Part shown: positions 1 through 64,000 of the stretch, one piece after another | How the letters are laid out: each line of letters begins with the position of its first letter | Position numbering within the stretch: the stretch's first letter is position 1 | Origin: Planctomycetota bacterium | GTDB lineage: Bacteria; Planctomycetota; UBA8108; UBA1146 | DNA length: 64,000 nucleotides | Direction of reading: 5' to 3' | Assembly: GCA_965661685.1 (NCBI GenBank) | Contig: CBFIET010000122.1 | Coordinates: forward strand, 27,270-91,269 | Program-made: the position numbers and the translations under genes | The notes under the pieces: model-generated | Database searches by the model: none | Seen by the model: the letters and a program-made list of their open reading frames with translations, nothing else | What the model was told of the DNA's origin: nothing

Positions 1-990
1 GGACAGCTTCTTCCGAGCCGCAAGGAGCAGGTGGTGATCGGTGACGATGGTGCCGTGCGGTTGGGATTCGAGTTGAAGGAAGAGTCGGAGAATGTCGTCC
101 TGCAGCAATTCGCCAGGGCCATCGGCTGGCGCGTCGCTGCAAGCTGGTTTCCGCAACGCCCCACTCCACTGTTGCTGATCGGAGACCTGCCGGAGAAAAG
201 TCTCGATTCTCCCGTACAGGTGTTTTCCGGAGATTCGACCACCAGTTCCAGCGATCGATTGCGTGATCTACAGCGATGCAGCGGAACCGAGATCACCATC
301 GGAAAGGGAAAGGAACAGTTGGTCCTCTCCTTCCGCAATCCCGTGCACTTCTCGGTGATCCCTGACGTCGACGGGCATGGAGCACAACTGTGTGCTGATG
401 CCGGCGTGGTGCTGGCAGGATCTGCACTCGATCTTTCCATCGCAGCAAGCAGTGAGCGAGAAGAGGGGCGGGTCCAGGCGATTGTTGAAAAGATCGATTC
501 GCTGCTGGCGAAACCCGATGAAGGTGCAGCCCAGAATCTGATCAACGACGCTCGGAATGCCTTTCCGTGGCGCGAAGACCTCGAGCGAAAGATGGTCGAG
601 AGAGAGAACCTGATCCAGATCGAAGTGGATGCTGCCTTCGCCCAGATCGAGGCGGTCGTCGCTGATGCCGACAATTACCCCGGCGCCCCGACCGGGCAGT
701 ACCTGAAACGGATCTGCGAGGCAGCGGCGGTTCGCTTCAGGGGTCTCAAGCCTGGAGCACTCTCCGGGGAGATCCTCTCCTCGATGGAGGAGCAGCAAGC
801 TGCGGCCAGGGGCGTCGAGGAGGAAGACGAGATCGGTCGCCTGCTCGCCAGGGGGCGCGCTGCACTGGGACGCAATCGTCACGAGGTGGCTAAATTGTAC
901 TTCCAGTGGGTGGTGGAGCACCACCCGTCAACCGCTGGATCCGAAACTGCGCAACAGGAACTGAAACTGATCGAAGCGAGGGGTAACTGA
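1..990 (+). CDS. Hypothetical protein with a coiled-coil/TPR-like C-terminus; 5'-partial at the window edge
   Basis: Open frame runs to position 1 with no upstream stop. Its TGA stop overlaps the ATG of the next gene (ATGA), indicating co-transcription with the pseudopilus operon. No recognisable family motif. Confidence 0.45.
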   Translation, partial: GQLLPSRKEQVVIGDDGAVRLGFELKEESENVVLQQFARAIGWRVAASWFPQRPTPLLLIGDLPEKSLDSPVQVFSGDSTTSSSDRLRDLQRCSGTEITIGKGKEQLVLSFRNPVHFSVIPDVDGHGAQLCADAGVVLAGSALDLSIAASSEREEGRVQAIVEKIDSLLAKPDEGAAQNLINDARNAFPWREDLERKMVERENLIQIEVDAAFAQIEAVVADADNYPGAPTGQYLKRICEAAAVRFRGLKPGALSGEILSSMEEQQAAARGVEEEDEIGRLLARGRAALGRNRHEVAKLYFQWVVEHHPSTAGSETAQQELKLIEARGN

Positions 991-2609
991 TGTCATATCG
1001 GGGACACGCCACAGTGGTTCAACTTACCGCCGATCGCTGGCGCGCGGTTCATGTTTCAGGGCATGGCCGAGGCGTCGAGGTCGTTGCCATCGATGAAATC
1101 GAGGCGACCGACCAGGATCAAATCACGCCCTGGATCAAGGATCTGGCCAGTCGAGGATTCCCGGTGAAGAACACCGGAATCCTGCTCGATTCTGAAAATT
1201 CCTCGCTGCGCTATCACGGGGTTCCGCCGGTTCCCTCGTGGCGTCTCGAATTGATTCTCAAGTACGAGGTGGAAGAGATCGCCGAGAAAACTGGCGACAC
1301 CCTTTCCGGGGGACACATGGAGCTGGTGGTTCCGGAGAGTTTCTCCGAGGACACCCTGCTGCTCCTGGGGGTCGGCAAGGATGCGTTGATCCAGCCTTCC
1401 ATCGATCGGATTCGTGCGGGTGGAGGGACCATCGCTCGCGCCTTGCCCGCTGCCATGGGGATCTATCATGCTCATCTTGCTGCAGGGAATATCGACGATG
1501 ACGAAACGGTGGTTCTGTGCGACGTGCACCACGCCGAGACGCAGATTCTCGTGGTTCGTGGTGATCGCCTGCTGTTCGCCAGGAGTGTTGGCTTCGGTAT
1601 CCAGGGCCTCGAAGAACTGGTCCAGGAGCGACTCTCCCTCGACGCACAGAAAGCGGTAGAACTGGTTGCGCACTTTGCTTCTGGAGATCTGGTCGGTCAG
1701 GAAGAAGCGGTCTCGATGTGCCATCGAGGTTGGTCGAGCCAGTTGATTCAGATGCTGAAGTCGTCTCTCTCCTTCTGCCAGGCTCAGTTAAAACTTGAAG
1801 AGGTTTCGGCAGATCGACTCCGTCTCTCCGGGTCAGGCGCCTCTCTTGTATCGAGCGGGGAGGATCTCGGCGCTGAACTGGGTTGCAACGTCGACACCCT
1901 TGCCTTCGAGGGGGCCGATGGAACTGACTGGACGGTTCTGGTCGGTACCGCAGCGGCGATGTGCGATGGCGAGGAACGTGTCGTCGATCTGCTACCCGAA
2001 TCGGAACGAAAAAGGCGAACCTTCCGTGACCACACTCGTTTCCTGTGGGCCGGAGTCGCAGCCCTGGTAATCGCACTCGGTCTGCAGTTCATCGATGTTT
2101 CCCTTGCCTCCTCACGGGCGGGAAACGCCTTCGATGCGATCAAGCACTGGCGAGGTCAGATCTCCAGCTGGACTGCTGCGGAAGCAAGTGCTCGAGCGGA
2201 AAACGATGTGTTTCGGAAGCGAGAAGCTCGCGTGCTTCAGGAGATCGACACGGGGCGTTTCTATGCACGGATACTCGACGGCCTGAGGGCGGAGTTACCG
2301 GTCGAGATCTCACTCGATCAGATTCGCCTCAACCGCGTTGCATCTGCGGAAGTGGTCGGAGTCGAGGTCACTCTCTCCGGCGTGGCGGATAACTCCAGAA
2401 GAAATGGACTGGAAGCGATCGAATCGCTGCAACGGAAGCTGGAGGCGGTGCCCGGTGTCGAACGAGTCCAGGTCATTCCTGGCGCGCCCAAATCAGGCAG
2501 TTACCCCTTCGTCATCACCGTGTCTCCGGTGGAGGAGATGCCGGACAACTCGGGCAGGCGAGGAGGTCCTGGCAGACGAACCAGGACACCATTCGGGGGG
2601 AGAGGATAA
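990..2609 (+). CDS. GspL-like assembly protein: cytoplasmic actin-like (PilM-type) domain, single TM helix, periplasmic PilN-like domain
   Basis: N-terminal ~340 aa is an actin/FtsA-like fold. A TM segment (FLWAGVAALVIALGLQFIDV) and a periplasmic domain follow. This PilM-PilN fusion architecture matches GspL. The gene lies in an operon with pseudopilins. Confidence 0.65.
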   Translation: MSYRGHATVVQLTADRWRAVHVSGHGRGVEVVAIDEIEATDQDQITPWIKDLASRGFPVKNTGILLDSENSSLRYHGVPPVPSWRLELILKYEVEEIAEKTGDTLSGGHMELVVPESFSEDTLLLLGVGKDALIQPSIDRIRAGGGTIARALPAAMGIYHAHLAAGNIDDDETVVLCDVHHAETQILVVRGDRLLFARSVGFGIQGLEELVQERLSLDAQKAVELVAHFASGDLVGQEEAVSMCHRGWSSQLIQMLKSSLSFCQAQLKLEEVSADRLRLSGSGASLVSSGEDLGAELGCNVDTLAFEGADGTDWTVLVGTAAAMCDGEERVVDLLPESERKRRTFRDHTRFLWAGVAALVIALGLQFIDVSLASSRAGNAFDAIKHWRGQISSWTAAEASARAENDVFRKREARVLQEIDTGRFYARILDGLRAELPVEISLDQIRLNRVASAEVVGVEVTLSGVADNSRRNGLEAIESLQRKLEAVPGVERVQVIPGAPKSGSYPFVITVSPVEEMPDNSGRRGGPGRRTRTPFGGRG

Positions 2610-3413
2610 ATGCAAGAAATCTGGCAAAAGAACAGACAGGTGCTGATCAAGGCGTTGTCCGCTCTGGCAATTTTCCTGGTCATCTCCAACATCGCGCGGG
2701 GTTATCGTTCCGATTACGAGAACAAGTTGGTTCGCAACGAAGAGGAAGCTCAGGTTCTTGCGCAGAAACTTGAAGAACTGGACGGTGTCGTCGACGTCGA
2801 ACGGAAGTCGCGAACTGCCCTCGAGGAGCGCAATCAGGACCTGCTCAAGAAGATGGGGATCTCCTATTCTGCAAGTCATCAGGCTCCTGGTGAGGGCGGA
2901 ACATTCAGCATCGATTTCAAGCGAGCGAAGGATTCGGTATGGGTCGATTTCCGGGAGCGAGCCAACAGGATCGGGCTGGTCACTCCCTCTGATATCCCCA
3001 ATTTCGATGAGAGGGGAGACCTGAGCGACGTCGAGTGGGTCGATCGATATCGACTACTCGAGGTGATGGATAGGTTTCTCAAGGCGTGCTTGCAATCCGA
3101 CATCGTGAGGATCGACAAGGTCGTTCCTGGTGATCGGATGCAGGAGGATCTGCAGGACCAGGAGAAGGTGCTGGTACGGTATCCCGTGGCCTTCGAACTG
3201 ATCTGCAAACCGGGTCAACTCAGTGAACTGATCGTTCGATTCCAGCGAGATCAATCGTTCCTTTCCATCGAACCGGGCTCGGTGATACGAGACAAGGATG
3301 ACGAGGAGCGTATCTCTGTAAACCTCACGGTGGTAGGGATCGACATGGAGGATCCTCGTGAAGCTGCTTCAGACAATCGAAGAAGTCCAAGACAGCCGAG
3401 GAGGGGGTTCTGA
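2610..3413 (+). CDS. GspM/PilO-like bitopic inner-membrane assembly protein
   Basis: N-terminal TM helix (ALSALAIFLVISNIA), then a coiled coil, then a periplasmic domain. Its ATG directly abuts the GspL-like stop. Confidence 0.5.
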   Translation: MQEIWQKNRQVLIKALSALAIFLVISNIARGYRSDYENKLVRNEEEAQVLAQKLEELDGVVDVERKSRTALEERNQDLLKKMGISYSASHQAPGEGGTFSIDFKRAKDSVWVDFRERANRIGLVTPSDIPNFDERGDLSDVEWVDRYRLLEVMDRFLKACLQSDIVRIDKVVPGDRMQEDLQDQEKVLVRYPVAFELICKPGQLSELIVRFQRDQSFLSIEPGSVIRDKDDEERISVNLTVVGIDMEDPREAASDNRRSPRQPRRGF

Positions 3414-3799
3414 TGCGCTGGAATATAGAAAAGACCTTCTGTGGAATCTGCCTCTGTTTCTTGCTGCTCAACGTGTTCGGGCTTGCGAAGACATTCATCC
3501 TCGGAGACCCGCTCACAGGAGTTGCTCTTCAGCAACCCAGTTCCAGCGACGGTGGAGCCGTCGGTGGCCTGGTCAGGCTTGACTGGTACGAACCTGTGCC
3601 AGTAGAGGTCGCCAGAAACCCCTTTCAGAGTGTCAGTGAGTGGAAGCCAGCACCTGTCGATGTGCTCGGTGCGCCTCCGGTAGCGCCGTTGCCCAGGAGG
3701 ATTCCACTACCCGCACTTCTGTCCGGTAACTCCGCCACCCGGCTACACGCCGAACTCGCGCCTCCGGTGCAAGTGGACGAAGATGAGGAGTCTCGGTGA
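3413..3799 (+). CDS. Small signal/TM protein with an RNPF motif and a Pro-rich tail (PilP/GspC-like N-terminal segment?)
   Basis: Hydrophobic N-terminus. An 'ARNPF' motif resembles the conserved RDPF/RNPF motif of PilP. ATGA overlap with the upstream gene. No beta domain is present. Confidence 0.35.
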   Translation: MRWNIEKTFCGICLCFLLLNVFGLAKTFILGDPLTGVALQQPSSSDGGAVGGLVRLDWYEPVPVEVARNPFQSVSEWKPAPVDVLGAPPVAPLPRRIPLPALLSGNSATRLHAELAPPVQVDEDEESR

Positions 3800-6114
3800 T
3801 GCAAAGAAACATGATCGTGCTACTGCTGCTGCTCTTTAGCCCTGTCCTGATGGGGCAAGACGGCATCGACATGGAAATTCGCGCCCAGGACATCATCGAG
3901 TTGAACAACGGAAATCGATTTGAAGGTCGAATCCTCTCGGAGTTGAATGACTTGATCCAGTTCGAAACCGCAGCTGGCAAGGTTTCGATCGCTCGAGGTG
4001 ATATCCGTCAGATCCTCTACAGGAATCCTCCAGAAAAGATCTACGAGGCGAAATTGCGGGGTGATTTCAACAGCCTGTCTCACGACAGTCACCTGCAGGT
4101 CGGTACGTGGTGTTTTCAGCCCGAGGTACGCCTGCTGGAGCAAGGAACGATGCACCTGGAGAAGGCTGTCTCCATCGATCCGGCCAGGATCGGACCCTAT
4201 CCGCAACTGATCGAGAGATATGCTGCTCGAGATCTCTCCGATGTCGAGGCGAGTGACCTCGAGCAGATGCAGATCATGGAGTGCCAGATACTTCTTGCGG
4301 GCATCAACGCGGGAGTCCCGATAGACAATCTCGATGAACTCGCAGTCGCTGCTCTCATCCGAACTGGTGATGTGGAAGCCGCCGTATTGCTACTTCAAAA
4401 GATGAGCAGTGGTTCCATCGAGGAGCCGTCTGTGGCGACCTCTTTACGGAAACTCGTGGTGTTGCTCGATTCTCTCGGAAGGTCGGAGGAGTCTCGTGAG
4501 GCTGCAACTCGTCTGCGAGAAGAGGGTGGAGGATCTGATGTCCAGGTACTTCGTCGAGAACTGCGCTGGTCAGTCCTGGATTACTCAGCGGGAGCGCTCG
4601 AAAAGCGTGGAGAAATCGACCGGATGGTCGAAGAGCTGATCGAACAGGGTGGCGACTCGGGAGAGGTATATCTCTATCGCGGTTCAGTGCGTCTCATCGA
4701 TGGAGATCTGACGGCTGCGGAGTCCGACTTCAAGAAGGCGTTTCGAGCAGGTAGTGTCGATTCGGTCGCCGCTACGACCTTCGCGCTATCTTTCGCGCGC
4801 CAGGGTTACTTCGAGAAAGCGCTCGACCTGCTAGGGTCTGCGGCATCCAGCGAACAGGTTGCGGTGGACTGGCGACTGGTAGAAGCCTACGTCCTCGAGT
4901 CGCAAGGAGACGTCGGGGCGGCGGTCGAGTTGTATGAGGAAGCAGCTGAGCACGAAGATTCGACATGGCAGGCACGCCTGCTGAGTATCGAGGCGAAGAG
5001 ACGCTTCCAGAACAACTGGGATCCTGTTCAGGATTTACAGAAGGTGATGCGGTCGGAGTTACTCTCTCCTGCTGCCTTCGCTGAATGCGCCATGGTTCTG
5101 GGGGATCATGCCCTCGAATCGGGTCGCCTACCAGAAGCGCGGCGTTGGCTCGAGTACGCCATCTCCAGCGGCTCCGACGGCCCTGATGTGATGTTGCGTC
5201 TGGCGCTTGCCCAGAGGGGGCCAGGCGGGGATCCGGCGCGGGCTCGTGAAGCACTCGATGTGGTGACGGAGCAACTTCCAAGGGACGCAGATGGTTGGAA
5301 TGCTCTCGCTGAACTGCTCCATACCCAGGGAGATCTCGAAGGAGCCAGGAGCGCACTGGAAAAGACGATTTCCCTCTATCCCGAGAAGATCGCAGAATCG
5401 TGGTCTCCTGAAACACCCGTTCCCCTCAGGTGGGCGCTTCGTTCCCAGCGCAGGATCTCCAGAGCCATCGAGCAGGAGTACTGGTTCGATGACTTTGAAC
5501 GAGATGATGACGATACTCTCCAAAATAATTGGCTCGAAGAGGAAGCGTACGGTGTATCGGTATCGATCAAGGATGGAACGGCCTTCTTGCAGGGCGTCCA
5601 GAAGCACCAACCCGATCGCCTGACCACCATGAAGAGGGAGATCCTGACTCCACGATTGACCGGCATTCGTACCGCCATCCGACTTCTCGCTGCGGGCCCA
5701 GGTACTCGGATTGCATTCCGCATCGAGGATCAATCTGGAGGCGGCATCGTCTTTTTCCGTGATCCGGATGGTGTCCTTGGATTTGCAGTTCTGGGCGGCA
5801 AAAAGGTCGACATGATTCGCACCGACGATGAGGAGGCCCAGGAAGACTACGGCCTCATCTCCACCTCCTGGAGCAAGGATTCTGGATCTCACCAGCTGGA
5901 GATCGCCTTCTCTTCCGACGGCAAGAATGACGCAGAACTTTGGTTTGACGGGATCCGCATCGCCAAGGGAATCTCCTACCGGCCATCACGCAAATCTGGG
6001 CTCACGGGAGGCTTCTCGGGCCAGGCGCCCCTCGACGAATTGTACGGATTCTCCATCGATGAGTTCGAGGTGTTCCGGCGCAAGGCGTTGGTCGTCCGAG
6101 AAAGGGAGTACTAG
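3796..6114 (+). CDS. Secreted TPR-repeat protein with a C-terminal concanavalin/LamG-like beta-sandwich domain
   Basis: Signal peptide MIVLLLLLFSPVLMGQ. Multiple TPR-like helical repeats. The C-terminal ~200 aa is beta-rich and LamG-like. The gene is embedded between assembly and pseudopilin genes. Confidence 0.55.
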   Translation: MMQRNMIVLLLLLFSPVLMGQDGIDMEIRAQDIIELNNGNRFEGRILSELNDLIQFETAAGKVSIARGDIRQILYRNPPEKIYEAKLRGDFNSLSHDSHLQVGTWCFQPEVRLLEQGTMHLEKAVSIDPARIGPYPQLIERYAARDLSDVEASDLEQMQIMECQILLAGINAGVPIDNLDELAVAALIRTGDVEAAVLLLQKMSSGSIEEPSVATSLRKLVVLLDSLGRSEESREAATRLREEGGGSDVQVLRRELRWSVLDYSAGALEKRGEIDRMVEELIEQGGDSGEVYLYRGSVRLIDGDLTAAESDFKKAFRAGSVDSVAATTFALSFARQGYFEKALDLLGSAASSEQVAVDWRLVEAYVLESQGDVGAAVELYEEAAEHEDSTWQARLLSIEAKRRFQNNWDPVQDLQKVMRSELLSPAAFAECAMVLGDHALESGRLPEARRWLEYAISSGSDGPDVMLRLALAQRGPGGDPARAREALDVVTEQLPRDADGWNALAELLHTQGDLEGARSALEKTISLYPEKIAESWSPETPVPLRWALRSQRRISRAIEQEYWFDDFERDDDDTLQNNWLEEEAYGVSVSIKDGTAFLQGVQKHQPDRLTTMKREILTPRLTGIRTAIRLLAAGPGTRIAFRIEDQSGGGIVFFRDPDGVLGFAVLGGKKVDMIRTDDEEAQEDYGLISTSWSKDSGSHQLEIAFSSDGKNDAELWFDGIRIAKGISYRPSRKSGLTGGFSGQAPLDELYGFSIDEFEVFRRKALVVREREY

Positions 6115-6741
6115 ATGAAAGCTTCTTCCCAATCGGGTTTCACCCTGGTCGAGTTACTCGTGGTGATCGCCATCATCGGAGTGCTGGCCGGTCTGGGAAC
6201 CCGGATGCTCGGCTACGCGACCAAGAGTAGTGCCATCGGCCTCGCAGAACAGGAGATGCAGCGACTGGTCCTGGGTGTCGAGACTTACACCCTCGACTTC
6301 GGTGATTTTCCTCCGTCGTCGATGGAGCGAGATTACGAGATCTCCGGAAACGGGCTCGATGAGGGGATCGAGAGCCTGGTTGCGCACCTCGCCAGCCGCT
6401 CGCGAGGTCGTTCCTATTTCGAGTTCAAGGAAGAGCACATCGAGAATCTCGACGAGGATCGGATGACCAATAGCGATCTCAAGGAAAAGATGAACTGGGT
6501 CTTCGGAGACGACCAGTTGCGAGAGTATGTCGATCCCTGGGGGGTTCCCTACGTCTACATCCACAACAGGGATTACAACAGCGAATTCTCGGTCACACAG
6601 GAGTCTGGGCCGGTGATGGTGACCGCTGGGATGTCGGAGAAAACGGCGACCCATCACGAGCCTCTTCGTTTTCAGATATGGTCCGCCGGTCCCGATGGAA
6701 TCCATCAAAACGGTGGCGGGGATGATGTTTCAGCATGGTGA
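6115..6741 (+). CDS. gspG: Major pseudopilin GspG (type II secretion)
   Basis: Class III signal with G-FTLVELLVVIAIIGVLAGL and Glu at +5. C-terminal GspG signatures DPWGVPYVY and IWSAGPDG...GGGDDVSAW are present. Confidence 0.85.
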   Translation: MKASSQSGFTLVELLVVIAIIGVLAGLGTRMLGYATKSSAIGLAEQEMQRLVLGVETYTLDFGDFPPSSMERDYEISGNGLDEGIESLVAHLASRSRGRSYFEFKEEHIENLDEDRMTNSDLKEKMNWVFGDDQLREYVDPWGVPYVYIHNRDYNSEFSVTQESGPVMVTAGMSEKTATHHEPLRFQIWSAGPDGIHQNGGGDDVSAW

Positions 6742-8126
6742 AGAGCGATACACGATCTAACCATGGAATCACGCTGATCGAGCTGCTCGTGGTGCTCTCG
6801 ATCCTGTCCGTGATTCTGGGTATGTCGGTATCGGTCTTTCGTTCCTTCGGCGACGCTCAAACGCTTGAGGTCGCTTCCAGTAGCGTTTCATCTACCGTCA
6901 GGGCAGCCAGGAACTGGTCGATCTCTTCCGGAATGCCCAGCAGAATTCTGGTCGATCCCGACCTTCGCAAGGTGACCGCCTTCGGCTTTCAACTGGTCGG
7001 ATCGTGGGACTTCGAGGACCTGGCAGGGGAGTCGCAGGGCAATGCCCTCGAGAGAGGCACCACCACATCCGGCGCGTACCGGCTTGAAGCGGAAGTTGTC
7101 GGGCGAGTGGAGCCGTGTCGTGGCTCCATCGGGGTCGGGGCGCACTTCGTCGATGAAGGTGCCTCCTTTCGAGCTCGAAATCTCCCCAGTTTTCATGGAC
7201 GCAACGGTGTCTCCATCGAAGCGTGGGTGAATTTCTGGAAGCCTCCCTGGCAAGTAGAAGATGGAATCGAACCGACTGGCGGTTTCTCCGATCCCAGGCG
7301 TGAGATGCGTCTCGCAGTACTCGGGATCCCACGTTCCTTCGAGATGGGATTGCTCGGTGATGGGGCGGTTTATTTCGAGGTAGGGGATCCGGAACGGGCC
7401 ATCGAAGGGGAATTCATCCGTGCTCAGACTGAGGGTGCTGTGGTGATTCCTGACCGCTGGGTACACCTCAGGGCCACCTTTGACGGAGTTGCACTGGTCA
7501 TCGAGGTGGACGGTGTCGAATTCGACTGGGTTCCTCAAGGATTCGAACTCGCCGAGCAGTGGCCACCGTTGCCGAGCGAGGTTCCTGTCAGTGATGCGGA
7601 TCTGTGGATCAGCCATCCCGATCGTTTCTTTCTCGGTGCACTGGACCAACTGGTGTTGCGTGTTGCCACCGAGCCGAACGTGACCGAATTGCCGCTGGAT
7701 ATCGAGCTGCTGGGAGCCACTTCACTGATTCATCTCGATAGCCGCGGAGCACTCGATCCTCTGCGTCACAATGAACCGGTGGTGATTCACATCGCAGAGG
7801 TCGGCGACCTCGTCCAGCTAGAAGCTGCCGATGGTACAGCCGTGGCGAAGGAGAGCTTCAGGGATCGGATGCGGAGAGAGCGGCAGGAACGCCAGGATCG
7901 TGACGACAAGATCGAAAAAGCTTTTGGAGATCCCATCGCAGATCTGATGCATCATCTTGAAAACTGGGAAACGGATCCGCAGACGCTGCTAGGCGATGAT
8001 TCGGAACCAGATGTCTTCGTTCCACTTGCACCTGGGATTCACTTCGGTGTCGGCGAAATCGATGGAGTATCGGTGTTGAGACTTCACAACGTGGTCATCG
8101 ACCTGACGGGAGCGATCCGTGGTTGA
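6735..8126 (+). CDS. Large minor pseudopilin (GspH-like prepilin N-terminus) carrying a LamG/concanavalin-like domain
   Basis: Prepilin-type N-terminal methylation motif G-ITLIELLVVLSIL. 463 aa, against ~180 aa for a typical GspH. The central region is LamG-like (WVHLRATFDGVALVIEVDG). Overlaps both neighbouring genes. Confidence 0.7.
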   Translation: MVKSDTRSNHGITLIELLVVLSILSVILGMSVSVFRSFGDAQTLEVASSSVSSTVRAARNWSISSGMPSRILVDPDLRKVTAFGFQLVGSWDFEDLAGESQGNALERGTTTSGAYRLEAEVVGRVEPCRGSIGVGAHFVDEGASFRARNLPSFHGRNGVSIEAWVNFWKPPWQVEDGIEPTGGFSDPRREMRLAVLGIPRSFEMGLLGDGAVYFEVGDPERAIEGEFIRAQTEGAVVIPDRWVHLRATFDGVALVIEVDGVEFDWVPQGFELAEQWPPLPSEVPVSDADLWISHPDRFFLGALDQLVLRVATEPNVTELPLDIELLGATSLIHLDSRGALDPLRHNEPVVIHIAEVGDLVQLEAADGTAVAKESFRDRMRRERQERQDRDDKIEKAFGDPIADLMHHLENWETDPQTLLGDDSEPDVFVPLAPGIHFGVGEIDGVSVLRLHNVVIDLTGAIRG

Positions 8127-11100
8127 ACGTCGTCCCCAATCAGAAGTTGGTATGGCACTATTGATGGTGATTCTGGTGCTGGCTGCCCTCGCCGCCATCG
8201 GAACGCCCTTCGTCATCTCGATGAAGTTGCAGGAGAATGGAGCGGCTCGGTCGGTGGCGCAACAGCGTGCCCATCTCGGTGCACGCAGCGCCAGAAGTCA
8301 TGCCATCAGTCATCTGTTCGATACGCACCACAGTCGTGAGCGAGACCTCTGGGTACCCGGAATGGAGGCTCCCGATCTGGTCGATTCTGCCGACGAACTC
8401 GAGATCGAATTTCCCCCCGGGTTTGTCGCATCGGCTGTCGTGGGAGATGGTCCTCTCCCGATGCAAGCCCGTGGTGTCTCCGATCTGATCCTCGATTCCC
8501 ATGTCACCGATGAACAGGGCAAGGTCAATCTCAACAGCGCCATGCCCAATCTGATCGGCAATCTTCTGGCGGGAAGTCACCTCTCTGTCGATATCAAGTA
8601 CGAGGATGTACTCACCGAACTGCCTCTGGATGACACATCGAGTTTCCCTGTCGACGATGATCCCGATACTGTCGACGGAGTGGTGGTGATCCTCAATCCG
8701 ATTTTCTTCACCGTCGAGGCGGTGTCTTACACGGGAAAGACCGAAACCGCACTCACCGGCATTTTTCGCGGCCAGTACCTATCCGGTACCTGGGAGCATC
8801 AGAAGGGGTGGCCCGTCTTCGATCTTCGTGGCCTGAAGGTCTTCCTGCATCGGTTGGCCAATCTTTCCGATGGTGAGATTGCCACATTCCGAACACCGAT
8901 CGGGTTGCGCCAGATCGCCGACTGGTCGGTGATTCCGTACTTCCTGCAAACCCTCGCGGTACTCGGGCTCAATCTGGAAAACATGGCGGAGTGGGGGCTT
9001 TCGCCGGAGATGCTGGTGCGTGCCGGTATCGATCCGAAGATGATGCAGAGGGAACCTGAAGAGGTTGACGAAGCGGAGTACCGTCGGTCACGCAAGTTGC
9101 TTCTCGACAACAACATTCCCAAGGAAGTGGTCGAGCTGGTCGAATCGATTCGAGGCAAGAACGCCATCATCGAGGCAGCCAAGTTCGCGGAGGATCTAGG
9201 CCTCGATAAGGCTCGTGGAAATGCCTTCAAGGGCTTCTACATCACCTTCGTGGCTCCCGAGTTGAAGAAGTTGAAGGCGCACTCGAAGGGATACACTCCG
9301 AAGGCGATCATGGCTTACGAGCAGATCAACAACATCCCGGGGATGGAGACCTTCTCTGCAGCAGATTTTGAACAGATCAGGGATCTCGTCACCACAACCT
9401 CGACCCAGCCACGGGAGTGGTCTCAGGAGCAGATGGTCGAGGGGGAGATCACCAACAGCGCGCTGCTCGGTGTACCTCAGATGCGATTGCCCAGATACGA
9501 CTTCTTCAATCCCGGTACCGTGGTACGGATCCGTAGCATCGAGGATCCGTCAAAGGTGGAGTACGGTCTCGCCGCCGGGGCATTCCCAACACCTCGCGGT
9601 GGATTTCGAGGGATGGGTCAGGGGAGCATCTTCCAGGGAGGGGTCATCCTCAAGGAGCCTCTCAAGCTGAAATGGCGCGAGAGAGAGGCGATGGTCAGTG
9701 CCGCTCTTCGGCATCCCATCAACATCAACACCGCCCCACGTCGGGTCATCCAGGCGGTTCTCACCGGTCTCTCGGTAGACCGTTTCTCGAGGGAGTTCAA
9801 CGGTGTCACCGTCAAGGAGGCTCGGGATCTCACCGATCGCCTGATGGAAGCGATGCCGATCTCCGGTTTCGCTGCATTCCGCAGCATCGTCGAAAGTGCT
9901 CAACTCGCTGGAGATCTTGACGGAAGAGATTCGGAGGCGATCCTGATCAATGCCTTGAATCCGAATCAGCCTCGCCTGTCGATCTCGACCACCAGTTTCT
10001 GCTACTCGACATCCGATGTGTACACCGTGGAGTCCACGGGTGTGTCGAGGAGTCCGGTAGGAAGTCCCGTGGCTACCGTTCGCCTCCGCGAGGTGATCGA
10101 GGTCGCTCCTCCTGATTCCCTTTCACTGCGTCTTCAAACCCAGGAAGACTGGGCGAGCATCTTTGCCACTCGCGATCCTGGTCAGGGTAGATTCACCCGC
10201 TTCAACAGTACCTTCGTTCCGGGTAGGGCATCCAACCTGATGGTGTGCGGACCGATTCCATTGCAGAGAACCAAGTTCACCGGGCCCTCGCTCGATCAGG
10301 GGTCACTGAGAGGCGAGGCACTTTCCAGCGAGAACAGTTCGGCTCGATATCGTCATGGCTCCGTCGCCTTGCTCGAGGTGGAGCATTTTTACGACACGCT
10401 GGAAGGTTACGAACTGGAGGACGGTCCCTGGTCACGCTCGGTGGTGATCGAGAACCAGCAGGAATCAGGTGGAAGGCGTGGAAGGCGATCGGTTCCACAA
10501 CCGCAAGTATCCGCTGTTGAAGAAGTCCCGGAAGTGGTCACTACGATTCCGGCGATGGTCGATTTCTGGTACCGACCACGGTGGGGTTCCCGTAGTGGCA
10601 ACAAGATGATCTTCGATTCCTGTGGTCCTACCCTCGAGCGACACCGCAATCGAGTTCGACTCTTCTTCGCCGGGGACAGGCAAGAACTGGTGCTTCAGGT
10701 CTTCGACGAGACGGGGGCTGCCATCGCCTGGAAGTCGGACGTATTGCCCGCTGCGGAGGTTCGATACCCGGTGACCAACGTCACCTTTGCCGATGACACC
10801 TGGTATCACATCTCTGCCGGCTGGAAGTCCACCAGGCCTGGAGATCTGACCTTGATGATCGATCGCAGACCGGTCGGCAAGCAGTCCTGGCTTTCGCGAC
10901 TCGGTGGTGGTCTTTCCTTTGGCGGAACCCGTGTGTCGATCGAGGACATCGAGATTGCCAATCGATTCCCGCCCAGCGGCACCCTGCTGGTGGGAAGCGA
11001 GGCGATCGATTACTCCGGTAAGGAGGGCTCCTCCTTCATCGTGCGGGCTCCAGGCCCCAATGGTGAGCCTCCGCTGGGGCGTGGTGTTCGAGGCACGGTG

Positions 11101-13851
11101 CGTTCCGCTCATCCTGCCGGCACCGCAGTTCGCTTGCTCGGTTATTCGCTGCAACTGGCCAGCTCCGATCCCAATATCGGTGTTGCTGACTCGACCAATC
11201 GCCTGATCATCGGCCCGGCAGGTGCGACACTGGGTATCGATCAGGCCGCAACGATGAGGGTTCAGAGTTTCAACTCTTCCAATGGTGCCGTGGAACTGGC
11301 TCCCAGCAGTTTTGCCTATGCCAGTACGCAGATCCTCTCAGGGGTTGTCGGGCAGGCGGTCAGCACCCTGGAACTGGAGCCTTTCAGTGCCGCTTCCACC
11401 TCACTGCTCGTGCAGACAGAGGGAACTCACCCCCTTGAACTGGGCTTCCCTCCCAGGGGATACATTCACATCGAACAGTGGACGCAACAGGGAACCGAGC
11501 CGAGTCGCAGGGTTGCCGTTGAGTTCGCGAAGTACTCGACCATCACACCGGGACCAATTCCGGGCTTGTACCGTTTTACCGGCATGGGCCGGGCGATGCT
11601 CGGTTCGGTGGCAACACAGGGCATCAACAACGCCGAATCGAACACAAGACTCTTCGTCCGGGGAGTTTCCCTCGAGTCGGACGCAAGCAATCTGGATAAT
11701 GCCTATGCGCCATCGGGAGTGATCCAGATCGCTCGGCCTCCCGGCCTTCTCGCCGGAGGTGTACTGAACGATTGCGAATGGATTCGCTACACTTCCATCG
11801 CCGAGGGCAAGTTTTTCATCTGCGATCCGGATGCGTCGTCCGTCTTCAGGGGCTTTACCGGTGACCGCTACACCGCATCTTCCGATCCGTTCCGGCAAAA
11901 TAGGCCGATCTGGGACCGAGCAGGCATCGTCAATCATGTTGCGGGGCAGGAAATCATCCAGGTGGTCCGGACCGTGGGATCGAAAGCTGGTTTTGGCGAC
12001 CAGGTGATCCTCGGGGATGGATATGGAGATCCCACCCAGCGGATGGTCGAGGCCGCTCCGCTGCGGGTCTGGAAGGTTCGGGAGACGACTACCGGAGTCT
12101 ACGCGAGTTTTTACTGGTCTCCCGAGGGGCTCTATACCACTGCACAGGATCCACGGATCCGGCGCTTTCCAAGTGGCGGATTGCCGTCCACCTCGGAGGG
12201 GCGCATCGTCTTCGGCGGCTCGATGATCTCCGGAGATGGCGTTGCCGCTCCGGGAACACTCGATGAGGTCCGCTTCAGCCGTCTCGACACCAGCGATGTC
12301 GACATGTACGCCTTTCCCGTAGCGACCGGGGGACGCTTCATCACCGACACCATCTCCGATTCCTCTGGAGCCAGCAGTGGAGTGCAGCGGCGAGTGATCC
12401 GTAGCCACTTCACCAGGAATGATTCGGAACAAGGTGGTGGGGGCATCGACAGGATCGCCTTGCTTGCCCGTTCCCGATTGATCTCTTCCGCCACTCAGCC
12501 AACCGGGGAGGGGGCTGCTCCGGGCGGAGTCACCCGCAGTTTTTCAGTGGGGGATCCGAGCAAGTTCGGCATGGGAAGCACGGAAGGCCTGCTCCAGGTC
12601 GATTCGGAAATCTTCCATTACTCCCACGAATCCAATCAACAGCAGCAAGACGCCGTGATCGTTCAACTGGTGCAGGATTTACCGCGAGATCCGTTCATCG
12701 ATGAGAGTGAGTTGGGTGACGGAGATACGGTTCCGTACAACCCTGATCGAGATCTCCGGGTCGAGATGGTTTCCGATGTGAAGGTCGACAACACCGGCAA
12801 CCTGCCTCCCGGCGGAGGTTTCCTCGAGTTCATCACAGGCTCTACCAGTGAAGTGATCTTCTACCAGCAAGCGACCAACGGATACCTGAGGAATGTACTG
12901 CGTGGACAGCTGGGATCACCGGTGGGTGGCTATGTATACCAGTACAACTACCTCGATGCAGAAGGTGTGACGCAGACGATCACCAACACTCATCGTTTGC
13001 GACTACTGCCCAGTCGAGAGATCGATGTTCTGACCCGGGGAATGCTCTCTTCTGCCCGGGAGGATGGTCAACTGGGACATGAGTCGTTGATGCCGCTTCC
13101 CTCGATCCCGGTGGCCAGGTTGGCGGGGCAATTGCGTGAAGGTGGATTGACCCTCGACATCCTGGGTGGTGACGACGATCAACCTTCCAGTAGCCTCCGT
13201 GCTTTCGGTAACAATGAAGGATACCTGGTCGTCGATGACGGCATCGCCACCACTCCTGACGAAATCATCGCCCATACTGGAGTTTCCGGGAACGGTTTCG
13301 GATTGTTCCGGGACGATCGAAGCGGAAAGCCGATCTTCCGTGGACGATTCGGGACCGGCGAGATGGTGAGTTCAACCAGCGCTCCTCCACGAGGCACGCC
13401 AGTCATCGAGTTGATGGCTCGCAATCACGACCGCTTCCAGTACATGGTCGATTCGAAGGATCTTCAGTACTTCGAGCGTGCCTGGACGATGCCGGGAACG
13501 ATGTGGGATCGCATCGGCTGGGAGGTGGAGCAAACCACCCGCGGAGCCACTCCGGCATTCGTGCAGATTTATGCCCGGTTCGACGGCAAACCCTCCTGGG
13601 ATTCCGAACCTACAAATTCACCTGGAGGACTGTACCGGTTCGATCAGCCAGACCAGGAGAACCTGTTGGGGCAGTACGGAGATTCACTGGAAGTCAGGGT
13701 TTATTACTACCATCAGCGGGGTGCCTACGGGCGAAACTCCAGTTCCGGTCAGTGGAGCGATGAGTGGAAACACCTACCGGTCCTCAAGAACCTGAAGATT
13801 GAACACCGCAAGGAGTGGCGAGTGCTCCATCACGAGGAGTTCCCCTACTGA
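8119..13851 (+). CDS. Giant (1910 aa) GspK/PilX-like minor pseudopilin fused to a very large beta-rich extracellular region
   Basis: GspK-type N-terminus (basic residues, then G-MALLMVILVLAALAAI with no Glu at +5). ComEA/GspK-like helix-hairpin-helix region (HPININTAPRRVIQAVLTGL). An internal LamG-like segment (WYHISAGW...LMIDRRPVG). GTG start overlaps the upstream stop, and the stop overlaps the downstream ATG. Confidence 0.7.
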   Translation: MVERRPQSEVGMALLMVILVLAALAAIGTPFVISMKLQENGAARSVAQQRAHLGARSARSHAISHLFDTHHSRERDLWVPGMEAPDLVDSADELEIEFPPGFVASAVVGDGPLPMQARGVSDLILDSHVTDEQGKVNLNSAMPNLIGNLLAGSHLSVDIKYEDVLTELPLDDTSSFPVDDDPDTVDGVVVILNPIFFTVEAVSYTGKTETALTGIFRGQYLSGTWEHQKGWPVFDLRGLKVFLHRLANLSDGEIATFRTPIGLRQIADWSVIPYFLQTLAVLGLNLENMAEWGLSPEMLVRAGIDPKMMQREPEEVDEAEYRRSRKLLLDNNIPKEVVELVESIRGKNAIIEAAKFAEDLGLDKARGNAFKGFYITFVAPELKKLKAHSKGYTPKAIMAYEQINNIPGMETFSAADFEQIRDLVTTTSTQPREWSQEQMVEGEITNSALLGVPQMRLPRYDFFNPGTVVRIRSIEDPSKVEYGLAAGAFPTPRGGFRGMGQGSIFQGGVILKEPLKLKWREREAMVSAALRHPININTAPRRVIQAVLTGLSVDRFSREFNGVTVKEARDLTDRLMEAMPISGFAAFRSIVESAQLAGDLDGRDSEAILINALNPNQPRLSISTTSFCYSTSDVYTVESTGVSRSPVGSPVATVRLREVIEVAPPDSLSLRLQTQEDWASIFATRDPGQGRFTRFNSTFVPGRASNLMVCGPIPLQRTKFTGPSLDQGSLRGEALSSENSSARYRHGSVALLEVEHFYDTLEGYELEDGPWSRSVVIENQQESGGRRGRRSVPQPQVSAVEEVPEVVTTIPAMVDFWYRPRWGSRSGNKMIFDSCGPTLERHRNRVRLFFAGDRQELVLQVFDETGAAIAWKSDVLPAAEVRYPVTNVTFADDTWYHISAGWKSTRPGDLTLMIDRRPVGKQSWLSRLGGGLSFGGTRVSIEDIEIANRFPPSGTLLVGSEAIDYSGKEGSSFIVRAPGPNGEPPLGRGVRGTVRSAHPAGTAVRLLGYSLQLASSDPNIGVADSTNRLIIGPAGATLGIDQAATMRVQSFNSSNGAVELAPSSFAYASTQILSGVVGQAVSTLELEPFSAASTSLLVQTEGTHPLELGFPPRGYIHIEQWTQQGTEPSRRVAVEFAKYSTITPGPIPGLYRFTGMGRAMLGSVATQGINNAESNTRLFVRGVSLESDASNLDNAYAPSGVIQIARPPGLLAGGVLNDCEWIRYTSIAEGKFFICDPDASSVFRGFTGDRYTASSDPFRQNRPIWDRAGIVNHVAGQEIIQVVRTVGSKAGFGDQVILGDGYGDPTQRMVEAAPLRVWKVRETTTGVYASFYWSPEGLYTTAQDPRIRRFPSGGLPSTSEGRIVFGGSMISGDGVAAPGTLDEVRFSRLDTSDVDMYAFPVATGGRFITDTISDSSGASSGVQRRVIRSHFTRNDSEQGGGGIDRIALLARSRLISSATQPTGEGAAPGGVTRSFSVGDPSKFGMGSTEGLLQVDSEIFHYSHESNQQQQDAVIVQLVQDLPRDPFIDESELGDGDTVPYNPDRDLRVEMVSDVKVDNTGNLPPGGGFLEFITGSTSEVIFYQQATNGYLRNVLRGQLGSPVGGYVYQYNYLDAEGVTQTITNTHRLRLLPSREIDVLTRGMLSSAREDGQLGHESLMPLPSIPVARLAGQLREGGLTLDILGGDDDQPSSSLRAFGNNEGYLVVDDGIATTPDEIIAHTGVSGNGFGLFRDDRSGKPIFRGRFGTGEMVSSTSAPPRGTPVIELMARNHDRFQYMVDSKDLQYFERAWTMPGTMWDRIGWEVEQTTRGATPAFVQIYARFDGKPSWDSEPTNSPGGLYRFDQPDQENLLGQYGDSLEVRVYYYHQRGAYGRNSSSGQWSDEWKHLPVLKNLKIEHRKEWRVLHHEEFPY

Positions 13852-14933
13852 TGCAGCGCCAGGACGGAATGACACTGATCGAGATCCTCGTTGCTCTCGG
13901 CATCTTCGTGATGCTGGGGAGTGGGCTCGTGATGTTTCTTCGCGACGGCATCGCTACCTGGCAGGTGGGCGAGTCTCGACGAGAGGCAGTCGAACGAGCC
14001 GAGGCGATCCTCGAACCGCTCGCGGCCGACCTGCGTTCTCTCTTCACTCAGCCAGATCCCGGTCCTGGTGGTGGTTTCGTCGATGTCTTGCTTCTCTGTG
14101 ATCGAGACCAGCATCGGCGTCCTCGCCTCCGTATGGTCAGCGCTCTTGATGAGGAGACGAGAAATCCCATCAGCCGCATTGCAGGATCACTCACCGGGGG
14201 GGTCGCCGAGATCGATTACATCAACGATTCGATGGAAGCGAAACTCGGAATCTTACGGGCTCCCGGAGGGCTCTGTGAGGTCTCCTATTCGATGGGTCCT
14301 GAAGCGGATTCGGAGCTGCTGTGGCGGGGATTCAAGAGCCCGATCGGCGGCCCCGGCAGTGTATTCATCGATTCAAACCTCGCTCCCGATGAGGATGGTA
14401 CTCCCAGGAGAAGCCGTCCCATCGCAGATGGTGTTCTCTACATGGAGTGGTCCTTCTGGGGGGGAGATCGACGGCACTGGGTCGGGGGGAAGGCGCAAGC
14501 TCCCATCAAGGTCTGGGATTCGACACGGGGAATCATCAAGATGCCGAAGGAGAGTGGAGTCTCGTGGGATCCATCGAGTCGTGACGACCCATTCGACGAT
14601 GTGTTTCCCGACACGGTGGAGATCTTGCTGGTATTGAGGCCCAATCGATCGAAGGCGTTGGCGCGCCTCTCCGCCGATCTCGATGATTCTGCACGAACCA
14701 TCCGGGTCGACAATACCGCACAGTATCCAGTGACCCCCGATTCCTACATTCGCATCGATGCGGAATGGATTCGCGTCGGTGAGATCGGTCCTCGTTCCTT
14801 CAACGACTGCCAGAGAGGGGCTCGAGGAACGACTGCTGTCGATCATCGAAGAGGAACTTCCGTCGTGCACGGATCCAACTTTCACAAGACGGTCAGAATC
14901 CCCACCTCACGCGATCCAGGAGGTGTTCGTTGA
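13851..14933 (+). CDS. Minor pseudopilin (GspJ-like)
   Basis: Prepilin motif G-MTLIEILVALGIFVMLGSGL with Glu at +5. The internal ATG at 13851 is preferred over the track start 13815 because it overlaps the upstream stop as TGATG. Confidence 0.65.
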   Translation: MQRQDGMTLIEILVALGIFVMLGSGLVMFLRDGIATWQVGESRREAVERAEAILEPLAADLRSLFTQPDPGPGGGFVDVLLLCDRDQHRRPRLRMVSALDEETRNPISRIAGSLTGGVAEIDYINDSMEAKLGILRAPGGLCEVSYSMGPEADSELLWRGFKSPIGGPGSVFIDSNLAPDEDGTPRRSRPIADGVLYMEWSFWGGDRRHWVGGKAQAPIKVWDSTRGIIKMPKESGVSWDPSSRDDPFDDVFPDTVEILLVLRPNRSKALARLSADLDDSARTIRVDNTAQYPVTPDSYIRIDAEWIRVGEIGPRSFNDCQRGARGTTAVDHRRGTSVVHGSNFHKTVRIPTSRDPGGVR

Positions 14934-15355
14934 AGTCCAATCCTGGTCAGCACGGTTTCAGTTTACTCGAGGTGGTGGTTGCGCTGGGAATCCTCATCGT
15001 CGGGGTCAGTTCGGCGATCTCGCTCTTTGCTGCAGGCACTGCAGCGCATAGTCGTGCGGTTGACCGAGTGCGATCGATCGAGGTCTGCGAGGTGGTGCTC
15101 GCGTCGCTGGAGGGCGCGTTACGAGACGGGGCCACCCTCACCCAGATCATCAACGATCCACCGTGGCAACCTTTGCTGGTACGCTGGCCCGGAATCGAGG
15201 TCGATCTGGAGTACGGGACCATCGACAAGGATGAGTATACCGACCTGTTGCTGGTGGAGATTCACGTGCGCTGGATCTCTCGGGGGCAGGAATCGCAAGA
15301 GATCTTCCACCAACTGGTGCCCAGGATGAGAAGTGTCCGACTGGATCGTCCCTGA
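14930..15355 (+). CDS. Minor pseudopilin (GspI-like)
   Basis: Prepilin motif G-FSLLEVVVALGILIVGVS. 141 aa, a typical GspI size. Four-nucleotide overlap with the upstream gene. Confidence 0.65.
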   Translation: MKSNPGQHGFSLLEVVVALGILIVGVSSAISLFAAGTAAHSRAVDRVRSIEVCEVVLASLEGALRDGATLTQIINDPPWQPLLVRWPGIEVDLEYGTIDKDEYTDLLLVEIHVRWISRGQESQEIFHQLVPRMRSVRLDRP

Positions 15356-15363
15356 TCCGTCGC

Positions 15364-16479
15364 TCAGACGCTGACCAGTGCTCTCTCCATCAATTCCTGT
15401 GGATTGGGACCGAGGCCACCCTTCAGTTGCCAGTCCATCTCGATCAAGGTCTCGATGATTCGCCCGGTACGTTCCAGGTCACAACTTCGGTACTGTTTGC
15501 GTAGTCTCGGCAGGAATGGCCGAGCGATACCCGCCTCGAGGATCTGGGATTCACCTCCACCTGTAGCAACGATTCGGTGAATGGTGCGGAGTTCCCTCGC
15601 CCTCTTCAGGGACAGGGCCATGAACTGCAGCAGCAGGCGTTGAGGATCTCGGACTCGCTGGTTCTTCTCATCGAGGGAGCCCTGGTTGACGATGTCGGAG
15701 AGGATTTGCAAGCCCCGGGGAGCGTTCTCTTCGAACCAGCAGTCGACCAGATCAAAAGCACTTCCATCGCCACCTTCTGCAGTATTGGCAACGATGACAT
15801 CTTCATCGACTTCGCTGCACTTCTTTGAATCACAGACGGTGGAGATCTTCTCGATGGCTCCGGCGAGTTGATCCATCTGTGGCCCGATTCGATCGATGAG
15901 CAGCTGGGCCAGCTGTGGAGTGGCTCGAAGGGAGTTCTGCTTGAAGCGATGGACAACCCAGGAGTTCATCTCATGATCCCACGGCCTCGCATCGGGCTGC
16001 CAGGGAGGAGGTCGGTGGAAAGGTCTGTCAGCCGTGATCCACAGGGCGTGCTTGGTCAGTGCCTTGGCGACCTTGCTGCGACCGTCGAGGGACTCGAGGG
16101 TGAGGATCAGGAGTGAGTCGGAGGGCGGCTGGGTCACGAACTGAACCCAGGTGTCCGGGTCCGACTTGAGCCAGTTGGAGGCGTCCTGGAGGATCACCAC
16201 CGGTCCCGAACCGAATAGACTGGGAGTCCGTAGTTCGTCAAACAATTGCCGCAACTGGTCATCCTGGACCTGTTTGCCCCCCTGGATCCTCATCACCGCG
16301 TCCGGATCGGGAGGGCCATCTGGCGTCGCCTCGAGTAGCATCTGGATCGCCTCACGACGTAGCAAATCCTCCTTGCCGACGATGATCGCCACGGCAGGAG
16401 TTCCCTGGGACAGCCTCGATCCGAGTGCGGAGACGGTGACCTTGTGATTGCTAGAGGGAGATCGCGATCGTTTTGCCAT
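15364..16479 (-). CDS. holA: DNA polymerase III delta subunit
   Basis: Length and the C-terminal FDLVDCWFEENAPRGLQILSDI segment resemble the HolA C-terminal domain. Start taken at MAKRS. Confidence 0.6.
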   Translation of the reverse strand: MAKRSRSPSSNHKVTVSALGSRLSQGTPAVAIIVGKEDLLRREAIQMLLEATPDGPPDPDAVMRIQGGKQVQDDQLRQLFDELRTPSLFGSGPVVILQDASNWLKSDPDTWVQFVTQPPSDSLLILTLESLDGRSKVAKALTKHALWITADRPFHRPPPWQPDARPWDHEMNSWVVHRFKQNSLRATPQLAQLLIDRIGPQMDQLAGAIEKISTVCDSKKCSEVDEDVIVANTAEGGDGSAFDLVDCWFEENAPRGLQILSDIVNQGSLDEKNQRVRDPQRLLLQFMALSLKRARELRTIHRIVATGGGESQILEAGIARPFLPRLRKQYRSCDLERTGRIIETLIEMDWQLKGGLGPNPQELMERALVSV

Positions 16480-16778
16480 AACGTAGTGTCGTTGCAAGAT
16501 GGCGAGAATTCAACCGACGGTTATTGAACAGGAGGTGTCGATGATGTAAGGATGTTGCTCGGGAAAGATCCGTACGGTTCGGATCGGAAGTGTGGTGAAA
16601 ATCCACCGCGGTGCCGCCGCTGTAACTGGGGACGAAACCTGCACCTCTCGTGCCTTGAATGGCCCGGGAGAGCCACTACCGAAACGTGGGAAGGCGCAGG
16701 CGGAGAATGATCCAGAAGCCAGAAGACCTCCCGTGAATCAGGTCCCCGAAAGGGGTTTCTCCGAGCAGGGATGACTGG

Positions 16779-18173
16779 ATGTTACATATCTGTGCGGAGT
16801 GCTGCGAAAGCACTCCATCTCTCGTTCGATTGCAGGGTTCGCCCTGGAATCTGACGATCTTTGTTCTTCTTTTGTCGCTGGTCTTCGGTCACTCTTCACT
16901 GAGTGCTGGAGATCCTGTCGCTGCGGTGAGCACGACGATCCCCTCTTACCAGATCGATTCGCATCCCTATTCGGTCGTCCTCGATCCCGCCGGTGACCTG
17001 GGTTACATCTCCGTTTGTGGTGAGGTGGCACCGTTCAATGAGCCGGTCTATCTGCACAGTGGATACCACGTCATCGAGTTCGATGCACACTCCCTCGAGG
17101 TTCTCCGCACTTTCGAGGTCGGATTCTATCCGACCGAAATGCTTCATGTCGGTGATGAATTGTGGGTGAGTTGTTCGACGGTCAGCGCCCTTCATCGCAT
17201 CGACCTCGACTCCGGAAGTGTTTCGCTTGTTCCCTTTGATGACAGTAGCGGAGGTGAAATCGGATTCCCTTCGGGACTGGCAGAGGGGTGGGGCGGGGAG
17301 ATCATCGTCGCCTCCAACGGCGGAAGTTTCGATGGTTCCAATGAGAACATCATCGTCATAGATCCCGTCACCGAGGAAGTGATTCAACGATATGAAATCG
17401 CCGGCGGAATCTCCAGCATGGCGGTCCTCGATGACGGCACCTTGCTGGTTCCCGTTGGATTTCCTGGCGATGATTTCACCGCACCTCCCTCCATCGTCTG
17501 GATCGATGGGGCAGAAGGAAGTGTCGTCGCGGAAATCTCTCTCGATCTGGACACCTCTGACTTTCCCGCTCCCAGTGATCTGGCCGTGCTCGACGACGGC
17601 ACCGCCCTGGTCACGATTTTCGGAGGCAGTTCCCTCGTCTATCGAGTCGATCTTCAGACGAGAGAACTCCACTCATCCATCGCGGTTCCATCCGGGGATC
17701 CTGTTCAATCCGCTGTGGCCGCAGACGGCCTCGACAGTTTTCTGGTCGCCGATTATTTCAGTGGATTGATCCATCGTATCGATCTCGACCAGGGTGACGT
17801 GCTGGAAGTGCTGACTGGTAATCAACTGCCGAATCGACTCGTCATCTCCGGTGAACGCATTTTCACCGCCCAGCAGGGACAGGAACTTGTCACCGTGCAT
17901 GCTGGAGACGGCGCCTTCATCCGAGGGGATGTGAATGTCGATGGCCGGATTGATCTGGCGGATCCGGTAATGCTATTGCAGTGGCTGTTCGTCGGTCCGC
18001 TGCTTCCCTGCGAGGATTCCGCTGACTTCGATGACAATGGAATTCTCGACATCTCCGATGGGATTCAGTCGCTGATGTTCCTGTTCGTGCAAGGCCCTAC
18101 GCCAGCTTTCCCCTTTCCGGTTGCTGGCGGAGACATGACTTCAGATGTTCTCGATTGCATCGCTCTCCCTTGA
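16779..18173 (+). CDS. Secreted beta-propeller protein with a C-terminal type I dockerin module
   Basis: Signal peptide. Repeated beta-propeller blades. Two Ca-binding dockerin loops at the C-terminus: GDVNVDGRIDLADPVMLLQWLF and ADFDDNGILDISDGIQSLMFLF. Confidence 0.65.
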   Translation: MLHICAECCESTPSLVRLQGSPWNLTIFVLLLSLVFGHSSLSAGDPVAAVSTTIPSYQIDSHPYSVVLDPAGDLGYISVCGEVAPFNEPVYLHSGYHVIEFDAHSLEVLRTFEVGFYPTEMLHVGDELWVSCSTVSALHRIDLDSGSVSLVPFDDSSGGEIGFPSGLAEGWGGEIIVASNGGSFDGSNENIIVIDPVTEEVIQRYEIAGGISSMAVLDDGTLLVPVGFPGDDFTAPPSIVWIDGAEGSVVAEISLDLDTSDFPAPSDLAVLDDGTALVTIFGGSSLVYRVDLQTRELHSSIAVPSGDPVQSAVAADGLDSFLVADYFSGLIHRIDLDQGDVLEVLTGNQLPNRLVISGERIFTAQQGQELVTVHAGDGAFIRGDVNVDGRIDLADPVMLLQWLFVGPLLPCEDSADFDDNGILDISDGIQSLMFLFVQGPTPAFPFPVAGGDMTSDVLDCIALP

Positions 18174-18210
18174 TGGGGTAATAATCCACTCCCAGGCAGA
18201 TTGGATCAAA

Positions 18211-19464
18211 ATGTTGAAGACACAGATGTTGGCACTGGTTGCGATTCTCCTGGTTCATGCTCCCGTAGCTGGACAGGGTAGTTGGTTCGGCGACGGAGAG
18301 TTTCTCTGGTCGAGTGAGTCAGTAGACGTGGTACCGGTATCCGATCTTCCAGGTCCGATCCGTTCCATCGCTCGAACCGCCTCGGGTGGTGCCTGGATTG
18401 CTCTCGCCGACGAAGCGCAGGTGATCCGTGTCGACTCCTCCGGTGCCATCCTGGAAGTGATCGACACCTCGATGGGGGTCCAATCGCTGGCTGTCGATTC
18501 GACGGGAAGGGTGTGGGGCACTCGTCCTGGAATGAATGATGTGATCCACATCGAGTCCTCCCAGGGAATCTTGAACTCGTACCCGGTGGGTGCGGTCCCT
18601 TACGGTATAACCATCGATCGAGAAGGCTCTGTATGGGTCAGCTGTTCCTACTCCAATGAAATCTACGTTCTTTCCGCTGCTGGAGAGGTTCACTTCATCT
18701 ATCCAGTGGGCTTCTTCCCGACAGGTATTGCCGCCGCTCGTGAAGGCGGAGTGTGGGTTGCTGAAAAGGACTCGATGAGGCGCCTCGACCTGTCCGGAAA
18801 CACCGCCTGGCAATCGAGTATCGGCAACTTCCCCATCGGCGTTACCACCGATCTACAGGGGCGAGCCTGGTTCTCCTGCAAGTTCAGTGACCTGGTCGTG
18901 GTAGTCGGAAGCACGGGCGTGGAGATGACCATTGATGTTCCATCACTACCGGTAGGGATCAGCGGTCGAGGAGATGGAACCGTCTCCGTCATCTGTGACG
19001 GAGATCCGTCGCTGGTGGTGATCGATTCCAACGGAAGTGTCTTGGCAATCGAGGATCTTGCCGACCCCGCTGGATCTGGAGATCTGAGCGGGTTGCAGAG
19101 GGCGATCCTGGTCGAGCCTCTCGGCGATGCCGATGGCGATCTGGTCACCAACGAACTGGAGGCTGAACTCGGGTACAACCCGCTCGACGCGTCCTCCTCT
19201 CCCGCCATCTTCATCCGGGGAGACGTGGACAGGAGTGGAACTCTCAATCTTGCAGATGGAGTCAATTCGTTGCTGGTCCTGTTCGGAATCCAGGAGAGCG
19301 ATTGCCTCGAAGCTCACGACTTCGACGATGACGGATCGTTGACCCTGGCGGATCCGATCCAGTTGCTGACGCATCTGTTCGGAAACGGCCCGGGACCTGC
19401 TGCGCCATTTCCCGAACATGGCCCCGATCCGACCCCGGCACAGGGGTTTCCCTGTTCACCCTGA
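18211..19464 (+). CDS. Secreted NHL/Vgb-like beta-propeller protein with a thrombospondin-type DADGD motif and a C-terminal dockerin module
   Basis: Signal peptide MLKTQMLALVAILLVHAPVAGQG. Vgb-lyase-like blade repeats (P.GI..D..G.VW). Dockerin loops GDVDRSGTLNLADGVNSLLVLF and HDFDDDGSLTLADPIQLLTHLF. Confidence 0.65.
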   Translation: MLKTQMLALVAILLVHAPVAGQGSWFGDGEFLWSSESVDVVPVSDLPGPIRSIARTASGGAWIALADEAQVIRVDSSGAILEVIDTSMGVQSLAVDSTGRVWGTRPGMNDVIHIESSQGILNSYPVGAVPYGITIDREGSVWVSCSYSNEIYVLSAAGEVHFIYPVGFFPTGIAAAREGGVWVAEKDSMRRLDLSGNTAWQSSIGNFPIGVTTDLQGRAWFSCKFSDLVVVVGSTGVEMTIDVPSLPVGISGRGDGTVSVICDGDPSLVVIDSNGSVLAIEDLADPAGSGDLSGLQRAILVEPLGDADGDLVTNELEAELGYNPLDASSSPAIFIRGDVDRSGTLNLADGVNSLLVLFGIQESDCLEAHDFDDDGSLTLADPIQLLTHLFGNGPGPAAPFPEHGPDPTPAQGFPCSP

Positions 19465-19472
19465 CAACTTCT

Positions 19473-19500
19473 GCCCGCTCCTATCAAGCGGGCTTGCATT
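19473..19500 (+). terminator. Putative intrinsic terminator after the dockerin gene pair
   Basis: Hairpin GCCCGCT-cctatca-AGCGGGC 9 nt after the stop, followed by TTGCATTTCC (weak T-tract). Confidence 0.4.
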
Positions 19501-19555
19501 TCCAGGGCGAACCGTGCCATGATGACGAGGATCGTCCCCGGTGGGGGCGTATGCA

Positions 19556-19691
19556 GCGATTCCCCCGTGGAATCGCCGGCAGGTGAGACAGGGGATTCCC
19601 CTCACCGGTCGTTCTCTAGTTGAGCCGACACCCAGAAGTTTCCAACAGGTTACAGGGTCGTGTCGGCATTACCCCTCGAAGGGGGATTTGA
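19556..19691 (+). promoter_or_regulatory. Structured 5' leader of the NYN gene: three consecutive stem-loops plus a short hairpin that sequesters the SD
   Basis: Four elements: GCGATTCC/GGAATCGC; GGTGAG..GGGGattCCCC..CTCACC; GCCGACAC-28 nt-GTGTCGGC; CCCCTcgaAGGGGG overlapping the AGGGGGAT Shine-Dalgarno 5-12 nt before the ATG. Confidence 0.3.
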
Positions 19692-20480
19692 ATGGATAAC
19701 AAGGTCGATCAGGAACACCAGATCGCCGTATTCGTGGACCTCGACAATATCGCCATCGGAGTCAAGGAAGCAAAGATCGCCAAACTCGACATCAAAAAGG
19801 TGCTCGACAGACTGGTGGATAAGGGAAAAATCACCGTAAAGAAAGCTTATGCAGACTGGTCCAACTGGACCCAGTACAAGCGTCCCTTTCATGAGTGCGC
19901 GGTGGAACTCATCGATATTCCACAGCGGAAGATGTCTGGCAAGAATAGTGCCGATATCAAGATGGTGGTGGACGCTCTTGAACTTTCGTACTCCAAGCCT
20001 CACGTGGACACTTTTGCCCTGATCTCTGGAGACAGCGATTTCTCGCCTCTGGTTTCGCAGTTGCGTGAAAACAACAAGAAGATCATCGGTCTCGGAGTGA
20101 AGCACTCCTCCAGTAATTTGCTCATCGACAACTGTGATGAGTTCATCTTCTACGAGGACCTGGTCCGGACTCGCAAGAAAAGAGTTCGCAAGACGACCAA
20201 GAAGGTTGCACGCAACATCACGAAGGACCAGGAGGCAGCGTTCTCATTGCTTCTCAGTTCGATCGCTGCTCTGCAGAGGGAGAACTACGAGATAATCTGG
20301 GCGTCGATGGTCAAGCAGACGATGCGTCGCAAGCAGCCGACATTCAGCGAGGAGTATCATGGATACACTCACTTCTCCAAGTTGCTGGTCGATGCGGAAA
20401 AGAATCAATTGATCAAGGTGCACAAGGATCAGCGTAGCGGTACCTACATCATCGACGAACTTCTCGAGGATTACGTCTAG
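19692..20480 (+). CDS. NYN-domain (LabA-like) predicted ribonuclease with a C-terminal OST-HTH/LOTUS domain
   Basis: N-terminal IAVFVDLDNIAIG...ISGDSDFSPLV matches NYN/LabA active-site motifs. The Lys-rich linker and C-terminal helical domain are typical of OST-HTH. GC is lower than in the neighbouring genes. Confidence 0.65.
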   Translation: MDNKVDQEHQIAVFVDLDNIAIGVKEAKIAKLDIKKVLDRLVDKGKITVKKAYADWSNWTQYKRPFHECAVELIDIPQRKMSGKNSADIKMVVDALELSYSKPHVDTFALISGDSDFSPLVSQLRENNKKIIGLGVKHSSSNLLIDNCDEFIFYEDLVRTRKKRVRKTTKKVARNITKDQEAAFSLLLSSIAALQRENYEIIWASMVKQTMRRKQPTFSEEYHGYTHFSKLLVDAEKNQLIKVHKDQRSGTYIIDELLEDYV

Positions 20481-21292
20481 TCGCGCCGAGGAGCGTCGAC
20501 CGCGTGGCACTGGCAGCGAATCGTTTCCCTCGTATCGAGGGAGAGGGCCACGAGTTCACCTCCGTATACGCAGCCGGTGTCGATGCTGGTGTGATTCTGA
20601 TGCTGGTGGTATCCCAGCGTCGCCCAGTGTCCCGTGACCGTCTCGTTCGAGGCGGTCACGCGATTCTCTACCATGAACCAGGGAACCGCTTCTGGTGGAA
20701 GTGTGTCCGGAGCACCGGTATATCCATCTGCAGGACCTGTTCCCGGGATCCAGCCCCGTAGGCGTGTCAGAATTGCAGCGATGTATCCCAGTTCCGATCG
20801 GTCATCCCGATACCACTGGAAATCACGGCGCCGAATCGCCTCGGAGAGTTGTTGCGACTTTTCGAGGGTCTCTTTTCGATCCCAGGTCGGTTCGATTCCG
20901 GCATGAACGATCAGTGTGTCTCGTTGCGTTGAAACCTGGGCTGCAAGGGGGCAGTGGGCGAGCCAGTCGATCCAACCCTTGCTTCGGGGGTCGCTCAGGA
21001 AGGAATGAAGGCGGTCGCTTTCCTTGCTCGTGGCTACACCCAGATCCACTGCGATCAGGTGAAGATCGTGATTCCCCAGTACCGTGGTCGCATCGTCGCC
21101 GAGGTTGATGACGGTCTCGACGACCTCTCCGCTACTGGGGCCCTTGCCGACGAGATCGCCAACGAAATGAAAGTGATGTTTGCCGGGTCTGGATTTGATC
21201 TGCTCCAGTAGTTCCAGCAGCGTGCCATGGCAACCGTGGACATCTCCGATGGCCCAGTGAAGGGTGACGCTGTCATTCGCTGTTTCGTTCAT
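20477..21292 (-). CDS. ApaH/PrpE-like metallophosphoesterase (diadenosine tetraphosphatase / PPP-family phosphatase)
   Basis: Motifs GDVHGC, GDLVGKG and GNHD-H are present. Start taken at MNETAND. Confidence 0.7.
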   Translation of the reverse strand: MNETANDSVTLHWAIGDVHGCHGTLLELLEQIKSRPGKHHFHFVGDLVGKGPSSGEVVETVINLGDDATTVLGNHDLHLIAVDLGVATSKESDRLHSFLSDPRSKGWIDWLAHCPLAAQVSTQRDTLIVHAGIEPTWDRKETLEKSQQLSEAIRRRDFQWYRDDRSELGYIAAILTRLRGWIPGTGPADGYTGAPDTLPPEAVPWFMVENRVTASNETVTGHWATLGYHQHQNHTSIDTGCVYGGELVALSLDTRETIRCQCHAVDAPRRD

Positions 21293-21429
21293 GCAGCGCC
21301 CTCTCACCGTGAAACAAATCAAGATTACCCACGATGCCAGAGAAGTGGGACCTCATCAGCCCGCACCTTCAAAGTCAGTAGGCTTGATGAGAAAGCGCCA
21401 GGAGCAGGACTCCTGGCGCTTGTTTCGAA

Positions 21430-21502
21430 CGACCCTGGCACGATTCGAACGTGCGACACCCGGCTCCGGAGGCCGGTGCTCTATCCACTGAGCTACAGGG
21501 CC
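21430..21502 (-). tRNA. tRNA-Arg (anticodon CCG)
   Basis: Hand-folded cloverleaf GGCCCTG/CAGGGTC. D arm GCTC..GAGC. Anticodon stem CCGGC/GCCGG with loop CTCCGGA. T arm GCACG-TTCGAAT-CGTGC. CCA is not encoded. Confidence 0.8.
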
Positions 21503-21629
21503 CTATTGACAGGGATGAGGGGGATAGACTGCGATGAATCAGACTACCAACGCTGCGTTCTAACCGAAACCCCTCCGGGAATCCAGAGCGACTGGCGGCA
21601 CGGCAATAGATCCGGCACAATCGGTCGCC

Positions 21630-23234
21630 ATGGGGTCTCCACGCACTCTCACCCGAGCGTTATTGCTGCTTGCCGGCACCTTGGTGCTGGCTCCCTGGTT
21701 CATGAGTTCGCCTGGGAGTTCCATTTCGAACTGGTTGAGCAATTCGGTGATCTTGTTCCTGTGCGTTGCACTCACCGATCTCCTGGTGCAGCTGAGAAGC
21801 GGCAATTACCGGGATCTCCTGCCAGGTTTTTCCCTGATGATGATCGCCGGCTCGGGAATCGCCTTCGATAACGAGGTGTTCTTCATCTGCGCTGCATTCT
21901 TGGCCCTGGGCTTCTTTTTTCTGGAGGTCCTTTCGATTCTGCTCGATCGCGTGCGTCGAGGAGGAGCGGCTGTCGTTCTTCTCTTCTATCTGGTGCCTGT
22001 CGTGGTTGGATCGGTGTTGCTCACCTTGCCGAGATGCCAGGGGACCTCCGAAGGTCTGGCAACTGGAGATGCAATATTCACCTCCATCAGCGCAGTCACC
22101 GTCACCGGTTTGACCACCATCGATATCGGTGAAAGACTGAGTACGGAGGGACAGTACCTGCTGCTCGGTTTGATCCAGATCGGCGGTCTGGGGGTCATCA
22201 GCATCTTTGCTTTCTTTGCCCTGGCTCTCGGAAATGGTCTTGGTATTCGCCAGGGACGTGCTCTGAGGGATGCTCTCGATGGGGTTGGCGTCTCGGAACT
22301 GAAGCGTCTGTTGATCACCATCGTGCTCGCGACAGTTGCCGTCGAATCCATCGGAGTAGTGCTCCTGCTGATCTCCGGAGCACAACTTTCCATCCAATCG
22401 GCACTCTTTCATTCTGTCAGCGCTTTCTGCAATGCGGGTTTCTCCCTGCAGAAGACTTCGCTGGAGGAATGGACGGCAGGATCGAAGATGGTGATGTCTC
22501 TCCTCATCGTCTGCGGCGGGTTAGGTTTCCCGGTGCTTCTCGATCTCTGGAGATGCAAGATCAGGGGAGAAGGGTCTCGTATTCCCATCCAGACTCGCCT
22601 GATTTTATCGGTGACTTCAATCCTGCTCGTCACGGGTGGGCTGCTCGTGTGGATCACCGGTGCTGGTGCTGATTCATGGTTCTGGAGCGTGACTGCCAGG
22701 ACCGCCGGATTCCACACCTCTCCCGCCAGTGAACTACCGATCGCCGCAGCGATGGTCGTCATCTGCCTCATGGCGGTGGGAGCATCTCCTGGATCTACAG
22801 GAGGCGGGCTGAAGACGTCAACCGTTGGTGTTCTGTTTCTCTCGGCGCGTGCTGAGCTGACCGGGTCCAGCACCGTCGTTGCATGGAAGAGAACGATTCC
22901 GGATCCGGTGATCAAGACTGCAGCAGTGCTGACGCTGGTCGGGGGAGTGCTGTGGTTGCTGCTCCTCTTCCTGCTCGTGATCGTCGAGTCAGATTCGCTG
23001 CGGGAGGGCCGAGTGCAACTGCTCGATCTCGCCTTCGAGGTGACCAGTGCCCTGGCAACGGTGGGACTCAGTCGGGATGTGACCACCTCACTCGGAGATG
23101 GAGGACGCGTGGTCATCGCCCTGGCGATGTTGCTGGGTAGGTTGGGGCCGCTTGCGTTGGTTCTCGGGATGGCGTCGATCTCGAGTGTCCGTCCCCACGG
23201 CGAGCGACCCTCCGGCAAGGTGATGCTCGGGTGA
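21630..23234 (+). CDS. trkH: Trk/Ktr-type K+ uptake transporter membrane subunit
   Basis: Polytopic membrane protein with repeated pore-loop-like segments (GFSLQ, GGLGF). Convergent with the adjacent trkA. The 5' end is uncertain. Confidence 0.7.
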   Translation: MGSPRTLTRALLLLAGTLVLAPWFMSSPGSSISNWLSNSVILFLCVALTDLLVQLRSGNYRDLLPGFSLMMIAGSGIAFDNEVFFICAAFLALGFFFLEVLSILLDRVRRGGAAVVLLFYLVPVVVGSVLLTLPRCQGTSEGLATGDAIFTSISAVTVTGLTTIDIGERLSTEGQYLLLGLIQIGGLGVISIFAFFALALGNGLGIRQGRALRDALDGVGVSELKRLLITIVLATVAVESIGVVLLLISGAQLSIQSALFHSVSAFCNAGFSLQKTSLEEWTAGSKMVMSLLIVCGGLGFPVLLDLWRCKIRGEGSRIPIQTRLILSVTSILLVTGGLLVWITGAGADSWFWSVTARTAGFHTSPASELPIAAAMVVICLMAVGASPGSTGGGLKTSTVGVLFLSARAELTGSSTVVAWKRTIPDPVIKTAAVLTLVGGVLWLLLLFLLVIVESDSLREGRVQLLDLAFEVTSALATVGLSRDVTTSLGDGGRVVIALAMLLGRLGPLALVLGMASISSVRPHGERPSGKVMLG

Positions 23235-23242
23235 TGTGAGAC

Positions 23243-23905
23243 TCAGTTACTGTTCTCCGAGAGGATTCGCAGGCGATCCTGAGCTCCCAGCAGGTAGATC
23301 TCATCGGTTTCCTCGAAGGGCTTCTCGGTGGCAGGAGAGAAATCCGCTGCGGAATCACCATTGCGACAGATACAGATGATATTGACGGCATGATGCTGGC
23401 GTATGCCGATCTCGGCGATACTCCTGCCCACCCAGTTTTCAGGAACACGGATGCGAACGATCGCCTGGTCCGCAGCGAGGGGGATCGAATCTACGGAGTG
23501 GGGTACCGTGATTTTTCGGGCCATGTGCAACGCAGCGGTCTTTTCAGGAGAAAAGAGCTCGGTTGCCCCGAGTTTCTCGAGGATGGTGCGAGTGGTCTCG
23601 CCGTGACTTCTCACCACGATCTTCTCGATCCCCATATCGGTAGCCACGGTGGTGAGGAGTATTCCCGGTAGCGGGGTCTCTCCGACACAGACGACGAGGA
23701 CTTCTACCCCCTGCAGATGGTCTCGAGTTGCAGTTTCATCGAGGATGTCCAGGGTGACTGCGTCGTCACAGATATCAGCAATGGCTTCGACCTTTTTGCG
23801 GTCACGATCAATCGCAAGGATCTCGACGCTTCGTCTGGATAGATCCTTGACCAGTGACGTTCCAAACTGACCCAGGCCGATCACGGCAATTCTGATTCGT
23901 TTCAT
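23243..23905 (-). CDS. trkA: Trk/Ktr K+ transport regulatory subunit (TrkA-N + TrkA-C domains)
   Basis: Rossmann motif IAVIGLGQFG. A C-terminal TrkA-C-like domain. Confidence 0.75.
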   Translation of the reverse strand: MKRIRIAVIGLGQFGTSLVKDLSRRSVEILAIDRDRKKVEAIADICDDAVTLDILDETATRDHLQGVEVLVVCVGETPLPGILLTTVATDMGIEKIVVRSHGETTRTILEKLGATELFSPEKTAALHMARKITVPHSVDSIPLAADQAIVRIRVPENWVGRSIAEIGIRQHHAVNIICICRNGDSAADFSPATEKPFEETDEIYLLGAQDRLRILSENSN

Positions 23906-23922
23906 CGGTCCATTCCCCACAT

Positions 23923-24894
23923 CTAGAAGCCGGTACTCTTGACCACATCCAGTTTCAGCACTCGAAGGTCGCGGCGAAGTCTCAGGTACTGTGTACGCTG
24001 ATTGATCTGATCTCGGCCGTATCTACCGAGCCACGTCTCCCATTCGTCAAAACTGATCAGGGTCTCTTCTCGACGATCTGCCGGGAAACCTGATCGTAGT
24101 AGTTTCTTTACCGAGGCGATCCAATCCATCAGAGATTTGATGGTTCGAGTCGAGTGCGGTTCTGGTGATGAAGTGGCACTACTACGCCACGAACGTTCGA
24201 TGAACTTCTTGAGCCGTCTCGCTCGATCTTCGGGAAGTAACCTGGATAGAGTCTCGGGCCCACCACCGGAGAACCAGGAGGTCCAGCGAGGCTTGTCGAC
24301 TCGACCGTTGCTTGCGACCAGCTCGACCAGCTGGATCGAATCGAGCAGGCTTCCCGGTCGGATGGTTACATCCGATTCTGGAGAGGAGGTGAGACCAGTG
24401 GTCGCGATGGATCCCGGTTGCAAGACCACCTGTGGACCATCCGGCAACTCGACGATGGCCCTACCCTTTCCGATGGTTAACGATCGATAGGGCAAGGTAC
24501 TGCCCTCATCCAGTTGCAGGTACAGGATGGGACCCGTCGGTTTTTCTTCCTTCTCGAAGGTTTTGAGTTCTCTCTGGCACCAGTATTCGAGGCGAAGCAA
24601 TTCGTCGCTGGAACTGGCGGATTCGACCTCGGTGATACCAGCAGCCTCCATGTCGATGATCCCCCAGTTGTCGATCTGTTGTGTAACCAGCTGTCGTTGC
24701 TGAGGAGACCAGTCGATGGCCTCGGCTAAATCGGTGTCGACGTTGCCGAGGGGAAGACCGTGATCGATGGTGGAACTGACAACATCTTCTTCGGAGGGCC
24801 CGTCGAGTTGTACGAAGACCGGTGGGCGACTTCGTAGCGCCTGGAAGAGCAGCACTGTGAGGAGAATGGTGCAAACCACAAGAAATCGGGTCAT
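23923..24894 (-). CDS. Hypothetical secreted/membrane-anchored protein
   Basis: N-terminal hydrophobic segment. No recognisable motif. Overlaps the upstream GH-like gene by 4 nt and ends 3 nt before the trkA start. Confidence 0.4.
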   Translation of the reverse strand: MTRFLVVCTILLTVLLFQALRSRPPVFVQLDGPSEEDVVSSTIDHGLPLGNVDTDLAEAIDWSPQQRQLVTQQIDNWGIIDMEAAGITEVESASSSDELLRLEYWCQRELKTFEKEEKPTGPILYLQLDEGSTLPYRSLTIGKGRAIVELPDGPQVVLQPGSIATTGLTSSPESDVTIRPGSLLDSIQLVELVASNGRVDKPRWTSWFSGGGPETLSRLLPEDRARRLKKFIERSWRSSATSSPEPHSTRTIKSLMDWIASVKKLLRSGFPADRREETLISFDEWETWLGRYGRDQINQRTQYLRLRRDLRVLKLDVVKSTGF

Positions 24895-25937
24895 CGGGTC
24901 GTGCCATTCCTCTCCTGGATGAATTTGAGGATCACCTGTTCGGCAGGTTTCCCTGCCGGAGTGTAACTCCGGTCACGCTCACCGCCATCCCCGTACAGGG
25001 CGTAGAAGTAGACTCCGATCGAATCGTCTCCCCGAAAAGTGTCGGAAAACGCCTGATACCCACGCCTCTGCAACTCAGGATCCGCGCTCCCCGGTGCAGC
25101 ATGATTCCAGGGTTGCTCCAGAGCACCGGTTTTCGATGGATAGCCGACTTCGCTGAAGAATACAGGGGTCCCCGTGGCTTGCTGCCAGTGCAGTAGTCGA
25201 CCTCGAAACGGCAGCCAGGTGGCCACCAGTGCCTCGTCAGTCGAGGTGGTATCCAGCGGTCGATATCCATTCACGCCGAGGGCGTCGAGATGGTCGGCAA
25301 AGGAGACCTCTTGCCACCGATCCCAGTTGCTGGAATACGAGACGAGGCCACCGAATTGGCGACGGACTGCGGTGATGGTCGAGATCCACTCGCTCCTGTG
25401 GTGTTGAAGGGAGGAGAACTCGCTTCCTACCATCAACAACGAAACCCCCTCTCGTTGACAGATCCGTGCCATCGAGACGATCCAGTCGCGATAGAAGCGA
25501 AACCACATCCTGGAATTTTCTGGCGCCAACTGGCCGCGCCAGTGCGGGTCGGATGCATCCCGGATCAGCAGGATGGGGTGCAGCGCCACGGTGAACCCAC
25601 GACCCCGAGCCATGGCGATGGCTGTGGCAATCGTTCGGCTATCCGGTGTACGGCGATCGCGGACCGGCAATGAACTGGAATCGTACTGCTCGATGAAGGA
25701 TGGAAATGTGATCTGGACCGAGGTGACGTGGAGATCGGCCGCAAGCTGCAGATTATTACCAAATCGATCGGGAGGATCATCTCCTTGCAGAAGGATGGTG
25801 ATTCCAACAGGGGCCTTCCAGGAAAGGGAGCCAGTGGTGTCGATGGGGTGATCTGAATCGACGGGGAAGTGCAGCACGGTAGCAACCAGCACGAGCAGCA
25901 GCGGGGGAGCCAGGACGTAAGGAGTTGATTCCGTCAA
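24891..25937 (-). CDS. Putative clan GH-A (TIM-barrel) glycoside hydrolase, GH5/GH113-like
   Basis: N-terminal hydrophobic anchor. Candidate acid/base (MVGSEFS) and nucleophile (FFSEVGYP) Glu residues at the spacing expected for beta4/beta7 of GH-A enzymes. Confidence 0.45.
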   Translation of the reverse strand: MTESTPYVLAPPLLLVLVATVLHFPVDSDHPIDTTGSLSWKAPVGITILLQGDDPPDRFGNNLQLAADLHVTSVQITFPSFIEQYDSSSLPVRDRRTPDSRTIATAIAMARGRGFTVALHPILLIRDASDPHWRGQLAPENSRMWFRFYRDWIVSMARICQREGVSLLMVGSEFSSLQHHRSEWISTITAVRRQFGGLVSYSSNWDRWQEVSFADHLDALGVNGYRPLDTTSTDEALVATWLPFRGRLLHWQQATGTPVFFSEVGYPSKTGALEQPWNHAAPGSADPELQRRGYQAFSDTFRGDDSIGVYFYALYGDGGERDRSYTPAGKPAEQVILKFIQERNGTTR

Positions 25938-26069
25938 ATTCTATCCTCTGCTCTCGAGATCCAGAGATGGACATCACCGTCTCGTGACCCCAGAATCATC
26001 TTCTACAGGGGGGTCTCCTTGCTACCCCCGACCGTCATGTTTCTCAGATCGTCGATGAAAAGGTGACCG

Positions 26070-27764
26070 ATGCATCGTCCTGGAATCTATCCGAGAGTCG
26101 TGGCTCTCTTGCTGTGGAGCGTTGTTTTCCTGCAATTGACGCTTCCTGCCGAGGCCCAGAGTCTCCTCCAGTTGAAGGAGAATTTTGCCCGGGAACGGTC
26201 ACTCGAGGTGATCGACCGTATCGGCACGTTGCAAAAGATCGGTGAGCTCGACACCCTGGAAGCATCCGAGTTTCTTGCAGGCATCATCTCCGATCGACGG
26301 GAAGAGACCTCGATGATCGAATCCGCCGTGCGGATGGTCTCCCTGCATGGCCACGGCGTTGGCCTCAAGGCGGTGGTGGAGTCGGGATTCTTGATCCTGC
26401 CTGAACGGTCTCACTGGGTCATCCGCGACTGCTGGGACAAGGATCTCTCCGAGAGCGAGGAGAAATACCTCGCCGAAGAGGGGCTGCTGAAGGTGCCTGC
26501 ACTCGCTGTGGAGCCACAGAATATCGTCCTCTCCATCGGCCTCAGGATCGATCGCGAGGGTGTCGGTGAAGCCGCTGGCAAGCTGCTGGGTAATCGCAAG
26601 ATTCCTCCCCACAACCAGTCGTTGATCGTCGATATGATTCGTTTGCATCGGGTTGAATCGGCCAGCAAAAAACTGGGAAAACTGTTCAGGATCAACGATG
26701 CCAAGTTGCAAGTGTCGGTACTGAAGGCATTGCAGCAGCTGGAGGCAGAAGATCAGAGCCGGACCTTTCACAAGGCGTTGAAGAGTAAGCACTGGACTGT
26801 CAGAGCTGCAGCGGTGGATATCTTCGGCGATACCCGCGACCCGGAGGTGATCAAGATCTTGATCCCGATGTTGAAGGATCCCTTCGACGAGGTTCAAGTC
26901 GCTGCTGTGCAGGCGATGAGAAAGATCGGCGGCAAGGAGGTTGTCGAGGCTTTCATCGGGCAGATCGGTAAGAAAGGGGGGCGTGTACTCGATGATATCT
27001 GCGATGCACTGATCTGGCTTACCGGCGAGGATTACGGACCCAGTAAGGTGTCCTGGACCTCCTGGTGGGACCGTGAGGGGGAGGATGCGGAGATCCGGGG
27101 GATCACCAGAGATGAGTACGAGAGAATCCGAGCCGAGTCTGCGAACAGTACCACGGGGACTTATTACGGCCTTCGGGTCATCAGCCGTTTCGTTACCTTC
27201 ATCGTCGATATCTCCGGTTCGATGGAGGAACCCTACGAGGTCGACAGCGTCAAATTACCCGGTGGGCGCAAGGGCCGGGGCACCGACGTCAACGGCGGAC
27301 AGAAAGGCAGCAAGAAGCGTGAGAAACTGGCCAAGATCGAGGTGGCTCGACGGGAGCTGTTGAGGGTCATCGATGCGATCCCCGACGGAACGCAGTTCAA
27401 TATCATCGCCTTCGAGAGCACCTTTACCCCGTGGCGGCCAGCACTGGTCGAGATGGAGGACGGGATCCGTCATGACGCTCTCGATTACGTGCGGAAGTTG
27501 ACGCCGAGAGGGATGACAAATGTCTACGACACCCTCACCTCTGCTCTCGATGATCCCGAGGTGAACACCATCTACTTTCTCAGTGACGGAGCGCCGACGA
27601 TGGGGAAGATCGTTGAACCCGATGGAATCCTTGCTGAGATTCGTGCCTTGAATCAATTACGCAAGGTGAAGATCCACACCATCGGTTTTCATCTCGATCC
27701 AGCGGCATCGATCTTGATGCGCAAACTGGCCGAGGAGAATCACGGAACCTTTGTCGAGAGGTAA
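26070..27764 (+). CDS. Secreted HEAT-repeat + von Willebrand factor A (VWA) domain protein
   Basis: Signal peptide. PBS-lyase/HEAT-like repeats (HWTVRAAAVDIFGDTRDPEVIKILIPMLKDPFDEVQVAAVQAM). C-terminal VWA with MIDAS motif DISGSM...T...D. Paralogue at 61709..63055. Confidence 0.65.
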   Translation: MHRPGIYPRVVALLLWSVVFLQLTLPAEAQSLLQLKENFARERSLEVIDRIGTLQKIGELDTLEASEFLAGIISDRREETSMIESAVRMVSLHGHGVGLKAVVESGFLILPERSHWVIRDCWDKDLSESEEKYLAEEGLLKVPALAVEPQNIVLSIGLRIDREGVGEAAGKLLGNRKIPPHNQSLIVDMIRLHRVESASKKLGKLFRINDAKLQVSVLKALQQLEAEDQSRTFHKALKSKHWTVRAAAVDIFGDTRDPEVIKILIPMLKDPFDEVQVAAVQAMRKIGGKEVVEAFIGQIGKKGGRVLDDICDALIWLTGEDYGPSKVSWTSWWDREGEDAEIRGITRDEYERIRAESANSTTGTYYGLRVISRFVTFIVDISGSMEEPYEVDSVKLPGGRKGRGTDVNGGQKGSKKREKLAKIEVARRELLRVIDAIPDGTQFNIIAFESTFTPWRPALVEMEDGIRHDALDYVRKLTPRGMTNVYDTLTSALDDPEVNTIYFLSDGAPTMGKIVEPDGILAEIRALNQLRKVKIHTIGFHLDPAASILMRKLAEENHGTFVER

Positions 27765-27802
27765 GGTTGGTACCTACCGCTAAAGGTCGATCCACGATCT
27801 GA

Positions 27803-28264
27803 CTAGAAGTAAACCTCGCTGCGGCTCTTCTCGTAGCGGGCAGCGAATACGATGGTGATCAGGAACAGAAGCAGTGTCCCCCCCATGAGGGAGTAGTTCA
27901 TCGCCGCTCCAAGAGCTTCCTGGGTACCTGCTGAATTGAGCTGGATCAGGTAGAAGAAACCGACCAGGACGAAGAGGATTCCCGGCACAACTGCAGCGAG
28001 GAACGCTTTCTTTTCGCTCGCCTTGGCCATACCGATCCGGGCCAGTTCTGAAGACTCTGGAACCTGACCGCTGTGCATACAGGCGGGACAGTTTGCCGTG
28101 GTTGCAGAGGTACTGGGGATGAATACAAAATCGGAGTAGCATTCGCTACACACCACCGGAATGCCTCCGGAAGCGGAAGGTGCACTGGGCAACCTGGGGG
28201 TACTACTCTTCGGCGATCTACCGCGCCCGGACTTCTTGGCGGCGGGCTTTCTTCTCTTGGCCAT
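27803..28264 (-). CDS. Zinc-ribbon membrane protein (CxxC...CxxC followed by two TM helices)
   Basis: Basic N-terminus. VVCSECYS....NCPACMH zinc ribbon. Two C-terminal TM segments. Confidence 0.45.
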   Translation of the reverse strand: MAKRRKPAAKKSGRGRSPKSSTPRLPSAPSASGGIPVVCSECYSDFVFIPSTSATTANCPACMHSGQVPESSELARIGMAKASEKKAFLAAVVPGILFVLVGFFYLIQLNSAGTQEALGAAMNYSLMGGTLLLFLITIVFAARYEKSRSEVYF

Positions 28265-28369
28265 CGGATCCTCTCCGGTTCATTCAGGATACAAAATCCT
28301 AGCAAGAGGAGATGTGGGGTCAAGGGCACGAAGCCACACAATCCCCTGGTCGGGGGTATTAATCGCCGC

Positions 28370-29356
28370 TCATCCGGTCTGGTGCAGCGGGTCTTCCAGG
28401 ATCGGGCCGGACTTGAAGGCTCTGTCACGTCTCAGATCGCGGCGAAAATGCGGTCTTCCACGCCCTGGATGGTTGGGACCTGGCTGTGGGGAGACACCAT
28501 CTCGTTCAGGTGCAGGGGGGCCAGGTGGCAGATGTCCCTCACGGCCCTGTGGATTTCCCCTCGGACCATTTCTCCTGGGCCCAGTTTGCTTCCGCATCCG
28601 TTTTCCCTTGCGAAGTAGTCCCTGGACATTTTTCAACTGCTCGTCGCTGAGCTTGGAGATCGCATCATCCAGGGCAGGGGGGTATTCCCCGACAAGTTCA
28701 CCGCTTTCGATGAAGGTGGTCATCTGCTCCTTGTTGAGGTGTCTCGCGAGGTGCATCACTCGATGTCCCTCGCGGGTCAGCGACATCATGCGACGCAGAT
28801 GGCGTTTGAAGAACGCAGCACGACGTTCCCTGTCGGGAAGGTTGGCGAGGCGATTTCGCTCCTTCTCGGGGAGCGCTGCGATGAAGGAGTCGAGATTCTC
28901 GTCGATCATCTTCTTGAGGTGTTCACGTTTTTGTGCCGACGAAAGAGTTTTGAAGTGCTCACGATCTTCCCGGGTAAGTTGCAATTCCCACAGATGAAAG
29001 GCGGTGCGACGTCGGGAGAAATCGCCACGTCGACCTTCGGGAGAGTTGAGTAGCTTTTTCAGGCGATGGACAACTTGTGGCATCTCTTCGACAGGGACTT
29101 TCCGCAGCCGCTCGACCAGCGCCTGCCGCTTCTTGGCAGGAAGTGACTTGAGAGACTGATGGATCCGTTGAATCTTTGCTCGTCGAGCTTCGGAGAGTTC
29201 ATTCCAGCGATCCTGAAGGCTCGACCGATCGGGATCGGGGGATGTACCTGGATCCTGGCCGTGCAGTTCCCCTTGTTGCAGGAACAAACCGGCGAAGAGC
29301 AGCAAGCAGCACAACAGGTGTCGTCTTGGTGACAGCATCGGGTTACTCCTCTCCAT
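28370..29356 (-). CDS. Periplasmic repeat protein (LTxxQ/DUF3106-like), last gene of the ECF sigma module
   Basis: Signal peptide (from MLSPRRHLLCCLLLFAGLF). Repeated LTREDRE/LPEKERNRL/LPDRERR motifs. Downstream of, and on the same strand as, the sigma/anti-sigma pair. Confidence 0.45.
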   Translation of the reverse strand: MERSNPMLSPRRHLLCCLLLFAGLFLQQGELHGQDPGTSPDPDRSSLQDRWNELSEARRAKIQRIHQSLKSLPAKKRQALVERLRKVPVEEMPQVVHRLKKLLNSPEGRRGDFSRRRTAFHLWELQLTREDREHFKTLSSAQKREHLKKMIDENLDSFIAALPEKERNRLANLPDRERRAAFFKRHLRRMMSLTREGHRVMHLARHLNKEQMTTFIESGELVGEYPPALDDAISKLSDEQLKNVQGLLRKGKRMRKQTGPRRNGPRGNPQGREGHLPPGPPAPERDGVSPQPGPNHPGRGRPHFRRDLRRDRAFKSGPILEDPLHQTG

Positions 29357-29855
29357 CTTCGGTGATCAAGAGTTCGAGCGGTAGTTCTGCGAGAGCAAGG
29401 TCGAAGCCATCGACGGCATCGATATCAGCAGGGTCGAGGGCTGCGATCAGTTCTGGATCGAGGTCTGCCAGCATCTCGAGAAGATCGAGAGACTGCAGCA
29501 GATCCATGTCGGGAGAGTTCGAGACGACAGGATTCAATCTCTCGGGCGCTGGATCTGGCGCGAAGATAGAGAGTCGCATCACCAGCGCAAAGACGATGGC
29601 GGCAGCGATGGCAAACTGGAGACGGCGGCTCTTGCTTCGAGAGGTCTCGATCTTATCTCGAAGATCCCGAACGAAGGAATCGGTATCGACATGCTCGCGC
29701 GACTCCGAGGCGGCAGCCTCGTTCAGTAGCGATTGCAGTTCTTCACCGTGCCTGTGGCTCTGATCATCTGTCGAGTTTTGATCATCCATCGAGTACTCCT
29801 GTTCTCCCCGTCGACGAACGCAATACAGCGTACGACGATGACCGGGCTGGTTCAT
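29343..29855 (-). CDS. Putative anti-sigma factor (single-pass membrane protein)
   Basis: Single TM (FAIAAAIVFALVMRLSIF). ATGA overlap with the sigma gene. Acidic periplasmic tail. Confidence 0.5.
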   Translation of the reverse strand: MNQPGHRRTLYCVRRRGEQEYSMDDQNSTDDQSHRHGEELQSLLNEAAASESREHVDTDSFVRDLRDKIETSRSKSRRLQFAIAAAIVFALVMRLSIFAPDPAPERLNPVVSNSPDMDLLQSLDLLEMLADLDPELIAALDPADIDAVDGFDLALAELPLELLITEDGEE

Positions 29856-30547
29856 GTCTGGTCGTTAGCCCGATCCGGGTGATTTCTTGACTGCATGAAA
29901 GACGACAGGTCTTGCTGCAGTTTTTTACGTGCGCGGAACAGGACCGACTTGGCGGCGGGGACGGTGAGTCCCAGCGATTCGGCGATCCTTGCTACCGACC
30001 AGTTCTCAAAGTTTTGCAGGTAGATGGCCTGTTTGGCTGGTTCCTCCAGCTTGTCGATGGCCATCCTGACCGCATCAATGCGCTCTTCCTTGAGCAGGTC
30101 CTGTGCAGGATCAGATGATCGATCCGATCCTCCGACCCAATCTTGCCCCGCTTCAGCTCCGTCTTCCGAGGAGGAGAGGGAGGAGCGTGGCGTCCATCGT
30201 TTCCTCTTCCGTGTTCGGATCTCGTTGAGAGCGATGCGCCCGGTAATCCTGGCGATCCAGCCACGAAACGAGATCGCCTCCCGGAACTGATCCTTCGAGT
30301 TCCAGACCCGGAGGAAGACCATCTGCGCCACGTCCTCGGCTCCGGCGAGATCCTTGATGTATCTCCGAGCATGGCGGACCACGAAACTCAGATGCCTCGA
30401 GACAAGGATCTCGTAGGCCTCCGACTCACCGCCCTGGAAGCGACGCATCAGTGCTTCATCGTCTTCTTCCAAGAGGAGAACTCCTGTCTCTGCCTGAGAA
30501 ACCCCGGGAAGCCTCCCAGGACTCCCTGAAAAGGGGTATTCTGGCAA
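29852..30547 (-). CDS. ECF-family RNA polymerase sigma-70 factor
   Basis: Region 2 (VAQMVFLRVWNSKDQF..FRGWIARITGRIALNE) and region 4 HTH (NWSVARIAESLGLTVPAAKSVLFRARKKL). Confidence 0.8.
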   Translation of the reverse strand: MPEYPFSGSPGRLPGVSQAETGVLLLEEDDEALMRRFQGGESEAYEILVSRHLSFVVRHARRYIKDLAGAEDVAQMVFLRVWNSKDQFREAISFRGWIARITGRIALNEIRTRKRKRWTPRSSLSSSEDGAEAGQDWVGGSDRSSDPAQDLLKEERIDAVRMAIDKLEEPAKQAIYLQNFENWSVARIAESLGLTVPAAKSVLFRARKKLQQDLSSFMQSRNHPDRANDQT

Positions 30548-30581
30548 TAGATTCCGGTTTTTTACAGTCTGGAGCCATAAG

Positions 30582-31673
30582 TTGGCAAAAAAAGAGCCTG
30601 ATCCGCAACCGCTGCCTCCCTTTCGGCCCTCCGGCCGAGCGGTTCCTCAGGTCAATTTTGATCAACTGGGAGCCGGCAGTCAGATCATCGACGTTCGCTC
30701 CCCTCGTGAATTCGATGAGGATCACATCCCCGGTTCGATCCTCGTTCCCCTGCTCGACGATGAAGAGAGACAAACGACAGGGGCACTGTACAGGGAAGAG
30801 GGCCCTGAAAGCGCCACCCGTTGGGCTCAGGGATTGCTCAATCATCGTCTCGATCTGTTCTTCGATCAGCTTCGGGATGCGGTGGAGAATAGCCCCGAGA
30901 CCGTCATCACCTGTGCTCGAGGAGGGGATCGCTCCCGTCACGTGGTCGAGTTTCTCAACGAGCGGGGTTTTGTAGCCAAGCAACTGGTGGGGGGCTATCG
31001 CAGTTATCGCGAGGGAATTCGCAGGCAGCTGGAGGGGTTCACGATTCCTCCGTTGTGGGTTCTGGATGGTTACACAGGTGTGGGCAAGACAAGAGTGCTT
31101 CAATCGATCCAGGAGATCCATCCGGGCCGTGTACTCGACCTCGAAAAGTACGCAGAGCATCGGTCGTCGATCCTCGGGGATGTAGGGAAGACACCTTCGA
31201 CCCAGAAGACTTTCGAGAGTCGACTCGCCACCGCCCTTGGCGCGCTGGAAACAGATGCTCCTTGGGTCCTCATCGAGGGTGAAAGTCGCAAGGTTGGTGA
31301 TCGTCAGATTCCCACACGTTTGTGGAATGCCATGCAAGAAGCGCCGAGGATCGAGATGGTGGCTACCATCGATCGGCGTGCCTCTTTACTCGTGGATGAG
31401 TATGCCACCAACGACGGTTGGGAACCGGTCCTCGAGCGGCTGGAGGTTCTTCGTGGTTACGACAGAATCGGCTCGGAAGGGGTCGATCATGTCCAGAAGC
31501 TGATCCGTAGTGGCGATCCCCATCTTGCTGCGATTTACCTGCTCGAGCATCATTACGATCCGAGATATCAGCACGGTGGCGAGCACAAGGAGTTCCGGTT
31601 CAAGGTGGAAAATCTGCGGACAGCTCAGGTCAGCAGGGAGTTGGTCGATCGCCTCGGTTCAGTCACCTGTTGA
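30582..31673 (+). CDS. selU: tRNA 2-selenouridine synthase (rhodanese + P-loop)
   Basis: Rhodanese domain with CxRGGxRS (ITCARGGDRS). Walker A GYTGVGKT. Confidence 0.8.
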   Translation: MAKKEPDPQPLPPFRPSGRAVPQVNFDQLGAGSQIIDVRSPREFDEDHIPGSILVPLLDDEERQTTGALYREEGPESATRWAQGLLNHRLDLFFDQLRDAVENSPETVITCARGGDRSRHVVEFLNERGFVAKQLVGGYRSYREGIRRQLEGFTIPPLWVLDGYTGVGKTRVLQSIQEIHPGRVLDLEKYAEHRSSILGDVGKTPSTQKTFESRLATALGALETDAPWVLIEGESRKVGDRQIPTRLWNAMQEAPRIEMVATIDRRASLLVDEYATNDGWEPVLERLEVLRGYDRIGSEGVDHVQKLIRSGDPHLAAIYLLEHHYDPRYQHGGEHKEFRFKVENLRTAQVSRELVDRLGSVTC

Positions 31674-31679
31674 TCAGGG

Positions 31680-31747
31680 CACCATCTCGACAACAACACC
31701 ATCTCGACAACAACACCATCTCGACAACAGCACCATTTCGACAACAG
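31680..31747. repeat. Tandem direct repeat: 17-nt unit caccatctcgacaacaa, 4 copies
   Basis: Read directly. Copies start at 31680, 31697, 31714 and 31731 (the last two with 1-2 substitutions). Non-coding. Sits between the selU stop and the esterase gene. Confidence 0.85.
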
Positions 31748-31821
31748 GCTGGAGCGGAGCTTCTGGATTGAGTCGACCCGGCGGAGGGGTGACAATCACT
31801 TCCCCCGGATTGGAGTGACTC

Positions 31822-32919
31822 ATGGCCACGAGAAGCCACACGAAGACGGTGTCGATATTGACCGCTTTTTTGCTGGTAGCGTCCGCCCTCCCAGCCTTCG
31901 TCGCGGACACTCCGAGGCCACTGACCGCTCCCGATGGCAAGCCTGCCAACATGTCCAAACCGGTCCAGGTGTTCATCCTGCTGGGGCAGTCCAACATGCT
32001 CGGCTTTGGAAAGATCGGCGCCGCTGATCAGGAGGGTTCCCTGACCCACGCGGTCAAGGTGAAGGGCAAGTATCCCTATCTCGTCGATGAGGCGGGACAG
32101 TGGACGGTGCGCAACGACGTCCGCAATGCGCGAGTCATGGGGAGTGGAACCGGCAACATGAGATCCTTCAACAACGAGTGGATGACCATCACCAAGGGCA
32201 AGATCGGCCCCGAGATCGGCATCGGTCATCACGTGGGGCAGGTCACCGATGCGCCGGTGTTGATCCTCAAGAGTTGCATCGGCAACCGCAGTCTCGGCTG
32301 GGATCTACTGCCCCCCGGCTCCAAACAGTACGAACAGGACGGCATGATCTATGCCGGGTACAAGGAATCGCCTGACAAGTGGAAGAAGGGGGAAGCCCCC
32401 GAGCCGATCGGCTGGTACGCCGGCATGCAGTACGATGGCGATATCGCCAATGCCAAGAAGGTGCTCGCTGAACTGGACAGCTATTATCCGGGTGCGAAGA
32501 AGTACGAGATTGCCGGTTTCTTCTGGTGGCAGGGCGACAAGGATCGTTACAACGCCGCACATGCCAGCCGCTACGAACAGAATCTGGTCCAGTTGATCGA
32601 GCAATTGCGCAGAGATTTTGACGCGCCAGATGCGAAGTTTGTCTGTGCCACCCTCGGTCAGACCGTGAAAGGTGCAGAAGGCGCAGAAGGGCAGATCCTC
32701 GCTGCCCAGCTTGCGGTGGATGGAAGAACAGGCAAGTACAAGCAGTTCAGGGGCAATGTAGCCACCGTGTACAGTCACCCCCTCAGTCAGGGAGGTGCTT
32801 CCAACAGTCACTACGGAGGCAACGCCGAGACCTACATGAACATCGGGGAAGCGATGGGGCAGGCGATGGTAGAACTGCTGGGGAGCACAACTGTTGGCTT
32901 GAGGAAACTCCAGCCGTAG
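31822..32919 (+). CDS. Secreted SGNH-type carbohydrate esterase (sialate O-acetylesterase/DUF303-like)
   Basis: Signal peptide. GQSNMLG catalytic Ser motif. WWQG and DxxH-like segments. Codon usage (GGC/AAG/GCC-rich) differs from neighbouring genes. Confidence 0.6.
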   Translation: MATRSHTKTVSILTAFLLVASALPAFVADTPRPLTAPDGKPANMSKPVQVFILLGQSNMLGFGKIGAADQEGSLTHAVKVKGKYPYLVDEAGQWTVRNDVRNARVMGSGTGNMRSFNNEWMTITKGKIGPEIGIGHHVGQVTDAPVLILKSCIGNRSLGWDLLPPGSKQYEQDGMIYAGYKESPDKWKKGEAPEPIGWYAGMQYDGDIANAKKVLAELDSYYPGAKKYEIAGFFWWQGDKDRYNAAHASRYEQNLVQLIEQLRRDFDAPDAKFVCATLGQTVKGAEGAEGQILAAQLAVDGRTGKYKQFRGNVATVYSHPLSQGGASNSHYGGNAETYMNIGEAMGQAMVELLGSTTVGLRKLQP

Positions 32920-32943
32920 CTGGCCGGATTCACGACTCCGTCG

Positions 32944-33045
32944 CTACTTCTTCTTTTCCTTCTTCAGCTTCCTTTTCTCCTTCAGAGTCAGGGCGGGCTG
33001 CTTCTGTGTCTCGCGCTTCTTGTCCTTGTTGCCCTTGTTGGCCAT
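32944..33045 (-). CDS. Small Lys-rich basic protein (33 aa: MANKGNKDKKRETQKQPALTLKEKRKLKKEKKK)
   Basis: Not in the ORF track (<60 aa). The ATG is preceded by a strong SD (AGAAGGAG, 8-nt spacer). No family recognised. Confidence 0.35.
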   Translation of the reverse strand: MANKGNKDKKRETQKQPALTLKEKRKLKKEKKK

Positions 33046-33225
33046 GCTGGATGCTCCTTCTCTCTAGATGGTCACCGATTTCAAACACACCATCATGTTA
33101 CTCGTTTACGACGCTCAGATCACGGGCGAAACGAAGACTGCTGTCATGGTGCGTCTGGTGCTGAAGGCCATCAGTAACCCGTTCAGAATCATGCCGATCA
33201 CGGAGCCACCTGAATGGGGCGGATC

Positions 33226-33281
33226 GGCTTCACCGCCTCGGCTTCACCGCCTCGGCTTCACGGTCTCGGCTTCACGGTCTC
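33226..33281. repeat. Tandem direct repeat: 14-nt unit ggcttcaccgcctc x2, then ggcttcacggtctc x2
   Basis: Read directly. Overlaps the last codons/stop of the hydrolase gene on the minus strand. Confidence 0.75.
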
Positions 33282-34006
33282 GGAGCATCGGTGGAGAATC
33301 GACCGTGGAGCAGGAAGTGAATGATCTCCTGCTGTGTTCTCGATCTCCAGAAGACGAAGGTGTGTGAGCCAGGGAGGTGAATCCAGTCGCTGGCACCGTC
33401 CAGACGGGTGTATGGGACGGGAACCATCACGTCGCTATCCGCCGCAATCACACCGGTTTCGACACCAGGGCTGATCCCCTCGGGTAGTGGGCCGCCTCCG
33501 GTTGTTGCGAGTTCACGGATCGGTGCAACCCACGGTCCCAGCAGATCCTCGAAGGTGTCCGCTACCGGCGATCCCTGATTGGGTGGGGAGATCTGAACCA
33601 CCCTGCCGATGCCATCGATGGCGGGGGAGGTCGCTCTTAGCGAGATGACCGCGCCCAGGCTATGGCCGACCACATGCAATCGACCGTGTGGATCTTCTTC
33701 GACCAGTTGAATCAGGTGTTCTCGAAGACCCACTGCGAGTTCGTCGACACCTTGACGGGTGGAGGGGTATCGATACTCGATCACCTCGAAGCCGGCACTC
33801 TTGAGAGCTGGGTGCAGCGGCTTCATGGCTCTGTGCGAGCGAAACAGTCCATGGACCACCAGAACCCTGGAGCGTTCGACATCGTTCAAGGGAGTATCCT
33901 CCGGTAAATCAGGCAAGCTACAGCAGCCAGCTACCAGCAAAAGCAGCATCGAGGTGATGAATCCCAATCGTCTGCTCTTCAGGTTCAGGATTCCTCGCCG
34001 TGGCAT
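33272..34006 (-). CDS. Alpha/beta-hydrolase lipoprotein (lipase/PGAP1-like)
   Basis: Lipobox LLVAGC. HGL oxyanion motif and GHSLG nucleophile elbow. Start moved to MPRRGIL because the longer ORF would run across tRNA-Ala. Confidence 0.6.
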   Translation of the reverse strand: MPRRGILNLKSRRLGFITSMLLLLVAGCCSLPDLPEDTPLNDVERSRVLVVHGLFRSHRAMKPLHPALKSAGFEVIEYRYPSTRQGVDELAVGLREHLIQLVEEDPHGRLHVVGHSLGAVISLRATSPAIDGIGRVVQISPPNQGSPVADTFEDLLGPWVAPIRELATTGGGPLPEGISPGVETGVIAADSDVMVPVPYTRLDGASDWIHLPGSHTFVFWRSRTQQEIIHFLLHGRFSTDAPRP

Positions 34007-34036
34007 CGTATATTCACCGTTCGATTGGCTGGAAGT

Positions 34037-34112
34037 TGGTGGACCTGAGGGGGATCGAACCCCTGACCTCTGCATTGCGAACGCAGCGCTCTCCCATCTG
34101 AGCTACAGGCCC
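34037..34112 (-). tRNA. tRNA-Ala (anticodon CGC)
   Basis: Cloverleaf GGGCCTG/CAGGTCC with a G3:U70 pair. Anticodon loop TTCGCAA. T arm AGGGG-TTCGATC-CCCCT. CCA is encoded. Confidence 0.8.
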
Positions 34113-34172
34113 GTATTCCTTCATGCCACGAGATCTCGCTTTATAGAGAATAGGGCACCGTGGAGCAAGGGC

Positions 34173-35216
34173 TTACGGGCAGGACTCACGATCGTCCATC
34201 TCCTCGAGTCGCTTCTCCAGCTGCCGGATCCGGTCTCTCAGTTGAGGAAGTTGAGAGATGATCCCGAAGATCTTGCGGGTATGTCGGGCGTCGTCTGCCG
34301 GTACTCCCATGAGCACCTGGTCTCCCTCAGAGTTGCGCATCACCGCTGATTTTGCGGCTACCTGGGTTCGGTCTCCCACCTCGACGTGGCCGATCATGCC
34401 ACTCTGGCCGCCGAACTCACACGCATCTCCGATGACAGCAGAACCAGCGATTCCCACCTGGGCCGCAAAGAAGCAGAAGTTGCCCACCTCGACGTTGTGC
34501 GCGATGTGTACGAGATTGTCGAGTTTGCTACCCTGGCCGATGATGGTGTCGTCGAGGGCTCCGCGATCGATGGTGCAGTTGCACCCGATCTCGACATCTC
34601 TACCGATCTGGACTCCACCTCTGTGGGGAACCTTGCGCGGGCCTTCACTGGACGCAGCGTAGCCGAAGCCATCCCCTCCGACGATGGAGCCGGCATGGAT
34701 GGTAACCCCCTCCCCGATGGTGGTCTGTCCATAGATCACCACGTTGGCATGAAGAACCACACCGGCACCGATGCGAGTCGGCCCGAGGATCACCACTCCG
34801 GGGTGCAGGACCGCCTCGGAATCGATCTGAACACCATCCCCGATGAAAACGTTGGGGCCTATCGAGCAACCGGGGTCAACGGTGGCATCGGGGTGGATGA
34901 TGGCGGAGGAATCGATGCCTACGAAGGGAGGATCCGGCTCGGGATGAATCAACAAGATGGCCCTGGCAAACGCCTCGTTGGAGTTTGCGTGGCGAATCAC
35001 CGCGGGAATGTCATCGAGACCATCGGAGGGACGGTTCATCCCCACCAGTACTGCCGATGCGGCCAGTCCTTCGGGGATCGGTCGGTCATCGGCGATCCAT
35101 GCCAGGTCGCCGTCCCCTGCGCTTTCCGGCGGTTGAATCCGTTCGATTCGAACATCCGATTGACCTTCGAGGACCGCACCGAGCCGGTCTGCAATCTCCT
35201 GAGCTTCCATCGTCAT
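34173..35216 (-). CDS. lpxD: UDP-3-O-acylglucosamine N-acyltransferase
   Basis: N-terminal LpxD domain followed by long left-handed beta-helix hexapeptide repeats. Confidence 0.8.
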   Translation of the reverse strand: MTMEAQEIADRLGAVLEGQSDVRIERIQPPESAGDGDLAWIADDRPIPEGLAASAVLVGMNRPSDGLDDIPAVIRHANSNEAFARAILLIHPEPDPPFVGIDSSAIIHPDATVDPGCSIGPNVFIGDGVQIDSEAVLHPGVVILGPTRIGAGVVLHANVVIYGQTTIGEGVTIHAGSIVGGDGFGYAASSEGPRKVPHRGGVQIGRDVEIGCNCTIDRGALDDTIIGQGSKLDNLVHIAHNVEVGNFCFFAAQVGIAGSAVIGDACEFGGQSGMIGHVEVGDRTQVAAKSAVMRNSEGDQVLMGVPADDARHTRKIFGIISQLPQLRDRIRQLEKRLEEMDDRESCP

Positions 35217-36241
35217 CGGCTCCCCTCCGGACGGATGATGCCGAGCAGGTCGATGACGAGTGGCGTTTTCTCATCGGTATTGAGAGCCAGTTTCAACTTC
35301 CCGAAGATCGCTCCAGGAATGGCAGGGTAGGGGTCTGCGATGTAGGCCCGAACTTCCAGCGATCCGTCCGCCATCTTCTTGGTGGAAAAGGAAATATCGA
35401 GTCCATCTGGACTCCTCGTTAGATCGAGGGTGCTGGACAGCAGTTCGAGGGCCTTGCCGTCGACTCTTCGCAGTTTGAGAACCTTGTCGGAGAATCCAGC
35501 GCCCTTGATCTGCTTGAGGTTCCAGTGCTGTGGGTCGTGAACTACCGATCCGAAGGAACGGCCACGGATGGGGACGATGAAAGGGAGTCCGTTACAGACT
35601 CCTTCAATCTTTCCGGCGAAAAGTCCCTTGCCGATTCCATCCCCTGCAGTCACCGACACGAAGGCTCGATTCCCCTTCGATTCGAGAAGAGTCGCCGTGA
35701 AGTGGGAATCACTGGAGGTGAGTTTTTCGATGGAGGGGGGGAGTTCTCCTGCGGAGGTAAATTCGACCACTGCGGTTCGCTCTGGAATCTTTCCGGCTGT
35801 GGATGTGGCGAGTACCAGCTCCCTGGTAGAGGTGGTAATCCCAGGGTGGTACTTGGCCACCACTGGCAGTCTCAACACCGGCTTGTGCCCCATCTGAATC
35901 TCGATCGTCTTGGCAAACTTACCCCAGCCTCTTCCGAAGTTGACGGAGAAACGGAAAGCTCGTTTCTCGCCCGGTCCCAGCGGAGTGCGAATCTCCTGGG
36001 AGACGATCTTCATGCAACCACAGGTGGGGCGCAGCCCCGATAGTTGCTGTGGCGTCTTGGTGAGATTGATCACCGAGAACTCGACGATCTGCTGCTGACC
36101 ATGTCCTACCGAACCCAGGTCGATCTGATTCGGTTCCAGGCGCAGGGAGGGGGTCGAGGTCTGGCCTCGGCAGAGATCTCCTGCACCGATTGCCAGGCAC
36201 AGGAGCAGTAACAATCGAAGAGATTGCCGTTGGCGTGTCAT
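35213..36241 (-). CDS. Secreted DUF1573-family protein
   Basis: Signal peptide. DUF1573-like segment IDLGSVGHG...LRPTCGCMKI (the sCGCT signature). ATGA overlap with lpxD. Confidence 0.55.
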   Translation of the reverse strand: MTRQRQSLRLLLLLCLAIGAGDLCRGQTSTPSLRLEPNQIDLGSVGHGQQQIVEFSVINLTKTPQQLSGLRPTCGCMKIVSQEIRTPLGPGEKRAFRFSVNFGRGWGKFAKTIEIQMGHKPVLRLPVVAKYHPGITTSTRELVLATSTAGKIPERTAVVEFTSAGELPPSIEKLTSSDSHFTATLLESKGNRAFVSVTAGDGIGKGLFAGKIEGVCNGLPFIVPIRGRSFGSVVHDPQHWNLKQIKGAGFSDKVLKLRRVDGKALELLSSTLDLTRSPDGLDISFSTKKMADGSLEVRAYIADPYPAIPGAIFGKLKLALNTDEKTPLVIDLLGIIRPEGSR

Positions 36242-36397
36242 ACCGGTTCCTGTGGGCAAATGGTGAGTCATGATTCCTGTATCCTCCAGCACCGTGATTA
36301 TAACCAGAATTTTCGAGGCAGTGGGAACTGGTCAGTGGTCGATTCCTCGACTAGTTTCCGGTGCGGGGAGCGTATCGGTCCCCGGTTGGGAGTCTCG

Positions 36398-37039
36398 ATG
36401 AAGCCGCAGCATGAGCCGGAACAGGTGTGGGGGATCCCGCGCGAGGTGATGGAACGACAGATCGGCAAGTTCCAGGGGTTTCTCCCCCAGGATGGTGATC
36501 TCGACAACTGCTGTCGCAGCCTCGAATCCCACGGCAGTTTCCGCCCCCGCGACGAGGTGGAGGAGGACACGCACTGGAAGCAGGTGATTCCCTACATCGT
36601 CCTGCGCCACCGCGAAAAGGTACTGAGACTGAGGCGGCTGGCAACCCAGGGGGAAAAGCGGCTTCACAACAAGATTTCCATCGGTGTCGGTGGCCACGTC
36701 AATCCAGAGCCTCGAGGAGCACAACCGCTGCTGATTCGTGGAATGATCCGTGAACTTCACGAGGAGATTTCCATCGGCGACAACACCCCGGAATTCAGGA
36801 TTCTGGGCTGGATCAATGACGACCAGACCGAAGTGGGAAAGGTCCACCTCGGGCTGGCGGTCGAGGCTCATCTCGAGGAGATGGTGGGGATCCGCGAGAC
36901 GGACCGGATGGAAGGGGTCTGGTGCCCCCTGGATCAACTGGACCCCCTCGACCCCGGCTGGGAATCGTGGTCATCGCTGCTGCTACCCCGAATCGAAGGG
37001 GTCGCAGCGGATCCAGCTTCCGAAGTTTCATCCTACTGA
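36398..37039 (+). CDS. Nudix hydrolase
   Basis: Nudix box GGHVNPE-x7-LIRGMIRELHEEISI (Gx5Ex7REUxEExGU). Confidence 0.6.
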   Translation: MKPQHEPEQVWGIPREVMERQIGKFQGFLPQDGDLDNCCRSLESHGSFRPRDEVEEDTHWKQVIPYIVLRHREKVLRLRRLATQGEKRLHNKISIGVGGHVNPEPRGAQPLLIRGMIRELHEEISIGDNTPEFRILGWINDDQTEVGKVHLGLAVEAHLEEMVGIRETDRMEGVWCPLDQLDPLDPGWESWSSLLLPRIEGVAADPASEVSSY

Positions 37040-37147
37040 ATCATGCGGGTGCGATTGACGGTCCATCCCGTCAGCGGCTAGAATCCCTGTCGACGTGCAT
37101 GACCCCGGCATAGGACCGGGGAGAGGCGTCAGTTTCGGGAATACTGC

Positions 37148-37222
37148 TACCCGGTGGTGTAATTGGCAACACAACTGGTTTTGGTCCAGTCATTCGAGGT
37201 TCGAGTCCTCGCCGGGTAGCCA
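37148..37222 (+). tRNA. tRNA-Gln (anticodon TTG)
   Basis: Acceptor TACCCGG/CCGGGTA. Anticodon stem ACTGG/CCAGT with loop TTTTGGT. T arm CGAGG-TTCGAGT-CCTCG. CCA is encoded. Confidence 0.8.
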
Positions 37223-37359
37223 TTCCGAAGACTCCATCGAACGAGAAGATTGCCGCCTCAGGCTGGCGGATGTCCCCAACCTGTGACGGACCGGTTCGAT
37301 GGTGAGCACCTGTGGCTTAGTCGTCTTGACGGCGCTGCACTGAAGACAGGACCTCCGAG

Positions 37360-38673
37360 ATGGATCCTAAATTCGATGCGCTGCTGCTCGCCGCAGGTCG
37401 TGGATCCCGCATGAAATCAGCACTCCCCAAGGTTTTGCACGAAATCCTCGGGACGCCGATGATCGAACTGGTCATCGATCGCGTGCGCGATGCAGGCGCC
37501 CAGGAGGTCACTCTCGTCCTCGGACATCAATCGTCATTGATTCGGGAGGCGGTTGCCGACAAAAAGGTCTCCGACGCAATCCAGGAGCCACAGAGGGGAA
37601 CGGCTCATGCGGTTCTGATGGGACTGCAGGCAGATTCCGGTGACAACGACCAGGTCCTGATCGTCAACGGAGATCTTCCCGATCTCGATGGAGAAGTGAT
37701 TCGCCAGCTGGTTTCCAGCCACCTGCAGGGTGATGCGGCCTTCTCGGTAGCCACCTGCATCGTCGATCAACCCGCCGGGATGGGGCGCATCGTCCGTGGT
37801 GACGACCGTTCGCTGAAGTCGGTGGTAGAGGAACAAGAAGCAGATCCTCAGCAGAAGTTGATCTCCGAGGTCAATCTCGGCGTCTACATGATTCAACGCA
37901 GCAAGGTCATGCCGATCCTCACGGAGATGGTTTCTGAAGACCTCGTCCAGGCGGATGCCGAGAGTTACCTGACCAGATTGGTCGAGGTACTGGTGGCAAA
38001 CTCGGTGGCAGTGGCCGCCATCGAGGTCCCTGTCGATCAGCAGTTCCTGCAGGTCAACGATCGCCTGGGCCTGGCCCAGGTCTCGAGGGTGTTGCAGGAC
38101 AGAATTCACAGGCAACTTCTCGAAGGAGGGGTCACCATCGTCGATCCCGCCTCGACCTGGATCGAGTTCGGCGTCGAGATCGGACAGGATAGTGTGATTC
38201 ACCCCCAGACGGTCATCCGACGTGGTGTGATGGTGGGACAGGGGTGCGAGATCGGGCCTTTTGCCCATCTCCGTAGCGGAACCGTCATCGAGGACGACGT
38301 CAAAATCGGCGACTTCGTCGAGGTCAATCGGAGTGTCTTACGCAGCGGAGTCAGGGCCAAGCATCTGGCATACCTGGGCGACGCTGATGTGGGATCTGGT
38401 GCCAATATCGGCGCCGGGGCGGTGATCGCCAACTATGACGGAACCAAGAAATCTGCCACCGTCATCGGTGAAGGGGCCTTCGTCGGGAGCGGCTCCGTCA
38501 TCGTGGCTCCCGCCGACATCGGCGACGGTGCCGTGGTCGGTGCCGGAGCTGTGGTGCCTCCCGGAAAAAGGGTCGAGGCTGGCTCTACCGTAGTCGGTGT
38601 TCCCGCACGTAGAATGACAAGCAAGGATGACGACATCTCCAGCAAGAAGATTGACGAAAGAGGACTTCGATGA
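37360..38673 (+). CDS. glmU: Bifunctional GlcNAc-1-P uridyltransferase / GlcN-1-P acetyltransferase
   Basis: N-terminal LLAAGRGSRM nucleotidyltransferase motif. C-terminal hexapeptide beta-helix. Confidence 0.85.
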   Translation: MDPKFDALLLAAGRGSRMKSALPKVLHEILGTPMIELVIDRVRDAGAQEVTLVLGHQSSLIREAVADKKVSDAIQEPQRGTAHAVLMGLQADSGDNDQVLIVNGDLPDLDGEVIRQLVSSHLQGDAAFSVATCIVDQPAGMGRIVRGDDRSLKSVVEEQEADPQQKLISEVNLGVYMIQRSKVMPILTEMVSEDLVQADAESYLTRLVEVLVANSVAVAAIEVPVDQQFLQVNDRLGLAQVSRVLQDRIHRQLLEGGVTIVDPASTWIEFGVEIGQDSVIHPQTVIRRGVMVGQGCEIGPFAHLRSGTVIEDDVKIGDFVEVNRSVLRSGVRAKHLAYLGDADVGSGANIGAGAVIANYDGTKKSATVIGEGAFVGSGSVIVAPADIGDGAVVGAGAVVPPGKRVEAGSTVVGVPARRMTSKDDDISSKKIDERGLR

Positions 38674-39623
38674 GCCAGCAACTCTCAGACCGCATGGTAG
38701 TAATCAGTGGCAACTCCAATCGTGCCCTGGCTGCCGATATTTGCTCCGAACTTGGCCTCGAACCTGGACGTGCAGAAGTCTCCAGATTCCCCGACGGAGA
38801 AATCTCCGTTTCGCTCGGTGAGGATGTTCGGGGCAAGGACGTGTTCGTGGTTCAGTCCACTTGCCCGCCAGTGAATGAGAATCTGATGGAACTGCTGGTG
38901 ATGATCGATTGCGTGAAACGATCATCCGCGGCGCGCATCACCGCCGTCATCCCTTACTTTGGCTACGCCAGGCAGGACCGCAGGGAGCAAGGTGCGCGTG
39001 TCCCCATCACCGCCAAGATGGTTGCCAACCTCATCGTCGCCGCGGGTGCCGATCGTGTCGTCACGATGGACCTGCACTGCGAACAGATTCAAGGTTTCTT
39101 TGACATCCCTGTGGACCATGTTTATGCCGGTTCCATCATCATCGATCACTACTCGAAGATGAAGATGGAGGACCTGGTGGTGGTCAGCCCCGACGTTGGC
39201 GCCATCAAGATGGCTCGAGCCTACAGTCGTGGCCTCGGCGCCAGGCTCGCCACCGTCGACAAGAGAAGGGTCAGTGGTGAGAAAACCGAGATCGGATTCA
39301 TCATCGGAGATGTCGCTGGGCTTCATGCCATTCTCGCTGACGATGTCATCGCCACCGGGGGGTCGATCACCGCAGCAGCACGACTGATCCTGGAAAAAGG
39401 CGCCAAATCGGTATTTCTCGCCTGTACCCATCCGGTACTGTGTGGACCTGCCGTGGAGCGTCTGCTGACCAGTCCATCGAGGGAGTTTGCCTTCGTGGAC
39501 ACCATTCCCGTGGACGGAAAGATTTCCGATGATAGGGTAGCCCTGTTGTCATGCGCCCCGGCCTTTGCCAACTCGATCAGGCAGATTCACAAATCGGCCT
39601 CCATCGGGCGTAACAGCTTGTAA
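38670..39623 (+). CDS. prs: Ribose-phosphate pyrophosphokinase
   Basis: Motifs DLHCEQIQGFFDIPVDH and the PRPP-binding loop. Confidence 0.9.
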   Translation: MSQQLSDRMVVISGNSNRALAADICSELGLEPGRAEVSRFPDGEISVSLGEDVRGKDVFVVQSTCPPVNENLMELLVMIDCVKRSSAARITAVIPYFGYARQDRREQGARVPITAKMVANLIVAAGADRVVTMDLHCEQIQGFFDIPVDHVYAGSIIIDHYSKMKMEDLVVVSPDVGAIKMARAYSRGLGARLATVDKRRVSGEKTEIGFIIGDVAGLHAILADDVIATGGSITAAARLILEKGAKSVFLACTHPVLCGPAVERLLTSPSREFAFVDTIPVDGKISDDRVALLSCAPAFANSIRQIHKSASIGRNSL

Positions 39624-39661
39624 ACAATACCGGGAAACCGGATTCGAAAGGCGACGAGACG

Positions 39662-40219
39662 ATGGACAAGTTCGTGATGGAAGGTCAGCTCAGGGATACC
39701 TCCCAGGTTGGAACCCGTTCCTCCCGTAGGCTGAGAAGCACCGGGCAGATGCCGGTAAACGTATATGGCTCCGGCAAGGAGAATCTCCAGCTCACGGTCA
39801 GCGCCGACGGTTTCTATGGAGCTCTTGAACAGAGCCATCGCCTCTTCCAGATCGACTTTGACGGCAAGTCTGAACTTGGCATCGTCAAGGAGGTCCAGTA
39901 CGACACCTTCGGTGATCATGCGATTCACGCCGACCTTGCACGGGTGACGATGGACGATGTGGTCGATGCCACCATCCACATCCAGGCGTTGGGTATTCCC
40001 AAGGGTGTGAGTTCCGGCGGAACCCTCGACATCCAGTACCATCATGTGCCGGTTCGCGGCAAGGTCAGCGATCTCCAGGACAAGCTGGTGGTCAACGTCG
40101 AGGAACTGAACTCCAACGAATCGATTCGGGCCCGTGACCTCGATCTGCCGGATGGTGTTGAAGCGACCCTCTCGGCGGGCACTCCCGTGATCATCGTCCA
40201 TGGACGACGCGGCGGCTGA
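39662..40219 (+). CDS. rplY: Ribosomal protein L25 / general stress protein Ctc
   Basis: L25/Ctc fold signature. Conserved context glmU-prs-rplY-pth. Confidence 0.8.
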   Translation: MDKFVMEGQLRDTSQVGTRSSRRLRSTGQMPVNVYGSGKENLQLTVSADGFYGALEQSHRLFQIDFDGKSELGIVKEVQYDTFGDHAIHADLARVTMDDVVDATIHIQALGIPKGVSSGGTLDIQYHHVPVRGKVSDLQDKLVVNVEELNSNESIRARDLDLPDGVEATLSAGTPVIIVHGRRGG

Positions 40220-40240
40220 TCCAGCTCGTGACCACGTAGC

Positions 40241-40903
40241 GTGGGGGATTCGATGCAACGCAGGGGACCCGATCGATCAATTCCACTGGTGGTCGTCGGA
40301 CTCGGCAATCCCGGAGCGGAATATCAGGGAACTCGCCATAACATCGGCTTCTCCGTGGTCGACCTGCTCGAGCACAGATTGCGGCGAGCAGATACGGCCC
40401 CGGCAACAGGGGCTCAACTGATCAGTGGTCACTGGAAGTGGCGCAAGGTCCACCTGCTCAAGCCGTTGCGATACATGAATCTGAGCGGTGATCCGGTACG
40501 GCTGTTCCTCAATTCCCATGACATGACGGCGGACCAGTGCCTGGTAGTGGTCGATGACCTCGATCTGCCGGCGGGAACGATCCGTTACCGTAGTAGTGGC
40601 TCCTCCGGGGGGCAGAAGGGGCTCGAGGACATCATCTCGGCCCTGGGCACCGACCGATTTGCCCGCTGCAGGGTCGGGATCGGCCGTCCCGCTGACGGGA
40701 TCGACACCTCCGACCACGTGCTGGAGGTCCCCGCCGGAAGTGCAGGGGAGATCCATTCCAGGAGTGTAGAAAGAGCGTCCGAATCCGTACTTTGCTGGCT
40801 AGTTGAGGGTGTAACCAGTACCGCTCGTCGTTACAATGGCCCGCTTCCCGAGGACCAGAACTCCCCTCTCGAGGGGCGAAAGGGTCGCGACGGAGATGAA
40901 TAA
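40241..40903 (+). CDS. pth: Peptidyl-tRNA hydrolase
   Basis: LVVGLGNPGAEYQGTRHNIGF. Confidence 0.8.
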   Translation: MGDSMQRRGPDRSIPLVVVGLGNPGAEYQGTRHNIGFSVVDLLEHRLRRADTAPATGAQLISGHWKWRKVHLLKPLRYMNLSGDPVRLFLNSHDMTADQCLVVVDDLDLPAGTIRYRSSGSSGGQKGLEDIISALGTDRFARCRVGIGRPADGIDTSDHVLEVPAGSAGEIHSRSVERASESVLCWLVEGVTSTARRYNGPLPEDQNSPLEGRKGRDGDE

Positions 40904-40983
40904 TTGTAGGTGCGTTCTCGCATAGATTCCCTGCCGGTCAGCGGGGGGGCGAGAGTGCTGATCCAGATCTTAAGGAGATCATC

Positions 40984-41640
40984 TTGACCGAACGACTTTA
41001 TGAGGGCCTGTTCCTCATCGATGCCGCCATCGCCGCATCGGAATGGACCGAGATCGAGGGACAGATCCGTACCCTCCTCCAGAACAACGGTGCCGACATC
41101 CAGTACGCAGAGAAGTGGCCGGAGCAGCGTCTCGCCTACCCTGTCAAGGGAGTCAAGCGGGGGGTCTACTTCCTCGCCTACTTCAACGCGTCCTCTGGAT
41201 CGATCGCAAGTATCCGTAGCGACGGGCAACTCAATGAGAAGATTCTGCGGATGCTCATCATCCAGGAAGACTTCCTTCCCATCGAGATGGAGAAACGTCG
41301 CGAGGCTGCAGAGCGAGCTGCCGCAGCTCCGCCTCCACCCACTCCTGCAGCAAAGGATGCCAGCGAGTCCTCCGATGCGCCGGCGGAGTCTGCCGAAGCT
41401 CCCGTGGAGGAGAGCGCAGATGCCGGGGAAACTGCTGAAGCGGCCGGGGACGAAACCCCTTCCACCGAGACGCAGTCGAGTGCAGGCGAGAGCGCCGTCG
41501 AAGAATCCGCAGAGGTAGCGGAAGAGTCCGCTGAGGTAACGGAAGAATCCGCTGAGGTAACGGAAGAATCTGCTGAGGTAGCGGAAGAGACCGCTGCCGA
41601 GGTGGAAGAAGTGGTCAGCAAAGAAGAAGAAACCAACTGA
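40984..41640 (+). CDS. rpsF: Ribosomal protein S6 with a long acidic repetitive C-terminal extension
   Basis: S6 core (YEGLFLID...RGVYFLAYF) followed by a ~110-aa Ala/Glu/Ser tail. Confidence 0.8.
   Translation: MTERLYEGLFLIDAAIAASEWTEIEGQIRTLLQNNGADIQYAEKWPEQRLAYPVKGVKRGVYFLAYFNASSGSIASIRSDGQLNEKILRMLIIQEDFLPIEMEKRREAAERAAAAPPPPTPAAKDASESSDAPAESAEAPVEESADAGETAEAAGDETPSTETQSSAGESAVEESAEVAEESAEVTEESAEVTEESAEVAEETAAEVEEVVSKEEETN
41500..41604 (+). repeat. In-frame 21-nt tandem repeat (~5 copies) encoding the EESAEV(A/T) heptads of the S6 tail
   Basis: gaagaatccgc(a/t)gaggta(a/g)cg units read directly. Confidence 0.7.
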
Positions 41641-41650
41641 ACGAGAAGAG

Positions 41651-42100
41651 GTGGTCATGGAGATCAACAGGGTATTCATCGCGGGAAATTTGACCAGGGA
41701 TCCGGAACTCCGGATGACCCCTTCGGGAACCGCTGTTTGTGATCTCGGCCTCGCATCCAATCGTCGCTACCGTCGGCAGGGTGATGAACAGATGCAGGAA
41801 GAGACCTGCTTTGTCACCGTCACCGTGTGGGGCAAGTCAGCGGAAAATTGCAATCAGTACCTCTCCAAGGGGAAGCAGGTGGTTGTCGAGGGACGTCTCA
41901 AGTACGACCAGTGGGTCGACAAGGAGTCCGGAAAGAACCGCAACAAGTTGACGGTGGTCGCTGATCGCGTCCACTTCATGCCTCGTGGAGCAGAAGGAGG
42001 AGGAGGGGCGCCGCAAAGTGGCTACTCCGAGTCCGGCAATCAGACCCAGGCGGGAGATTTCCCACAGGGTCAAACATACAACGATGAGGTGCCCTTCTAG
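41651..42100 (+). CDS. ssb: Single-stranded DNA-binding protein
   Basis: OB fold. C-terminal acidic tip ...NDEVPF. Confidence 0.85.
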   Translation: MVMEINRVFIAGNLTRDPELRMTPSGTAVCDLGLASNRRYRRQGDEQMQEETCFVTVTVWGKSAENCNQYLSKGKQVVVEGRLKYDQWVDKESGKNRNKLTVVADRVHFMPRGAEGGGGAPQSGYSESGNQTQAGDFPQGQTYNDEVPF

Positions 42101-42118
42101 GGCGGAAAGAGAAACAAG

Positions 42119-42325
42119 ATGTTTGGTCGCAGAGATAAAAGATCGGTCGTCGCAGATATCGACTACATCGACTACAAGAATGTCGATCTCCTGCACAAGT
42201 GCCTGACCGGTGGTGGCAAGTTGACTTCGAGAAGACAGATCGGTTGTGATGCGCGGATGCAGCACCGCATCAAGAGAGCGGTTCATCAGGCTCGATTCAT
42301 GGGGTTGCTCCCGTACGGACAATAG
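42119..42325 (+). CDS. rpsR: Ribosomal protein S18
   Basis: S18 signature HRIKRAVHQARFMGLLPY. Confidence 0.85.
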   Translation: MFGRRDKRSVVADIDYIDYKNVDLLHKCLTGGGKLTSRRQIGCDARMQHRIKRAVHQARFMGLLPYGQ

Positions 42326-42400
42326 GACCGATCAATACAGACTGGATCCCACGACCGAGGTCGTGCGGGAAACCTTGATCAATAAAAGTGGAGACTATCG

Positions 42401-42889
42401 ATGAAACTGTTTCTGAAGAAGAACATGACAGACCTGGGATCGATCGGCGACGTCGTCGATGTGAAGCCGGGATACGCTCGTAATTATCTGATCCCCAAGG
42501 GGATCGGAGTCGAAGTTGGACAGGCAAATCTCCAGTGGATCGATGCACAGAAGCGTCGACTCGAGCAGGAGCAACAGGAACGTCACGCTCACCTGCGTAG
42601 TCACGCAGAAGAGATCAACGGTTCCTCTTGCACCGTCATCGCTCGGGCCACGGAAGAGGGGCACCTGTTCGGATCCGTCACCGTGCAAAACATTGCGGAT
42701 CAATTGAAAGCCGAAGGTGTCGAACTGGAGCCCGAGGTGATCGAGCTGGAAAAGCCGATCAAGGAGCTGGGAATCTACAATCTCAATGCCAGGATCCATG
42801 ATGAAGTTGAATCGATCATCAAGGTGTGGGTCGTCAAGGCAGATGAGGAAGATGGAGATCCAGAGTCCGAGATCTCGACCGACGCCTGA
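42401..42889 (+). CDS. rplI: Ribosomal protein L9
   Basis: MKLFLKKNMTDLGSIGDVVDVKPGYARNYLIPKG. Confidence 0.85.
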   Translation: MKLFLKKNMTDLGSIGDVVDVKPGYARNYLIPKGIGVEVGQANLQWIDAQKRRLEQEQQERHAHLRSHAEEINGSSCTVIARATEEGHLFGSVTVQNIADQLKAEGVELEPEVIELEKPIKELGIYNLNARIHDEVESIIKVWVVKADEEDGDPESEISTDA

Positions 42890-43110
42890 GCGGTTGCTGT
42901 CGCTGGACATCTTGAAATGCCGGGGAAAGTCCGGGGATATCGTCGCAAGGTGCTTCGCGACCGGGAGTTTCACTCTCCACTTCCTTCGAGAGAGGAGAGC
43001 CGGTAGGGTCAGCGGGATGACGAATTTTCGACTCCCGGCACGATTCCTGGGTGATGGCGGACCGCAATTGACGCCGCACCTCAACCACGAGAAACGAAAT
43101 CGAGACCAGC

Positions 43111-44448
43111 ATGGCTGAAGACGACAACACGGTCGCGGCGATGCCCAGCAATATCGAGGCGGAAGTTAGCCTGCTGGGATCCCTCCTGCTGGGAGGGGCC
43201 AAGAGCCATGCCGCGCTCGAAACTGTGGTGGAAGGCGATTTCTATCTCTCCCGACACCGCGTGATCTTTGACGAGATGCTTTCTCTGTGGGCCGACGATG
43301 GGGTCACCGACGCCCTGATCCTGATCGAGCGGTTGCGGGAGAAGGGAACCCTCGACCAGGCAGGTGGCGAGGAATACCTCATCGATCTCACCGGCAGGGT
43401 CCGCACCAGTTCCAACGCGGTGGAGTACGCGAAGATCGTCTCCCAGGACTCCAGGCGTCGCCAGCTGATCGAGCTGTGCCAGGATCTCGAATCGCGGGCA
43501 CGATCTGGAACCGGGCAGGTCCGGCAACTGATGGACGAGGCGGGCGCCAGTTTTCTTGGCCTCGCCGAGGATGATGCCAGCAAGGGAACCCACGGGATCC
43601 GAGAGAGTCTCAATCAGGTCATCAACAACATCGAGATGTGGGAAAAGGGGCAGATCGGCGTTCAAACCGGCTTCAAGGAGCTGGATGCGATGACCAACGG
43701 TCTCCAGCCCACTGACCTGATCGTGGTCGCCGGACGTCCGTCGATGGGTAAGACCACCATCTCCCTCAACATCGCAGTGCATGCAGCGGTGCAGAATCAC
43801 ATCCCCGTGGCGATCTTCAGCCTCGAGATGAGTCATGATCAGCTTGCGATGAATATGCTCAGCAGTGTTTCACATATCAGCGCGGCAAAGATGCGAAATG
43901 CTGCCCTCAACGATAATGAGTGGAGCCAGATCATCGAAGGGGTCGACAAGATGCGTGAAGCGCCCATCTTCATCGACGACTCCCCCGGTCTCAATGCGAT
44001 GTCGATCCGTGCCCGTGCCCGGCGCCTCCATCACCAGAAAAAACTCGGGTTGATCATCGTCGACTACCTGCAGTTGCTGGAGATGGGTGGACGAACTGAA
44101 AACAGGCAGCAAGAGATCTCGCAGATCTCTCGCTCCCTCAAACAACTAGCACGCGAACTGGATGTTCCCATCTTGACGATTTCTCAGCTCTCTCGAGCAG
44201 TGGAGTCGCGGGAAGGAAACAAGCCCAGAATGTCTGATTTGAGGGAATCGGGTGCGATCGAGCAGGATGCCGACCTGATCATGTTGCTGTATCGTAAGGA
44301 GTACTACAACCCCGACGACGAGGACGCCAAGGGTAAAGCCGAGGTGATCGTTGCAAAACAGAGGAAGGGTCGCACTGGATCCGCCAATCTTGCGTTCTTC
44401 CCGGATCAGTTGCGCTTTGGCGACCTGTCCTACGAACATGACTTCTAG
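43111..44448 (+). CDS. dnaB: Replicative DNA helicase
   Basis: DnaB N-terminal domain. Walker A GRPSMGKT. RecA-like core. Conserved rpsF-ssb-rpsR-rplI-dnaB context. Confidence 0.9.
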   Translation: MAEDDNTVAAMPSNIEAEVSLLGSLLLGGAKSHAALETVVEGDFYLSRHRVIFDEMLSLWADDGVTDALILIERLREKGTLDQAGGEEYLIDLTGRVRTSSNAVEYAKIVSQDSRRRQLIELCQDLESRARSGTGQVRQLMDEAGASFLGLAEDDASKGTHGIRESLNQVINNIEMWEKGQIGVQTGFKELDAMTNGLQPTDLIVVAGRPSMGKTTISLNIAVHAAVQNHIPVAIFSLEMSHDQLAMNMLSSVSHISAAKMRNAALNDNEWSQIIEGVDKMREAPIFIDDSPGLNAMSIRARARRLHHQKKLGLIIVDYLQLLEMGGRTENRQQEISQISRSLKQLARELDVPILTISQLSRAVESREGNKPRMSDLRESGAIEQDADLIMLLYRKEYYNPDDEDAKGKAEVIVAKQRKGRTGSANLAFFPDQLRFGDLSYEHDF

Positions 44449-44459
44449 AAAGTAGATCG

Positions 44460-45047
44460 ATGAACCTCTCGAAACTTCAGCCCAGCACACTCAAGCGATT
44501 CGGAGCCATCCTTGCCGTCGTGATCGCGGCATTCGCCGTGCAGCCACACCTGTCGGGAATCGGCGTCCAGCTCGAGTCCCATCGTCTCGGTGTTTGCGAT
44601 GTGCAGATCGTTCTCGATCGTATTCCCCAGGGAAAACAGATCACCGATGACTTCAGCGTGCTTCGATCCAGCATGGAAAATGAACTTCGCCAGAAGGAAA
44701 CCCAGCTGAAGCAGTCGCAGCAGGAGGCTTCTCAGTTGCGCGCTGGTACCGACGGAAGACGGGTAATCGAGAAGACCATCGCACTACTCCAGGCGGAACT
44801 GAAGTGGTTGCAGGAAGACCTCGAACAGGAGTTTGCATCCCGCTTCAAGGTGCGTAGAGATGAACTGGTCAAACTGGTGAGGGCGGCGATCGAGGAGATC
44901 GCGCAGGAGCAGGAGATCGACCTGGTGGTCAACAACGTCACCAGGGCACCGGATTTCAAGGTCTACATCAGCGTCTGGGCCAGGAAGGAACTGGATATCA
45001 CCGAACAGGTGATCACTCGTGTAGCTTCCAAGATGGGGGATCGTTGA
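44460..45047 (+). CDS. skp: Skp/OmpH-family periplasmic chaperone
   Basis: Signal/TM segment and long coiled-coil region. Located directly upstream of the lpx genes. Confidence 0.55.
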   Translation: MNLSKLQPSTLKRFGAILAVVIAAFAVQPHLSGIGVQLESHRLGVCDVQIVLDRIPQGKQITDDFSVLRSSMENELRQKETQLKQSQQEASQLRAGTDGRRVIEKTIALLQAELKWLQEDLEQEFASRFKVRRDELVKLVRAAIEEIAQEQEIDLVVNNVTRAPDFKVYISVWARKELDITEQVITRVASKMGDR

Positions 45048-46348
45048 CCGCATCCTCGCAGCAAACGATCTCCGGAGAGGCGGTCCTCAGTGGAAGAGGG
45101 CTTCACCTGGGTGAGGAGGCCAGATTGCGGCTTCTTCCAGCCCCGGCCGATTCTGGAATCGTCTTCGTGCGTACCGATATCGATGCCGACCTCAAGATCC
45201 CGATGGGGCTCGAGACGTTGCGCAGGCAGCCGAGACGGACAAGTTTCGGCATCGATCAGGTCGAGGTACACACCTGTGAGCACCTTCTTTCCGTTCTCCA
45301 TGTTCTCGGCATCGAAAATCTGATCTGCGAGATCGATGGACCTGAAATTCCGGGAATGGACGGCAGCGCTCTTCCCTTCCTCGAGGCGATCGGTGAGGCA
45401 GGGCTGGATGACCAGGGTGCTCGGGGAAGAACACTCTCGGTATCGACACCCGTTGCGGCAGAGAGTGGCGACGCCAGTGTCGTGGCCCTGCCTGGAGATT
45501 CTCTCCGAATCACCTATACCCTCCAGTACGCAGGAGATCCGGGATTCAGCCAGACCGTTGATATTCCCATCGATGAAAAATCGTTCCGCGAGCAGATCGC
45601 TCCGGCCAGAACTTTTGTGCTCGACAGCGAGGTCAAGGAGTTGAAAGCGAGAGGACTGGGTAAGGGAGCCACCGAGAGCAACACCCTGATCCTCGATTCC
45701 AATGGCATGTCACCTCAATTTCGACTTCCCGACGAACCAGCACGGCACAAGATACTCGATCTGATCGGCGACATTTACCTGCTTCGTTGTTCGGTGTCGG
45801 GGCACATCATCGCCCATCGCAGCGGACACGGTCTCAACAGTGATCTGGCCGCACGGATGGCCGATGCACACGTGCGGGAGCGGGAACTTGAAGACGTCCT
45901 GATCAAGGCTCCCCATGGGCTGGAGATCCGCGACATCCAGAAGATGCTTCCTCACCGTTACCCTTTCCTGCTGGTCGACAGGGTTCTCGAAGTGGAAGAA
46001 GGGGTGCGTGCGGTCGGCCTCAAGAACGTCTCCTTCAACGAGGAGTACTTTCAGGGGCACTTCCCCGGTCAGCCGGTGATGCCTGGAGTTCTTCAGCTGG
46101 AGGCTCTGGCGCAACTTTCCGGGGTGTTGTTGCTGAGGAGTAGTGCCGATTCGGGCAGAATCGCATATATTCTGGGTATTGATGATGTCAAGTTCCGCAA
46201 GACGGTGGTGCCTGGAGATCAGTTGATCCTGGAAACCGAGCTGAAACGCCTCAGGGAACGGACCGCACAGGTTCAGGTCAAAGCCACTGTCGATGGAAGA
46301 CCCGTGACCGAAGCGACGATAAGATTCATGATCCTCGATGCCGGTTGA
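45044..46348 (+). CDS. lpxC/fabZ: Bifunctional UDP-3-O-acyl-GlcNAc deacetylase / 3-hydroxyacyl-ACP dehydratase (LpxC-FabZ fusion)
   Basis: N-terminal LpxC (HTCEHLLSVLHVLGIENL). C-terminal FabZ hot-dog (LPHRYPFLLVDRV...GHFPGQPVMPGVL). TTG start overlapping the skp stop. Confidence 0.8.
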   Translation: MTASSQQTISGEAVLSGRGLHLGEEARLRLLPAPADSGIVFVRTDIDADLKIPMGLETLRRQPRRTSFGIDQVEVHTCEHLLSVLHVLGIENLICEIDGPEIPGMDGSALPFLEAIGEAGLDDQGARGRTLSVSTPVAAESGDASVVALPGDSLRITYTLQYAGDPGFSQTVDIPIDEKSFREQIAPARTFVLDSEVKELKARGLGKGATESNTLILDSNGMSPQFRLPDEPARHKILDLIGDIYLLRCSVSGHIIAHRSGHGLNSDLAARMADAHVRERELEDVLIKAPHGLEIRDIQKMLPHRYPFLLVDRVLEVEEGVRAVGLKNVSFNEEYFQGHFPGQPVMPGVLQLEALAQLSGVLLLRSSADSGRIAYILGIDDVKFRKTVVPGDQLILETELKRLRERTAQVQVKATVDGRPVTEATIRFMILDAG

Positions 46349-46360
46349 TTAGGAGAAGCG

Positions 46361-47146
46361 TTGATTCACCCGTCTGCAACCATCGATCCTTCTGCGGATA
46401 TCGCCGGCGATGTCACCATCGGTCCGGGGGTCTTCATCGGACCCAATGTGGTGATCGGATCGGGCTGTGTCTTCCACCATCATGCCTCCGTCGTCTGTAA
46501 CACCAGGATCGGTGAACGCTGCGTCGTTCACCCCGGTGCCGTTCTCGGTGGAGACCCACAGGATAAGAAGTGGAACGGTGAGGAAACCTGGGCAGAGATC
46601 GGATCTGACAACATCTTCCGGGAGCACTGCACCGTCAATCGTGGAACCGAACAGGGCGGGGGCGTTACCAAACTCGGTAGCGGTTGCATGATCCTTGCAA
46701 GTTCCCACATCGCGCACGACTGCATCGTCGGAAATGAGATCATCATGGCGAACGGTGTGCTGCTCGGCGGACACGTTGTCGTCGAGGATCAGGCCGGTTT
46801 CGGAGGACTCGCTGCCGTTCATCACTATGCCACCGTTGGCCGCCTTGCGTTCATCGGCGGGATGACACGAGTCACTACAGATGCTCCTCCTTTCCTGATC
46901 ACCGAGGGCAATCCATCGAGAGTTCGCGCCATCAATTCGGTAGGTATGAAACGAGCCGGAATCAACGAAGATGTGTGCGACTGGCTCAAGGAAGCTCAGC
47001 GCTTGCTCTATAACAACAACATGATCCGTCGAGAAGCGTTCGAGTTGCTCGAACGCCGTGGCCATGTTCCCGAGGAGGGTGTCCATCTACGAACCTTCCT
47101 CAGGGCCACGGAGAACGGTCGTCAATGCCGGGCCCGTCAACCCTAG
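46361..47146 (+). CDS. lpxA: Acyl-ACP--UDP-GlcNAc O-acyltransferase
   Basis: MIHPSATIDPSADIAGDV hexapeptide repeats. Confidence 0.85.
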   Translation: MIHPSATIDPSADIAGDVTIGPGVFIGPNVVIGSGCVFHHHASVVCNTRIGERCVVHPGAVLGGDPQDKKWNGEETWAEIGSDNIFREHCTVNRGTEQGGGVTKLGSGCMILASSHIAHDCIVGNEIIMANGVLLGGHVVVEDQAGFGGLAAVHHYATVGRLAFIGGMTRVTTDAPPFLITEGNPSRVRAINSVGMKRAGINEDVCDWLKEAQRLLYNNNMIRREAFELLERRGHVPEEGVHLRTFLRATENGRQCRARQP

Positions 47147-47152
47147 GGAGAC

Positions 47153-48160
47153 ATGATGCGCGTAGGAGTTGTAGGCGTCGGCCATCTTGGAAGTGCCCAC
47201 GCCAGGAACTGGCACGAGATTCCAGAAGTTGAACTGGTAGGTGTCTTCGATACCGATCCTGCTCGCTGCAAGGAAATCGCTGACCTTCACGAAGTGGCCG
47301 CTTTCGCCGATCCGTTACACATGCTGGCGGAGATCGATGCGGTCAGCATCGTCACGCCCACACCATTTCACCTCGAATCCGCACTTCCCTTCATCGAGGC
47401 TGGCAAGGCCGTGCTGGTCGAAAAGCCCCTTGCTGCAACTCTCGAGGAAGCGGATCAACTGTGCCGCGCCGCCGAGAAGTCCGGTGCAGTGCTGCAGGTG
47501 GGGCACATCGAACGCTTCAATCCTGTCATCCGATCTGCCATCGGAATCATCGAGAAACCACTTTTCATCGAATGTGATCGAATCCATCCATTTGCACTGA
47601 GATCGACGGAGATCAGCGTGGTTCACGACCTGATGATCCATGATATCGATATCGCACTGCACCTGATTCGAGACCAGCTCACCGAGGTCGATGCCCACGG
47701 TTGTTCGGTTCTGTCACCGACGGAAGACCTCGCCCACGCCAGACTCAGTTTTGCCGGCGGTGCCACCGCCTTCGTGAAAACCAGCCGCGTCGCCCTCAAT
47801 CGCTCGAGGAAAATCAGGATCTTCGGCCCTCGCCAGTACATCAGCCTCGACCTGGTCAACCGCACCGGATTCCATGTTTCTCTCGATTCCGGGTACGACC
47901 CTGACCAGTTCCTCGACTCTCTCGGGCGGGTGGAGGCTCCGGAGGGGGTCGAGCAGTTCCTCTCCAATCACCTCATCCAGCAGCCTCTGGAGATCAACGA
48001 GGTTCAGCCTCTGCGGGCGGAACTGGACGCCTTCGTCGAGGCAGTCCAGGGCAATCGTGAGCCCGCCGTCAGCGGCGCCCAGGGTCGCAGGGCGATGGAA
48101 GCCGCCTCGCAGGTGGTGGAGAGCCTCAGATCGCGCAGAAACACCCTGGAACCCTCCTGA
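47153..48160 (+). CDS. Gfo/Idh/MocA-family NAD(P)-dependent oxidoreductase
   Basis: Rossmann MRVGVVGVGHLG. Conserved EKP and GHIERFNP motifs. Confidence 0.7.
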   Translation: MMRVGVVGVGHLGSAHARNWHEIPEVELVGVFDTDPARCKEIADLHEVAAFADPLHMLAEIDAVSIVTPTPFHLESALPFIEAGKAVLVEKPLAATLEEADQLCRAAEKSGAVLQVGHIERFNPVIRSAIGIIEKPLFIECDRIHPFALRSTEISVVHDLMIHDIDIALHLIRDQLTEVDAHGCSVLSPTEDLAHARLSFAGGATAFVKTSRVALNRSRKIRIFGPRQYISLDLVNRTGFHVSLDSGYDPDQFLDSLGRVEAPEGVEQFLSNHLIQQPLEINEVQPLRAELDAFVEAVQGNREPAVSGAQGRRAMEAASQVVESLRSRRNTLEPS

Positions 48161-48396
48161 TCCCGGCGATTTCCCCGTCGATTCGATTGATGATCTTTTG
48201 CCTCCCCGATAGTTTACAGGACCGTTGACGATCCTCTCCTGGAGATTTTTCTTGGCCGGATGGACCGGCTTCGATCTTCCGGGAAATGACTTGCTGGCCT
48301 CGTCCAGTGGGTGAGGTGAGACGACATACAGACCTAGTACTTCCGCGGGAAACCTGTCGAGAGGCCCCCATGGCGGAGTGACGAAAGGAAACCGGC

Positions 48397-49287
48397 ATGT
48401 CCGGAATGCAGATCCAGGAATTGATCGAAGCAGGTGTCCACTTCGGGCATCGTTCCAGTCGCTGGCACCCAGCGATGGCGCCCTACATTCACCAGAAGCA
48501 TAACCGCAATCACGTCATCGACCTCCGACAGACGGTGCGAGGCATCGTTCGTGCCAAGCACTTCCTCGAGAGTATCGTTGAGGCGGGTCACGAGGTTGTC
48601 TTCGTCGGTACCAAGTCGCAAGCTCGCGATGTGGTTCGTGAACAATCGGGTCGTTGCGGCATGCACTTCTGTGTCCACCGCTGGCTCGGCGGTACCTTGA
48701 CCAACTTCAAGACGATTCGCAGTCGACTCCGTAGGCTCGAAGAACTGGAGAGAGATCTGGCGGATGAAACCGCATCTCGTTCCAAGAAAGAGCTCTCCAA
48801 GATGGAACGCGAGCGCCGCAAGATTTTCCGAAATCTCGAGGGTGTTCGTAACATGAATCGTATCCCTGCAGCGCTGATTGCCGTCGACATCCGCAGGGAT
48901 GAAATCGCCGTCAAGGAAGCGCGCGGACTGGGGATACCCATCATCTCCATCGTAGACACCGACTGCGACCCGAACATGGTCGACCTTCCGATCCCTGGCA
49001 ATGACGATGCCTATCGAAGCATCGAGGTCATTCTCAGCCAGCTTGCAGACTCCATCATCGCGGGCAAGGACAAACTGATCGCCCGTCAGGAGAAGGAAGC
49101 TGCCAAGAAGTCTTCCGATGAAGAGATTGCGCGTCGCAAGGAGAAGGAGCGCAATGTCGACCTCGAGGAGGCTCGTTCAAAGCCGTACAATCCTCCACAG
49201 CCGGCACCTGGTGTCGACGCTACAGATGACTCGAAAGCAAAACCTAAAATCGTTGTAGCCCCCGACAAGAAGAAATCGGAAGAGTAA
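48397..49287 (+). CDS. rpsB: Ribosomal protein S2
   Basis: AGVHFGH...WLGGTLTNF signature. Confidence 0.9.
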   Translation: MSGMQIQELIEAGVHFGHRSSRWHPAMAPYIHQKHNRNHVIDLRQTVRGIVRAKHFLESIVEAGHEVVFVGTKSQARDVVREQSGRCGMHFCVHRWLGGTLTNFKTIRSRLRRLEELERDLADETASRSKKELSKMERERRKIFRNLEGVRNMNRIPAALIAVDIRRDEIAVKEARGLGIPIISIVDTDCDPNMVDLPIPGNDDAYRSIEVILSQLADSIIAGKDKLIARQEKEAAKKSSDEEIARRKEKERNVDLEEARSKPYNPPQPAPGVDATDDSKAKPKIVVAPDKKKSEE

Positions 49288-49362
49288 TCGTCCGGTACGG
49301 GAGGCTCGTCGTAGGCAGTGATCCTGTCGCTGCTGAGATCTAGATGATGGAGTGTAAATATC

Positions 49363-49962
49363 ATGGGTGACATCAGCGCCAAATCAGTGATGGAACTTCG
49401 CCAGAAAACCGGTGTCGGGATGATGGAGTGCAAGAAGGCACTCAGTGAAACCGATGGGGATATCGAGAAGGCTGTCGATCTGCTGCGCAAGCGTGGCGCA
49501 CAGATGGCTGCCAAGAAGGCGGATCGAGCCACCAACCAGGGGTGGATCGGCTCCTACATCCACTCCAACGGACGTATCGGCGTGATCGTCGAGGTTCTCT
49601 GCGAGACTGATTTCGTTGCCAAGAATGAACAGTTCCAGGAACTGATTCGCAACATCGCCATGCACATCGCTGCAATGAATCCTCTCGCCGTATCTTCCAA
49701 GGAAATCGATCCTGAGCTTATCGAGCGCGAGCGAGCAGTTTATGCAGAACAGGTGAAGGACAAGCCCGAGAACATCCAGGGCAACATCATCGAGGGCAAG
49801 TTGCAGAAGTTCTTCAGCGAGGTGTGCCTCCTCAACCAGAGTTACATCCGTGACGACAAGAAGACCATCGAAGAAGTGATTCAGGATGCCATCTCTACCA
49901 TCGGTGAGAACATCCAGTTGAAAAGATTCCACCGCCTCGAGATCGGACAGGATCCCAAGTAG
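49363..49962 (+). CDS. tsf: Elongation factor Ts (short form)
   Basis: UBA-like N-terminus LRQKTGVGMMECKKAL and the TDFVAKN motif. Confidence 0.85.
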   Translation: MGDISAKSVMELRQKTGVGMMECKKALSETDGDIEKAVDLLRKRGAQMAAKKADRATNQGWIGSYIHSNGRIGVIVEVLCETDFVAKNEQFQELIRNIAMHIAAMNPLAVSSKEIDPELIERERAVYAEQVKDKPENIQGNIIEGKLQKFFSEVCLLNQSYIRDDKKTIEEVIQDAISTIGENIQLKRFHRLEIGQDPK

Positions 49963-49985
49963 ATCCCTGAGTAGGACGGACCCTG

Positions 49986-50699
49986 ATGACGGCAGCCCAC
50001 AATCGACGTGTACTGCTCAAGTTAAGCGGTGAGGCGCTGGGAGGGGCCAGCAGGGTTGGCCTCGATGCGGATGCTATTTCCGATGTTTCACGTCAAATCG
50101 TCGAGGCCTCCACTTCCATCGAGATCGCCATCGTGGTCGGTGCTGGAAATATCTGTCGAGGGGCAAACTGGACCAATTCGTCGATCCACAGGAGCGACGC
50201 TGACGCCATCGGCATGGCTGCCACCCACGTCAATGCTCTGTCGCTGGCCCTCTCCATCGAGGCCGCAGGAGCCACTGCCGCCGTGTTTGGAGCCGGATCC
50301 CCGGTTCCTCAGGTGAAACACTTCGATTCCCGGGAGTGCCGCCAGCGGCTCGCTTCAGGACAGGTCATCGTCCTCTCCGGTGGTACCGGTAACCCCTTCT
50401 TCACCACTGACACCTGTGCTGCACTCCGAGCGGCAGAACTCGACTGCCAGGAACTTCTCAAGGGAACGAAACACGATGGCATTTACGACCGAGATCCTGC
50501 CGTTCACGAGGATGCCGTGCGTTTGCCAGAAACCACCTTTGATCACGTCCTTGAGCAGGGCCTCGAGGCGATGGACTCTGCAGCGTTCAGCCTCTGTCGT
50601 GATCAAAAGATTTCACTTCGTATCTTCGACATGACCCGTGACAATGCCATTCTTGAAGCCCTCACGGGGGTTGCTGTAGGATCGATCATTCGTAATTAA
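49986..50699 (+). CDS. pyrH: UMP kinase
   Basis: RVLLKLSGEAL...VVGAGNICRG. Confidence 0.9.
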   Translation: MTAAHNRRVLLKLSGEALGGASRVGLDADAISDVSRQIVEASTSIEIAIVVGAGNICRGANWTNSSIHRSDADAIGMAATHVNALSLALSIEAAGATAAVFGAGSPVPQVKHFDSRECRQRLASGQVIVLSGGTGNPFFTTDTCAALRAAELDCQELLKGTKHDGIYDRDPAVHEDAVRLPETTFDHVLEQGLEAMDSAAFSLCRDQKISLRIFDMTRDNAILEALTGVAVGSIIRN

Positions 50700-50726
50700 C
50701 TGGTTCACTGATGTCGGAGGTTCACG

Positions 50727-51281
50727 GTGGAAGAAGTCGTTCTCGATGCAGAAGAGCGGATGAACAAGGCTCTCAATTTCTTGCGTGAAGAGATGCGCGG
50801 AATGCGCACGGGGAGAGCTCACCCAGGGCTGGTTGAATCGATCCGGGTCGATTATTACGGGACTCCCACGCCTCTGAAGCAGCTGGCCTCGATCTCGGTC
50901 CCGGAACCGGATCAGATCGTCATCAAGCCCTTCGACAGCAACGCAATCACCGATATCGAGAAGGGGCTACAATCCTCCGATCTCGGCATTACTCCCCAGA
51001 ATGACGGGAAGCTGATCCGCCTGAAGGTCCCACCCCTGTCGGAGGAGAGGCGCAAACAGATGGTTTCCAGGGTCAAGGAAGTCGCCGAGGAATCGCGGGT
51101 CTCGATGCGGAATATCCGCCGAGACGCCAACAAGCACATCGACACCTCCAAGAAGGACGGGGATCTCTCGGAAGACGACCAGGCTCGTCTCAAGGACCAG
51201 ATCCAGGATGTCCTCAAATCTGTCGAAAAACAGGTCGATGAGGACCTCAAACGCAAGACTTCGGAGTTGATGGAGATCTGA
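50727..51281 (+). CDS. frr: Ribosome recycling factor
   Basis: Full-length RRF signature. Confidence 0.9.
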   Translation: MEEVVLDAEERMNKALNFLREEMRGMRTGRAHPGLVESIRVDYYGTPTPLKQLASISVPEPDQIVIKPFDSNAITDIEKGLQSSDLGITPQNDGKLIRLKVPPLSEERRKQMVSRVKEVAEESRVSMRNIRRDANKHIDTSKKDGDLSEDDQARLKDQIQDVLKSVEKQVDEDLKRKTSELMEI

Positions 51282-51340
51282 TCTCCGCCGTGGAAGATAT
51301 TGACGGGCCATGGCAGGATCGGTACAGTCCCTCGCTGCAC

Positions 51341-51413
51341 GGGAGCATAGCTCAGTCGGTAGAGCAACGCCCTTTTAAGGCGTCGGTCGTTGGTTCGAGC
51401 CCAACTGCTCTCA
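51341..51413 (+). tRNA. tRNA-Lys (anticodon TTT)
   Basis: GGGAGCA/TGCTCTC acceptor. Anticodon loop CTTTTAA. T arm GTTGG-TTCGAGC-CCAAC. Confidence 0.8.
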
Positions 51414-51422
51414 TTTGAAATC

Positions 51423-51500
51423 AGGCCCCATCGTCTAGTCAGGTCTAGGACATCAGGTTTTCATCCTGAGAACAGGGGTTCGAATCCCCTTGGGGTCACC
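51423..51500 (+). tRNA. tRNA-Glu (anticodon TTC)
   Basis: GGCCCCA/TGGGGTC acceptor. Anticodon loop TTTTCAT. T arm AGGGG-TTCGAAT-CCCCT. CCA is encoded. Confidence 0.75.
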
Positions 51501-51507
51501 AAATTGA

Positions 51508-51546
51508 TGGGGTCGGTGTTGTCCTGCACCGGCCCCTGTTTCTTTT
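51508..51546 (+). terminator. Intrinsic terminator downstream of the tRNA-Lys/tRNA-Glu pair
   Basis: 10-bp GC-rich stem GGGGTCGGTG/CACCGGCCCC with loop ttgtcctg, followed by TGTTTCTTTTT. Confidence 0.6.
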
Positions 51547-51740
51547 TCAGCCCTCGCCTCGGTTTGTGCTCCTGATTCAGCAGTGGGCCTCTTCTGCTAC
51601 GCTCCTGCGACGAATCCTGCGCCTCGACCCAGGATTCAATTTTATGTACAGCCTTCCCTGTGTACCATCCGCAGGTACTGCAAATCGATGCCACCGGGAT
51701 TGCCGCTGGCTGGTGACGAAGGTCCCTTCGAGAGGCTTGC

Positions 51741-52910
51741 ATGATGGAACGATTCGAGGGTTCTGACTTCTACAATCTGGACGACCTGCTCAGCGAGGAG
51801 CAGAAGTTGATCCGGGATACCGTACGAGATTTTGTCGATGATCAGGTGATGCCGATCATCGAGGATTGCTTCATGAAGGATCGATTTCCCGATCAGGTGA
51901 TTCCAACCCTCGGAGAACTCGGTCTGCTCGGAGCAAACCTTGAGGGTTACGAATGCGCCGGCCTCGATAACATCTCCTACGGCCTGATCATGCAGGAACT
52001 CGAACGTGGAGACAGCGGCTTGCGTTCCTTTGTCAGCGTTCAGGGCGGCCTCGTCATGTACCCGATTCATCGATATGGAAGTGAAGATCAGAAGAACCGT
52101 TTCCTTCCAGAGCTTGCCGCGGGCAGGAAGATCGGCTGTTTCGGATTGACGGAACCTGACTTCGGTTCCAATCCAAGCGGCATGATCACCCATGCAGTCG
52201 AGGATGGGGGTGACTACATCCTCAACGGGAACAAGATGTGGATCACCAACGGTTGTGTCAGTGACGTGGCCGTCGTGTGGGCGAAACTGGATGGTCGAAT
52301 TCGAGGATTCCTCGTCGAAAAGGGTACCGAGGGCTTCAGTACGACCAAGCAGGAGAAGAAATTCTCTCTGAGGGCGTCCACCACATCCGAGCTTCATTTC
52401 CAGGACTGTCGAATTCCAAAGGAGAACCTGCTGCCCGGTGCGGATGGTCTGGCAGGCCCGCTCTCCTGCCTGACACAGGCGAGGTACGGCATCGCCTGGG
52501 GAGTCGTCGGCTCTGCCATGGCCTCCTTCGACGTGGCTCGCAAGTACTCCCTCAGCAGGATCCAGTTCGATCGTCCCATCGGGGGTTTCCAGCTGGTTCA
52601 GGCGAAACTCGCCGAGATGCTTTCGGAGATCACCAAAGCGCAGCTCTTGTGCCTGCGCCTGGCCCAGTTGAAGAATGCCGGCACGATGACCGCTCAGCAT
52701 GTATCGCTTTCCAAGCGCAACAACGTGTACTGGGCCCTGGAGATCGCCCGCTCGGCTCGTGATTTGCTCGGAGCCAATGGAGTCACACACGAGTATCCAG
52801 TGGGTAGACACATGCTGAACCTGGAATCGGTCAAGACCTACGAGGGAACGCATGACATACATACCCTCATCCTGGGGCACGAAATCACCGGAATCCCTGC
52901 TTACAAGTGA
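51741..52910 (+). CDS. gcdH: Acyl-CoA dehydrogenase, glutaryl-CoA dehydrogenase-like
   Basis: ACAD fold. C-terminal YEGTHDIH motif. Confidence 0.75.
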   Translation: MMERFEGSDFYNLDDLLSEEQKLIRDTVRDFVDDQVMPIIEDCFMKDRFPDQVIPTLGELGLLGANLEGYECAGLDNISYGLIMQELERGDSGLRSFVSVQGGLVMYPIHRYGSEDQKNRFLPELAAGRKIGCFGLTEPDFGSNPSGMITHAVEDGGDYILNGNKMWITNGCVSDVAVVWAKLDGRIRGFLVEKGTEGFSTTKQEKKFSLRASTTSELHFQDCRIPKENLLPGADGLAGPLSCLTQARYGIAWGVVGSAMASFDVARKYSLSRIQFDRPIGGFQLVQAKLAEMLSEITKAQLLCLRLAQLKNAGTMTAQHVSLSKRNNVYWALEIARSARDLLGANGVTHEYPVGRHMLNLESVKTYEGTHDIHTLILGHEITGIPAYK

Positions 52911-53009
52911 TCTGATCCGGTGGTGGATGTGATGAAATTGTCAGATTGGGTTACAATTCAGATGTGACCCACCGTTCTGGGTCTGACGATTGGGAAGCGG
53001 GGATCCAGG

Positions 53010-55253
53010 GTGAGTGCAGCATCCGAATTCATCGGCAGGTTCAACGACAAGTCCCTGGCCAGATTTCAGGCGCGACAGCGAATCCGCAGCATGTCGGGGT
53101 TCATCGATGACTTCCTGGCGGATCCCTATCCATACCTGCGCAATTCTGCTCGCTACCTCTGTGATATGTTCGAACACTACGGAACCGAAGAGGTTCAGCG
53201 AATCGGCATGGTCGATCGTCGCTGGAAACTTTTCAACCTGGATTACAGCGAAGCGGAAGAATCCCTTGTCGCTCAGGAGCGGGTTCAGAACTCCATCTAC
53301 TTGAAGCTCCGACAGTTTGCACGTAATGGACTCGCTGATCGCTTGATCCTGCTTCACGGTCCCAACGGATCGGCAAAGTCGACGACCATCCAGGCGATGA
53401 TGCATGCCATGACTCACTACAGCATCGAGAACGAAGGATCCCTCTACCGTTTCAACTGGATCTTCCCCCTCAAGTCGAAGGAGGGCAGTCGTATCGGTTT
53501 CGAGGAGGGGCAAGATGACGACTCGGGATCTTACGCCTTTCTCAAGCAGGAAGAGATCGGCTCGGTGATCCGCTGCGAATTGAAGGATTCTCCGTTGTTC
53601 CTGATCCCTCGTCAGGAACGCAAGGAACTGATCGACATCGCGGTCCAGAAACATCCCGAGATCGCTGACATGGAACATTTCAATTACGACTGGGCATTGA
53701 ACGGTGATCTATCCCAGAAGAGCAAGTGGATCTACGAAGCGCTGCTGGCGGCAAATCAGGGCGACTGGTCCGAAGTGATGCGCCACGTGCAGGTCGAGCG
53801 ATTCTTTCACTCCAAGCGCTACAGGCTCGGCTGCATCAGCATCGAGCCCCAGGCCAACATCGATGCCCAGACTCGCCTGATGGGCTTCGAGGGGAGTGCG
53901 CTGCCGGGAGTACTTCACGGCATTCCTCTCTTCGAACTGGAGGGGGAACTTGTCGAGGCCAATCGTGGTCTCTGTGAGTACTCTGATTTCCTCAAGCGAC
54001 CGCCTGAAACCAACAAGTACCTCCTCACCACATCGGAGAAGGGCACGATCCAGTTACCCAACTACCGTGCTCATCTCGACATCGTTTTGACTGGAACCGC
54101 CAACGAGAAGCAGTTGAATCTTTTCAAGAGGACTCCTGACTTCTCCTCCTTCAAGGGACGCCTCAGTTTTGTCAGGGTTCCCTACCTTCTCCAGTTCTCC
54201 CGTGAAGCGGAGCTCTACCAGAGGCACCTCGAAACACAGGCCATCGGCAAGTCAGTGGCTCCACACACCGCAGAGATGACGGCGCTGTGGGCGATCCTCA
54301 CCCGCCTGAAACGCCCATCCCCGAAGAATCATACGCCGGAACTTGCCCCTCTCGTCTCGAGATTGGCACCGCTCGAAAAAGCCCTGCTCTACGACCACGG
54401 CGCAACCCCCGGACACCTCAAGGAGGACGAGAAGAAGTTACTCGGCCAAAGCGTTCGATCGTTGCGCGAGGAACACGATGAATCGGAGGGGGAATTCGAG
54501 GGGATTTACGGTTCCGAGTACGAGGGGCGAAGAGGCGCATCTCCCCGGGAAATGATCACGATGATTGCACTCGCTGCAGAGGACAATTCACGTGGCTGCC
54601 TGTCTCCGCTCAGCATGCTCGATGAGTTGTCCGCCTTCATCAAGGAATCGAGTGTTCACGATTTCCTCAGAATCCCCGTCGACAATGGATATCACGACTC
54701 GCCTTCCTTCATCGACCAGGTCCGGGAGCACTATCTCGGCATCGTCCAGAACGAGGTTTTCGACAGCATCAGTCTTGTTGACGAGGAGGAGTTCGACCGT
54801 CTCTTCAGCGACTACCTCCAGCACATCAAGGCTTATGACCTGGGCACCAAGATATTCCACGAACCATCCGGAAGTTACCTCGCGCCTTCCCTGGAACTGA
54901 TGGAGCGGGTCGAGAATGTCATCGGGGTCAAGGACAACTACGACTCCCACCGATCCAACCTGCTCAGCCGAATCGGTGCCTACGCCACCGATAACCCCGA
55001 TGCAGCCATCGAGTACCGCAACGTTTTCCCCGATATGTACCTGCAGATGAAGAAATCGATCTGGGCAGAGAAGTCTCAATCGATGCACAAGGTGCTGATC
55101 GACACCCTCGACTTCCTCTCCGACGAGAAGCGCAACCTCGATGCGCAGGAAACGTCTCACGTAGAGTCGTTCCTGAACACGATGGTCGGTCGCTACGGGT
55201 ACGACCAGGAAAGCGCCCGGGAGATCATCGGATTCGTCGCTTCCAACCAGTGA
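53010..55253 (+). CDS. prkA: PrkA-family AAA-type serine protein kinase
   Basis: Walker A LLHGPNGSAKST. Large PrkA C-terminal region. Confidence 0.8.
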   Translation: MSAASEFIGRFNDKSLARFQARQRIRSMSGFIDDFLADPYPYLRNSARYLCDMFEHYGTEEVQRIGMVDRRWKLFNLDYSEAEESLVAQERVQNSIYLKLRQFARNGLADRLILLHGPNGSAKSTTIQAMMHAMTHYSIENEGSLYRFNWIFPLKSKEGSRIGFEEGQDDDSGSYAFLKQEEIGSVIRCELKDSPLFLIPRQERKELIDIAVQKHPEIADMEHFNYDWALNGDLSQKSKWIYEALLAANQGDWSEVMRHVQVERFFHSKRYRLGCISIEPQANIDAQTRLMGFEGSALPGVLHGIPLFELEGELVEANRGLCEYSDFLKRPPETNKYLLTTSEKGTIQLPNYRAHLDIVLTGTANEKQLNLFKRTPDFSSFKGRLSFVRVPYLLQFSREAELYQRHLETQAIGKSVAPHTAEMTALWAILTRLKRPSPKNHTPELAPLVSRLAPLEKALLYDHGATPGHLKEDEKKLLGQSVRSLREEHDESEGEFEGIYGSEYEGRRGASPREMITMIALAAEDNSRGCLSPLSMLDELSAFIKESSVHDFLRIPVDNGYHDSPSFIDQVREHYLGIVQNEVFDSISLVDEEEFDRLFSDYLQHIKAYDLGTKIFHEPSGSYLAPSLELMERVENVIGVKDNYDSHRSNLLSRIGAYATDNPDAAIEYRNVFPDMYLQMKKSIWAEKSQSMHKVLIDTLDFLSDEKRNLDAQETSHVESFLNTMVGRYGYDQESAREIIGFVASNQ

Positions 55254-55256
55254 GAG

Positions 55257-56342
55257 TCAGTGACTTTTTCTGAAATCGGGAGTGGTGTCTGCGAGTCTCG
55301 TCAGCCAGCGACGGAAGAAACTCAATTCTCCCGCAGCAACCGGCGGCAGTGATCCGTCGACATCGCCGATCGACTCCCGGACCCTCTGGATCACATCGTC
55401 AGCAGAGAGACCTTCGGCGTTGGCGTGAACGCTCAGTACCACCCGATGCCGAAGCGATGGCAAGATCACCTCGTCGAGATCCTCAGCGATGACGGTATCT
55501 CTTCCTCGCAACCCAGCCCTGGCCCGAGCAGTCGCGATCATCGTCTGGATCCCGCGTGGTCCTGAACCGTGAGTGAGGAGATCGACAGCCACTTCCGATG
55601 CGTCCTCTTGACCACTTCGGGTGGCACGGACGATCCGAATCGCCCGGCCCAGGATCGCATCGGGGACCTCGATGGAGGCTACCTGTTCAATCGCATCCTT
55701 GATCCACGAAGCGGGAACCACCGGCTCCAGGGCGATGTCTTCCAACCTGGCGGTGGTTGTCGAGACGACGTCGAGTTCTTCTTCTGCCTGGGGATAATCG
55801 AGCATCACCTGGAATGCGAAACGATCGAGCTGGGTGAAGGGGAGCGGATAGGTCCCTTCCTGTTCCAGTGGATTCTGCGTCGCCATGACGAAGAAGGGCT
55901 TGGGTAGGGGATGCCTGGTCCCCATCACAGTGACCTGCCCCTCCTCCATCGCTTCGAGGAGCGCAGCCTGAGTCTTGGGTGGAGTCCTGTTGATCTCGTC
56001 TCCCAGCATCAGGTTGGCAAAGATGGGACCCTCTCGAAAACGAAAGTCCCGGTCGCTGCCGGTCATATCCTCGGACAGGATCGAAGTACCGGTGATATCC
56101 TGGGGCATCAGGTCAGGGGTGAACTGCACCCGGCTGAATTGAAGATCGAGCAGTTCCGCCAGTGAACGGATCAAAAGCGTCTTGGCGAGACCGGGCACGC
56201 CGATGACAAGGATGTGGCCACCGGAGAAGAATGCGGTCAGCACCTGATCGATGACCGCCTCCTGGCCGATGATCCTGGTCGCGAGTTGCTCGCGAATCTT
56301 CTCCTGAGCCGTTGCAAGAATCCCCTGATCAGGCGTCATCAT
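55257..56342 (-). CDS. MoxR-family AAA+ ATPase
   Basis: Walker A GVPGLAKT, Walker B DEINR and the MoxR C-terminal lid. Confidence 0.85.
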   Translation of the reverse strand: MMTPDQGILATAQEKIREQLATRIIGQEAVIDQVLTAFFSGGHILVIGVPGLAKTLLIRSLAELLDLQFSRVQFTPDLMPQDITGTSILSEDMTGSDRDFRFREGPIFANLMLGDEINRTPPKTQAALLEAMEEGQVTVMGTRHPLPKPFFVMATQNPLEQEGTYPLPFTQLDRFAFQVMLDYPQAEEELDVVSTTTARLEDIALEPVVPASWIKDAIEQVASIEVPDAILGRAIRIVRATRSGQEDASEVAVDLLTHGSGPRGIQTMIATARARAGLRGRDTVIAEDLDEVILPSLRHRVVLSVHANAEGLSADDVIQRVRESIGDVDGSLPPVAAGELSFFRRWLTRLADTTPDFRKSH

Positions 56343-57195
56343 TCTCCTTCTCGCTCCCCTTGCCCTGCTGGTACCACTCCTCGAGCTGGTGCAGCTGCGC
56401 TTCCTCGACGCCGTGATGCGTCAGTTGCTGATCGACATGATGGAACCGATTTCGAAACCGAGCGAGCGATTCTTGTAACGCCTCTTCTCCATCGATGCCC
56501 AGCTTCCTGGCAACACTCGACATGGCAAAGAGGATATCTCCGACCTCGTGACGGATCTCTCGTGGGTCTGCAGCTTCTATCGCTTCCTTCAATTCACCGA
56601 GTTCTTCGGAGACCTTGGCCAGGGCTCCACCCTCATCGGGCCAGTCAAACCCTACCTCGGCAGCCATCTTGCCGATCCGATCTGCCTGCAACAGCGCCGG
56701 CAGGGATGCGGGAAGAGGTCGGATGGTGGGGCTCGCACTCCCCTCGATCCCTTTCTCCTCATCCTTGATGCGGTCCCACGCCTGTCGAACCTGATCAGGG
56801 GTCTCCGCCTCGCCCTCCCCGAAGACATGGGGATGGCGGCGGATCAACTTGTCGGAGATGCGTCGGGCGACATCCTCGAGGGTGAATTGCTCCTTCTCCT
56901 CGCCGATGCGCGCCTGCAGAAGGATGTTCATCAGCAGATCCCCGAGTTCCTCGCACAGGTGCTGAGAATCCCCCTCGGAGATCGCCTCTGCCACCTCGTG
57001 GGCCTCTTCCAGTAGAAAGGGGCGCAGGCTCTCTGGCGTCTGCTCCAGATCCCAGGGACAGCCGCCGGGGGAACGTAAGGTGTCGATGATCTCCTTGAGG
57101 CGGATCATCTGCGGCATCGGCAGCGCCGCGCCGGTTCCATCTTGCCTCTTCGCCATGGTCCTGGAGTCCTTTCGGGAGTCCTTCGTCGGGTCCAA
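56329..57195 (-). CDS. mazG: Nucleoside triphosphate pyrophosphohydrolase
   Basis: GGCPWDLEQT and EExxExxE motifs, duplicated MazG domain. Overlaps the moxR start by 14 nt. The true start may be an internal Met. Confidence 0.8.
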   Translation of the reverse strand: MDPTKDSRKDSRTMAKRQDGTGAALPMPQMIRLKEIIDTLRSPGGCPWDLEQTPESLRPFLLEEAHEVAEAISEGDSQHLCEELGDLLMNILLQARIGEEKEQFTLEDVARRISDKLIRRHPHVFGEGEAETPDQVRQAWDRIKDEEKGIEGSASPTIRPLPASLPALLQADRIGKMAAEVGFDWPDEGGALAKVSEELGELKEAIEAADPREIRHEVGDILFAMSSVARKLGIDGEEALQESLARFRNRFHHVDQQLTHHGVEEAQLHQLEEWYQQGKGSEKENDDA

Positions 57196-57467
57196 ATCGG
57201 TCGGCGGTCGACCTACCAGCGATTTCCGGTCACAGCGTCGACGAGAGGGGCCTCCTCATCAAGGGATGAGGCTGCTGCCGCCGGTACAGCAATTGCTTGG
57301 CTCTGCGTTGAGGAATCAACGGAGAGGAGGCGTGACGATTTCCGGGTGGAGCGAAACGGGTGCGACCGGTTCAGAAACGTCTTCTGAACCGACCACAACA
57401 GGAGAGGGCTCGTCTCGCCAGAGGAACCCTGCGGCCGCAACGCCCCGCCCGGAACTTCTACCTGGCG

Positions 57468-57758
57468 TTACTTTCTCTCGATGATGGTCGCCCTCGGCGG
57501 GATCTTGCCACCGCGCAGGTCAATCAGCCGGATGTTATTGTCGGTATCCTTGAACACCATCGTGTAGTTTCCAGAGGTTCCATTGACGGTGATCAACTCG
57601 CCGAATTCGGTGGGTACGATCCCTGCACGGATATTATTCCACTTCGGCTGCTTTCCCGATTGGGCTTCCGCTCGGGGTTCTGGCCATCTTCCAAAGATGG
57701 CCAGGAGGGCCACCAGTACGGCAATAGTGACGAACCAGGGGAGGCGATTTCGCTTCAT
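57468..57758 (-). CDS. Small hypothetical protein with an N-terminal TM/signal
   Basis: ORF only. Divergent from argS. Confidence 0.35.
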   Translation of the reverse strand: MKRNRLPWFVTIAVLVALLAIFGRWPEPRAEAQSGKQPKWNNIRAGIVPTEFGELITVNGTSGNYTMVFKDTDNNIRLIDLRGGKIPPRATIIERK

Positions 57759-57898
57759 CTCGATTCCTTTCTGTGAAGAGCTCTTCGTCGATCGTGGTGC
57801 TCTTCTCGGGAGCGTTTGATCTGGGACTCCCCTCCACTATAAAATGACAGCGTGACCAGCGTAGTACTTTCTTCTCTTGATAAATTAGGGGGACTGGA

Positions 57899-59644
57899 TT
57901 GCTTCATTTCAGGCAGCAGATCGCAGAGAGAGCGGTCTCGATACTGGAACTGGAAGATAGCGACCTCGTCGAGGCTCTGGCCAGTGCCGTCACCGATCCG
58001 CCTTCCAGTGATCTTGGAGATCTGTCGCTGCCTTGCTTCCCCCTGGCCAAGGCGACACGGCAGGCCCCTCCCCTCATCGCCGCAACACTGGCGGCGGGGG
58101 ACTGGAACCTGCCATGGATCGAATCGGTGCAAAACACCGGTCCCTACCTCAATCTGCGCGTTGCCCGCCCTGAATTCGCCAGCGAAGTTCTCGCACGTAT
58201 CGAAGAGAGAGGGGATGACTGGGGCGACACCGACAGCGGCAATGGCGACAAGGTCATCGTCGAGTACTCCTCTCCCAACATCGCCAAGCACCTGGCCGTG
58301 CATCACCTTCGCTCGACGATGCTGGGACAGGCGATGGCGAACCTGATGCGATGTGCTGGCTTCGATGTGGTCAGCTGGAATCACCTGGGTGACTGGGGGA
58401 CCAACTTCGGCAAACTACTCGCCGCCTGGGATCTCTACCGGGAGCAGGACGATCTCGACGACCCACCTCTGGAGGAGCGCAGTGATCCGGTCAGTGATCT
58501 CAACGCCCTGTACGTGACCTTCAATCGTGCCAGCGAAGAGGATCCACAGCTGGACGAGATCGCTCGCAACTGGTTCCAGAGAATCGAATCAGGAGATGAG
58601 GAAGCACGTCTTCGGTGGAATCGGATCCGTAGCGCCTCTCTGAAGAAGTTCCAGCAGATCTACGATCGCCTCGGCGTTCACTTCGATCAAACGGTGGGGG
58701 AATCCCATTACGAGGATGGTATGGCAGCCATCATCAGCCAGCTCCAGGATTCGGGGCTTCTCGAGGAGAGTGACGGTGCCGAGGTGGTACGGATCTCCGA
58801 GGATTTCCCTCCGATGCTGATCCGCAAGAAAGATGGCGCGACACTCTACGGAACACGCGATCTTGCCAGTGCCGTGGAGAGATTCAGGCAGGTGCCTTTC
58901 CAGCGCTGCCTGTACGTCGTCGATGCGGGACAGGGTCTCCATTTCCGCCAGGTGTTTGCCGTACTCGACATGCTCGGCTACGAGTGGGCATCGCGCCTCG
59001 AGCACGCAGAATTCGGCGTCATGAGGCTGCAGGTCGATGGAAACTGGAAGAAGGGCAAGACCCGCGGTGGCCAGGTGGTGCTACTGGAGGAGGTCCTGGA
59101 GCAAGCGGTGTCGCTGGCCGGTGATACGGTCCGCCTCAAGAATCCGCAACTCTCCGGGCAAGAAGTGGCCGAGATCTCCGAGGCGGTCGGCGTCGGGGCA
59201 GTGATCTTCAGCGATATGAAGGCCGCGCGGCGCAAGGACGTCAACTTCGACCTGGACAAGATCCTCGCCTTCGATGGAGAAACGGGACCCTACCTGCAAT
59301 ACACCCATGTGAGGTTCTGTGCCATTTTACGGAAGGCGCAGGAGCAGGGTCTTGAAGCAGGCAGCGGATCCCACCTGGTGGAGCCGGAGGAGATGACGCT
59401 ACTCAAGCGCATCCTGCGCTTCCCCGAGGTGATTTCCCGAGCTGCTCGTGACGCAGAGCCATCCCATCTGTCGCAGTACCTGCTCGAACTCGCCTCGGAT
59501 TTCAATACCTACTATGCCAAGCACAGGATCATGGGAGACGATGCCACGATCACCGCCGATCGACTGGCGTTGATCGGGATCCTCAAGAAAACCCTTGGCA
59601 AGGGGCTTCAGTTGCTCTGTATTCGCCCTCTGGAGCGGATGTGA
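57899..59644 (+). CDS. argS: Arginyl-tRNA synthetase
   Basis: Class I motif SPNIAKHLAVHH. Anticodon-binding DALR-type C-terminus. Confidence 0.9.
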   Translation: MLHFRQQIAERAVSILELEDSDLVEALASAVTDPPSSDLGDLSLPCFPLAKATRQAPPLIAATLAAGDWNLPWIESVQNTGPYLNLRVARPEFASEVLARIEERGDDWGDTDSGNGDKVIVEYSSPNIAKHLAVHHLRSTMLGQAMANLMRCAGFDVVSWNHLGDWGTNFGKLLAAWDLYREQDDLDDPPLEERSDPVSDLNALYVTFNRASEEDPQLDEIARNWFQRIESGDEEARLRWNRIRSASLKKFQQIYDRLGVHFDQTVGESHYEDGMAAIISQLQDSGLLEESDGAEVVRISEDFPPMLIRKKDGATLYGTRDLASAVERFRQVPFQRCLYVVDAGQGLHFRQVFAVLDMLGYEWASRLEHAEFGVMRLQVDGNWKKGKTRGGQVVLLEEVLEQAVSLAGDTVRLKNPQLSGQEVAEISEAVGVGAVIFSDMKAARRKDVNFDLDKILAFDGETGPYLQYTHVRFCAILRKAQEQGLEAGSGSHLVEPEEMTLLKRILRFPEVISRAARDAEPSHLSQYLLELASDFNTYYAKHRIMGDDATITADRLALIGILKKTLGKGLQLLCIRPLERM

Positions 59645-59650
59645 TCGAGA

Positions 59651-59938
59651 TCAGAGCAGGTCGAAGAGGTGGTAATTGATCCATGCCAGGCGGCCGTTGA
59701 GCTGGATCAGGTTCATCCCCTCACTGATGGTCCAGATCCAGTTCCAGGTCTCCTGCTCCAGGGAGGGATCGTTGCCCTTTTCCGCCTCGATCGCCCTGAC
59801 GAGGCTCTGATACCGCTCCAGGATCTCCACGGGTACCGGTCTGGTTCCTTCTTCGATCAGTCGATCGAGACAAGCACTCTGCAGATCGATGGCCTGGCGC
59901 AGGAACTGGATCAGCCTCTCCTCGGTGAGTACGGACAA
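59651..59938 (-). CDS. Hypothetical small protein
   Basis: ORF only. Confidence 0.3.
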   Translation of the reverse strand: MSVLTEERLIQFLRQAIDLQSACLDRLIEEGTRPVPVEILERYQSLVRAIEAEKGNDPSLEQETWNWIWTISEGMNLIQLNGRLAWINYHLFDLL

Positions 59939-60107
59939 GTTGGCCTCCTTCAGCCCCCCGGTATAGAGATATGCCCCTTCCGGGTCAACACGGACCCCAG
60001 TCTTCTTGCCTCTTTGTGCCTTGGTTTCTAGGATGCGTGTACCCGAGTACCGGGTTTTTCAGGATGAAAGCAGTGGAGGCCACGTGGGAAATGAAGATCC
60101 TGGTGTG

Positions 60108-61712
60108 ATGCAGAAAATCGTGTCCCTGTGCAAGAGGCGCGGCTTCCTGTTCCAGTCCAGCGAGATCTATGGCGGGATGAATGGTTGCTGGGATTACGGT
60201 CCCCTCGGCGTAGAACTGAAACGCAACGTCAAGGAATCATGGTGGGCTGACATGGTCACCCATCACGATGACGTTTCGATTCCCAGTGGCGCACAGGAAT
60301 CGTTCGAAATGACCGGTCTCGATTGTTCGATCCTGATGCACCCACAGGTCTGGAAGTGTTCCGGTCACCACGACCTCTTTCACGACATGATGGTGGACTG
60401 TCGACAATCGAAGAGAAGGTATCGTCACGATCAGGTCAGGGGCCGCTGGGCCTGCGTCAAGGACAAGAAGTTCTTCGTCACTGCCATCTGCGACCCGGAA
60501 GAAGAGGATGAAATCCTCACCGCGCGAGCACAGAAATGCTTTGGCCTGCGTGCCAAGGAGCGAGACCAGATCGAGTGGGACGGCAAGGCGACTTCGCTGG
60601 AAACTGTTGACGACTTCGAACAGGTTTTCGGACCCGATGCAAAAGAACCAGGAACATTGACGGAACCTCGTGAGTTCAACCTGATGTTCAAGACTCACGT
60701 GGGAGCACTCTTCGATGAGGATAGCGTCGCATTCCTGCGCCCCGAAACCGCCCAGGGTATCTTCGTCAACTTCAAGAATGTCGTCGATTCGTCCCGGGTT
60801 CGGATCCCCTTTGGTATCGCTCAGATCGGCAAGAGTTTTCGAAACGAGATCACTCCCCGTAATTTCACCTTCCGGGTCAGGGAGTTCGAGCAGATGGAGG
60901 TGGAGTTCTTCTGCCATCCCGATTCATCCCAGCACTGGTACCAGTACTGGAGAGATCGTCGGATGCAGTGGTACCAGGATCATGGTCTCTCCAGGGACCG
61001 TCTGATCCTCAGGGAGCACCATGCCGACGAGCTCAGTCACTACTCGACCGGTACTGCGGACATCGAGTACGCCTTCCCCTTCCTTCCAGATGGGGAGTAC
61101 GGCGAACTGGAGGGGATCGCCCACCGGGGAGATTTCGACCTGCGCAGTCACATGGAGGGAAAACTGGATCCTTCCACCAGCCCGCTTCAGGTGCAACTCG
61201 ATGAGCGAGGGAAGCCGCTCCACAGGGGCAGCGGTAAAGATCTCAGTTATCGGGACCCCGTCTCCAACGAGAAATTCATCCCTCACGTCATCGAACCGTC
61301 GGCAGGAGCCGATCGTGCTGCATTGGCATTCCTTTGCGAGGCGTACACCGAGGATATGGCCCCGGATGAAAAGGGCGAGATGCAGGGACGGGTGGTTCTC
61401 AAATTCCATCCGAGACTGGCTCCCATCAAGGCCGCAGTACTGCCGCTGGTCAAGAAGGACGGCATGCCCGAGGCTGCCACCGAGATCTACAGGGAACTCA
61501 AACGTGAGTTCCCCGTCTTCTATGACAACAAGGGAGCCGTCGGTCGCCGTTATCGGCGAATGGATGAGGCAGGAACTCCCTTCTGTCTCACCGTTGATGG
61601 ACAGACGCTGGAAGATGGGACCGTGACCTTGAGAGAGCGTGATTCGATGGAGCAGAGCCGCCTGTCGGTCGCCGATGCGCAACAGGTCATTCGAGAGGCA
61701 TTACGATCTTGA
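60108..61712 (+). CDS. glyS: Glycyl-tRNA synthetase, dimeric alpha2 (eukaryote/archaeal-like) type
   Basis: IVSLCKRRGFLFQSSEIYGGMNGCWDYGPLGVELKRN is the canonical alpha2-GlyRS N-terminus. Start placed at MQKIVSL. Confidence 0.85.
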   Translation: MQKIVSLCKRRGFLFQSSEIYGGMNGCWDYGPLGVELKRNVKESWWADMVTHHDDVSIPSGAQESFEMTGLDCSILMHPQVWKCSGHHDLFHDMMVDCRQSKRRYRHDQVRGRWACVKDKKFFVTAICDPEEEDEILTARAQKCFGLRAKERDQIEWDGKATSLETVDDFEQVFGPDAKEPGTLTEPREFNLMFKTHVGALFDEDSVAFLRPETAQGIFVNFKNVVDSSRVRIPFGIAQIGKSFRNEITPRNFTFRVREFEQMEVEFFCHPDSSQHWYQYWRDRRMQWYQDHGLSRDRLILREHHADELSHYSTGTADIEYAFPFLPDGEYGELEGIAHRGDFDLRSHMEGKLDPSTSPLQVQLDERGKPLHRGSGKDLSYRDPVSNEKFIPHVIEPSAGADRAALAFLCEAYTEDMAPDEKGEMQGRVVLKFHPRLAPIKAAVLPLVKKDGMPEAATEIYRELKREFPVFYDNKGAVGRRYRRMDEAGTPFCLTVDGQTLEDGTVTLRERDSMEQSRLSVADAQQVIREALRS

Positions 61713-63055
61713 TCTTTCTCTTTCTCGCCGTCCTGACTACTCCACTCGCTAGCGATCGTGCTCTCGACCAGGCGGTTGGCGAGCGCAACACCGCCGGGGT
61801 GATCACGAGGATCCAGCAACTCTCCGAGGAGAGGGGTGTGCGGGCCGTGGGAGACATCGCCACCGCCATCGGCCAGGTCGAAGCGGTACCCGAGTCTCGC
61901 TGGCACACGATGAATCGTCACCGCATCTTCGTCTCTGCCATCGGCAGCGTTGCAAAGTTGCCGGCAGGCCCGCTGCATCCGGAGATGAAAAAGTTACTGA
62001 AAAAGTTGAAGGAATGGCCGTCCAGGGTCTTCTTGCTGGAAGCATCTCTGCAGGCAGAAGGTGTCGATTCGGTCCAGCTGGCTCTCTCGGCCCTCGACGA
62101 TCGCGCGCCACAGGTCGCCGCCGTTGCGGCGAGGATCCTCGGCCACAGCAAGGACGTGCTCGCCCTCGAGCCCCTCATCTCGGCGATGACTCGCTGGGAA
62201 GAGCGGAAAACACGGGAGAAGGCGTCGCGGGGCGGACGTGAACAACTCTCGCTTCGTGCCCGCGACAGGGCATGGCTCTCCTGCCGCGATGCACTCAACC
62301 GCCTTACCGGGATCTCCCTGCACGGCGCCAAGCAGTACAAGAACTGGATCTCGGCCCACCGTGATGAAATCGACCCTTCCCAGGTCGATCTCACCAAAAC
62401 GGTGGAACAGGTCACCGGCACCGGTCTCTTCGGACTCGACATCACGGGCAAGAACATCGCTTTCATTCTCGATGTTTCCGGTTCGATGCTCGCCACCGAT
62501 CCTCCTTCCGATGAACAGCTCGAAAAGGCGCGACGCGGTACAGGAGTCAACGAATCATTCGAGGAGAAACTGCAAGCACTGATGGAGAACAGGCGGCGAA
62601 TCCTGCGGGCCCGTTCACAACTTTCCCGTGCCATCGAAGGGCTCGGTGAAGACAAGAGATTCACCGTCATCTCCTACTCATCTGAAATCAAAGCATGGAG
62701 CGATGTTCTGGTCGAGGCGACTCGCAAGAACCGGCTCAGCGCATCTGCTTTCATCAAGTCACTCAAGGCTCAGGGCGTCACCGTCACCGACGATGCCCTT
62801 CACCTGGCATTCTCCGATCCGACCATCGACACCATCTACCTGATCACCGATGGTGCACCGACCCACATCGGCAGTCAGGGGGATCGCATGCCAGCGGATG
62901 CACGCCAATTGATGCAGCAGATCTTGCTCGAAACCAAAGCACGAAATCACCTGCGAGGAGTCCGCATCTTCACCCTCGGATTCATCGATGCTGAGGAAGA
63001 TTTCCTGCGCCAGTTGTCAGGGGAGAATCTCGGAAAATACGTTCGTATCCGCTGA
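61709..63055 (+). CDS. Secreted HEAT-repeat + VWA domain protein (paralogue of 26070..27764)
   Basis: Signal peptide. HEAT-like repeats. VWA with MIDAS DVSGSM. Same architecture as the first paralogue. Confidence 0.65.
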   Translation: MIFLFLAVLTTPLASDRALDQAVGERNTAGVITRIQQLSEERGVRAVGDIATAIGQVEAVPESRWHTMNRHRIFVSAIGSVAKLPAGPLHPEMKKLLKKLKEWPSRVFLLEASLQAEGVDSVQLALSALDDRAPQVAAVAARILGHSKDVLALEPLISAMTRWEERKTREKASRGGREQLSLRARDRAWLSCRDALNRLTGISLHGAKQYKNWISAHRDEIDPSQVDLTKTVEQVTGTGLFGLDITGKNIAFILDVSGSMLATDPPSDEQLEKARRGTGVNESFEEKLQALMENRRRILRARSQLSRAIEGLGEDKRFTVISYSSEIKAWSDVLVEATRKNRLSASAFIKSLKAQGVTVTDDALHLAFSDPTIDTIYLITDGAPTHIGSQGDRMPADARQLMQQILLETKARNHLRGVRIFTLGFIDAEEDFLRQLSGENLGKYVRIR

Positions 63056-63074
63056 AGAGCGATAGGGGGGGCAT

Positions 63075-64000
63075 TTGTCCAGGTCCGTAGTCATCGTTGA
63101 GGGGTCGAGAACCCCTTTCGTCAGGGCAGGTGAGGATCTACGCGACGTGCCTGTTGACGAACTGGCACGCAGTTGCAGTCGTGATCTGATCGATCGCCTC
63201 GCCATCGATACGTCGCTTGTCGACGAGTTGATCCTCGGATGTTGCGCTCAGCCTCCCGATTGCGCCAACCCGGCTCGCGTCGTGGCACTTCGAGCCGGCC
63301 TTCCTGAAGTCACTCCTGCCCAGACCGTTGCACGCAACTGCGCAAGCGGAATGCAGGCGATCTCCGATGCCTTTGATCGTATACGTGTTGGATCTTCCGA
63401 TACCATCTTGGCCGGTGGTTCCGAGTCGATGAGCCGCATCCCGTTGCTTTTTCCCACCTCCTTCGGTTTCAAGCTCTCTTCCCTTTCGCGAGCTCGTTCC
63501 CTCGCCGAAAAGGTCGCTGGAGTCTTCAACTTTCGCCCAACCGATCTGAAACCACGTATCGGACTCCTCGAGGGTCTTCGAGATCCTTTCAGCGGGGAGA
63601 TGATGGGGGACACCGCCGAGCGTCTCGCCAGGGAGTGGAACATCTCGCGGCAAGACCAGGATCGTTATGCACTCACCAGCCACGAACGTGCAGTCGCCAG
63701 CAGCGATGCTCTCGGCAGGGAGATCTCGCCACTGGCAGTTCCTCCCCGCCTCGAGGAGGTGATTCGACACGACATCGGTCCCCGTCCCGATGCACAGATC
63801 GCCAAGATGGGACGGATGAAACCCTATTTCGACAGAAAGATGGGTACCGTCACCATCGCCAACTCCTGCGGAATCACTGACGGCTCGGCGATGCTGCTGC
63901 TGATGGACGAGGAAAAGGCCAGGGCGTTATCACTGAATCCGCTGGCCAGGGTAGTTGGCTGTTCCTTCGTTGGCTGCGATCCGTTGCGGATGGGACTCGG
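63075..64000 (+). CDS. Acetyl-CoA acetyltransferase (thiolase), 3'-partial
   Basis: VVIVEGSRTPF N-terminus and active-site NCASGMQAI. TTG start. The frame stays open to the window end. Not in the ORF track. Confidence 0.7.
   Translation, partial: MSRSVVIVEGSRTPFVRAGEDLRDVPVDELARSCSRDLIDRLAIDTSLVDELILGCCAQPPDCANPARVVALRAGLPEVTPAQTVARNCASGMQAISDAFDRIRVGSSDTILAGGSESMSRIPLLFPTSFGFKLSSLSRARSLAEKVAGVFNFRPTDLKPRIGLLEGLRDPFSGEMMGDTAERLAREWNISRQDQDRYALTSHERAVASSDALGREISPLAVPPRLEEVIRHDIGPRPDAQIAKMGRMKPYFDRKMGTVTIANSCGITDGSAMLLLMDEEKARALSLNPLARVVGCSFVGCDPLRMGL

Follow-up and report, generated by a model that had tools for sequence, protein, structure and literature searches.

In S. sanguinis, modular minor pilins bearing lectins are located at the tip (PMC9934059). 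PilK-family proteins lacking Glu+5 serve as the apical subunit, and CpaL, which is large and K-like, has an adhesin domain in its middle (PMC13533445). The locus described here encodes two LamG-bearing proteins, ORF8 and ORF7, which resemble modular tip pilins with an adhesive role, such as these. They belong to a cassette at the start of the window, by which we mean the whole 64-kb stretch of DNA analysed; the remainder of the window consists of housekeeping genes. The reading we favour, with moderate confidence, is that the cassette specifies two subassemblies of a type IV filament machine, as a hybrid of a T4aP-like scaffold and a T2SS-like pseudopilus.

Gene content and junctions

The ORF listing for bases 1-15355 of the window gives ten ORFs on the + strand, at the coordinates of an earlier, sequence-only reading. 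These and the gene that follows them are:

1..990, +, ORF1: C-terminal 329 residues, the periplasmic part, of a protein of ~834 residues; gene cut by the window edge
990..2609, +, ORF2: PilM-like actin-fold domain, membrane span and periplasmic domain
2610..3413, +, ORF3: bitopic protein in the PilO/GspM position
3413..3799, +, ORF4: 128-residue membrane-anchored, proline-rich periplasmic protein with an R-N-P-F motif
3796..6114, +, ORF5: secreted or periplasmic TPR protein
6115..6741, +, ORF6: 208-residue major pseudopilin of GspG type, carrying two insertions
6735..8126, +, ORF7: 463-residue minor pseudopilin; N-terminus resembling GspH, LamG / concanavalin-A-like domain as an insertion
8119..13851, +, ORF8: giant GspK-like pseudopilin, 1,910 residues
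13851..14933, +, ORF9: minor pseudopilin of predicted GspJ fold, 360 residues, with an additional C-terminal beta domain
14930..15355, +, ORF10: GspI/PilV-like minor pseudopilin, 141 residues, the last cluster gene
15364-16497, -, holA: convergent neighbour 3' of ORF10

A start at 31 for ORF1 was rejected as an artefact, the frame being open from base 1. For ORF9, a GTG start at 13815 was rejected in favour of the ATG at 13851, which gives a proper prepilin leader and a 360-residue protein that is 100% identical to a database entry. The junctions, read from the sequence, are:

990, +, ORF1/ORF2: TGATG, 1-nt overlap
2610, +, ORF2/ORF3: TAA then ATG directly, abutting
3413, +, ORF3/ORF4: TGATG, 1-nt overlap
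3796, +, ORF4/ORF5: GTGA, 4-nt overlap; an alternative ATG at 3799 gives a 1-nt overlap
6115, +, ORF5/ORF6: TAG then ATG directly, abutting
6735, +, ORF6/ORF7: ATGGTGA, 7-nt overlap
8119, +, ORF7/ORF8: 8-nt overlap
13851, +, ORF8/ORF9: TGATG, 1-nt overlap
14930, +, ORF9/ORF10: TTGA, 4-nt overlap

It is clear from the shared strand and the nine junctions that this is, as had been proposed, a single co-directional and tightly coupled cluster. Every junction had been described as an ATGA/GTGA overlap or an abutment; all nine do overlap or abut, but three are TGATG rather than ATGA. A purine-rich, Shine-Dalgarno-like run lies 5' of each start, and the cluster ends with ORF10, the convergent holA following 8 nt on. 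Short gene overlaps are common elsewhere in the 64-kb window too.

Conservation and the head of the unit

The cassette genes are found in the same order in 21 species-level genomes (ORF2 identity 50-93%) and also in far relatives, where the giant protein is down to 25% identity and the junctions are short gaps instead of overlaps. Since the order is shared this widely, the arrangement is not due to chance. Distant relatives likewise have a giant K within the order H-K-J-I. Identity among relatives is 60-78% for the giant protein, which has hundreds of invariant columns, 67-82% for the major pseudopilin and 35-66% for the scaffold proteins. A link to the Verrucomicrobium/Chthoniobacter pseudopilin cassettes, which had been suggested for comparison, was not supported, the scores falling below the cut-offs of those families.

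The related contigs also bear on the extent of the unit. Ten ORFs are indeed visible in the window, but what had been called a ten-gene operon is a 12-gene unit in the relatives, of which the window shows 10 genes. In the relatives it is headed by an activator of FHA-GAF-Sigma54_activat-HTH_8 architecture with a GAFTGA loop, followed by a membrane protein with two FHA domains, both coupled upstream. The first gene of the window, previously left as unknown, is the tail of the latter: ORF1 aligns with residues ~506-834 of the protein from a relative of 92% identity (L001). In full length, this protein consists of two FHA domains (Pfam 8.7e-34; PDB profile 3.6e-14), a single membrane span at 256-274 and then a large periplasmic domain; the periplasmic part gave no Pfam or PDB match.

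Transcription of the cassette

Inside the cluster there is no excess of promoter-like sites (1 observed, 4.4 expected) or of terminator-like sites (13 observed, 11.4 expected). One candidate internal promoter is of the sigma54 type:

5700..5715, +: sigma54-like -24/-12 motif, AGGTAC-N5-TTGCA, inside ORF5

In Pseudomonas, PilR and sigma54 drive pilA. By analogy, the cassette might not be one transcript; the upstream activator could act on a promoter at 5700-5715 so that the pseudopilin genes are transcribed apart from the scaffold genes, translational coupling then reflecting genome compaction, for which the overlaps elsewhere in the window also speak. The motif lies 415 nt 5' of ORF6, the gene for the major pseudopilin. 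No other motif of its kind recurs as often at one aligned position: 11 of 17 loci have it, L028 with a perfect consensus. Furthermore, the activator must act somewhere, and the region 5' of its own gene yielded no convincing sigma54 promoter. The motif overlaps the conserved codons G-T-R-I/V-A, however, and can thus be explained by constraint on the protein; it is lost in the clade whose peptide has changed (L020-L026). Against this, 9 of 15 loci use rare T-ending Ile/Val codons (ATT/GTT) that preserve the -12 TTGC, a hint of additional constraint. The -24 element of the window is GGTAC and not GGCAC, and transcription from an internal promoter would come on top of read-through from upstream without excluding it. 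Separate transcription is a tentative proposal, and on balance an unlikely one.

The scaffold genes

ORF2 had been assigned as GspL, which did not hold. A cytoplasmic PilM-like actin-fold domain of full size (residues 1-350) is followed by a membrane span (354-372) and a periplasmic domain (373-539); the family profile matches the solved structures of M. xanthus PilM (5.6e-11) and Thermus PilM (8.5e-11), whereas no similarity to E. coli GspL was found. The NCBIfam scores for pilM (2.7e-9) and Amuc_1101_fam (1.8e-6) are both below cut-off. ORF2 would in effect be a PilM-PilN-type fusion and the functional equivalent of GspL.

ORF3 is anchored by an N-terminal span (11-29), after which come a charged helical stretch and a periplasmic domain of ~180 residues; it is conserved across all relatives, the locus at 25% identity (L007) among them. 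Its topology and position fit PilO/GspM, in keeping with the GspM label it had been given, but sequence support is absent, with no match in Pfam, NCBIfam, PDB or to GspM. ORF4, with a predicted membrane span and no family match in Pfam or NCBIfam, is missing from the most distant locus (L031). Among 12 homologues R68, P70 and F71 of its RNPF motif are invariant and N69 nearly so; E. coli HofP, a PilP homologue, has RDPF directly after its signal sequence. On this one motif ORF4 is a candidate PilP-like linker lacking the beta-sandwich domain, just as ORF3 is a candidate PilO/GspM on topology and position.

ORF5 has a signal peptide, seen as an N-terminal hydrophobic segment, without a lipobox cysteine, a TPR region at residues ~90-540 (TPR_16 3.9e-20, plus other TPR families) and a C-terminal domain of ~225 residues that is conserved in the relatives. 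It was thus rightly described as a secreted TPR protein; the LamG domain also ascribed to it was not supported, since the C-terminal domain gave no LamG, Pfam or PDB match. ORF5 holds the slot that belongs to the secretin in pilMNOPQ.

The pseudopilins

The five prepilins had been recognised as such, and their assignments stood, that of ORF10 on weak evidence. In the ORF6 leader, MKASSQSG|FTLVE, positions -1, +1 and +5 are occupied by G, F and E; the protein scores with N_methyl (1.7e-8) and T2SSG (8.5e-5) in Pfam and gspG (1.7e-11) in NCBIfam, and its alignment with E. coli GspG runs from end to end and takes in the motifs DPWG..Y and SAGPDG..DD..W. Searches by tblastn with GspG gave matches in the window and all relatives. 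ORF6 contains no cysteine and therefore no T4a-pilin disulphide loop. ORF7 (...SNHG|ITLIE; N_methyl 8.3e-7) matches gspH (6.9e-6) and XpsH (1e-5) in its N-terminal part only, with Laminin_G_3 (3.1e-5) at residues 149-306.

For ORF9 (MQRQDG|MTLIE; N_methyl 1.9e-5) the GspJ assignment comes from a fold match. When its AlphaFold model (pLDDT 80) was compared with PDB by Foldseek, every one of the top matches was a T2SS minor-pseudopilin entry, and several reached probability 1.00; they include 9a1f_S (XcpGHIJK filament model, 5.4e-6), 6utu_E (XcpVWX, 2.9e-4) and 3cfi_B (EpsI:EpsJ, 3.5e-4). Judged by their lengths of 153-198 residues, the matched chains are read as the J-type subunit (XcpW/EpsJ). 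ORF10 (...GQHG|FSLLE; N_methyl 5e-5) appears to be a small GspI/PilV-like prepilin; PilV (3.1e-4) and gspI (1.3e-3) are below cut-off and the PDB profile match is confined to the N-terminal helix. It is kept at the same position in L029-L031, L034 and L035.

The leader of ORF8 (...SEVG|MALLM) lacks Glu at +5. A GspK-like module (~1-665), a disordered linker and a LamG-like sandwich (~810-1000) are followed by ~900 residues without a recognisable domain, so that the term lectin tip covers ORF8 only in part; residues 660-1910 gave no Pfam match, yet the C-terminal tail is conserved. The GspK-like character is seen in T2SS_GspK (4.7e-7 at residues 11-141, with distant members of the family reaching 5.2e-11), a Pfam T2SSK motif at 534-555, an HhH motif and the topology of the AlphaFold model of residues 1-1000 (pLDDT 75), with a long N-terminal helix, strands, a large helical insertion and two closing strands. 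Foldseek found no GspK match for this model; its best match, at probability 0.92, is to a neurexin LNS/LamG domain and most likely falls on the 810-1000 sandwich. The family comprises 353 clusters (50% identity) at E<=1e-10, none annotated, with full-length proteins of 1,300-2,200 residues.

Genes absent from the cassette

Neither GspC/D/E/F/O nor HofQ was found in 640 kb, made up of the window and 31 related loci, and no ATPase, platform, prepilin peptidase or secretin was tied to the cassette there. That gspD/E/F are not near the cluster was confirmed, secretin, ATPase and platform genes being absent from the whole 64-kb window and from the 10-kb flanks in relatives. The expectation that they, with pilD, lie just upstream failed; the 10 kb upstream in all relatives is taken up by the two FHA genes, beyond which lie unrelated housekeeping genes (S13 peptidase, hypothetical gene, M19 peptidase, amidohydrolase). 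We infer that the genes for the motor, the membrane platform, the processing enzyme and the outer-membrane pore lie elsewhere in the genome.

T2SS genes are scattered in the genomes of Legionella and Acinetobacter. The cassette could likewise be the pseudopilus and assembly platform of an ordinary T2SS with gspD/E/F/O dispersed, a short periplasmic piston pushing folded exoproteins through the secretin and ORF5 serving as substrate, chaperone or pilotin. Consistent with this are the GspG-type, cysteine-free major subunit with its C-terminal SAGPDG..DD..W, the XcpW/EpsJ-like ORF9, the GspK-type N-terminus of ORF8 and a secreted TPR protein in the operon. However, a piston needs neither a 1,910-residue LamG-bearing K with ~900 unassigned residues nor a LamG-bearing H, the scaffold is PilM-like and not GspL-like, GspC is absent from the window and the 31 loci, and the H-K-J-I order, FHA proteins and sigma54 activator are foreign to T2SS. 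An ordinary T2SS is unlikely. That the cassette is a decaying, non-functional remnant left after loss of motor and pore genes is strongly disfavoured and most improbable: ATPase, platform, peptidase and secretin are absent in cis in >30 loci, but every gene is intact, prepilin signals are conserved, the order is kept from 93% to 25% identity, conservation of the largest gene ranks among the highest and the K family has >350 clusters of full-length proteins.

Discussion

On the hybrid reading, one subassembly is most likely a T4aP-type inner-membrane alignment scaffold, made of the two-FHA bitopic protein, the PilM-PilN-like fusion, the PilO/GspM-positioned protein, the RNPF protein and the secreted TPR protein; the other is most likely a T2SS-type pseudopilus with a GspG-like major subunit and the H-K-J-I minor set. 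The activator at the head of the unit would switch the cassette on, and the presence of FHA domains on both activator and membrane protein suggests regulation through phospho-threonine signalling. The five prepilins would then be cleaved after Gly-1 by a prepilin peptidase whose gene lies elsewhere, and I, J and K (with H) would form a tip complex that primes the GspG-like subunit to polymerise on the scaffold; the power would come from a GspE/PilB-type ATPase and a GspF/PilC-type platform, again encoded elsewhere. The giant K, with its lectin-like domain(s), would be carried at the fibre tip.

The cassette is chromosomal and vertically inherited in uncultured marine Planctomycetota, in which its fibre would probably display a lectin-bearing tip. 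Given the lectin-like domain(s), such a tip would likely function in binding a macromolecule, probably a glycan, and not as a bare piston.

Layout and extent of the cassette

Ten open reading frames (ORF1-ORF10) lie on the same strand in bases 1-15355 of the window and, as the sequence-only reading had it, every junction between them is an overlap or an abutment.

Gene junctions and downstream boundary of the cassette (window positions)
990, 3413 and 13851: TGATG, a one-base overlap at each
2610 and 6115: direct abutments
3796: GTGA, or alternatively ATG at 3799 with a one-base overlap
6735: 7-nt overlap
8119: 8-nt overlap
14930: TTGA
15364-16497, minus strand: holA, convergent, its stop 8 nt past the cluster end

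A purine-rich, Shine-Dalgarno-like run is found 6-14 nt 5' of each start. In consensus scans, promoter-like and terminator-like sites were not in excess within the cluster, and Rfam found no RNA family there. Two of the gene starts first proposed had to be revised. The frame of ORF1 is open from base 1, and so only the last 329 residues of a longer protein are encoded here. For ORF9 the start is the ATG at 13851, which yields a canonical prepilin leader and a product equal to a 100%-identical, 360-residue database protein.

The content upstream of the window was read from relatives, namely the loci L001 and L008 (92-93% identity) and others of lower identity. Two coupled genes precede ORF2 in L001, L008 and all other close loci, and the cassette is therefore a unit of 12 genes. 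The nearer of the two encodes a protein of 720-890 residues with one or two FHA domains, one membrane span and a periplasmic domain of about 560 residues, to the end of which window ORF1 aligns. The farther encodes an FHA-GAF-Sigma54_activat-HTH_8 enhancer-binding protein with a GAFTGA loop, which is visible in the L001 translation; in the relatives, the gene being outside the window, Sigma54_activat is matched at 1.9e-71, together with HTH_8, GAF and FHA. The FHA domains keep the residues that bind phospho-threonine (GR...S..H...NG). Translational coupling of the activator and a two-FHA membrane protein to the cassette is seen at L001 1189-5771 and L002 5338-10001; in one sub-clade (L005, L020, L026) the membrane protein has lost the first of its FHA domains. 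Genes for GspD, GspE, GspF and a prepilin peptidase (PilD) had been expected upstream of the window or elsewhere in the genome. They do not lie just upstream in the relatives, where ORF2 is preceded by the two FHA genes and these in turn by an S13 peptidase, an opposite-strand hypothetical gene, an M19 peptidase and an amidohydrolase.

A conserved sigma54 promoter was not found 5' of the activator gene. The most recurrent sigma54-like motif at one aligned position lies within the cassette itself:

5700-5715, plus strand: sigma54-like -24/-12 motif, inside ORF5, 415 nt before ORF6

It is present in 11 of 17 loci (L001-L028), being perfect in L028, and the -12 T is retained by rare ATT/GTT codons in 9 of 15. 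The motif overlaps conserved codons, so that coding constraint confounds it, and one clade has lost it; on this evidence the pseudopilin genes may have a promoter of their own within ORF5. A second recurrent sigma54-like motif, also on conserved codons, occurs about 284 nt 5' of the ORF8 start in relatives.

The scaffold-side proteins resemble those of type IVa pili

The family profile of ORF2 matches PilM structures in the PDB (3jc8, 5.6e-11; 2ych, 8.5e-11) over some 260-300 residues, which is most of the cytoplasmic domain, and has no match to E. coli GspL. Pfam PilM_2 is recorded for ORF2 homologues in precomputed tables, the window protein itself scoring 17 bits against a cut-off of 27. 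The PilM-like domain is followed by a single span (354-372) and a periplasmic part of 165 residues, and from these features ORF2 would be a PilM-PilN-type fusion with GspL-like architecture. ORF3 has a PilO/GspM-like topology with no detectable homology; its profile matched neither GspM nor any PDB chain. The names GspL and GspM that had been given to ORF2 and ORF3 thus hold for topology, which is equivalent, and fail for sequence. A comparison of ORF3 with the C-terminus of ORF2, as possible paralogues, found nothing.

The only strongly conserved feature of ORF4 is an invariant RNPF. In HofP, the E. coli homologue of PilP, RDPF directly follows the signal sequence, and this R-N/D-P-F is the sole feature that the two proteins have in common; ORF4 has no room for a beta-sandwich. 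In ORF5 a signal peptide and TPR repeats precede a C-terminal domain that is conserved. This last domain had been labelled LamG, a label that three kinds of search, all of them negative, left unsupported: comparison with the ORF7 family by hhalign, a profile search of the PDB and the scanning of 13 homologues with Pfam.

The pseudopilins resemble those of type II secretion

Class-3 signal peptides are found on five proteins, with Glu+5 in four and not in K. ORF6 aligns over its full length with E. coli GspG, including the C-terminal motifs, with two insertions and no cysteine. It scores above the cut-off for Pfam T2SSG (23.0 against 21) and gives E = 1.7e-11 with the NCBIfam gspG model, yet reaches only 44 bits there against a cut-off of 89; GspG also gave tblastn matches in the window and in all relatives. 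Judged on this alignment, ORF6 is a GspG-type major pseudopilin. None of the sequence models reaches its cut-off for ORF9, and a Pfam scan of its C-terminus found no domains. The AlphaFold model of ORF9 (pLDDT 80) matches XcpW/EpsJ chains with E = 5.4e-6 to 5e-4, a probability of 1.00 and TM(target) of 0.47-0.60, and its predicted fold classes it as a GspJ-fold minor pseudopilin.

ORF7 combines a GspH-like N-terminus with a Laminin_G_3 domain, and ORF10 is a small prepilin with sub-threshold GspI/PilV matches. The matches of these two proteins to GspH and GspI are all below cut-off and at the level of the N-terminal helix; size and position fit. In PDB profile searches with ORF8, ORF9 and ORF10, at most the N-terminal pilin helix was matched.

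ORF8 is a giant K-like protein

ORF8 begins with the leader G|MALLM, which is without Glu+5, and has a GspK-type N-terminal match at 4.7e-7 (5e-11 in relatives) and the T2SSK helix-hairpin-helix motif at residues 534-555. A structural model of residues 1-1000 (pLDDT 75) shows a long helix, strands, a helical insertion of about 190 residues, an extra beta region and further helices, with two closing strands by residue 661; a disordered linker then leads to a beta-sandwich at 810-1000. The best Foldseek match of this model is a neurexin LNS/LamG domain (probability 0.92), which most plausibly falls on the modelled sandwich. Residues 1000-1910 match nothing, and Pfam scans of segments of 660-1910 found no domains.

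An exhaustive HMMER search with residues 1-1200 of ORF8, with clusters formed at 50% identity, found a family of 502 clusters at E<=1e-3, 353 at E<=1e-10 and 136 at E<=1e-30, most members being 1,300-2,200 residues long. In the seven distant members tested, GspK was the sole model matched. Two segments of ORF8 stand out:

13750-13848: ORF8 C-terminus, last ~30 residues, WK..PVL..L.IEYRK.WRVLH.EE.PF
10999-11130 (ORF8 961-1004) and 14763-14867 (ORF9 305-339): motif common to ORF8 and ORF9

Even the most remote full-length homologues (25-30% identity) keep the extreme C-terminus, which is better conserved than the 900 or so residues before it. A 2026 study found that PilK-family tip subunits need a final beta-strand: GspK provides it in cis, in CpaL it comes from the far C-terminus, and PilY1 donates it in trans (PMC13533445). 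By analogy the ORF8 tail is a candidate for a self-complementing beta-strand of a tip subunit. The motif common to ORF8 and ORF9 spans about 35-45 residues (E-[WA]-I-x-[VY]...R-G-x-R-G-T-x4-H-x2-G-T-x-V); the key positions do not vary in either family, no Pfam domain matches the motif, and degenerate copies occur in ORF8 near residues 1219, 1577 and 1714.

No motor, platform, peptidase or pore is encoded at the locus

E. coli GspC, D, E, F, L, M and O and HofM-Q were used as tblastn queries against the window and 31 related loci (640 kb). The only matches were full-length ones to GspG and short ones to pseudopilin N-terminal helices with the GspH-K queries. GspC, the secretin GspD, the ATPase GspE, the platform protein GspF and the peptidase GspO were found neither in the 64-kb window nor, by tblastn, Pfam and gene tables, in the 31 related loci with their 10-kb flanks, and no HofQ/GspD-like secretin sequence was found in the window or these loci. 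Two marks of a type IVa pilus (T4aP), PilQ and a T4a major pilin with a C-terminal disulphide loop, are absent from the locus, ORF6 being cysteine-free and GspG-like; the actin-like cytoplasmic protein PilM is represented by the ORF2 profile. Split loci are normal for T4aP and are found in some type II secretion systems (T2SSs), and for this reason the missing D, E and F genes are unremarkable in themselves.

The cassette is conserved among marine Planctomycetota

Homologues of ORF2, ORF8 and ORF9 come almost solely from uncultured Planctomycetota, mostly marine. A scan of species-representative genomes gave 21 loci with ORF2 at 50-93% identity, and in all 21 the cassette orthologues were recovered in unchanged order. 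Identity to the window proteins is among the highest for the major pseudopilin (67-82%) and the giant protein (60-78%), as it is for the activator (72-88%, with the 92%-identity relative L001 as reference), and is lowest for the FHA membrane protein (35-54%). The order is kept even in far relatives where the giant protein has fallen to 42% (L029), 31% (L030) and 25% (L031) identity; there it runs FHA protein (L029, L030), PilM-like protein, proteins of about 270 and 125 residues, TPR protein of about 800 residues, G, H, giant K, J, I. The front of L031 differs, its first gene encoding a 554-residue protein without a family match and the small ORF4-like gene being absent. In L034 the order is TPR-G-H-K-J-I. 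It is clear from the conserved order and identities that the cassette genes are real and under selection, in a stable chromosomal context.

Another far relative, L035, carries at 8754-17103 a bare H-K-J-I module (410, 1,786, 379 and 173 residues) and has no genes for the scaffold, the TPR protein or G next to it. A minor-pilin operon can therefore consist of the giant-K tip set alone.

Neighbouring features of the window

Housekeeping genes make up the rest of the window: holA, trkAH, lpxD, glmU, prs, dnaB, lpxC-fabZ, rpsB, prkA, moxR, argS and proS. Other features are as follows.

16544-16748, plus strand: cobalamin riboswitch (Rfam RF00174, 64.5 bits), directly 5' of two coupled ORFs
16779-18173 and 18145-19464: the two coupled ORFs, with beta-propeller-type matches (DUF5074, weak; Vgb_lyase/NHL/SGL)
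24891-25937 (minus), 26070-27764 (plus), 55257-56342 (minus) and 61709-63055 (plus): genes for GH113, HEAT-VWA, MoxR and VWA proteins

The ORFs downstream of the riboswitch could encode B12-regulated binding or uptake proteins. The GH113 glycoside hydrolase adjoins the HEAT-VWA protein, and the MoxR AAA+ ATPase and a second VWA protein are encoded at a greater distance. L029 (42% identity) also keeps these downstream neighbours of the cassette: holA / NYN / GH113 / HEAT-VWA.

Comparison with known systems

The closest likeness on the fibre side is to the T2SS pseudopilus (XcpT-X of Pseudomonas, Eps of Vibrio). The cassette has five prepilin-type proteins, a GspG-like ORF6 with DPWG and SAGPDG..DD..W motifs, a J with the XcpW/EpsJ fold (ORF9), a small putative I (ORF10), and a putative K (ORF8) without Glu+5 and with a modelled helical insertion and an HhH motif. 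It differs in its order, G-H-K-J-I rather than G-H-I-J-K, and in the size of K (1,910 residues against about 330, some six times the usual) and J (360 against about 200). Furthermore, H and K carry LamG domains, the scaffold is PilM-like and not GspL, FHA proteins and a sigma54 activator belong to the unit, and the locus is without GspC, D, E, F and O.

The scaffold side parallels PilM-N-O-P(-Q) of T4aP in order and topology, with a PilM-like protein, bitopic coiled-coil proteins and a small R-(D/N)-P-F protein; for PilM the similarity is significant at the sequence level. Unlike in T4aP, however, PilM and the PilN-like part are fused, equivalents of PilO and PilP are undetected by family models (ORF4 lacking the beta-sandwich domain), a secreted TPR protein stands at the position of the secretin PilQ, and the fibre subunit is GspG-like and no T4a pilin.

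Large or modular tip pilins are known from S. sanguinis PilC (ConA-like lectin) and PilB (vWA), Caulobacter CpaL, Thermus ComZ and the PilY1/PilC adhesins (PMC9934059, PMC13533445, PMC6561018). ORF8 would resemble these as a pilin module with ligand-binding domains grafted on at the fibre tip, in having a ConA/LamG-type lectin module on a minor pilin and a K-family protein as apical subunit, and in its conserved extreme C-terminus, which recalls CpaL/PilY1, the donors of a final beta-strand. It is, however, three to four times the size of CpaL or S. sanguinis PilC, most of its extension has no known-domain match, and it belongs to a T2SS-like pseudopilin set.

The FHA proteins inside a filament locus recall the Kil system of Myxococcus and the Fha1 threonine-phosphorylation pathway of the Pseudomonas H1-T6SS, an analogy which suggests phospho-threonine-gated assembly. 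In Kil, a Tad-type system, the FHA domain is fused to the ATPase itself (PMC8460266). The cassette has its FHA domains on two other proteins, the sigma54 activator and the bitopic protein whose periplasmic domain measures 560 residues.

In the Akkermansia MUL2 locus (Amuc_1098-1102, with Amuc_1101 PilM-like), which is implicated in the acquisition of mucin and fucoidan (PMC13174399), a PVC-superphylum locus is likewise built around a PilM-like protein with a membrane span and periplasmic region, and a link to glycan binding is proposed. The Amuc_1101 model (NF045709) gave ORF2 27 bits against a cut-off of 650, over residues 313-436 (the span region) only. MUL2 differs from the cassette in its adjoining secretin and archaeal-type pilin-like subunit, and is without the G-H-K-J-I set, the giant K and the FHA genes.

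A further comparison is with the Verru_Chthon cassette, which includes one very large protein. The likeness is one of concept only, that of a small prepilin-type cassette in PVC bacteria, and the suggested link to these families did not survive the NCBIfam cut-offs: TIGR02596 gave 25 bits against 70 and TIGR02599 13 against 256. The D and C models give matches to ORF6 and ORF7 that are confined to the N-terminal helix and far below cut-off, and neither ORF8 nor seven distant family members matched the models of this cassette.

No description of the present cassette was found in the searchable literature. The cassette combines a T4aP-type scaffold with a T2SS-type pseudopilus, has an inverted H-K-J-I order and FHA and sigma54 control genes, and is without a motor or pore in cis.

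Discussion

The most economical reading of the gene content is, we infer, a filament subsystem that would supply its own scaffold and fibre, and would borrow its motor, platform, peptidase and any pore from elsewhere. An I-J-K(-H) tip would prime the GspG polymer; four prepilins with Glu+5 and a K without it is the expected arrangement (PMC13533445). Since lectin-type modules on minor pilins serve S. sanguinis as tip adhesins (PMC9934059), the LamG domains of ORF7 and ORF8, together with the size of ORF8, would favour ligand capture over a bare secretion piston. The presence of FHA on both the activator and a membrane component suggests that expression and assembly of the cassette may be kinase-gated, as proposed for other FHA-rich machines (PMC8460266).

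A more specific reading, to which we give only a slim chance, is that of a dynamic, phospho-threonine-gated fibre whose 210-kDa lectin-bearing ORF8 tip, with the LamG protein ORF7, would capture polysaccharides or other macromolecules and draw them to or through the outer membrane into an enlarged periplasm. If this were true, the fibres that bind dextran and emerge from crateriform structures (PMC5394234) would have their molecular basis in the cassette, the cassette would be the planctomycete equivalent of the acquisition of glycans by pili that has been proposed for Akkermansiaceae (PMC13174399), and the secreted TPR protein, not a classical secretin, might form part of the envelope conduit.

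A PilM-PilN-type fusion that still looks like PilM, next to a GspG-H-K-J-I pseudopilus, is the kind of intermediate that would be expected between T4aP and type II secretion machines, and the putative fusion ORF2 gives a tangible example of a route by which GspL could have evolved. The FHA domains on the activator and membrane component suggest that Ser/Thr kinases control this filament; such control of type IV filaments has been little explored. The giant K-like proteins, an unannotated family of about 350 clusters at 50% identity in which two thirds of each protein is without assigned structure or function, are probably the working end of the fibre. Planctomycetes bind and internalise polysaccharides by way of fibres of uncharacterised composition, for which the cassette provides testable candidate genes.

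Follow-up and report, generated by a model that had tools for sequence, protein, structure and literature searches.

What is a protein of 1910 residues doing among the pilin genes of a planctomycete? In the window analyzed here, by which we mean the whole 64-kb stretch of DNA, one open reading frame (ORF) is about six times as long as E. coli K-12 GspK (327 aa), the minor pilin that its N-terminus recalls. A sequence-only reading of the same DNA had put the ratio at about ten. Below, we consider what the parts of this giant protein are, which genes travel with it, and where its product would act.

An intact gene of a conserved family

The ORF, with a GTG start, 1910 codons, and no internal stops, lies exactly where the sequence-only reading had placed it, and its mature product has a computed mass of ∼208 kDa (Table 1). 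Between its GTG and the stop codon of the preceding gene there is an overlap of 8 nt, its TGA shares 1 nt with the ATG of the next gene, and GC content is even across the region (0.57–0.60). The earlier worry that the frame might be an assembly chimera is excluded by its relatives, which are colinear at full length from 94% down to ∼24% identity in many independent assemblies. Indeed, an alignment of 44 sequences is colinear from end to end, and 11 contigs, including one of 452 kb, carry a 94%-identical copy of 1910 aa.

A protein search returned 45 relatives of 1200–2190 aa, all from Planctomycetota metagenome-assembled genomes (MAGs), 28 of which are colinear with the giant over 99–100% of its length at 35–94% identity. 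Scanning one genome per species by tblastn confirmed 192 giant-family stretches, nearly all of them in Planctomycetota MAGs, and a second homologue search by profile recovered essentially the same set. Database names for the family are limited to “hypothetical” or “LamG domain-containing,” every name in a cluster look-up was a MAG-derived “hypothetical protein,” and neither the homologue searches nor the look-up found a cultured host. A literature search yielded no description of a giant K-class pilin or of this planctomycetal cassette; its only relevant papers concern modular pilins. The giants are thus a conserved, unannotated family. Compared with all PDB sequences, the full-length family profile had no match at E ≤ 10, so sequence alone gives no tie to any solved structure.

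Two contigs deposited under other names also carry the giant gene together with its cassette. One comes from a “Bacillota bacterium” MAG (L024, QNYK01000100.1; 78% identity) and the other from a “Proteobacteria bacterium” MAG (L026, JAFMMO010000098.1; 40% identity). Both are probably mis-binned planctomycetal contigs.

Table 1. Features of the pilin cassette and of the giant protein in the window (nucleotide positions of the window)
Feature	Position	Strand	Basis
3′ part of FHA/YscD-like gene, first gene of the cassette	1..990	+	L002 and L003 gene tables
PilM/GspL-like assembly protein, 539 aa	990..2609	+	TIGR01175 pilM 2.7e-9; Amuc_1101 family 1.8e-6
Two small conserved cassette proteins, 267 and 128 aa	2610..3799	+	tblastn
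TPR protein, 772 aa	3796..6114	+	TPR families; type_IV_pilW 2.8e-7
GspG-like major (pseudo)pilin, 208 aa, leader MKASSQSG/FTLVE	6115..6741	+	
H-like modular minor pilin with LamG, 463 aa, leader ...NHG/ITLIE	6735..8126	+	
Giant K-class minor pilin gene	8119..13851	+	ORF and translation; 45 homologues of 1200–2190 aa
Class III (prepilin) leader, aa 1–11, ends Gly11	8119..8151	+	family alignment
GspK-fold module including three insertions, aa 12–665, ∼72 kDa	8152..10113	+	
α1 helix, aa 12–68	8152..8322	+	AF2 helix 8–68; hydrophobicity scan; hhalign
First GspK signature VTDEQGKVNLNSAMPNLIGNLL, aa 129–150	8503..8568	+	conservation
Insertion 1, small β-barrel, aa 152–235	8572..8823	+	
Insertion 2, helical domain, aa 236–423	8824..9387	+	AF2 secondary structure
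Insertion 3, β domain, aa 441–529	9439..9705	+	AF2 secondary structure
Second helix-hairpin-helix signature HPININTAPRRVIQAVLTGL, aa 532–551	9712..9771	+	
Closing β-strands of pilin sheet, aa 634–661	10018..10101	+	AF2 strands 634–644, 650–661
All-β C-terminal body, aa 666–1910, ∼136 kDa	10114..13848	+	AF2
LamG/ConA-like lectin jelly-roll, ∼aa 760–942, approximate boundaries	10396..10944	+	
C-terminal long-stranded β-sandwich, ∼aa 1785–1898	13471..13812	+	AF2 strands
Conserved extreme C-terminal tail EWRVLHHEEFPY, aa 1899–1910	13813..13848	+	conservation
J-like minor pilin, 360 aa, leader MQRQDG/MTLIE	13851..14933	+	sequence; L002 gene call; N_methyl
I/PilV-like minor pilin, 141 aa, leader ...QHG/FSLLE	14930..15355	+	N_methyl

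A GspK-fold module behind a prepilin leader

The giant's N-terminus reads VERRPQSEVG/MALLMVILVLAALAAIGTPFVISM, and cleavage by prepilin peptidase is predicted between G11 and M12. It carries the class III signal features of the GspK/PilK class, namely a short basic leader, Gly at −1, and a hydrophobic α1N. In the 44-member family alignment, Gly occupies −1 in 35 of 36 nongap rows. At +5, all 44 sequences have L, M, T, or V and none has Glu, in agreement with what the sequence-only reading had claimed for the giant. A hydrophobicity scan finds a single hydrophobic segment in the protein (aa 6–37), and the α1 helix has a hydrophobic N-terminal half followed by an amphipathic half. Aligned by hhalign with the single E. 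coli K-12 GspK sequence, the family matches over the N-terminal helix only (GspK aa 3–65, probability 68%), which taken by itself is too weak a link to GspK.

An AlphaFold2 (AF2) model of aa 1–720, made with the family alignment (pLDDT 80.2, pTM 0.79), places the N-terminal module in the GspK fold, with 3CI0_K and 5VTM_X as its matches: a pilin sheet with an inserted α-domain that bears helix-hairpin-helix (HhH) motifs. Three insertions sit in or beside this α-domain, the first of which carries the first copy of an E-x-I-x-Y ... RG repeat. Because of these insertions the GspK-like module reaches to ∼aa 665, and the extra C-terminal body measures ∼1245 aa instead of the ∼1700 further residues estimated before.

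The best-conserved N-terminal positions fall in two motifs, DEQGKVNLN (D131, E132, and K135) and NINTA (N535, N537, T538, and A539), which are the two GspK HhH signatures. In the first, D131, E132, and K135 are invariant, and Q133, G134, N148, and L149 are at least 90% conserved. The segment NINTAPRRVIQAVLTGL (aa 535–551), already singled out as ComEA/GspK-like, is nearly invariant across the family and is the source of the giant's only Pfam match at E ≤ 0.1, to T2SSK (PF03934; E = 0.03, aa 534–555), which at 15.1 bits stays below the cut-off of 24.2. The NCBIfam equivalog T2SS_GspK (NF037980) aligns its profile positions 3–106 with aa 11–141 (E = 4.7e-7) at 29.6 bits, against a cut-off of 130. 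Subthreshold GspK matches of this kind occur in all six family members tested, and GspK is the sole NCBIfam family matched by five distant relatives (E 5e-10 to 4e-4, 20–39 bits). In the region that closes the pilin sheet, G648 is invariant and R657 at least 90% conserved, and the closing strands of the model are a candidate in-cis “plug” strand.

The GspK-type N-terminus that had been proposed for this protein is borne out by the fold match, the subthreshold HMM matches, the missing Glu at +5, and the flanking pilin genes, and the GspK-fold module spans aa 12–665 rather than the first ∼350 aa. Model and alignments together support a GspK/PilK-class minor pilin as the N-terminal third of the giant.

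A lectin-like C-terminal body

The AF2 model of the isolated body (pLDDT 86.5, pTM 0.85), read together with the sequence, shows a compact, β-rich predicted structure with a putative LamG/CBM-like lectin domain and repeated small β-barrels. Fold searches found no global PDB match for the body. They do back its LamG-like module, as proposed earlier, and PF13385 is annotated on several homologues of the giant; Pfam is blind to the module in this copy, where PF13385 gives no match at E ≤ 0.1. The LamG region and the C-terminal sandwich are the best-conserved parts of the body. The C-terminal tail has low confidence in the isolated-body model (pLDDT ∼50 over the last 10 residues). Candidates for a K–J plug strand are residues 650–661, possibly continuing into 666–674, or this tail.

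We also searched the body alone, exhaustively by phmmer, against 1.84 billion representatives; 324 clusters matched at E ≤ 0.001, of which 216 also passed E ≤ 1e-10. In long matches, the LamG region lies at about residues 600–900 and the terminal sandwich at the C-terminal end of the match, and distant relatives match query positions 980–1190 with their own C-termini. An NxNTA motif is present in 114 of 139 matches of at least 1200 aa, and matches of 900–1200 aa mostly start mid-domain and look like fragments. The fusion of pilin and body is thus old and, to judge from these comparisons, obligatory.

A translationally coupled pilin operon

In the window and in its relatives, the giant belongs to one common, translationally coupled operon with the order FHA/YscD-like, PilM/GspL-like, 267 aa, 128 aa, TPR, G, H(+LamG), giant K, J, I. 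The comparison covered 76 related loci: L002, L003, and 74 that the genome scan had supplied. Among these, tblastn detects G at 63 loci, H at 64, J at 55, and I at 48. The gene order is G-H-K-J-I throughout, whereas canonical gsp operons read G-H-I-J-K. The two small proteins are less widely detected (267 aa in 34 of the 76 loci and 128 aa in 27; tblastn, E ≤ 1e-3), and the 267-aa protein has no Pfam family match. An exact-sequence look-up of the window's PilM-like protein returned no record.

The four pilins that flank the giant all have Glu at +5, which leaves the giant as the only one of five operon pilins without it. The 208-aa G-like pilin matches N_methyl (1.7e-8), T2SSG (8.5e-5), and TIGR01710 (1.7e-11). 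The H-like pilin combines N_methyl and Laminin_G_3 in Pfam with N-terminal gspH and XpsH matches in NCBIfam. Downstream, a mechanical ORF list opens the J-like gene at a GTG at 13815 (372 aa). With the ATG at 13851 as the start, the product has 360 aa, as called in L002, and begins with a normal prepilin leader. The I-like pilin matches gspI (0.0013) and pilV (3e-4), and its family profile matched only pilin N-terminal helices in the PDB, at E > 0.1. Compared with GspH, GspI, and GspJ of E. coli, the cassette's minor pilins are all oversized. The J and I identities are drawn from size, position, and weak N-terminal HMM matches, that of I being positional. Two prepilin-type genes do lie immediately downstream, where GspI and GspJ had been placed by the sequence-only reading, with the J-like gene coming first and the I-like gene second. 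In the relative L007, the J-like gene (15658–16767) has an in-frame stop codon, which may be a sequencing error or mark a pseudogene.

The window opens within a double-FHA/YscD-like gene (832 aa in L002), whose 3′ end takes up positions 1–990; FHA matches also occur in L030 and L070. In L002, the 94% relative, positions 1–2872 hold genes for a 674-aa FHA-GAF-sigma54-activator and the 832-aa double-FHA/YscD-like protein ahead of the cassette, an arrangement that suggests, by analogy with PilR-controlled pilins, sigma54-dependent regulation of the cassette. By eye, the β-rich C-terminal region of the 772-aa TPR protein (∼200 aa; ...AELWFDGIRIAKG...) resembles LamG; if the likeness holds, three proteins of the operon would have such a domain.

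Beyond the cassette, a cobalamin riboswitch (RF00174, 64.5 bits) lies at 16544–16748 (+), directly upstream of + strand ORFs at 16779–18173 (464 aa) and 18145–19464 (439 aa). The second ORF is NHL/Vgb_lyase-like, and at their C-termini both proteins have dockerin-like GDVNxDG motifs. In L030, too, the pilin cassette is followed by comparable genes (Dockerin_1; Vgb_lyase/NHL). The pilus operon would have B12-regulated, secreted propeller proteins as its neighbors.

No genes for an ATPase, a platform protein, a secretin, or a prepilin peptidase were found in the 64-kb window, where tblastn with E. coli Gsp proteins matched only pilin N-termini. Nor did tblastn with E. coli proteins find GspD, E, F, or O homologues within 10 kb of the giant gene in the 76 loci. 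A PilM/GspL-like gene is present, and the locus is not a gsp operon in the sense of one with GspC, D, E, F, L, M, and O. Thus, the machine that would assemble or export a filament is unseen here, and the motor, platform, peptidase, and outer-membrane channel, if they exist, must be encoded elsewhere.

Relation to known systems

It is useful to contrast the giant with GspK and XcpX (3CI0 chain K and 5VTM chain X). It is ∼6 times longer, with three extra domains in the K module and a 1245-aa body behind it. Its HMM scores fall well under the family cut-offs, and its locus runs G-H-K-J-I without adjacent GspC, D, E, F, or O. K-class structure and signal are present, whereas HMM scores, size, and gene neighborhood depart from those of GspK, and we therefore file the giant as a divergent K-class modular pilin and not as GspK proper.

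As a modular pilin in the sense of Raynaud et al. (2021), the giant has a pilin module that closes at ∼aa 661 and is followed by the 1245-aa LamG-like body. Among Streptococcus sanguinis modular pilins, PilB carries vWA and PilC a ConA-like lectin, and the giant's putative lectin/LamG module resembles that of PilC. They have a predicted tip location and a predicted role in adhesion in common with the giant (PMC8179133, PMC9934059). The S. sanguinis-type proteins are small, not of the K class, and monoderm, whereas the giant is a K-class cap in a diderm with a 1245-aa cargo. The neighboring 463-aa H-like pilin is a classical modular type IV pilin. In contrast to the surveyed modular pilins, of which the largest in 2021 had 860 aa (PMC8179133), the giant has both its pilin part and its cargo missed by InterPro-type signatures.

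Other systems place large domains at a filament tip. The K subunit primes assembly in type IVa pili, and PilC/PilY1 with PilK/PilX amounts to a ligand-binding protein of >1000 aa on a K-class tip pilin, as we propose for the giant (PMC13533445; bioRxiv 10.64898/2026.09.18.752573; PMC7541494). The giant lacks the C-terminal β-propeller domain of PilY1/PilC and is not a PilY1 homologue; by analogy, it may work like GspK/PilK and PilY1 in one chain. CpaL/TadG (Tad, type IVc) and ComZ (Thermus) are likewise K-position tip subunits with a large extra domain in the same chain (PMC13533445, PMC6561018). The Verru_Chthon cassette of Verrucomicrobiota (NCBIfam A–D) resembles our locus in having several prepilin-type proteins beside one very large protein. 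Protein A of that cassette is described as a giant. The sequence-only reading had likened the ORF to such PVC “pseudopilin cassette” giants. This link fails at the HMM level: at E ≤ 0.1, the cassette A models matched none of six family members (the giant and five relatives), and we reject membership. The G- and H-like neighbors weakly match the cassette D and C models through their N-termini, so these two models are present in the NCBIfam library that was searched.

Discussion

The giant is probably a K-class minor pilin of a type IV filament with its lectin-like body serving as a built-in tip adhesin. A fused tip adhesin had been suggested before, and the lectin-like C-terminal body fits that idea. 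Taking as observed the conserved operon and the protein's fold, domain content, and signal features, we infer a filament mechanism as follows. A prepilin peptidase encoded elsewhere would cleave the giant between G11 and M12, and the α1 helix would keep it anchored in the inner membrane. It would then join J, I, and H in a putative initiation complex, onto which the 208-aa G-like pilin would polymerize. Because it lacks Glu5, the giant would be the apical subunit of the filament, and its 136-kDa body would therefore ride on the tip. Carried there, the body would work as an adhesin that is part of the pilin itself. Glycans would be its likeliest ligands; proteins, too, are bound by folds of the LamG type. 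In diderm type IVa pili the tip adhesin PilC/PilY1 is a separate protein, whose function this fusion in cis would take over.

Several precedents are in line with such a scheme. K-class pilins lack Glu5, sit at the apex, and prime polymerization of the major pilin together with I, J, and H (PMC13533445, PMC7541494). Modules grafted onto pilins are presented at the filament tip (PMC8179133), and a lectin-module minor pilin of S. sanguinis binds glycans (PMC9934059). Against a tip adhesin, the GspK HMM scores are far below their cut-offs (29.6 vs. 130 and 15.1 vs. 24.2 bits), the assembly and export machinery is unseen both in the window and within 10 kb of the giant gene at the 76 loci, and a tip of ∼208 kDa would need to pass through an outer-membrane channel.

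The main rival, which we hold to be unlikely, is that the giant caps a type II secretion system (T2SS)-like pseudopilus that never leaves the planctomycetal periplasm, an enlarged compartment, and so is no surface adhesin. Its body would then, with the same low probability, contact cargo or the outer-membrane channel and push out or pull in substrates that are glycosylated or polysaccharide-bound. The closest structures are indeed the T2SS proteins GspK and XcpX and not PilK/PilX of type IV pili; the putative major subunit is most like GspG (TIGR01710 and Pfam T2SSG); and the 539-aa protein has the layout of GspL, with a PilM domain, a membrane segment, and a periplasmic domain. The in-cis closing strands also recall GspK, which has its own plug strand (PMC13533445). 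However, the secretin, GspC, GspE, and GspF are absent nearby, and the GspG and GspK matches are all subthreshold and mostly confined to N-terminal helices. In addition, two cassette proteins have pilus-type matches, the PilM-like protein to the Amuc_1101 family and the TPR protein to PilW. Finally, lectin modules of the sort carried here by both H and K typify adhesive modular pilins (PMC8179133, PMC9934059).

That the tip body instead degrades polymers, as a pilus-displayed polysaccharide lyase or hydrolase or as a protease, strikes us as very improbable. The matches of the body to enzymes cover ∼160 residues and fall in their non-catalytic CBM, lectin, or N-terminal adaptor domains, and six family members have no match to a catalytic Pfam or NCBIfam family. 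A GH16-type identity in particular is rejected, since the ExDxxE motif is not visible in the LamG region and no catalytic family matches.

No more credible is a protein that belongs to no filament, anchored in the membrane and facing the periplasm or cell surface, with a degenerate pilin-like N-terminus retained purely for anchoring. Such a view would accord with the weak HMM scores and with the lack of visible assembly machinery nearby. It would leave unexplained why Gly −1 and the whole GspK fold are kept down to ∼24% identity, and why the gene always sits between four bona fide prepilin genes and beside PilM-like genes, with a tight translational coupling that implies stoichiometric co-assembly. 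The chance that the ORF is a chimera of assembly or annotation is negligible, and we reject it: its unusual length was the sole ground for considering it, no supporting evidence was found, and the 28 colinear full-length relatives together with more distant ones, the end-to-end alignment, the 11-contig copy, the 192 stretches in species-representative genomes, and the even GC content all stand against it.

The tip-adhesin reading can be carried further, at more risk. Planctomycetes bear dextran-binding, pili-like fibers that emerge from crateriform structures (PMC5394234). It is a doubtful but specific conjecture, less probable than the T2SS-like cap, that the giant family forms the tip of these polysaccharide-binding fibers as a multi-lectin “grappling hook,” with the tail EWRVLHHEEFPY as the K–J plug. 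If so, a diderm type IV filament would capture marine glycans or particles without PilC/PilY1 and perhaps reel them in, and the tail would fold back as a plug strand between K and J.

A giant tip adhesin would matter for several reasons. Modular pilins are already known as a concept, and the host here is an uncultured marine planctomycete. According to two 2026 studies, diderm type IVa pili use a separate PilC/PilY1 joined to the K-class pilin by a C-terminal plug strand, and monoderms use small modular pilins at the filament tip (PMC13533445; bioRxiv 10.64898/2026.09.18.752573). The giant family would be a third solution for the tip, spread across a whole diderm phylum, in which the cap pilin is fused to an adhesin-sized body. 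No modular pilin in the 2021 survey is more than half as long as the giant, and the H subunit of its cassette likewise bears a lectin domain. First, then, the family lends itself to testing the rules by which tip complexes assemble. Second, the giant is a concrete candidate for the attachment to polysaccharides, or their harvest, by abundant marine planctomycetes.
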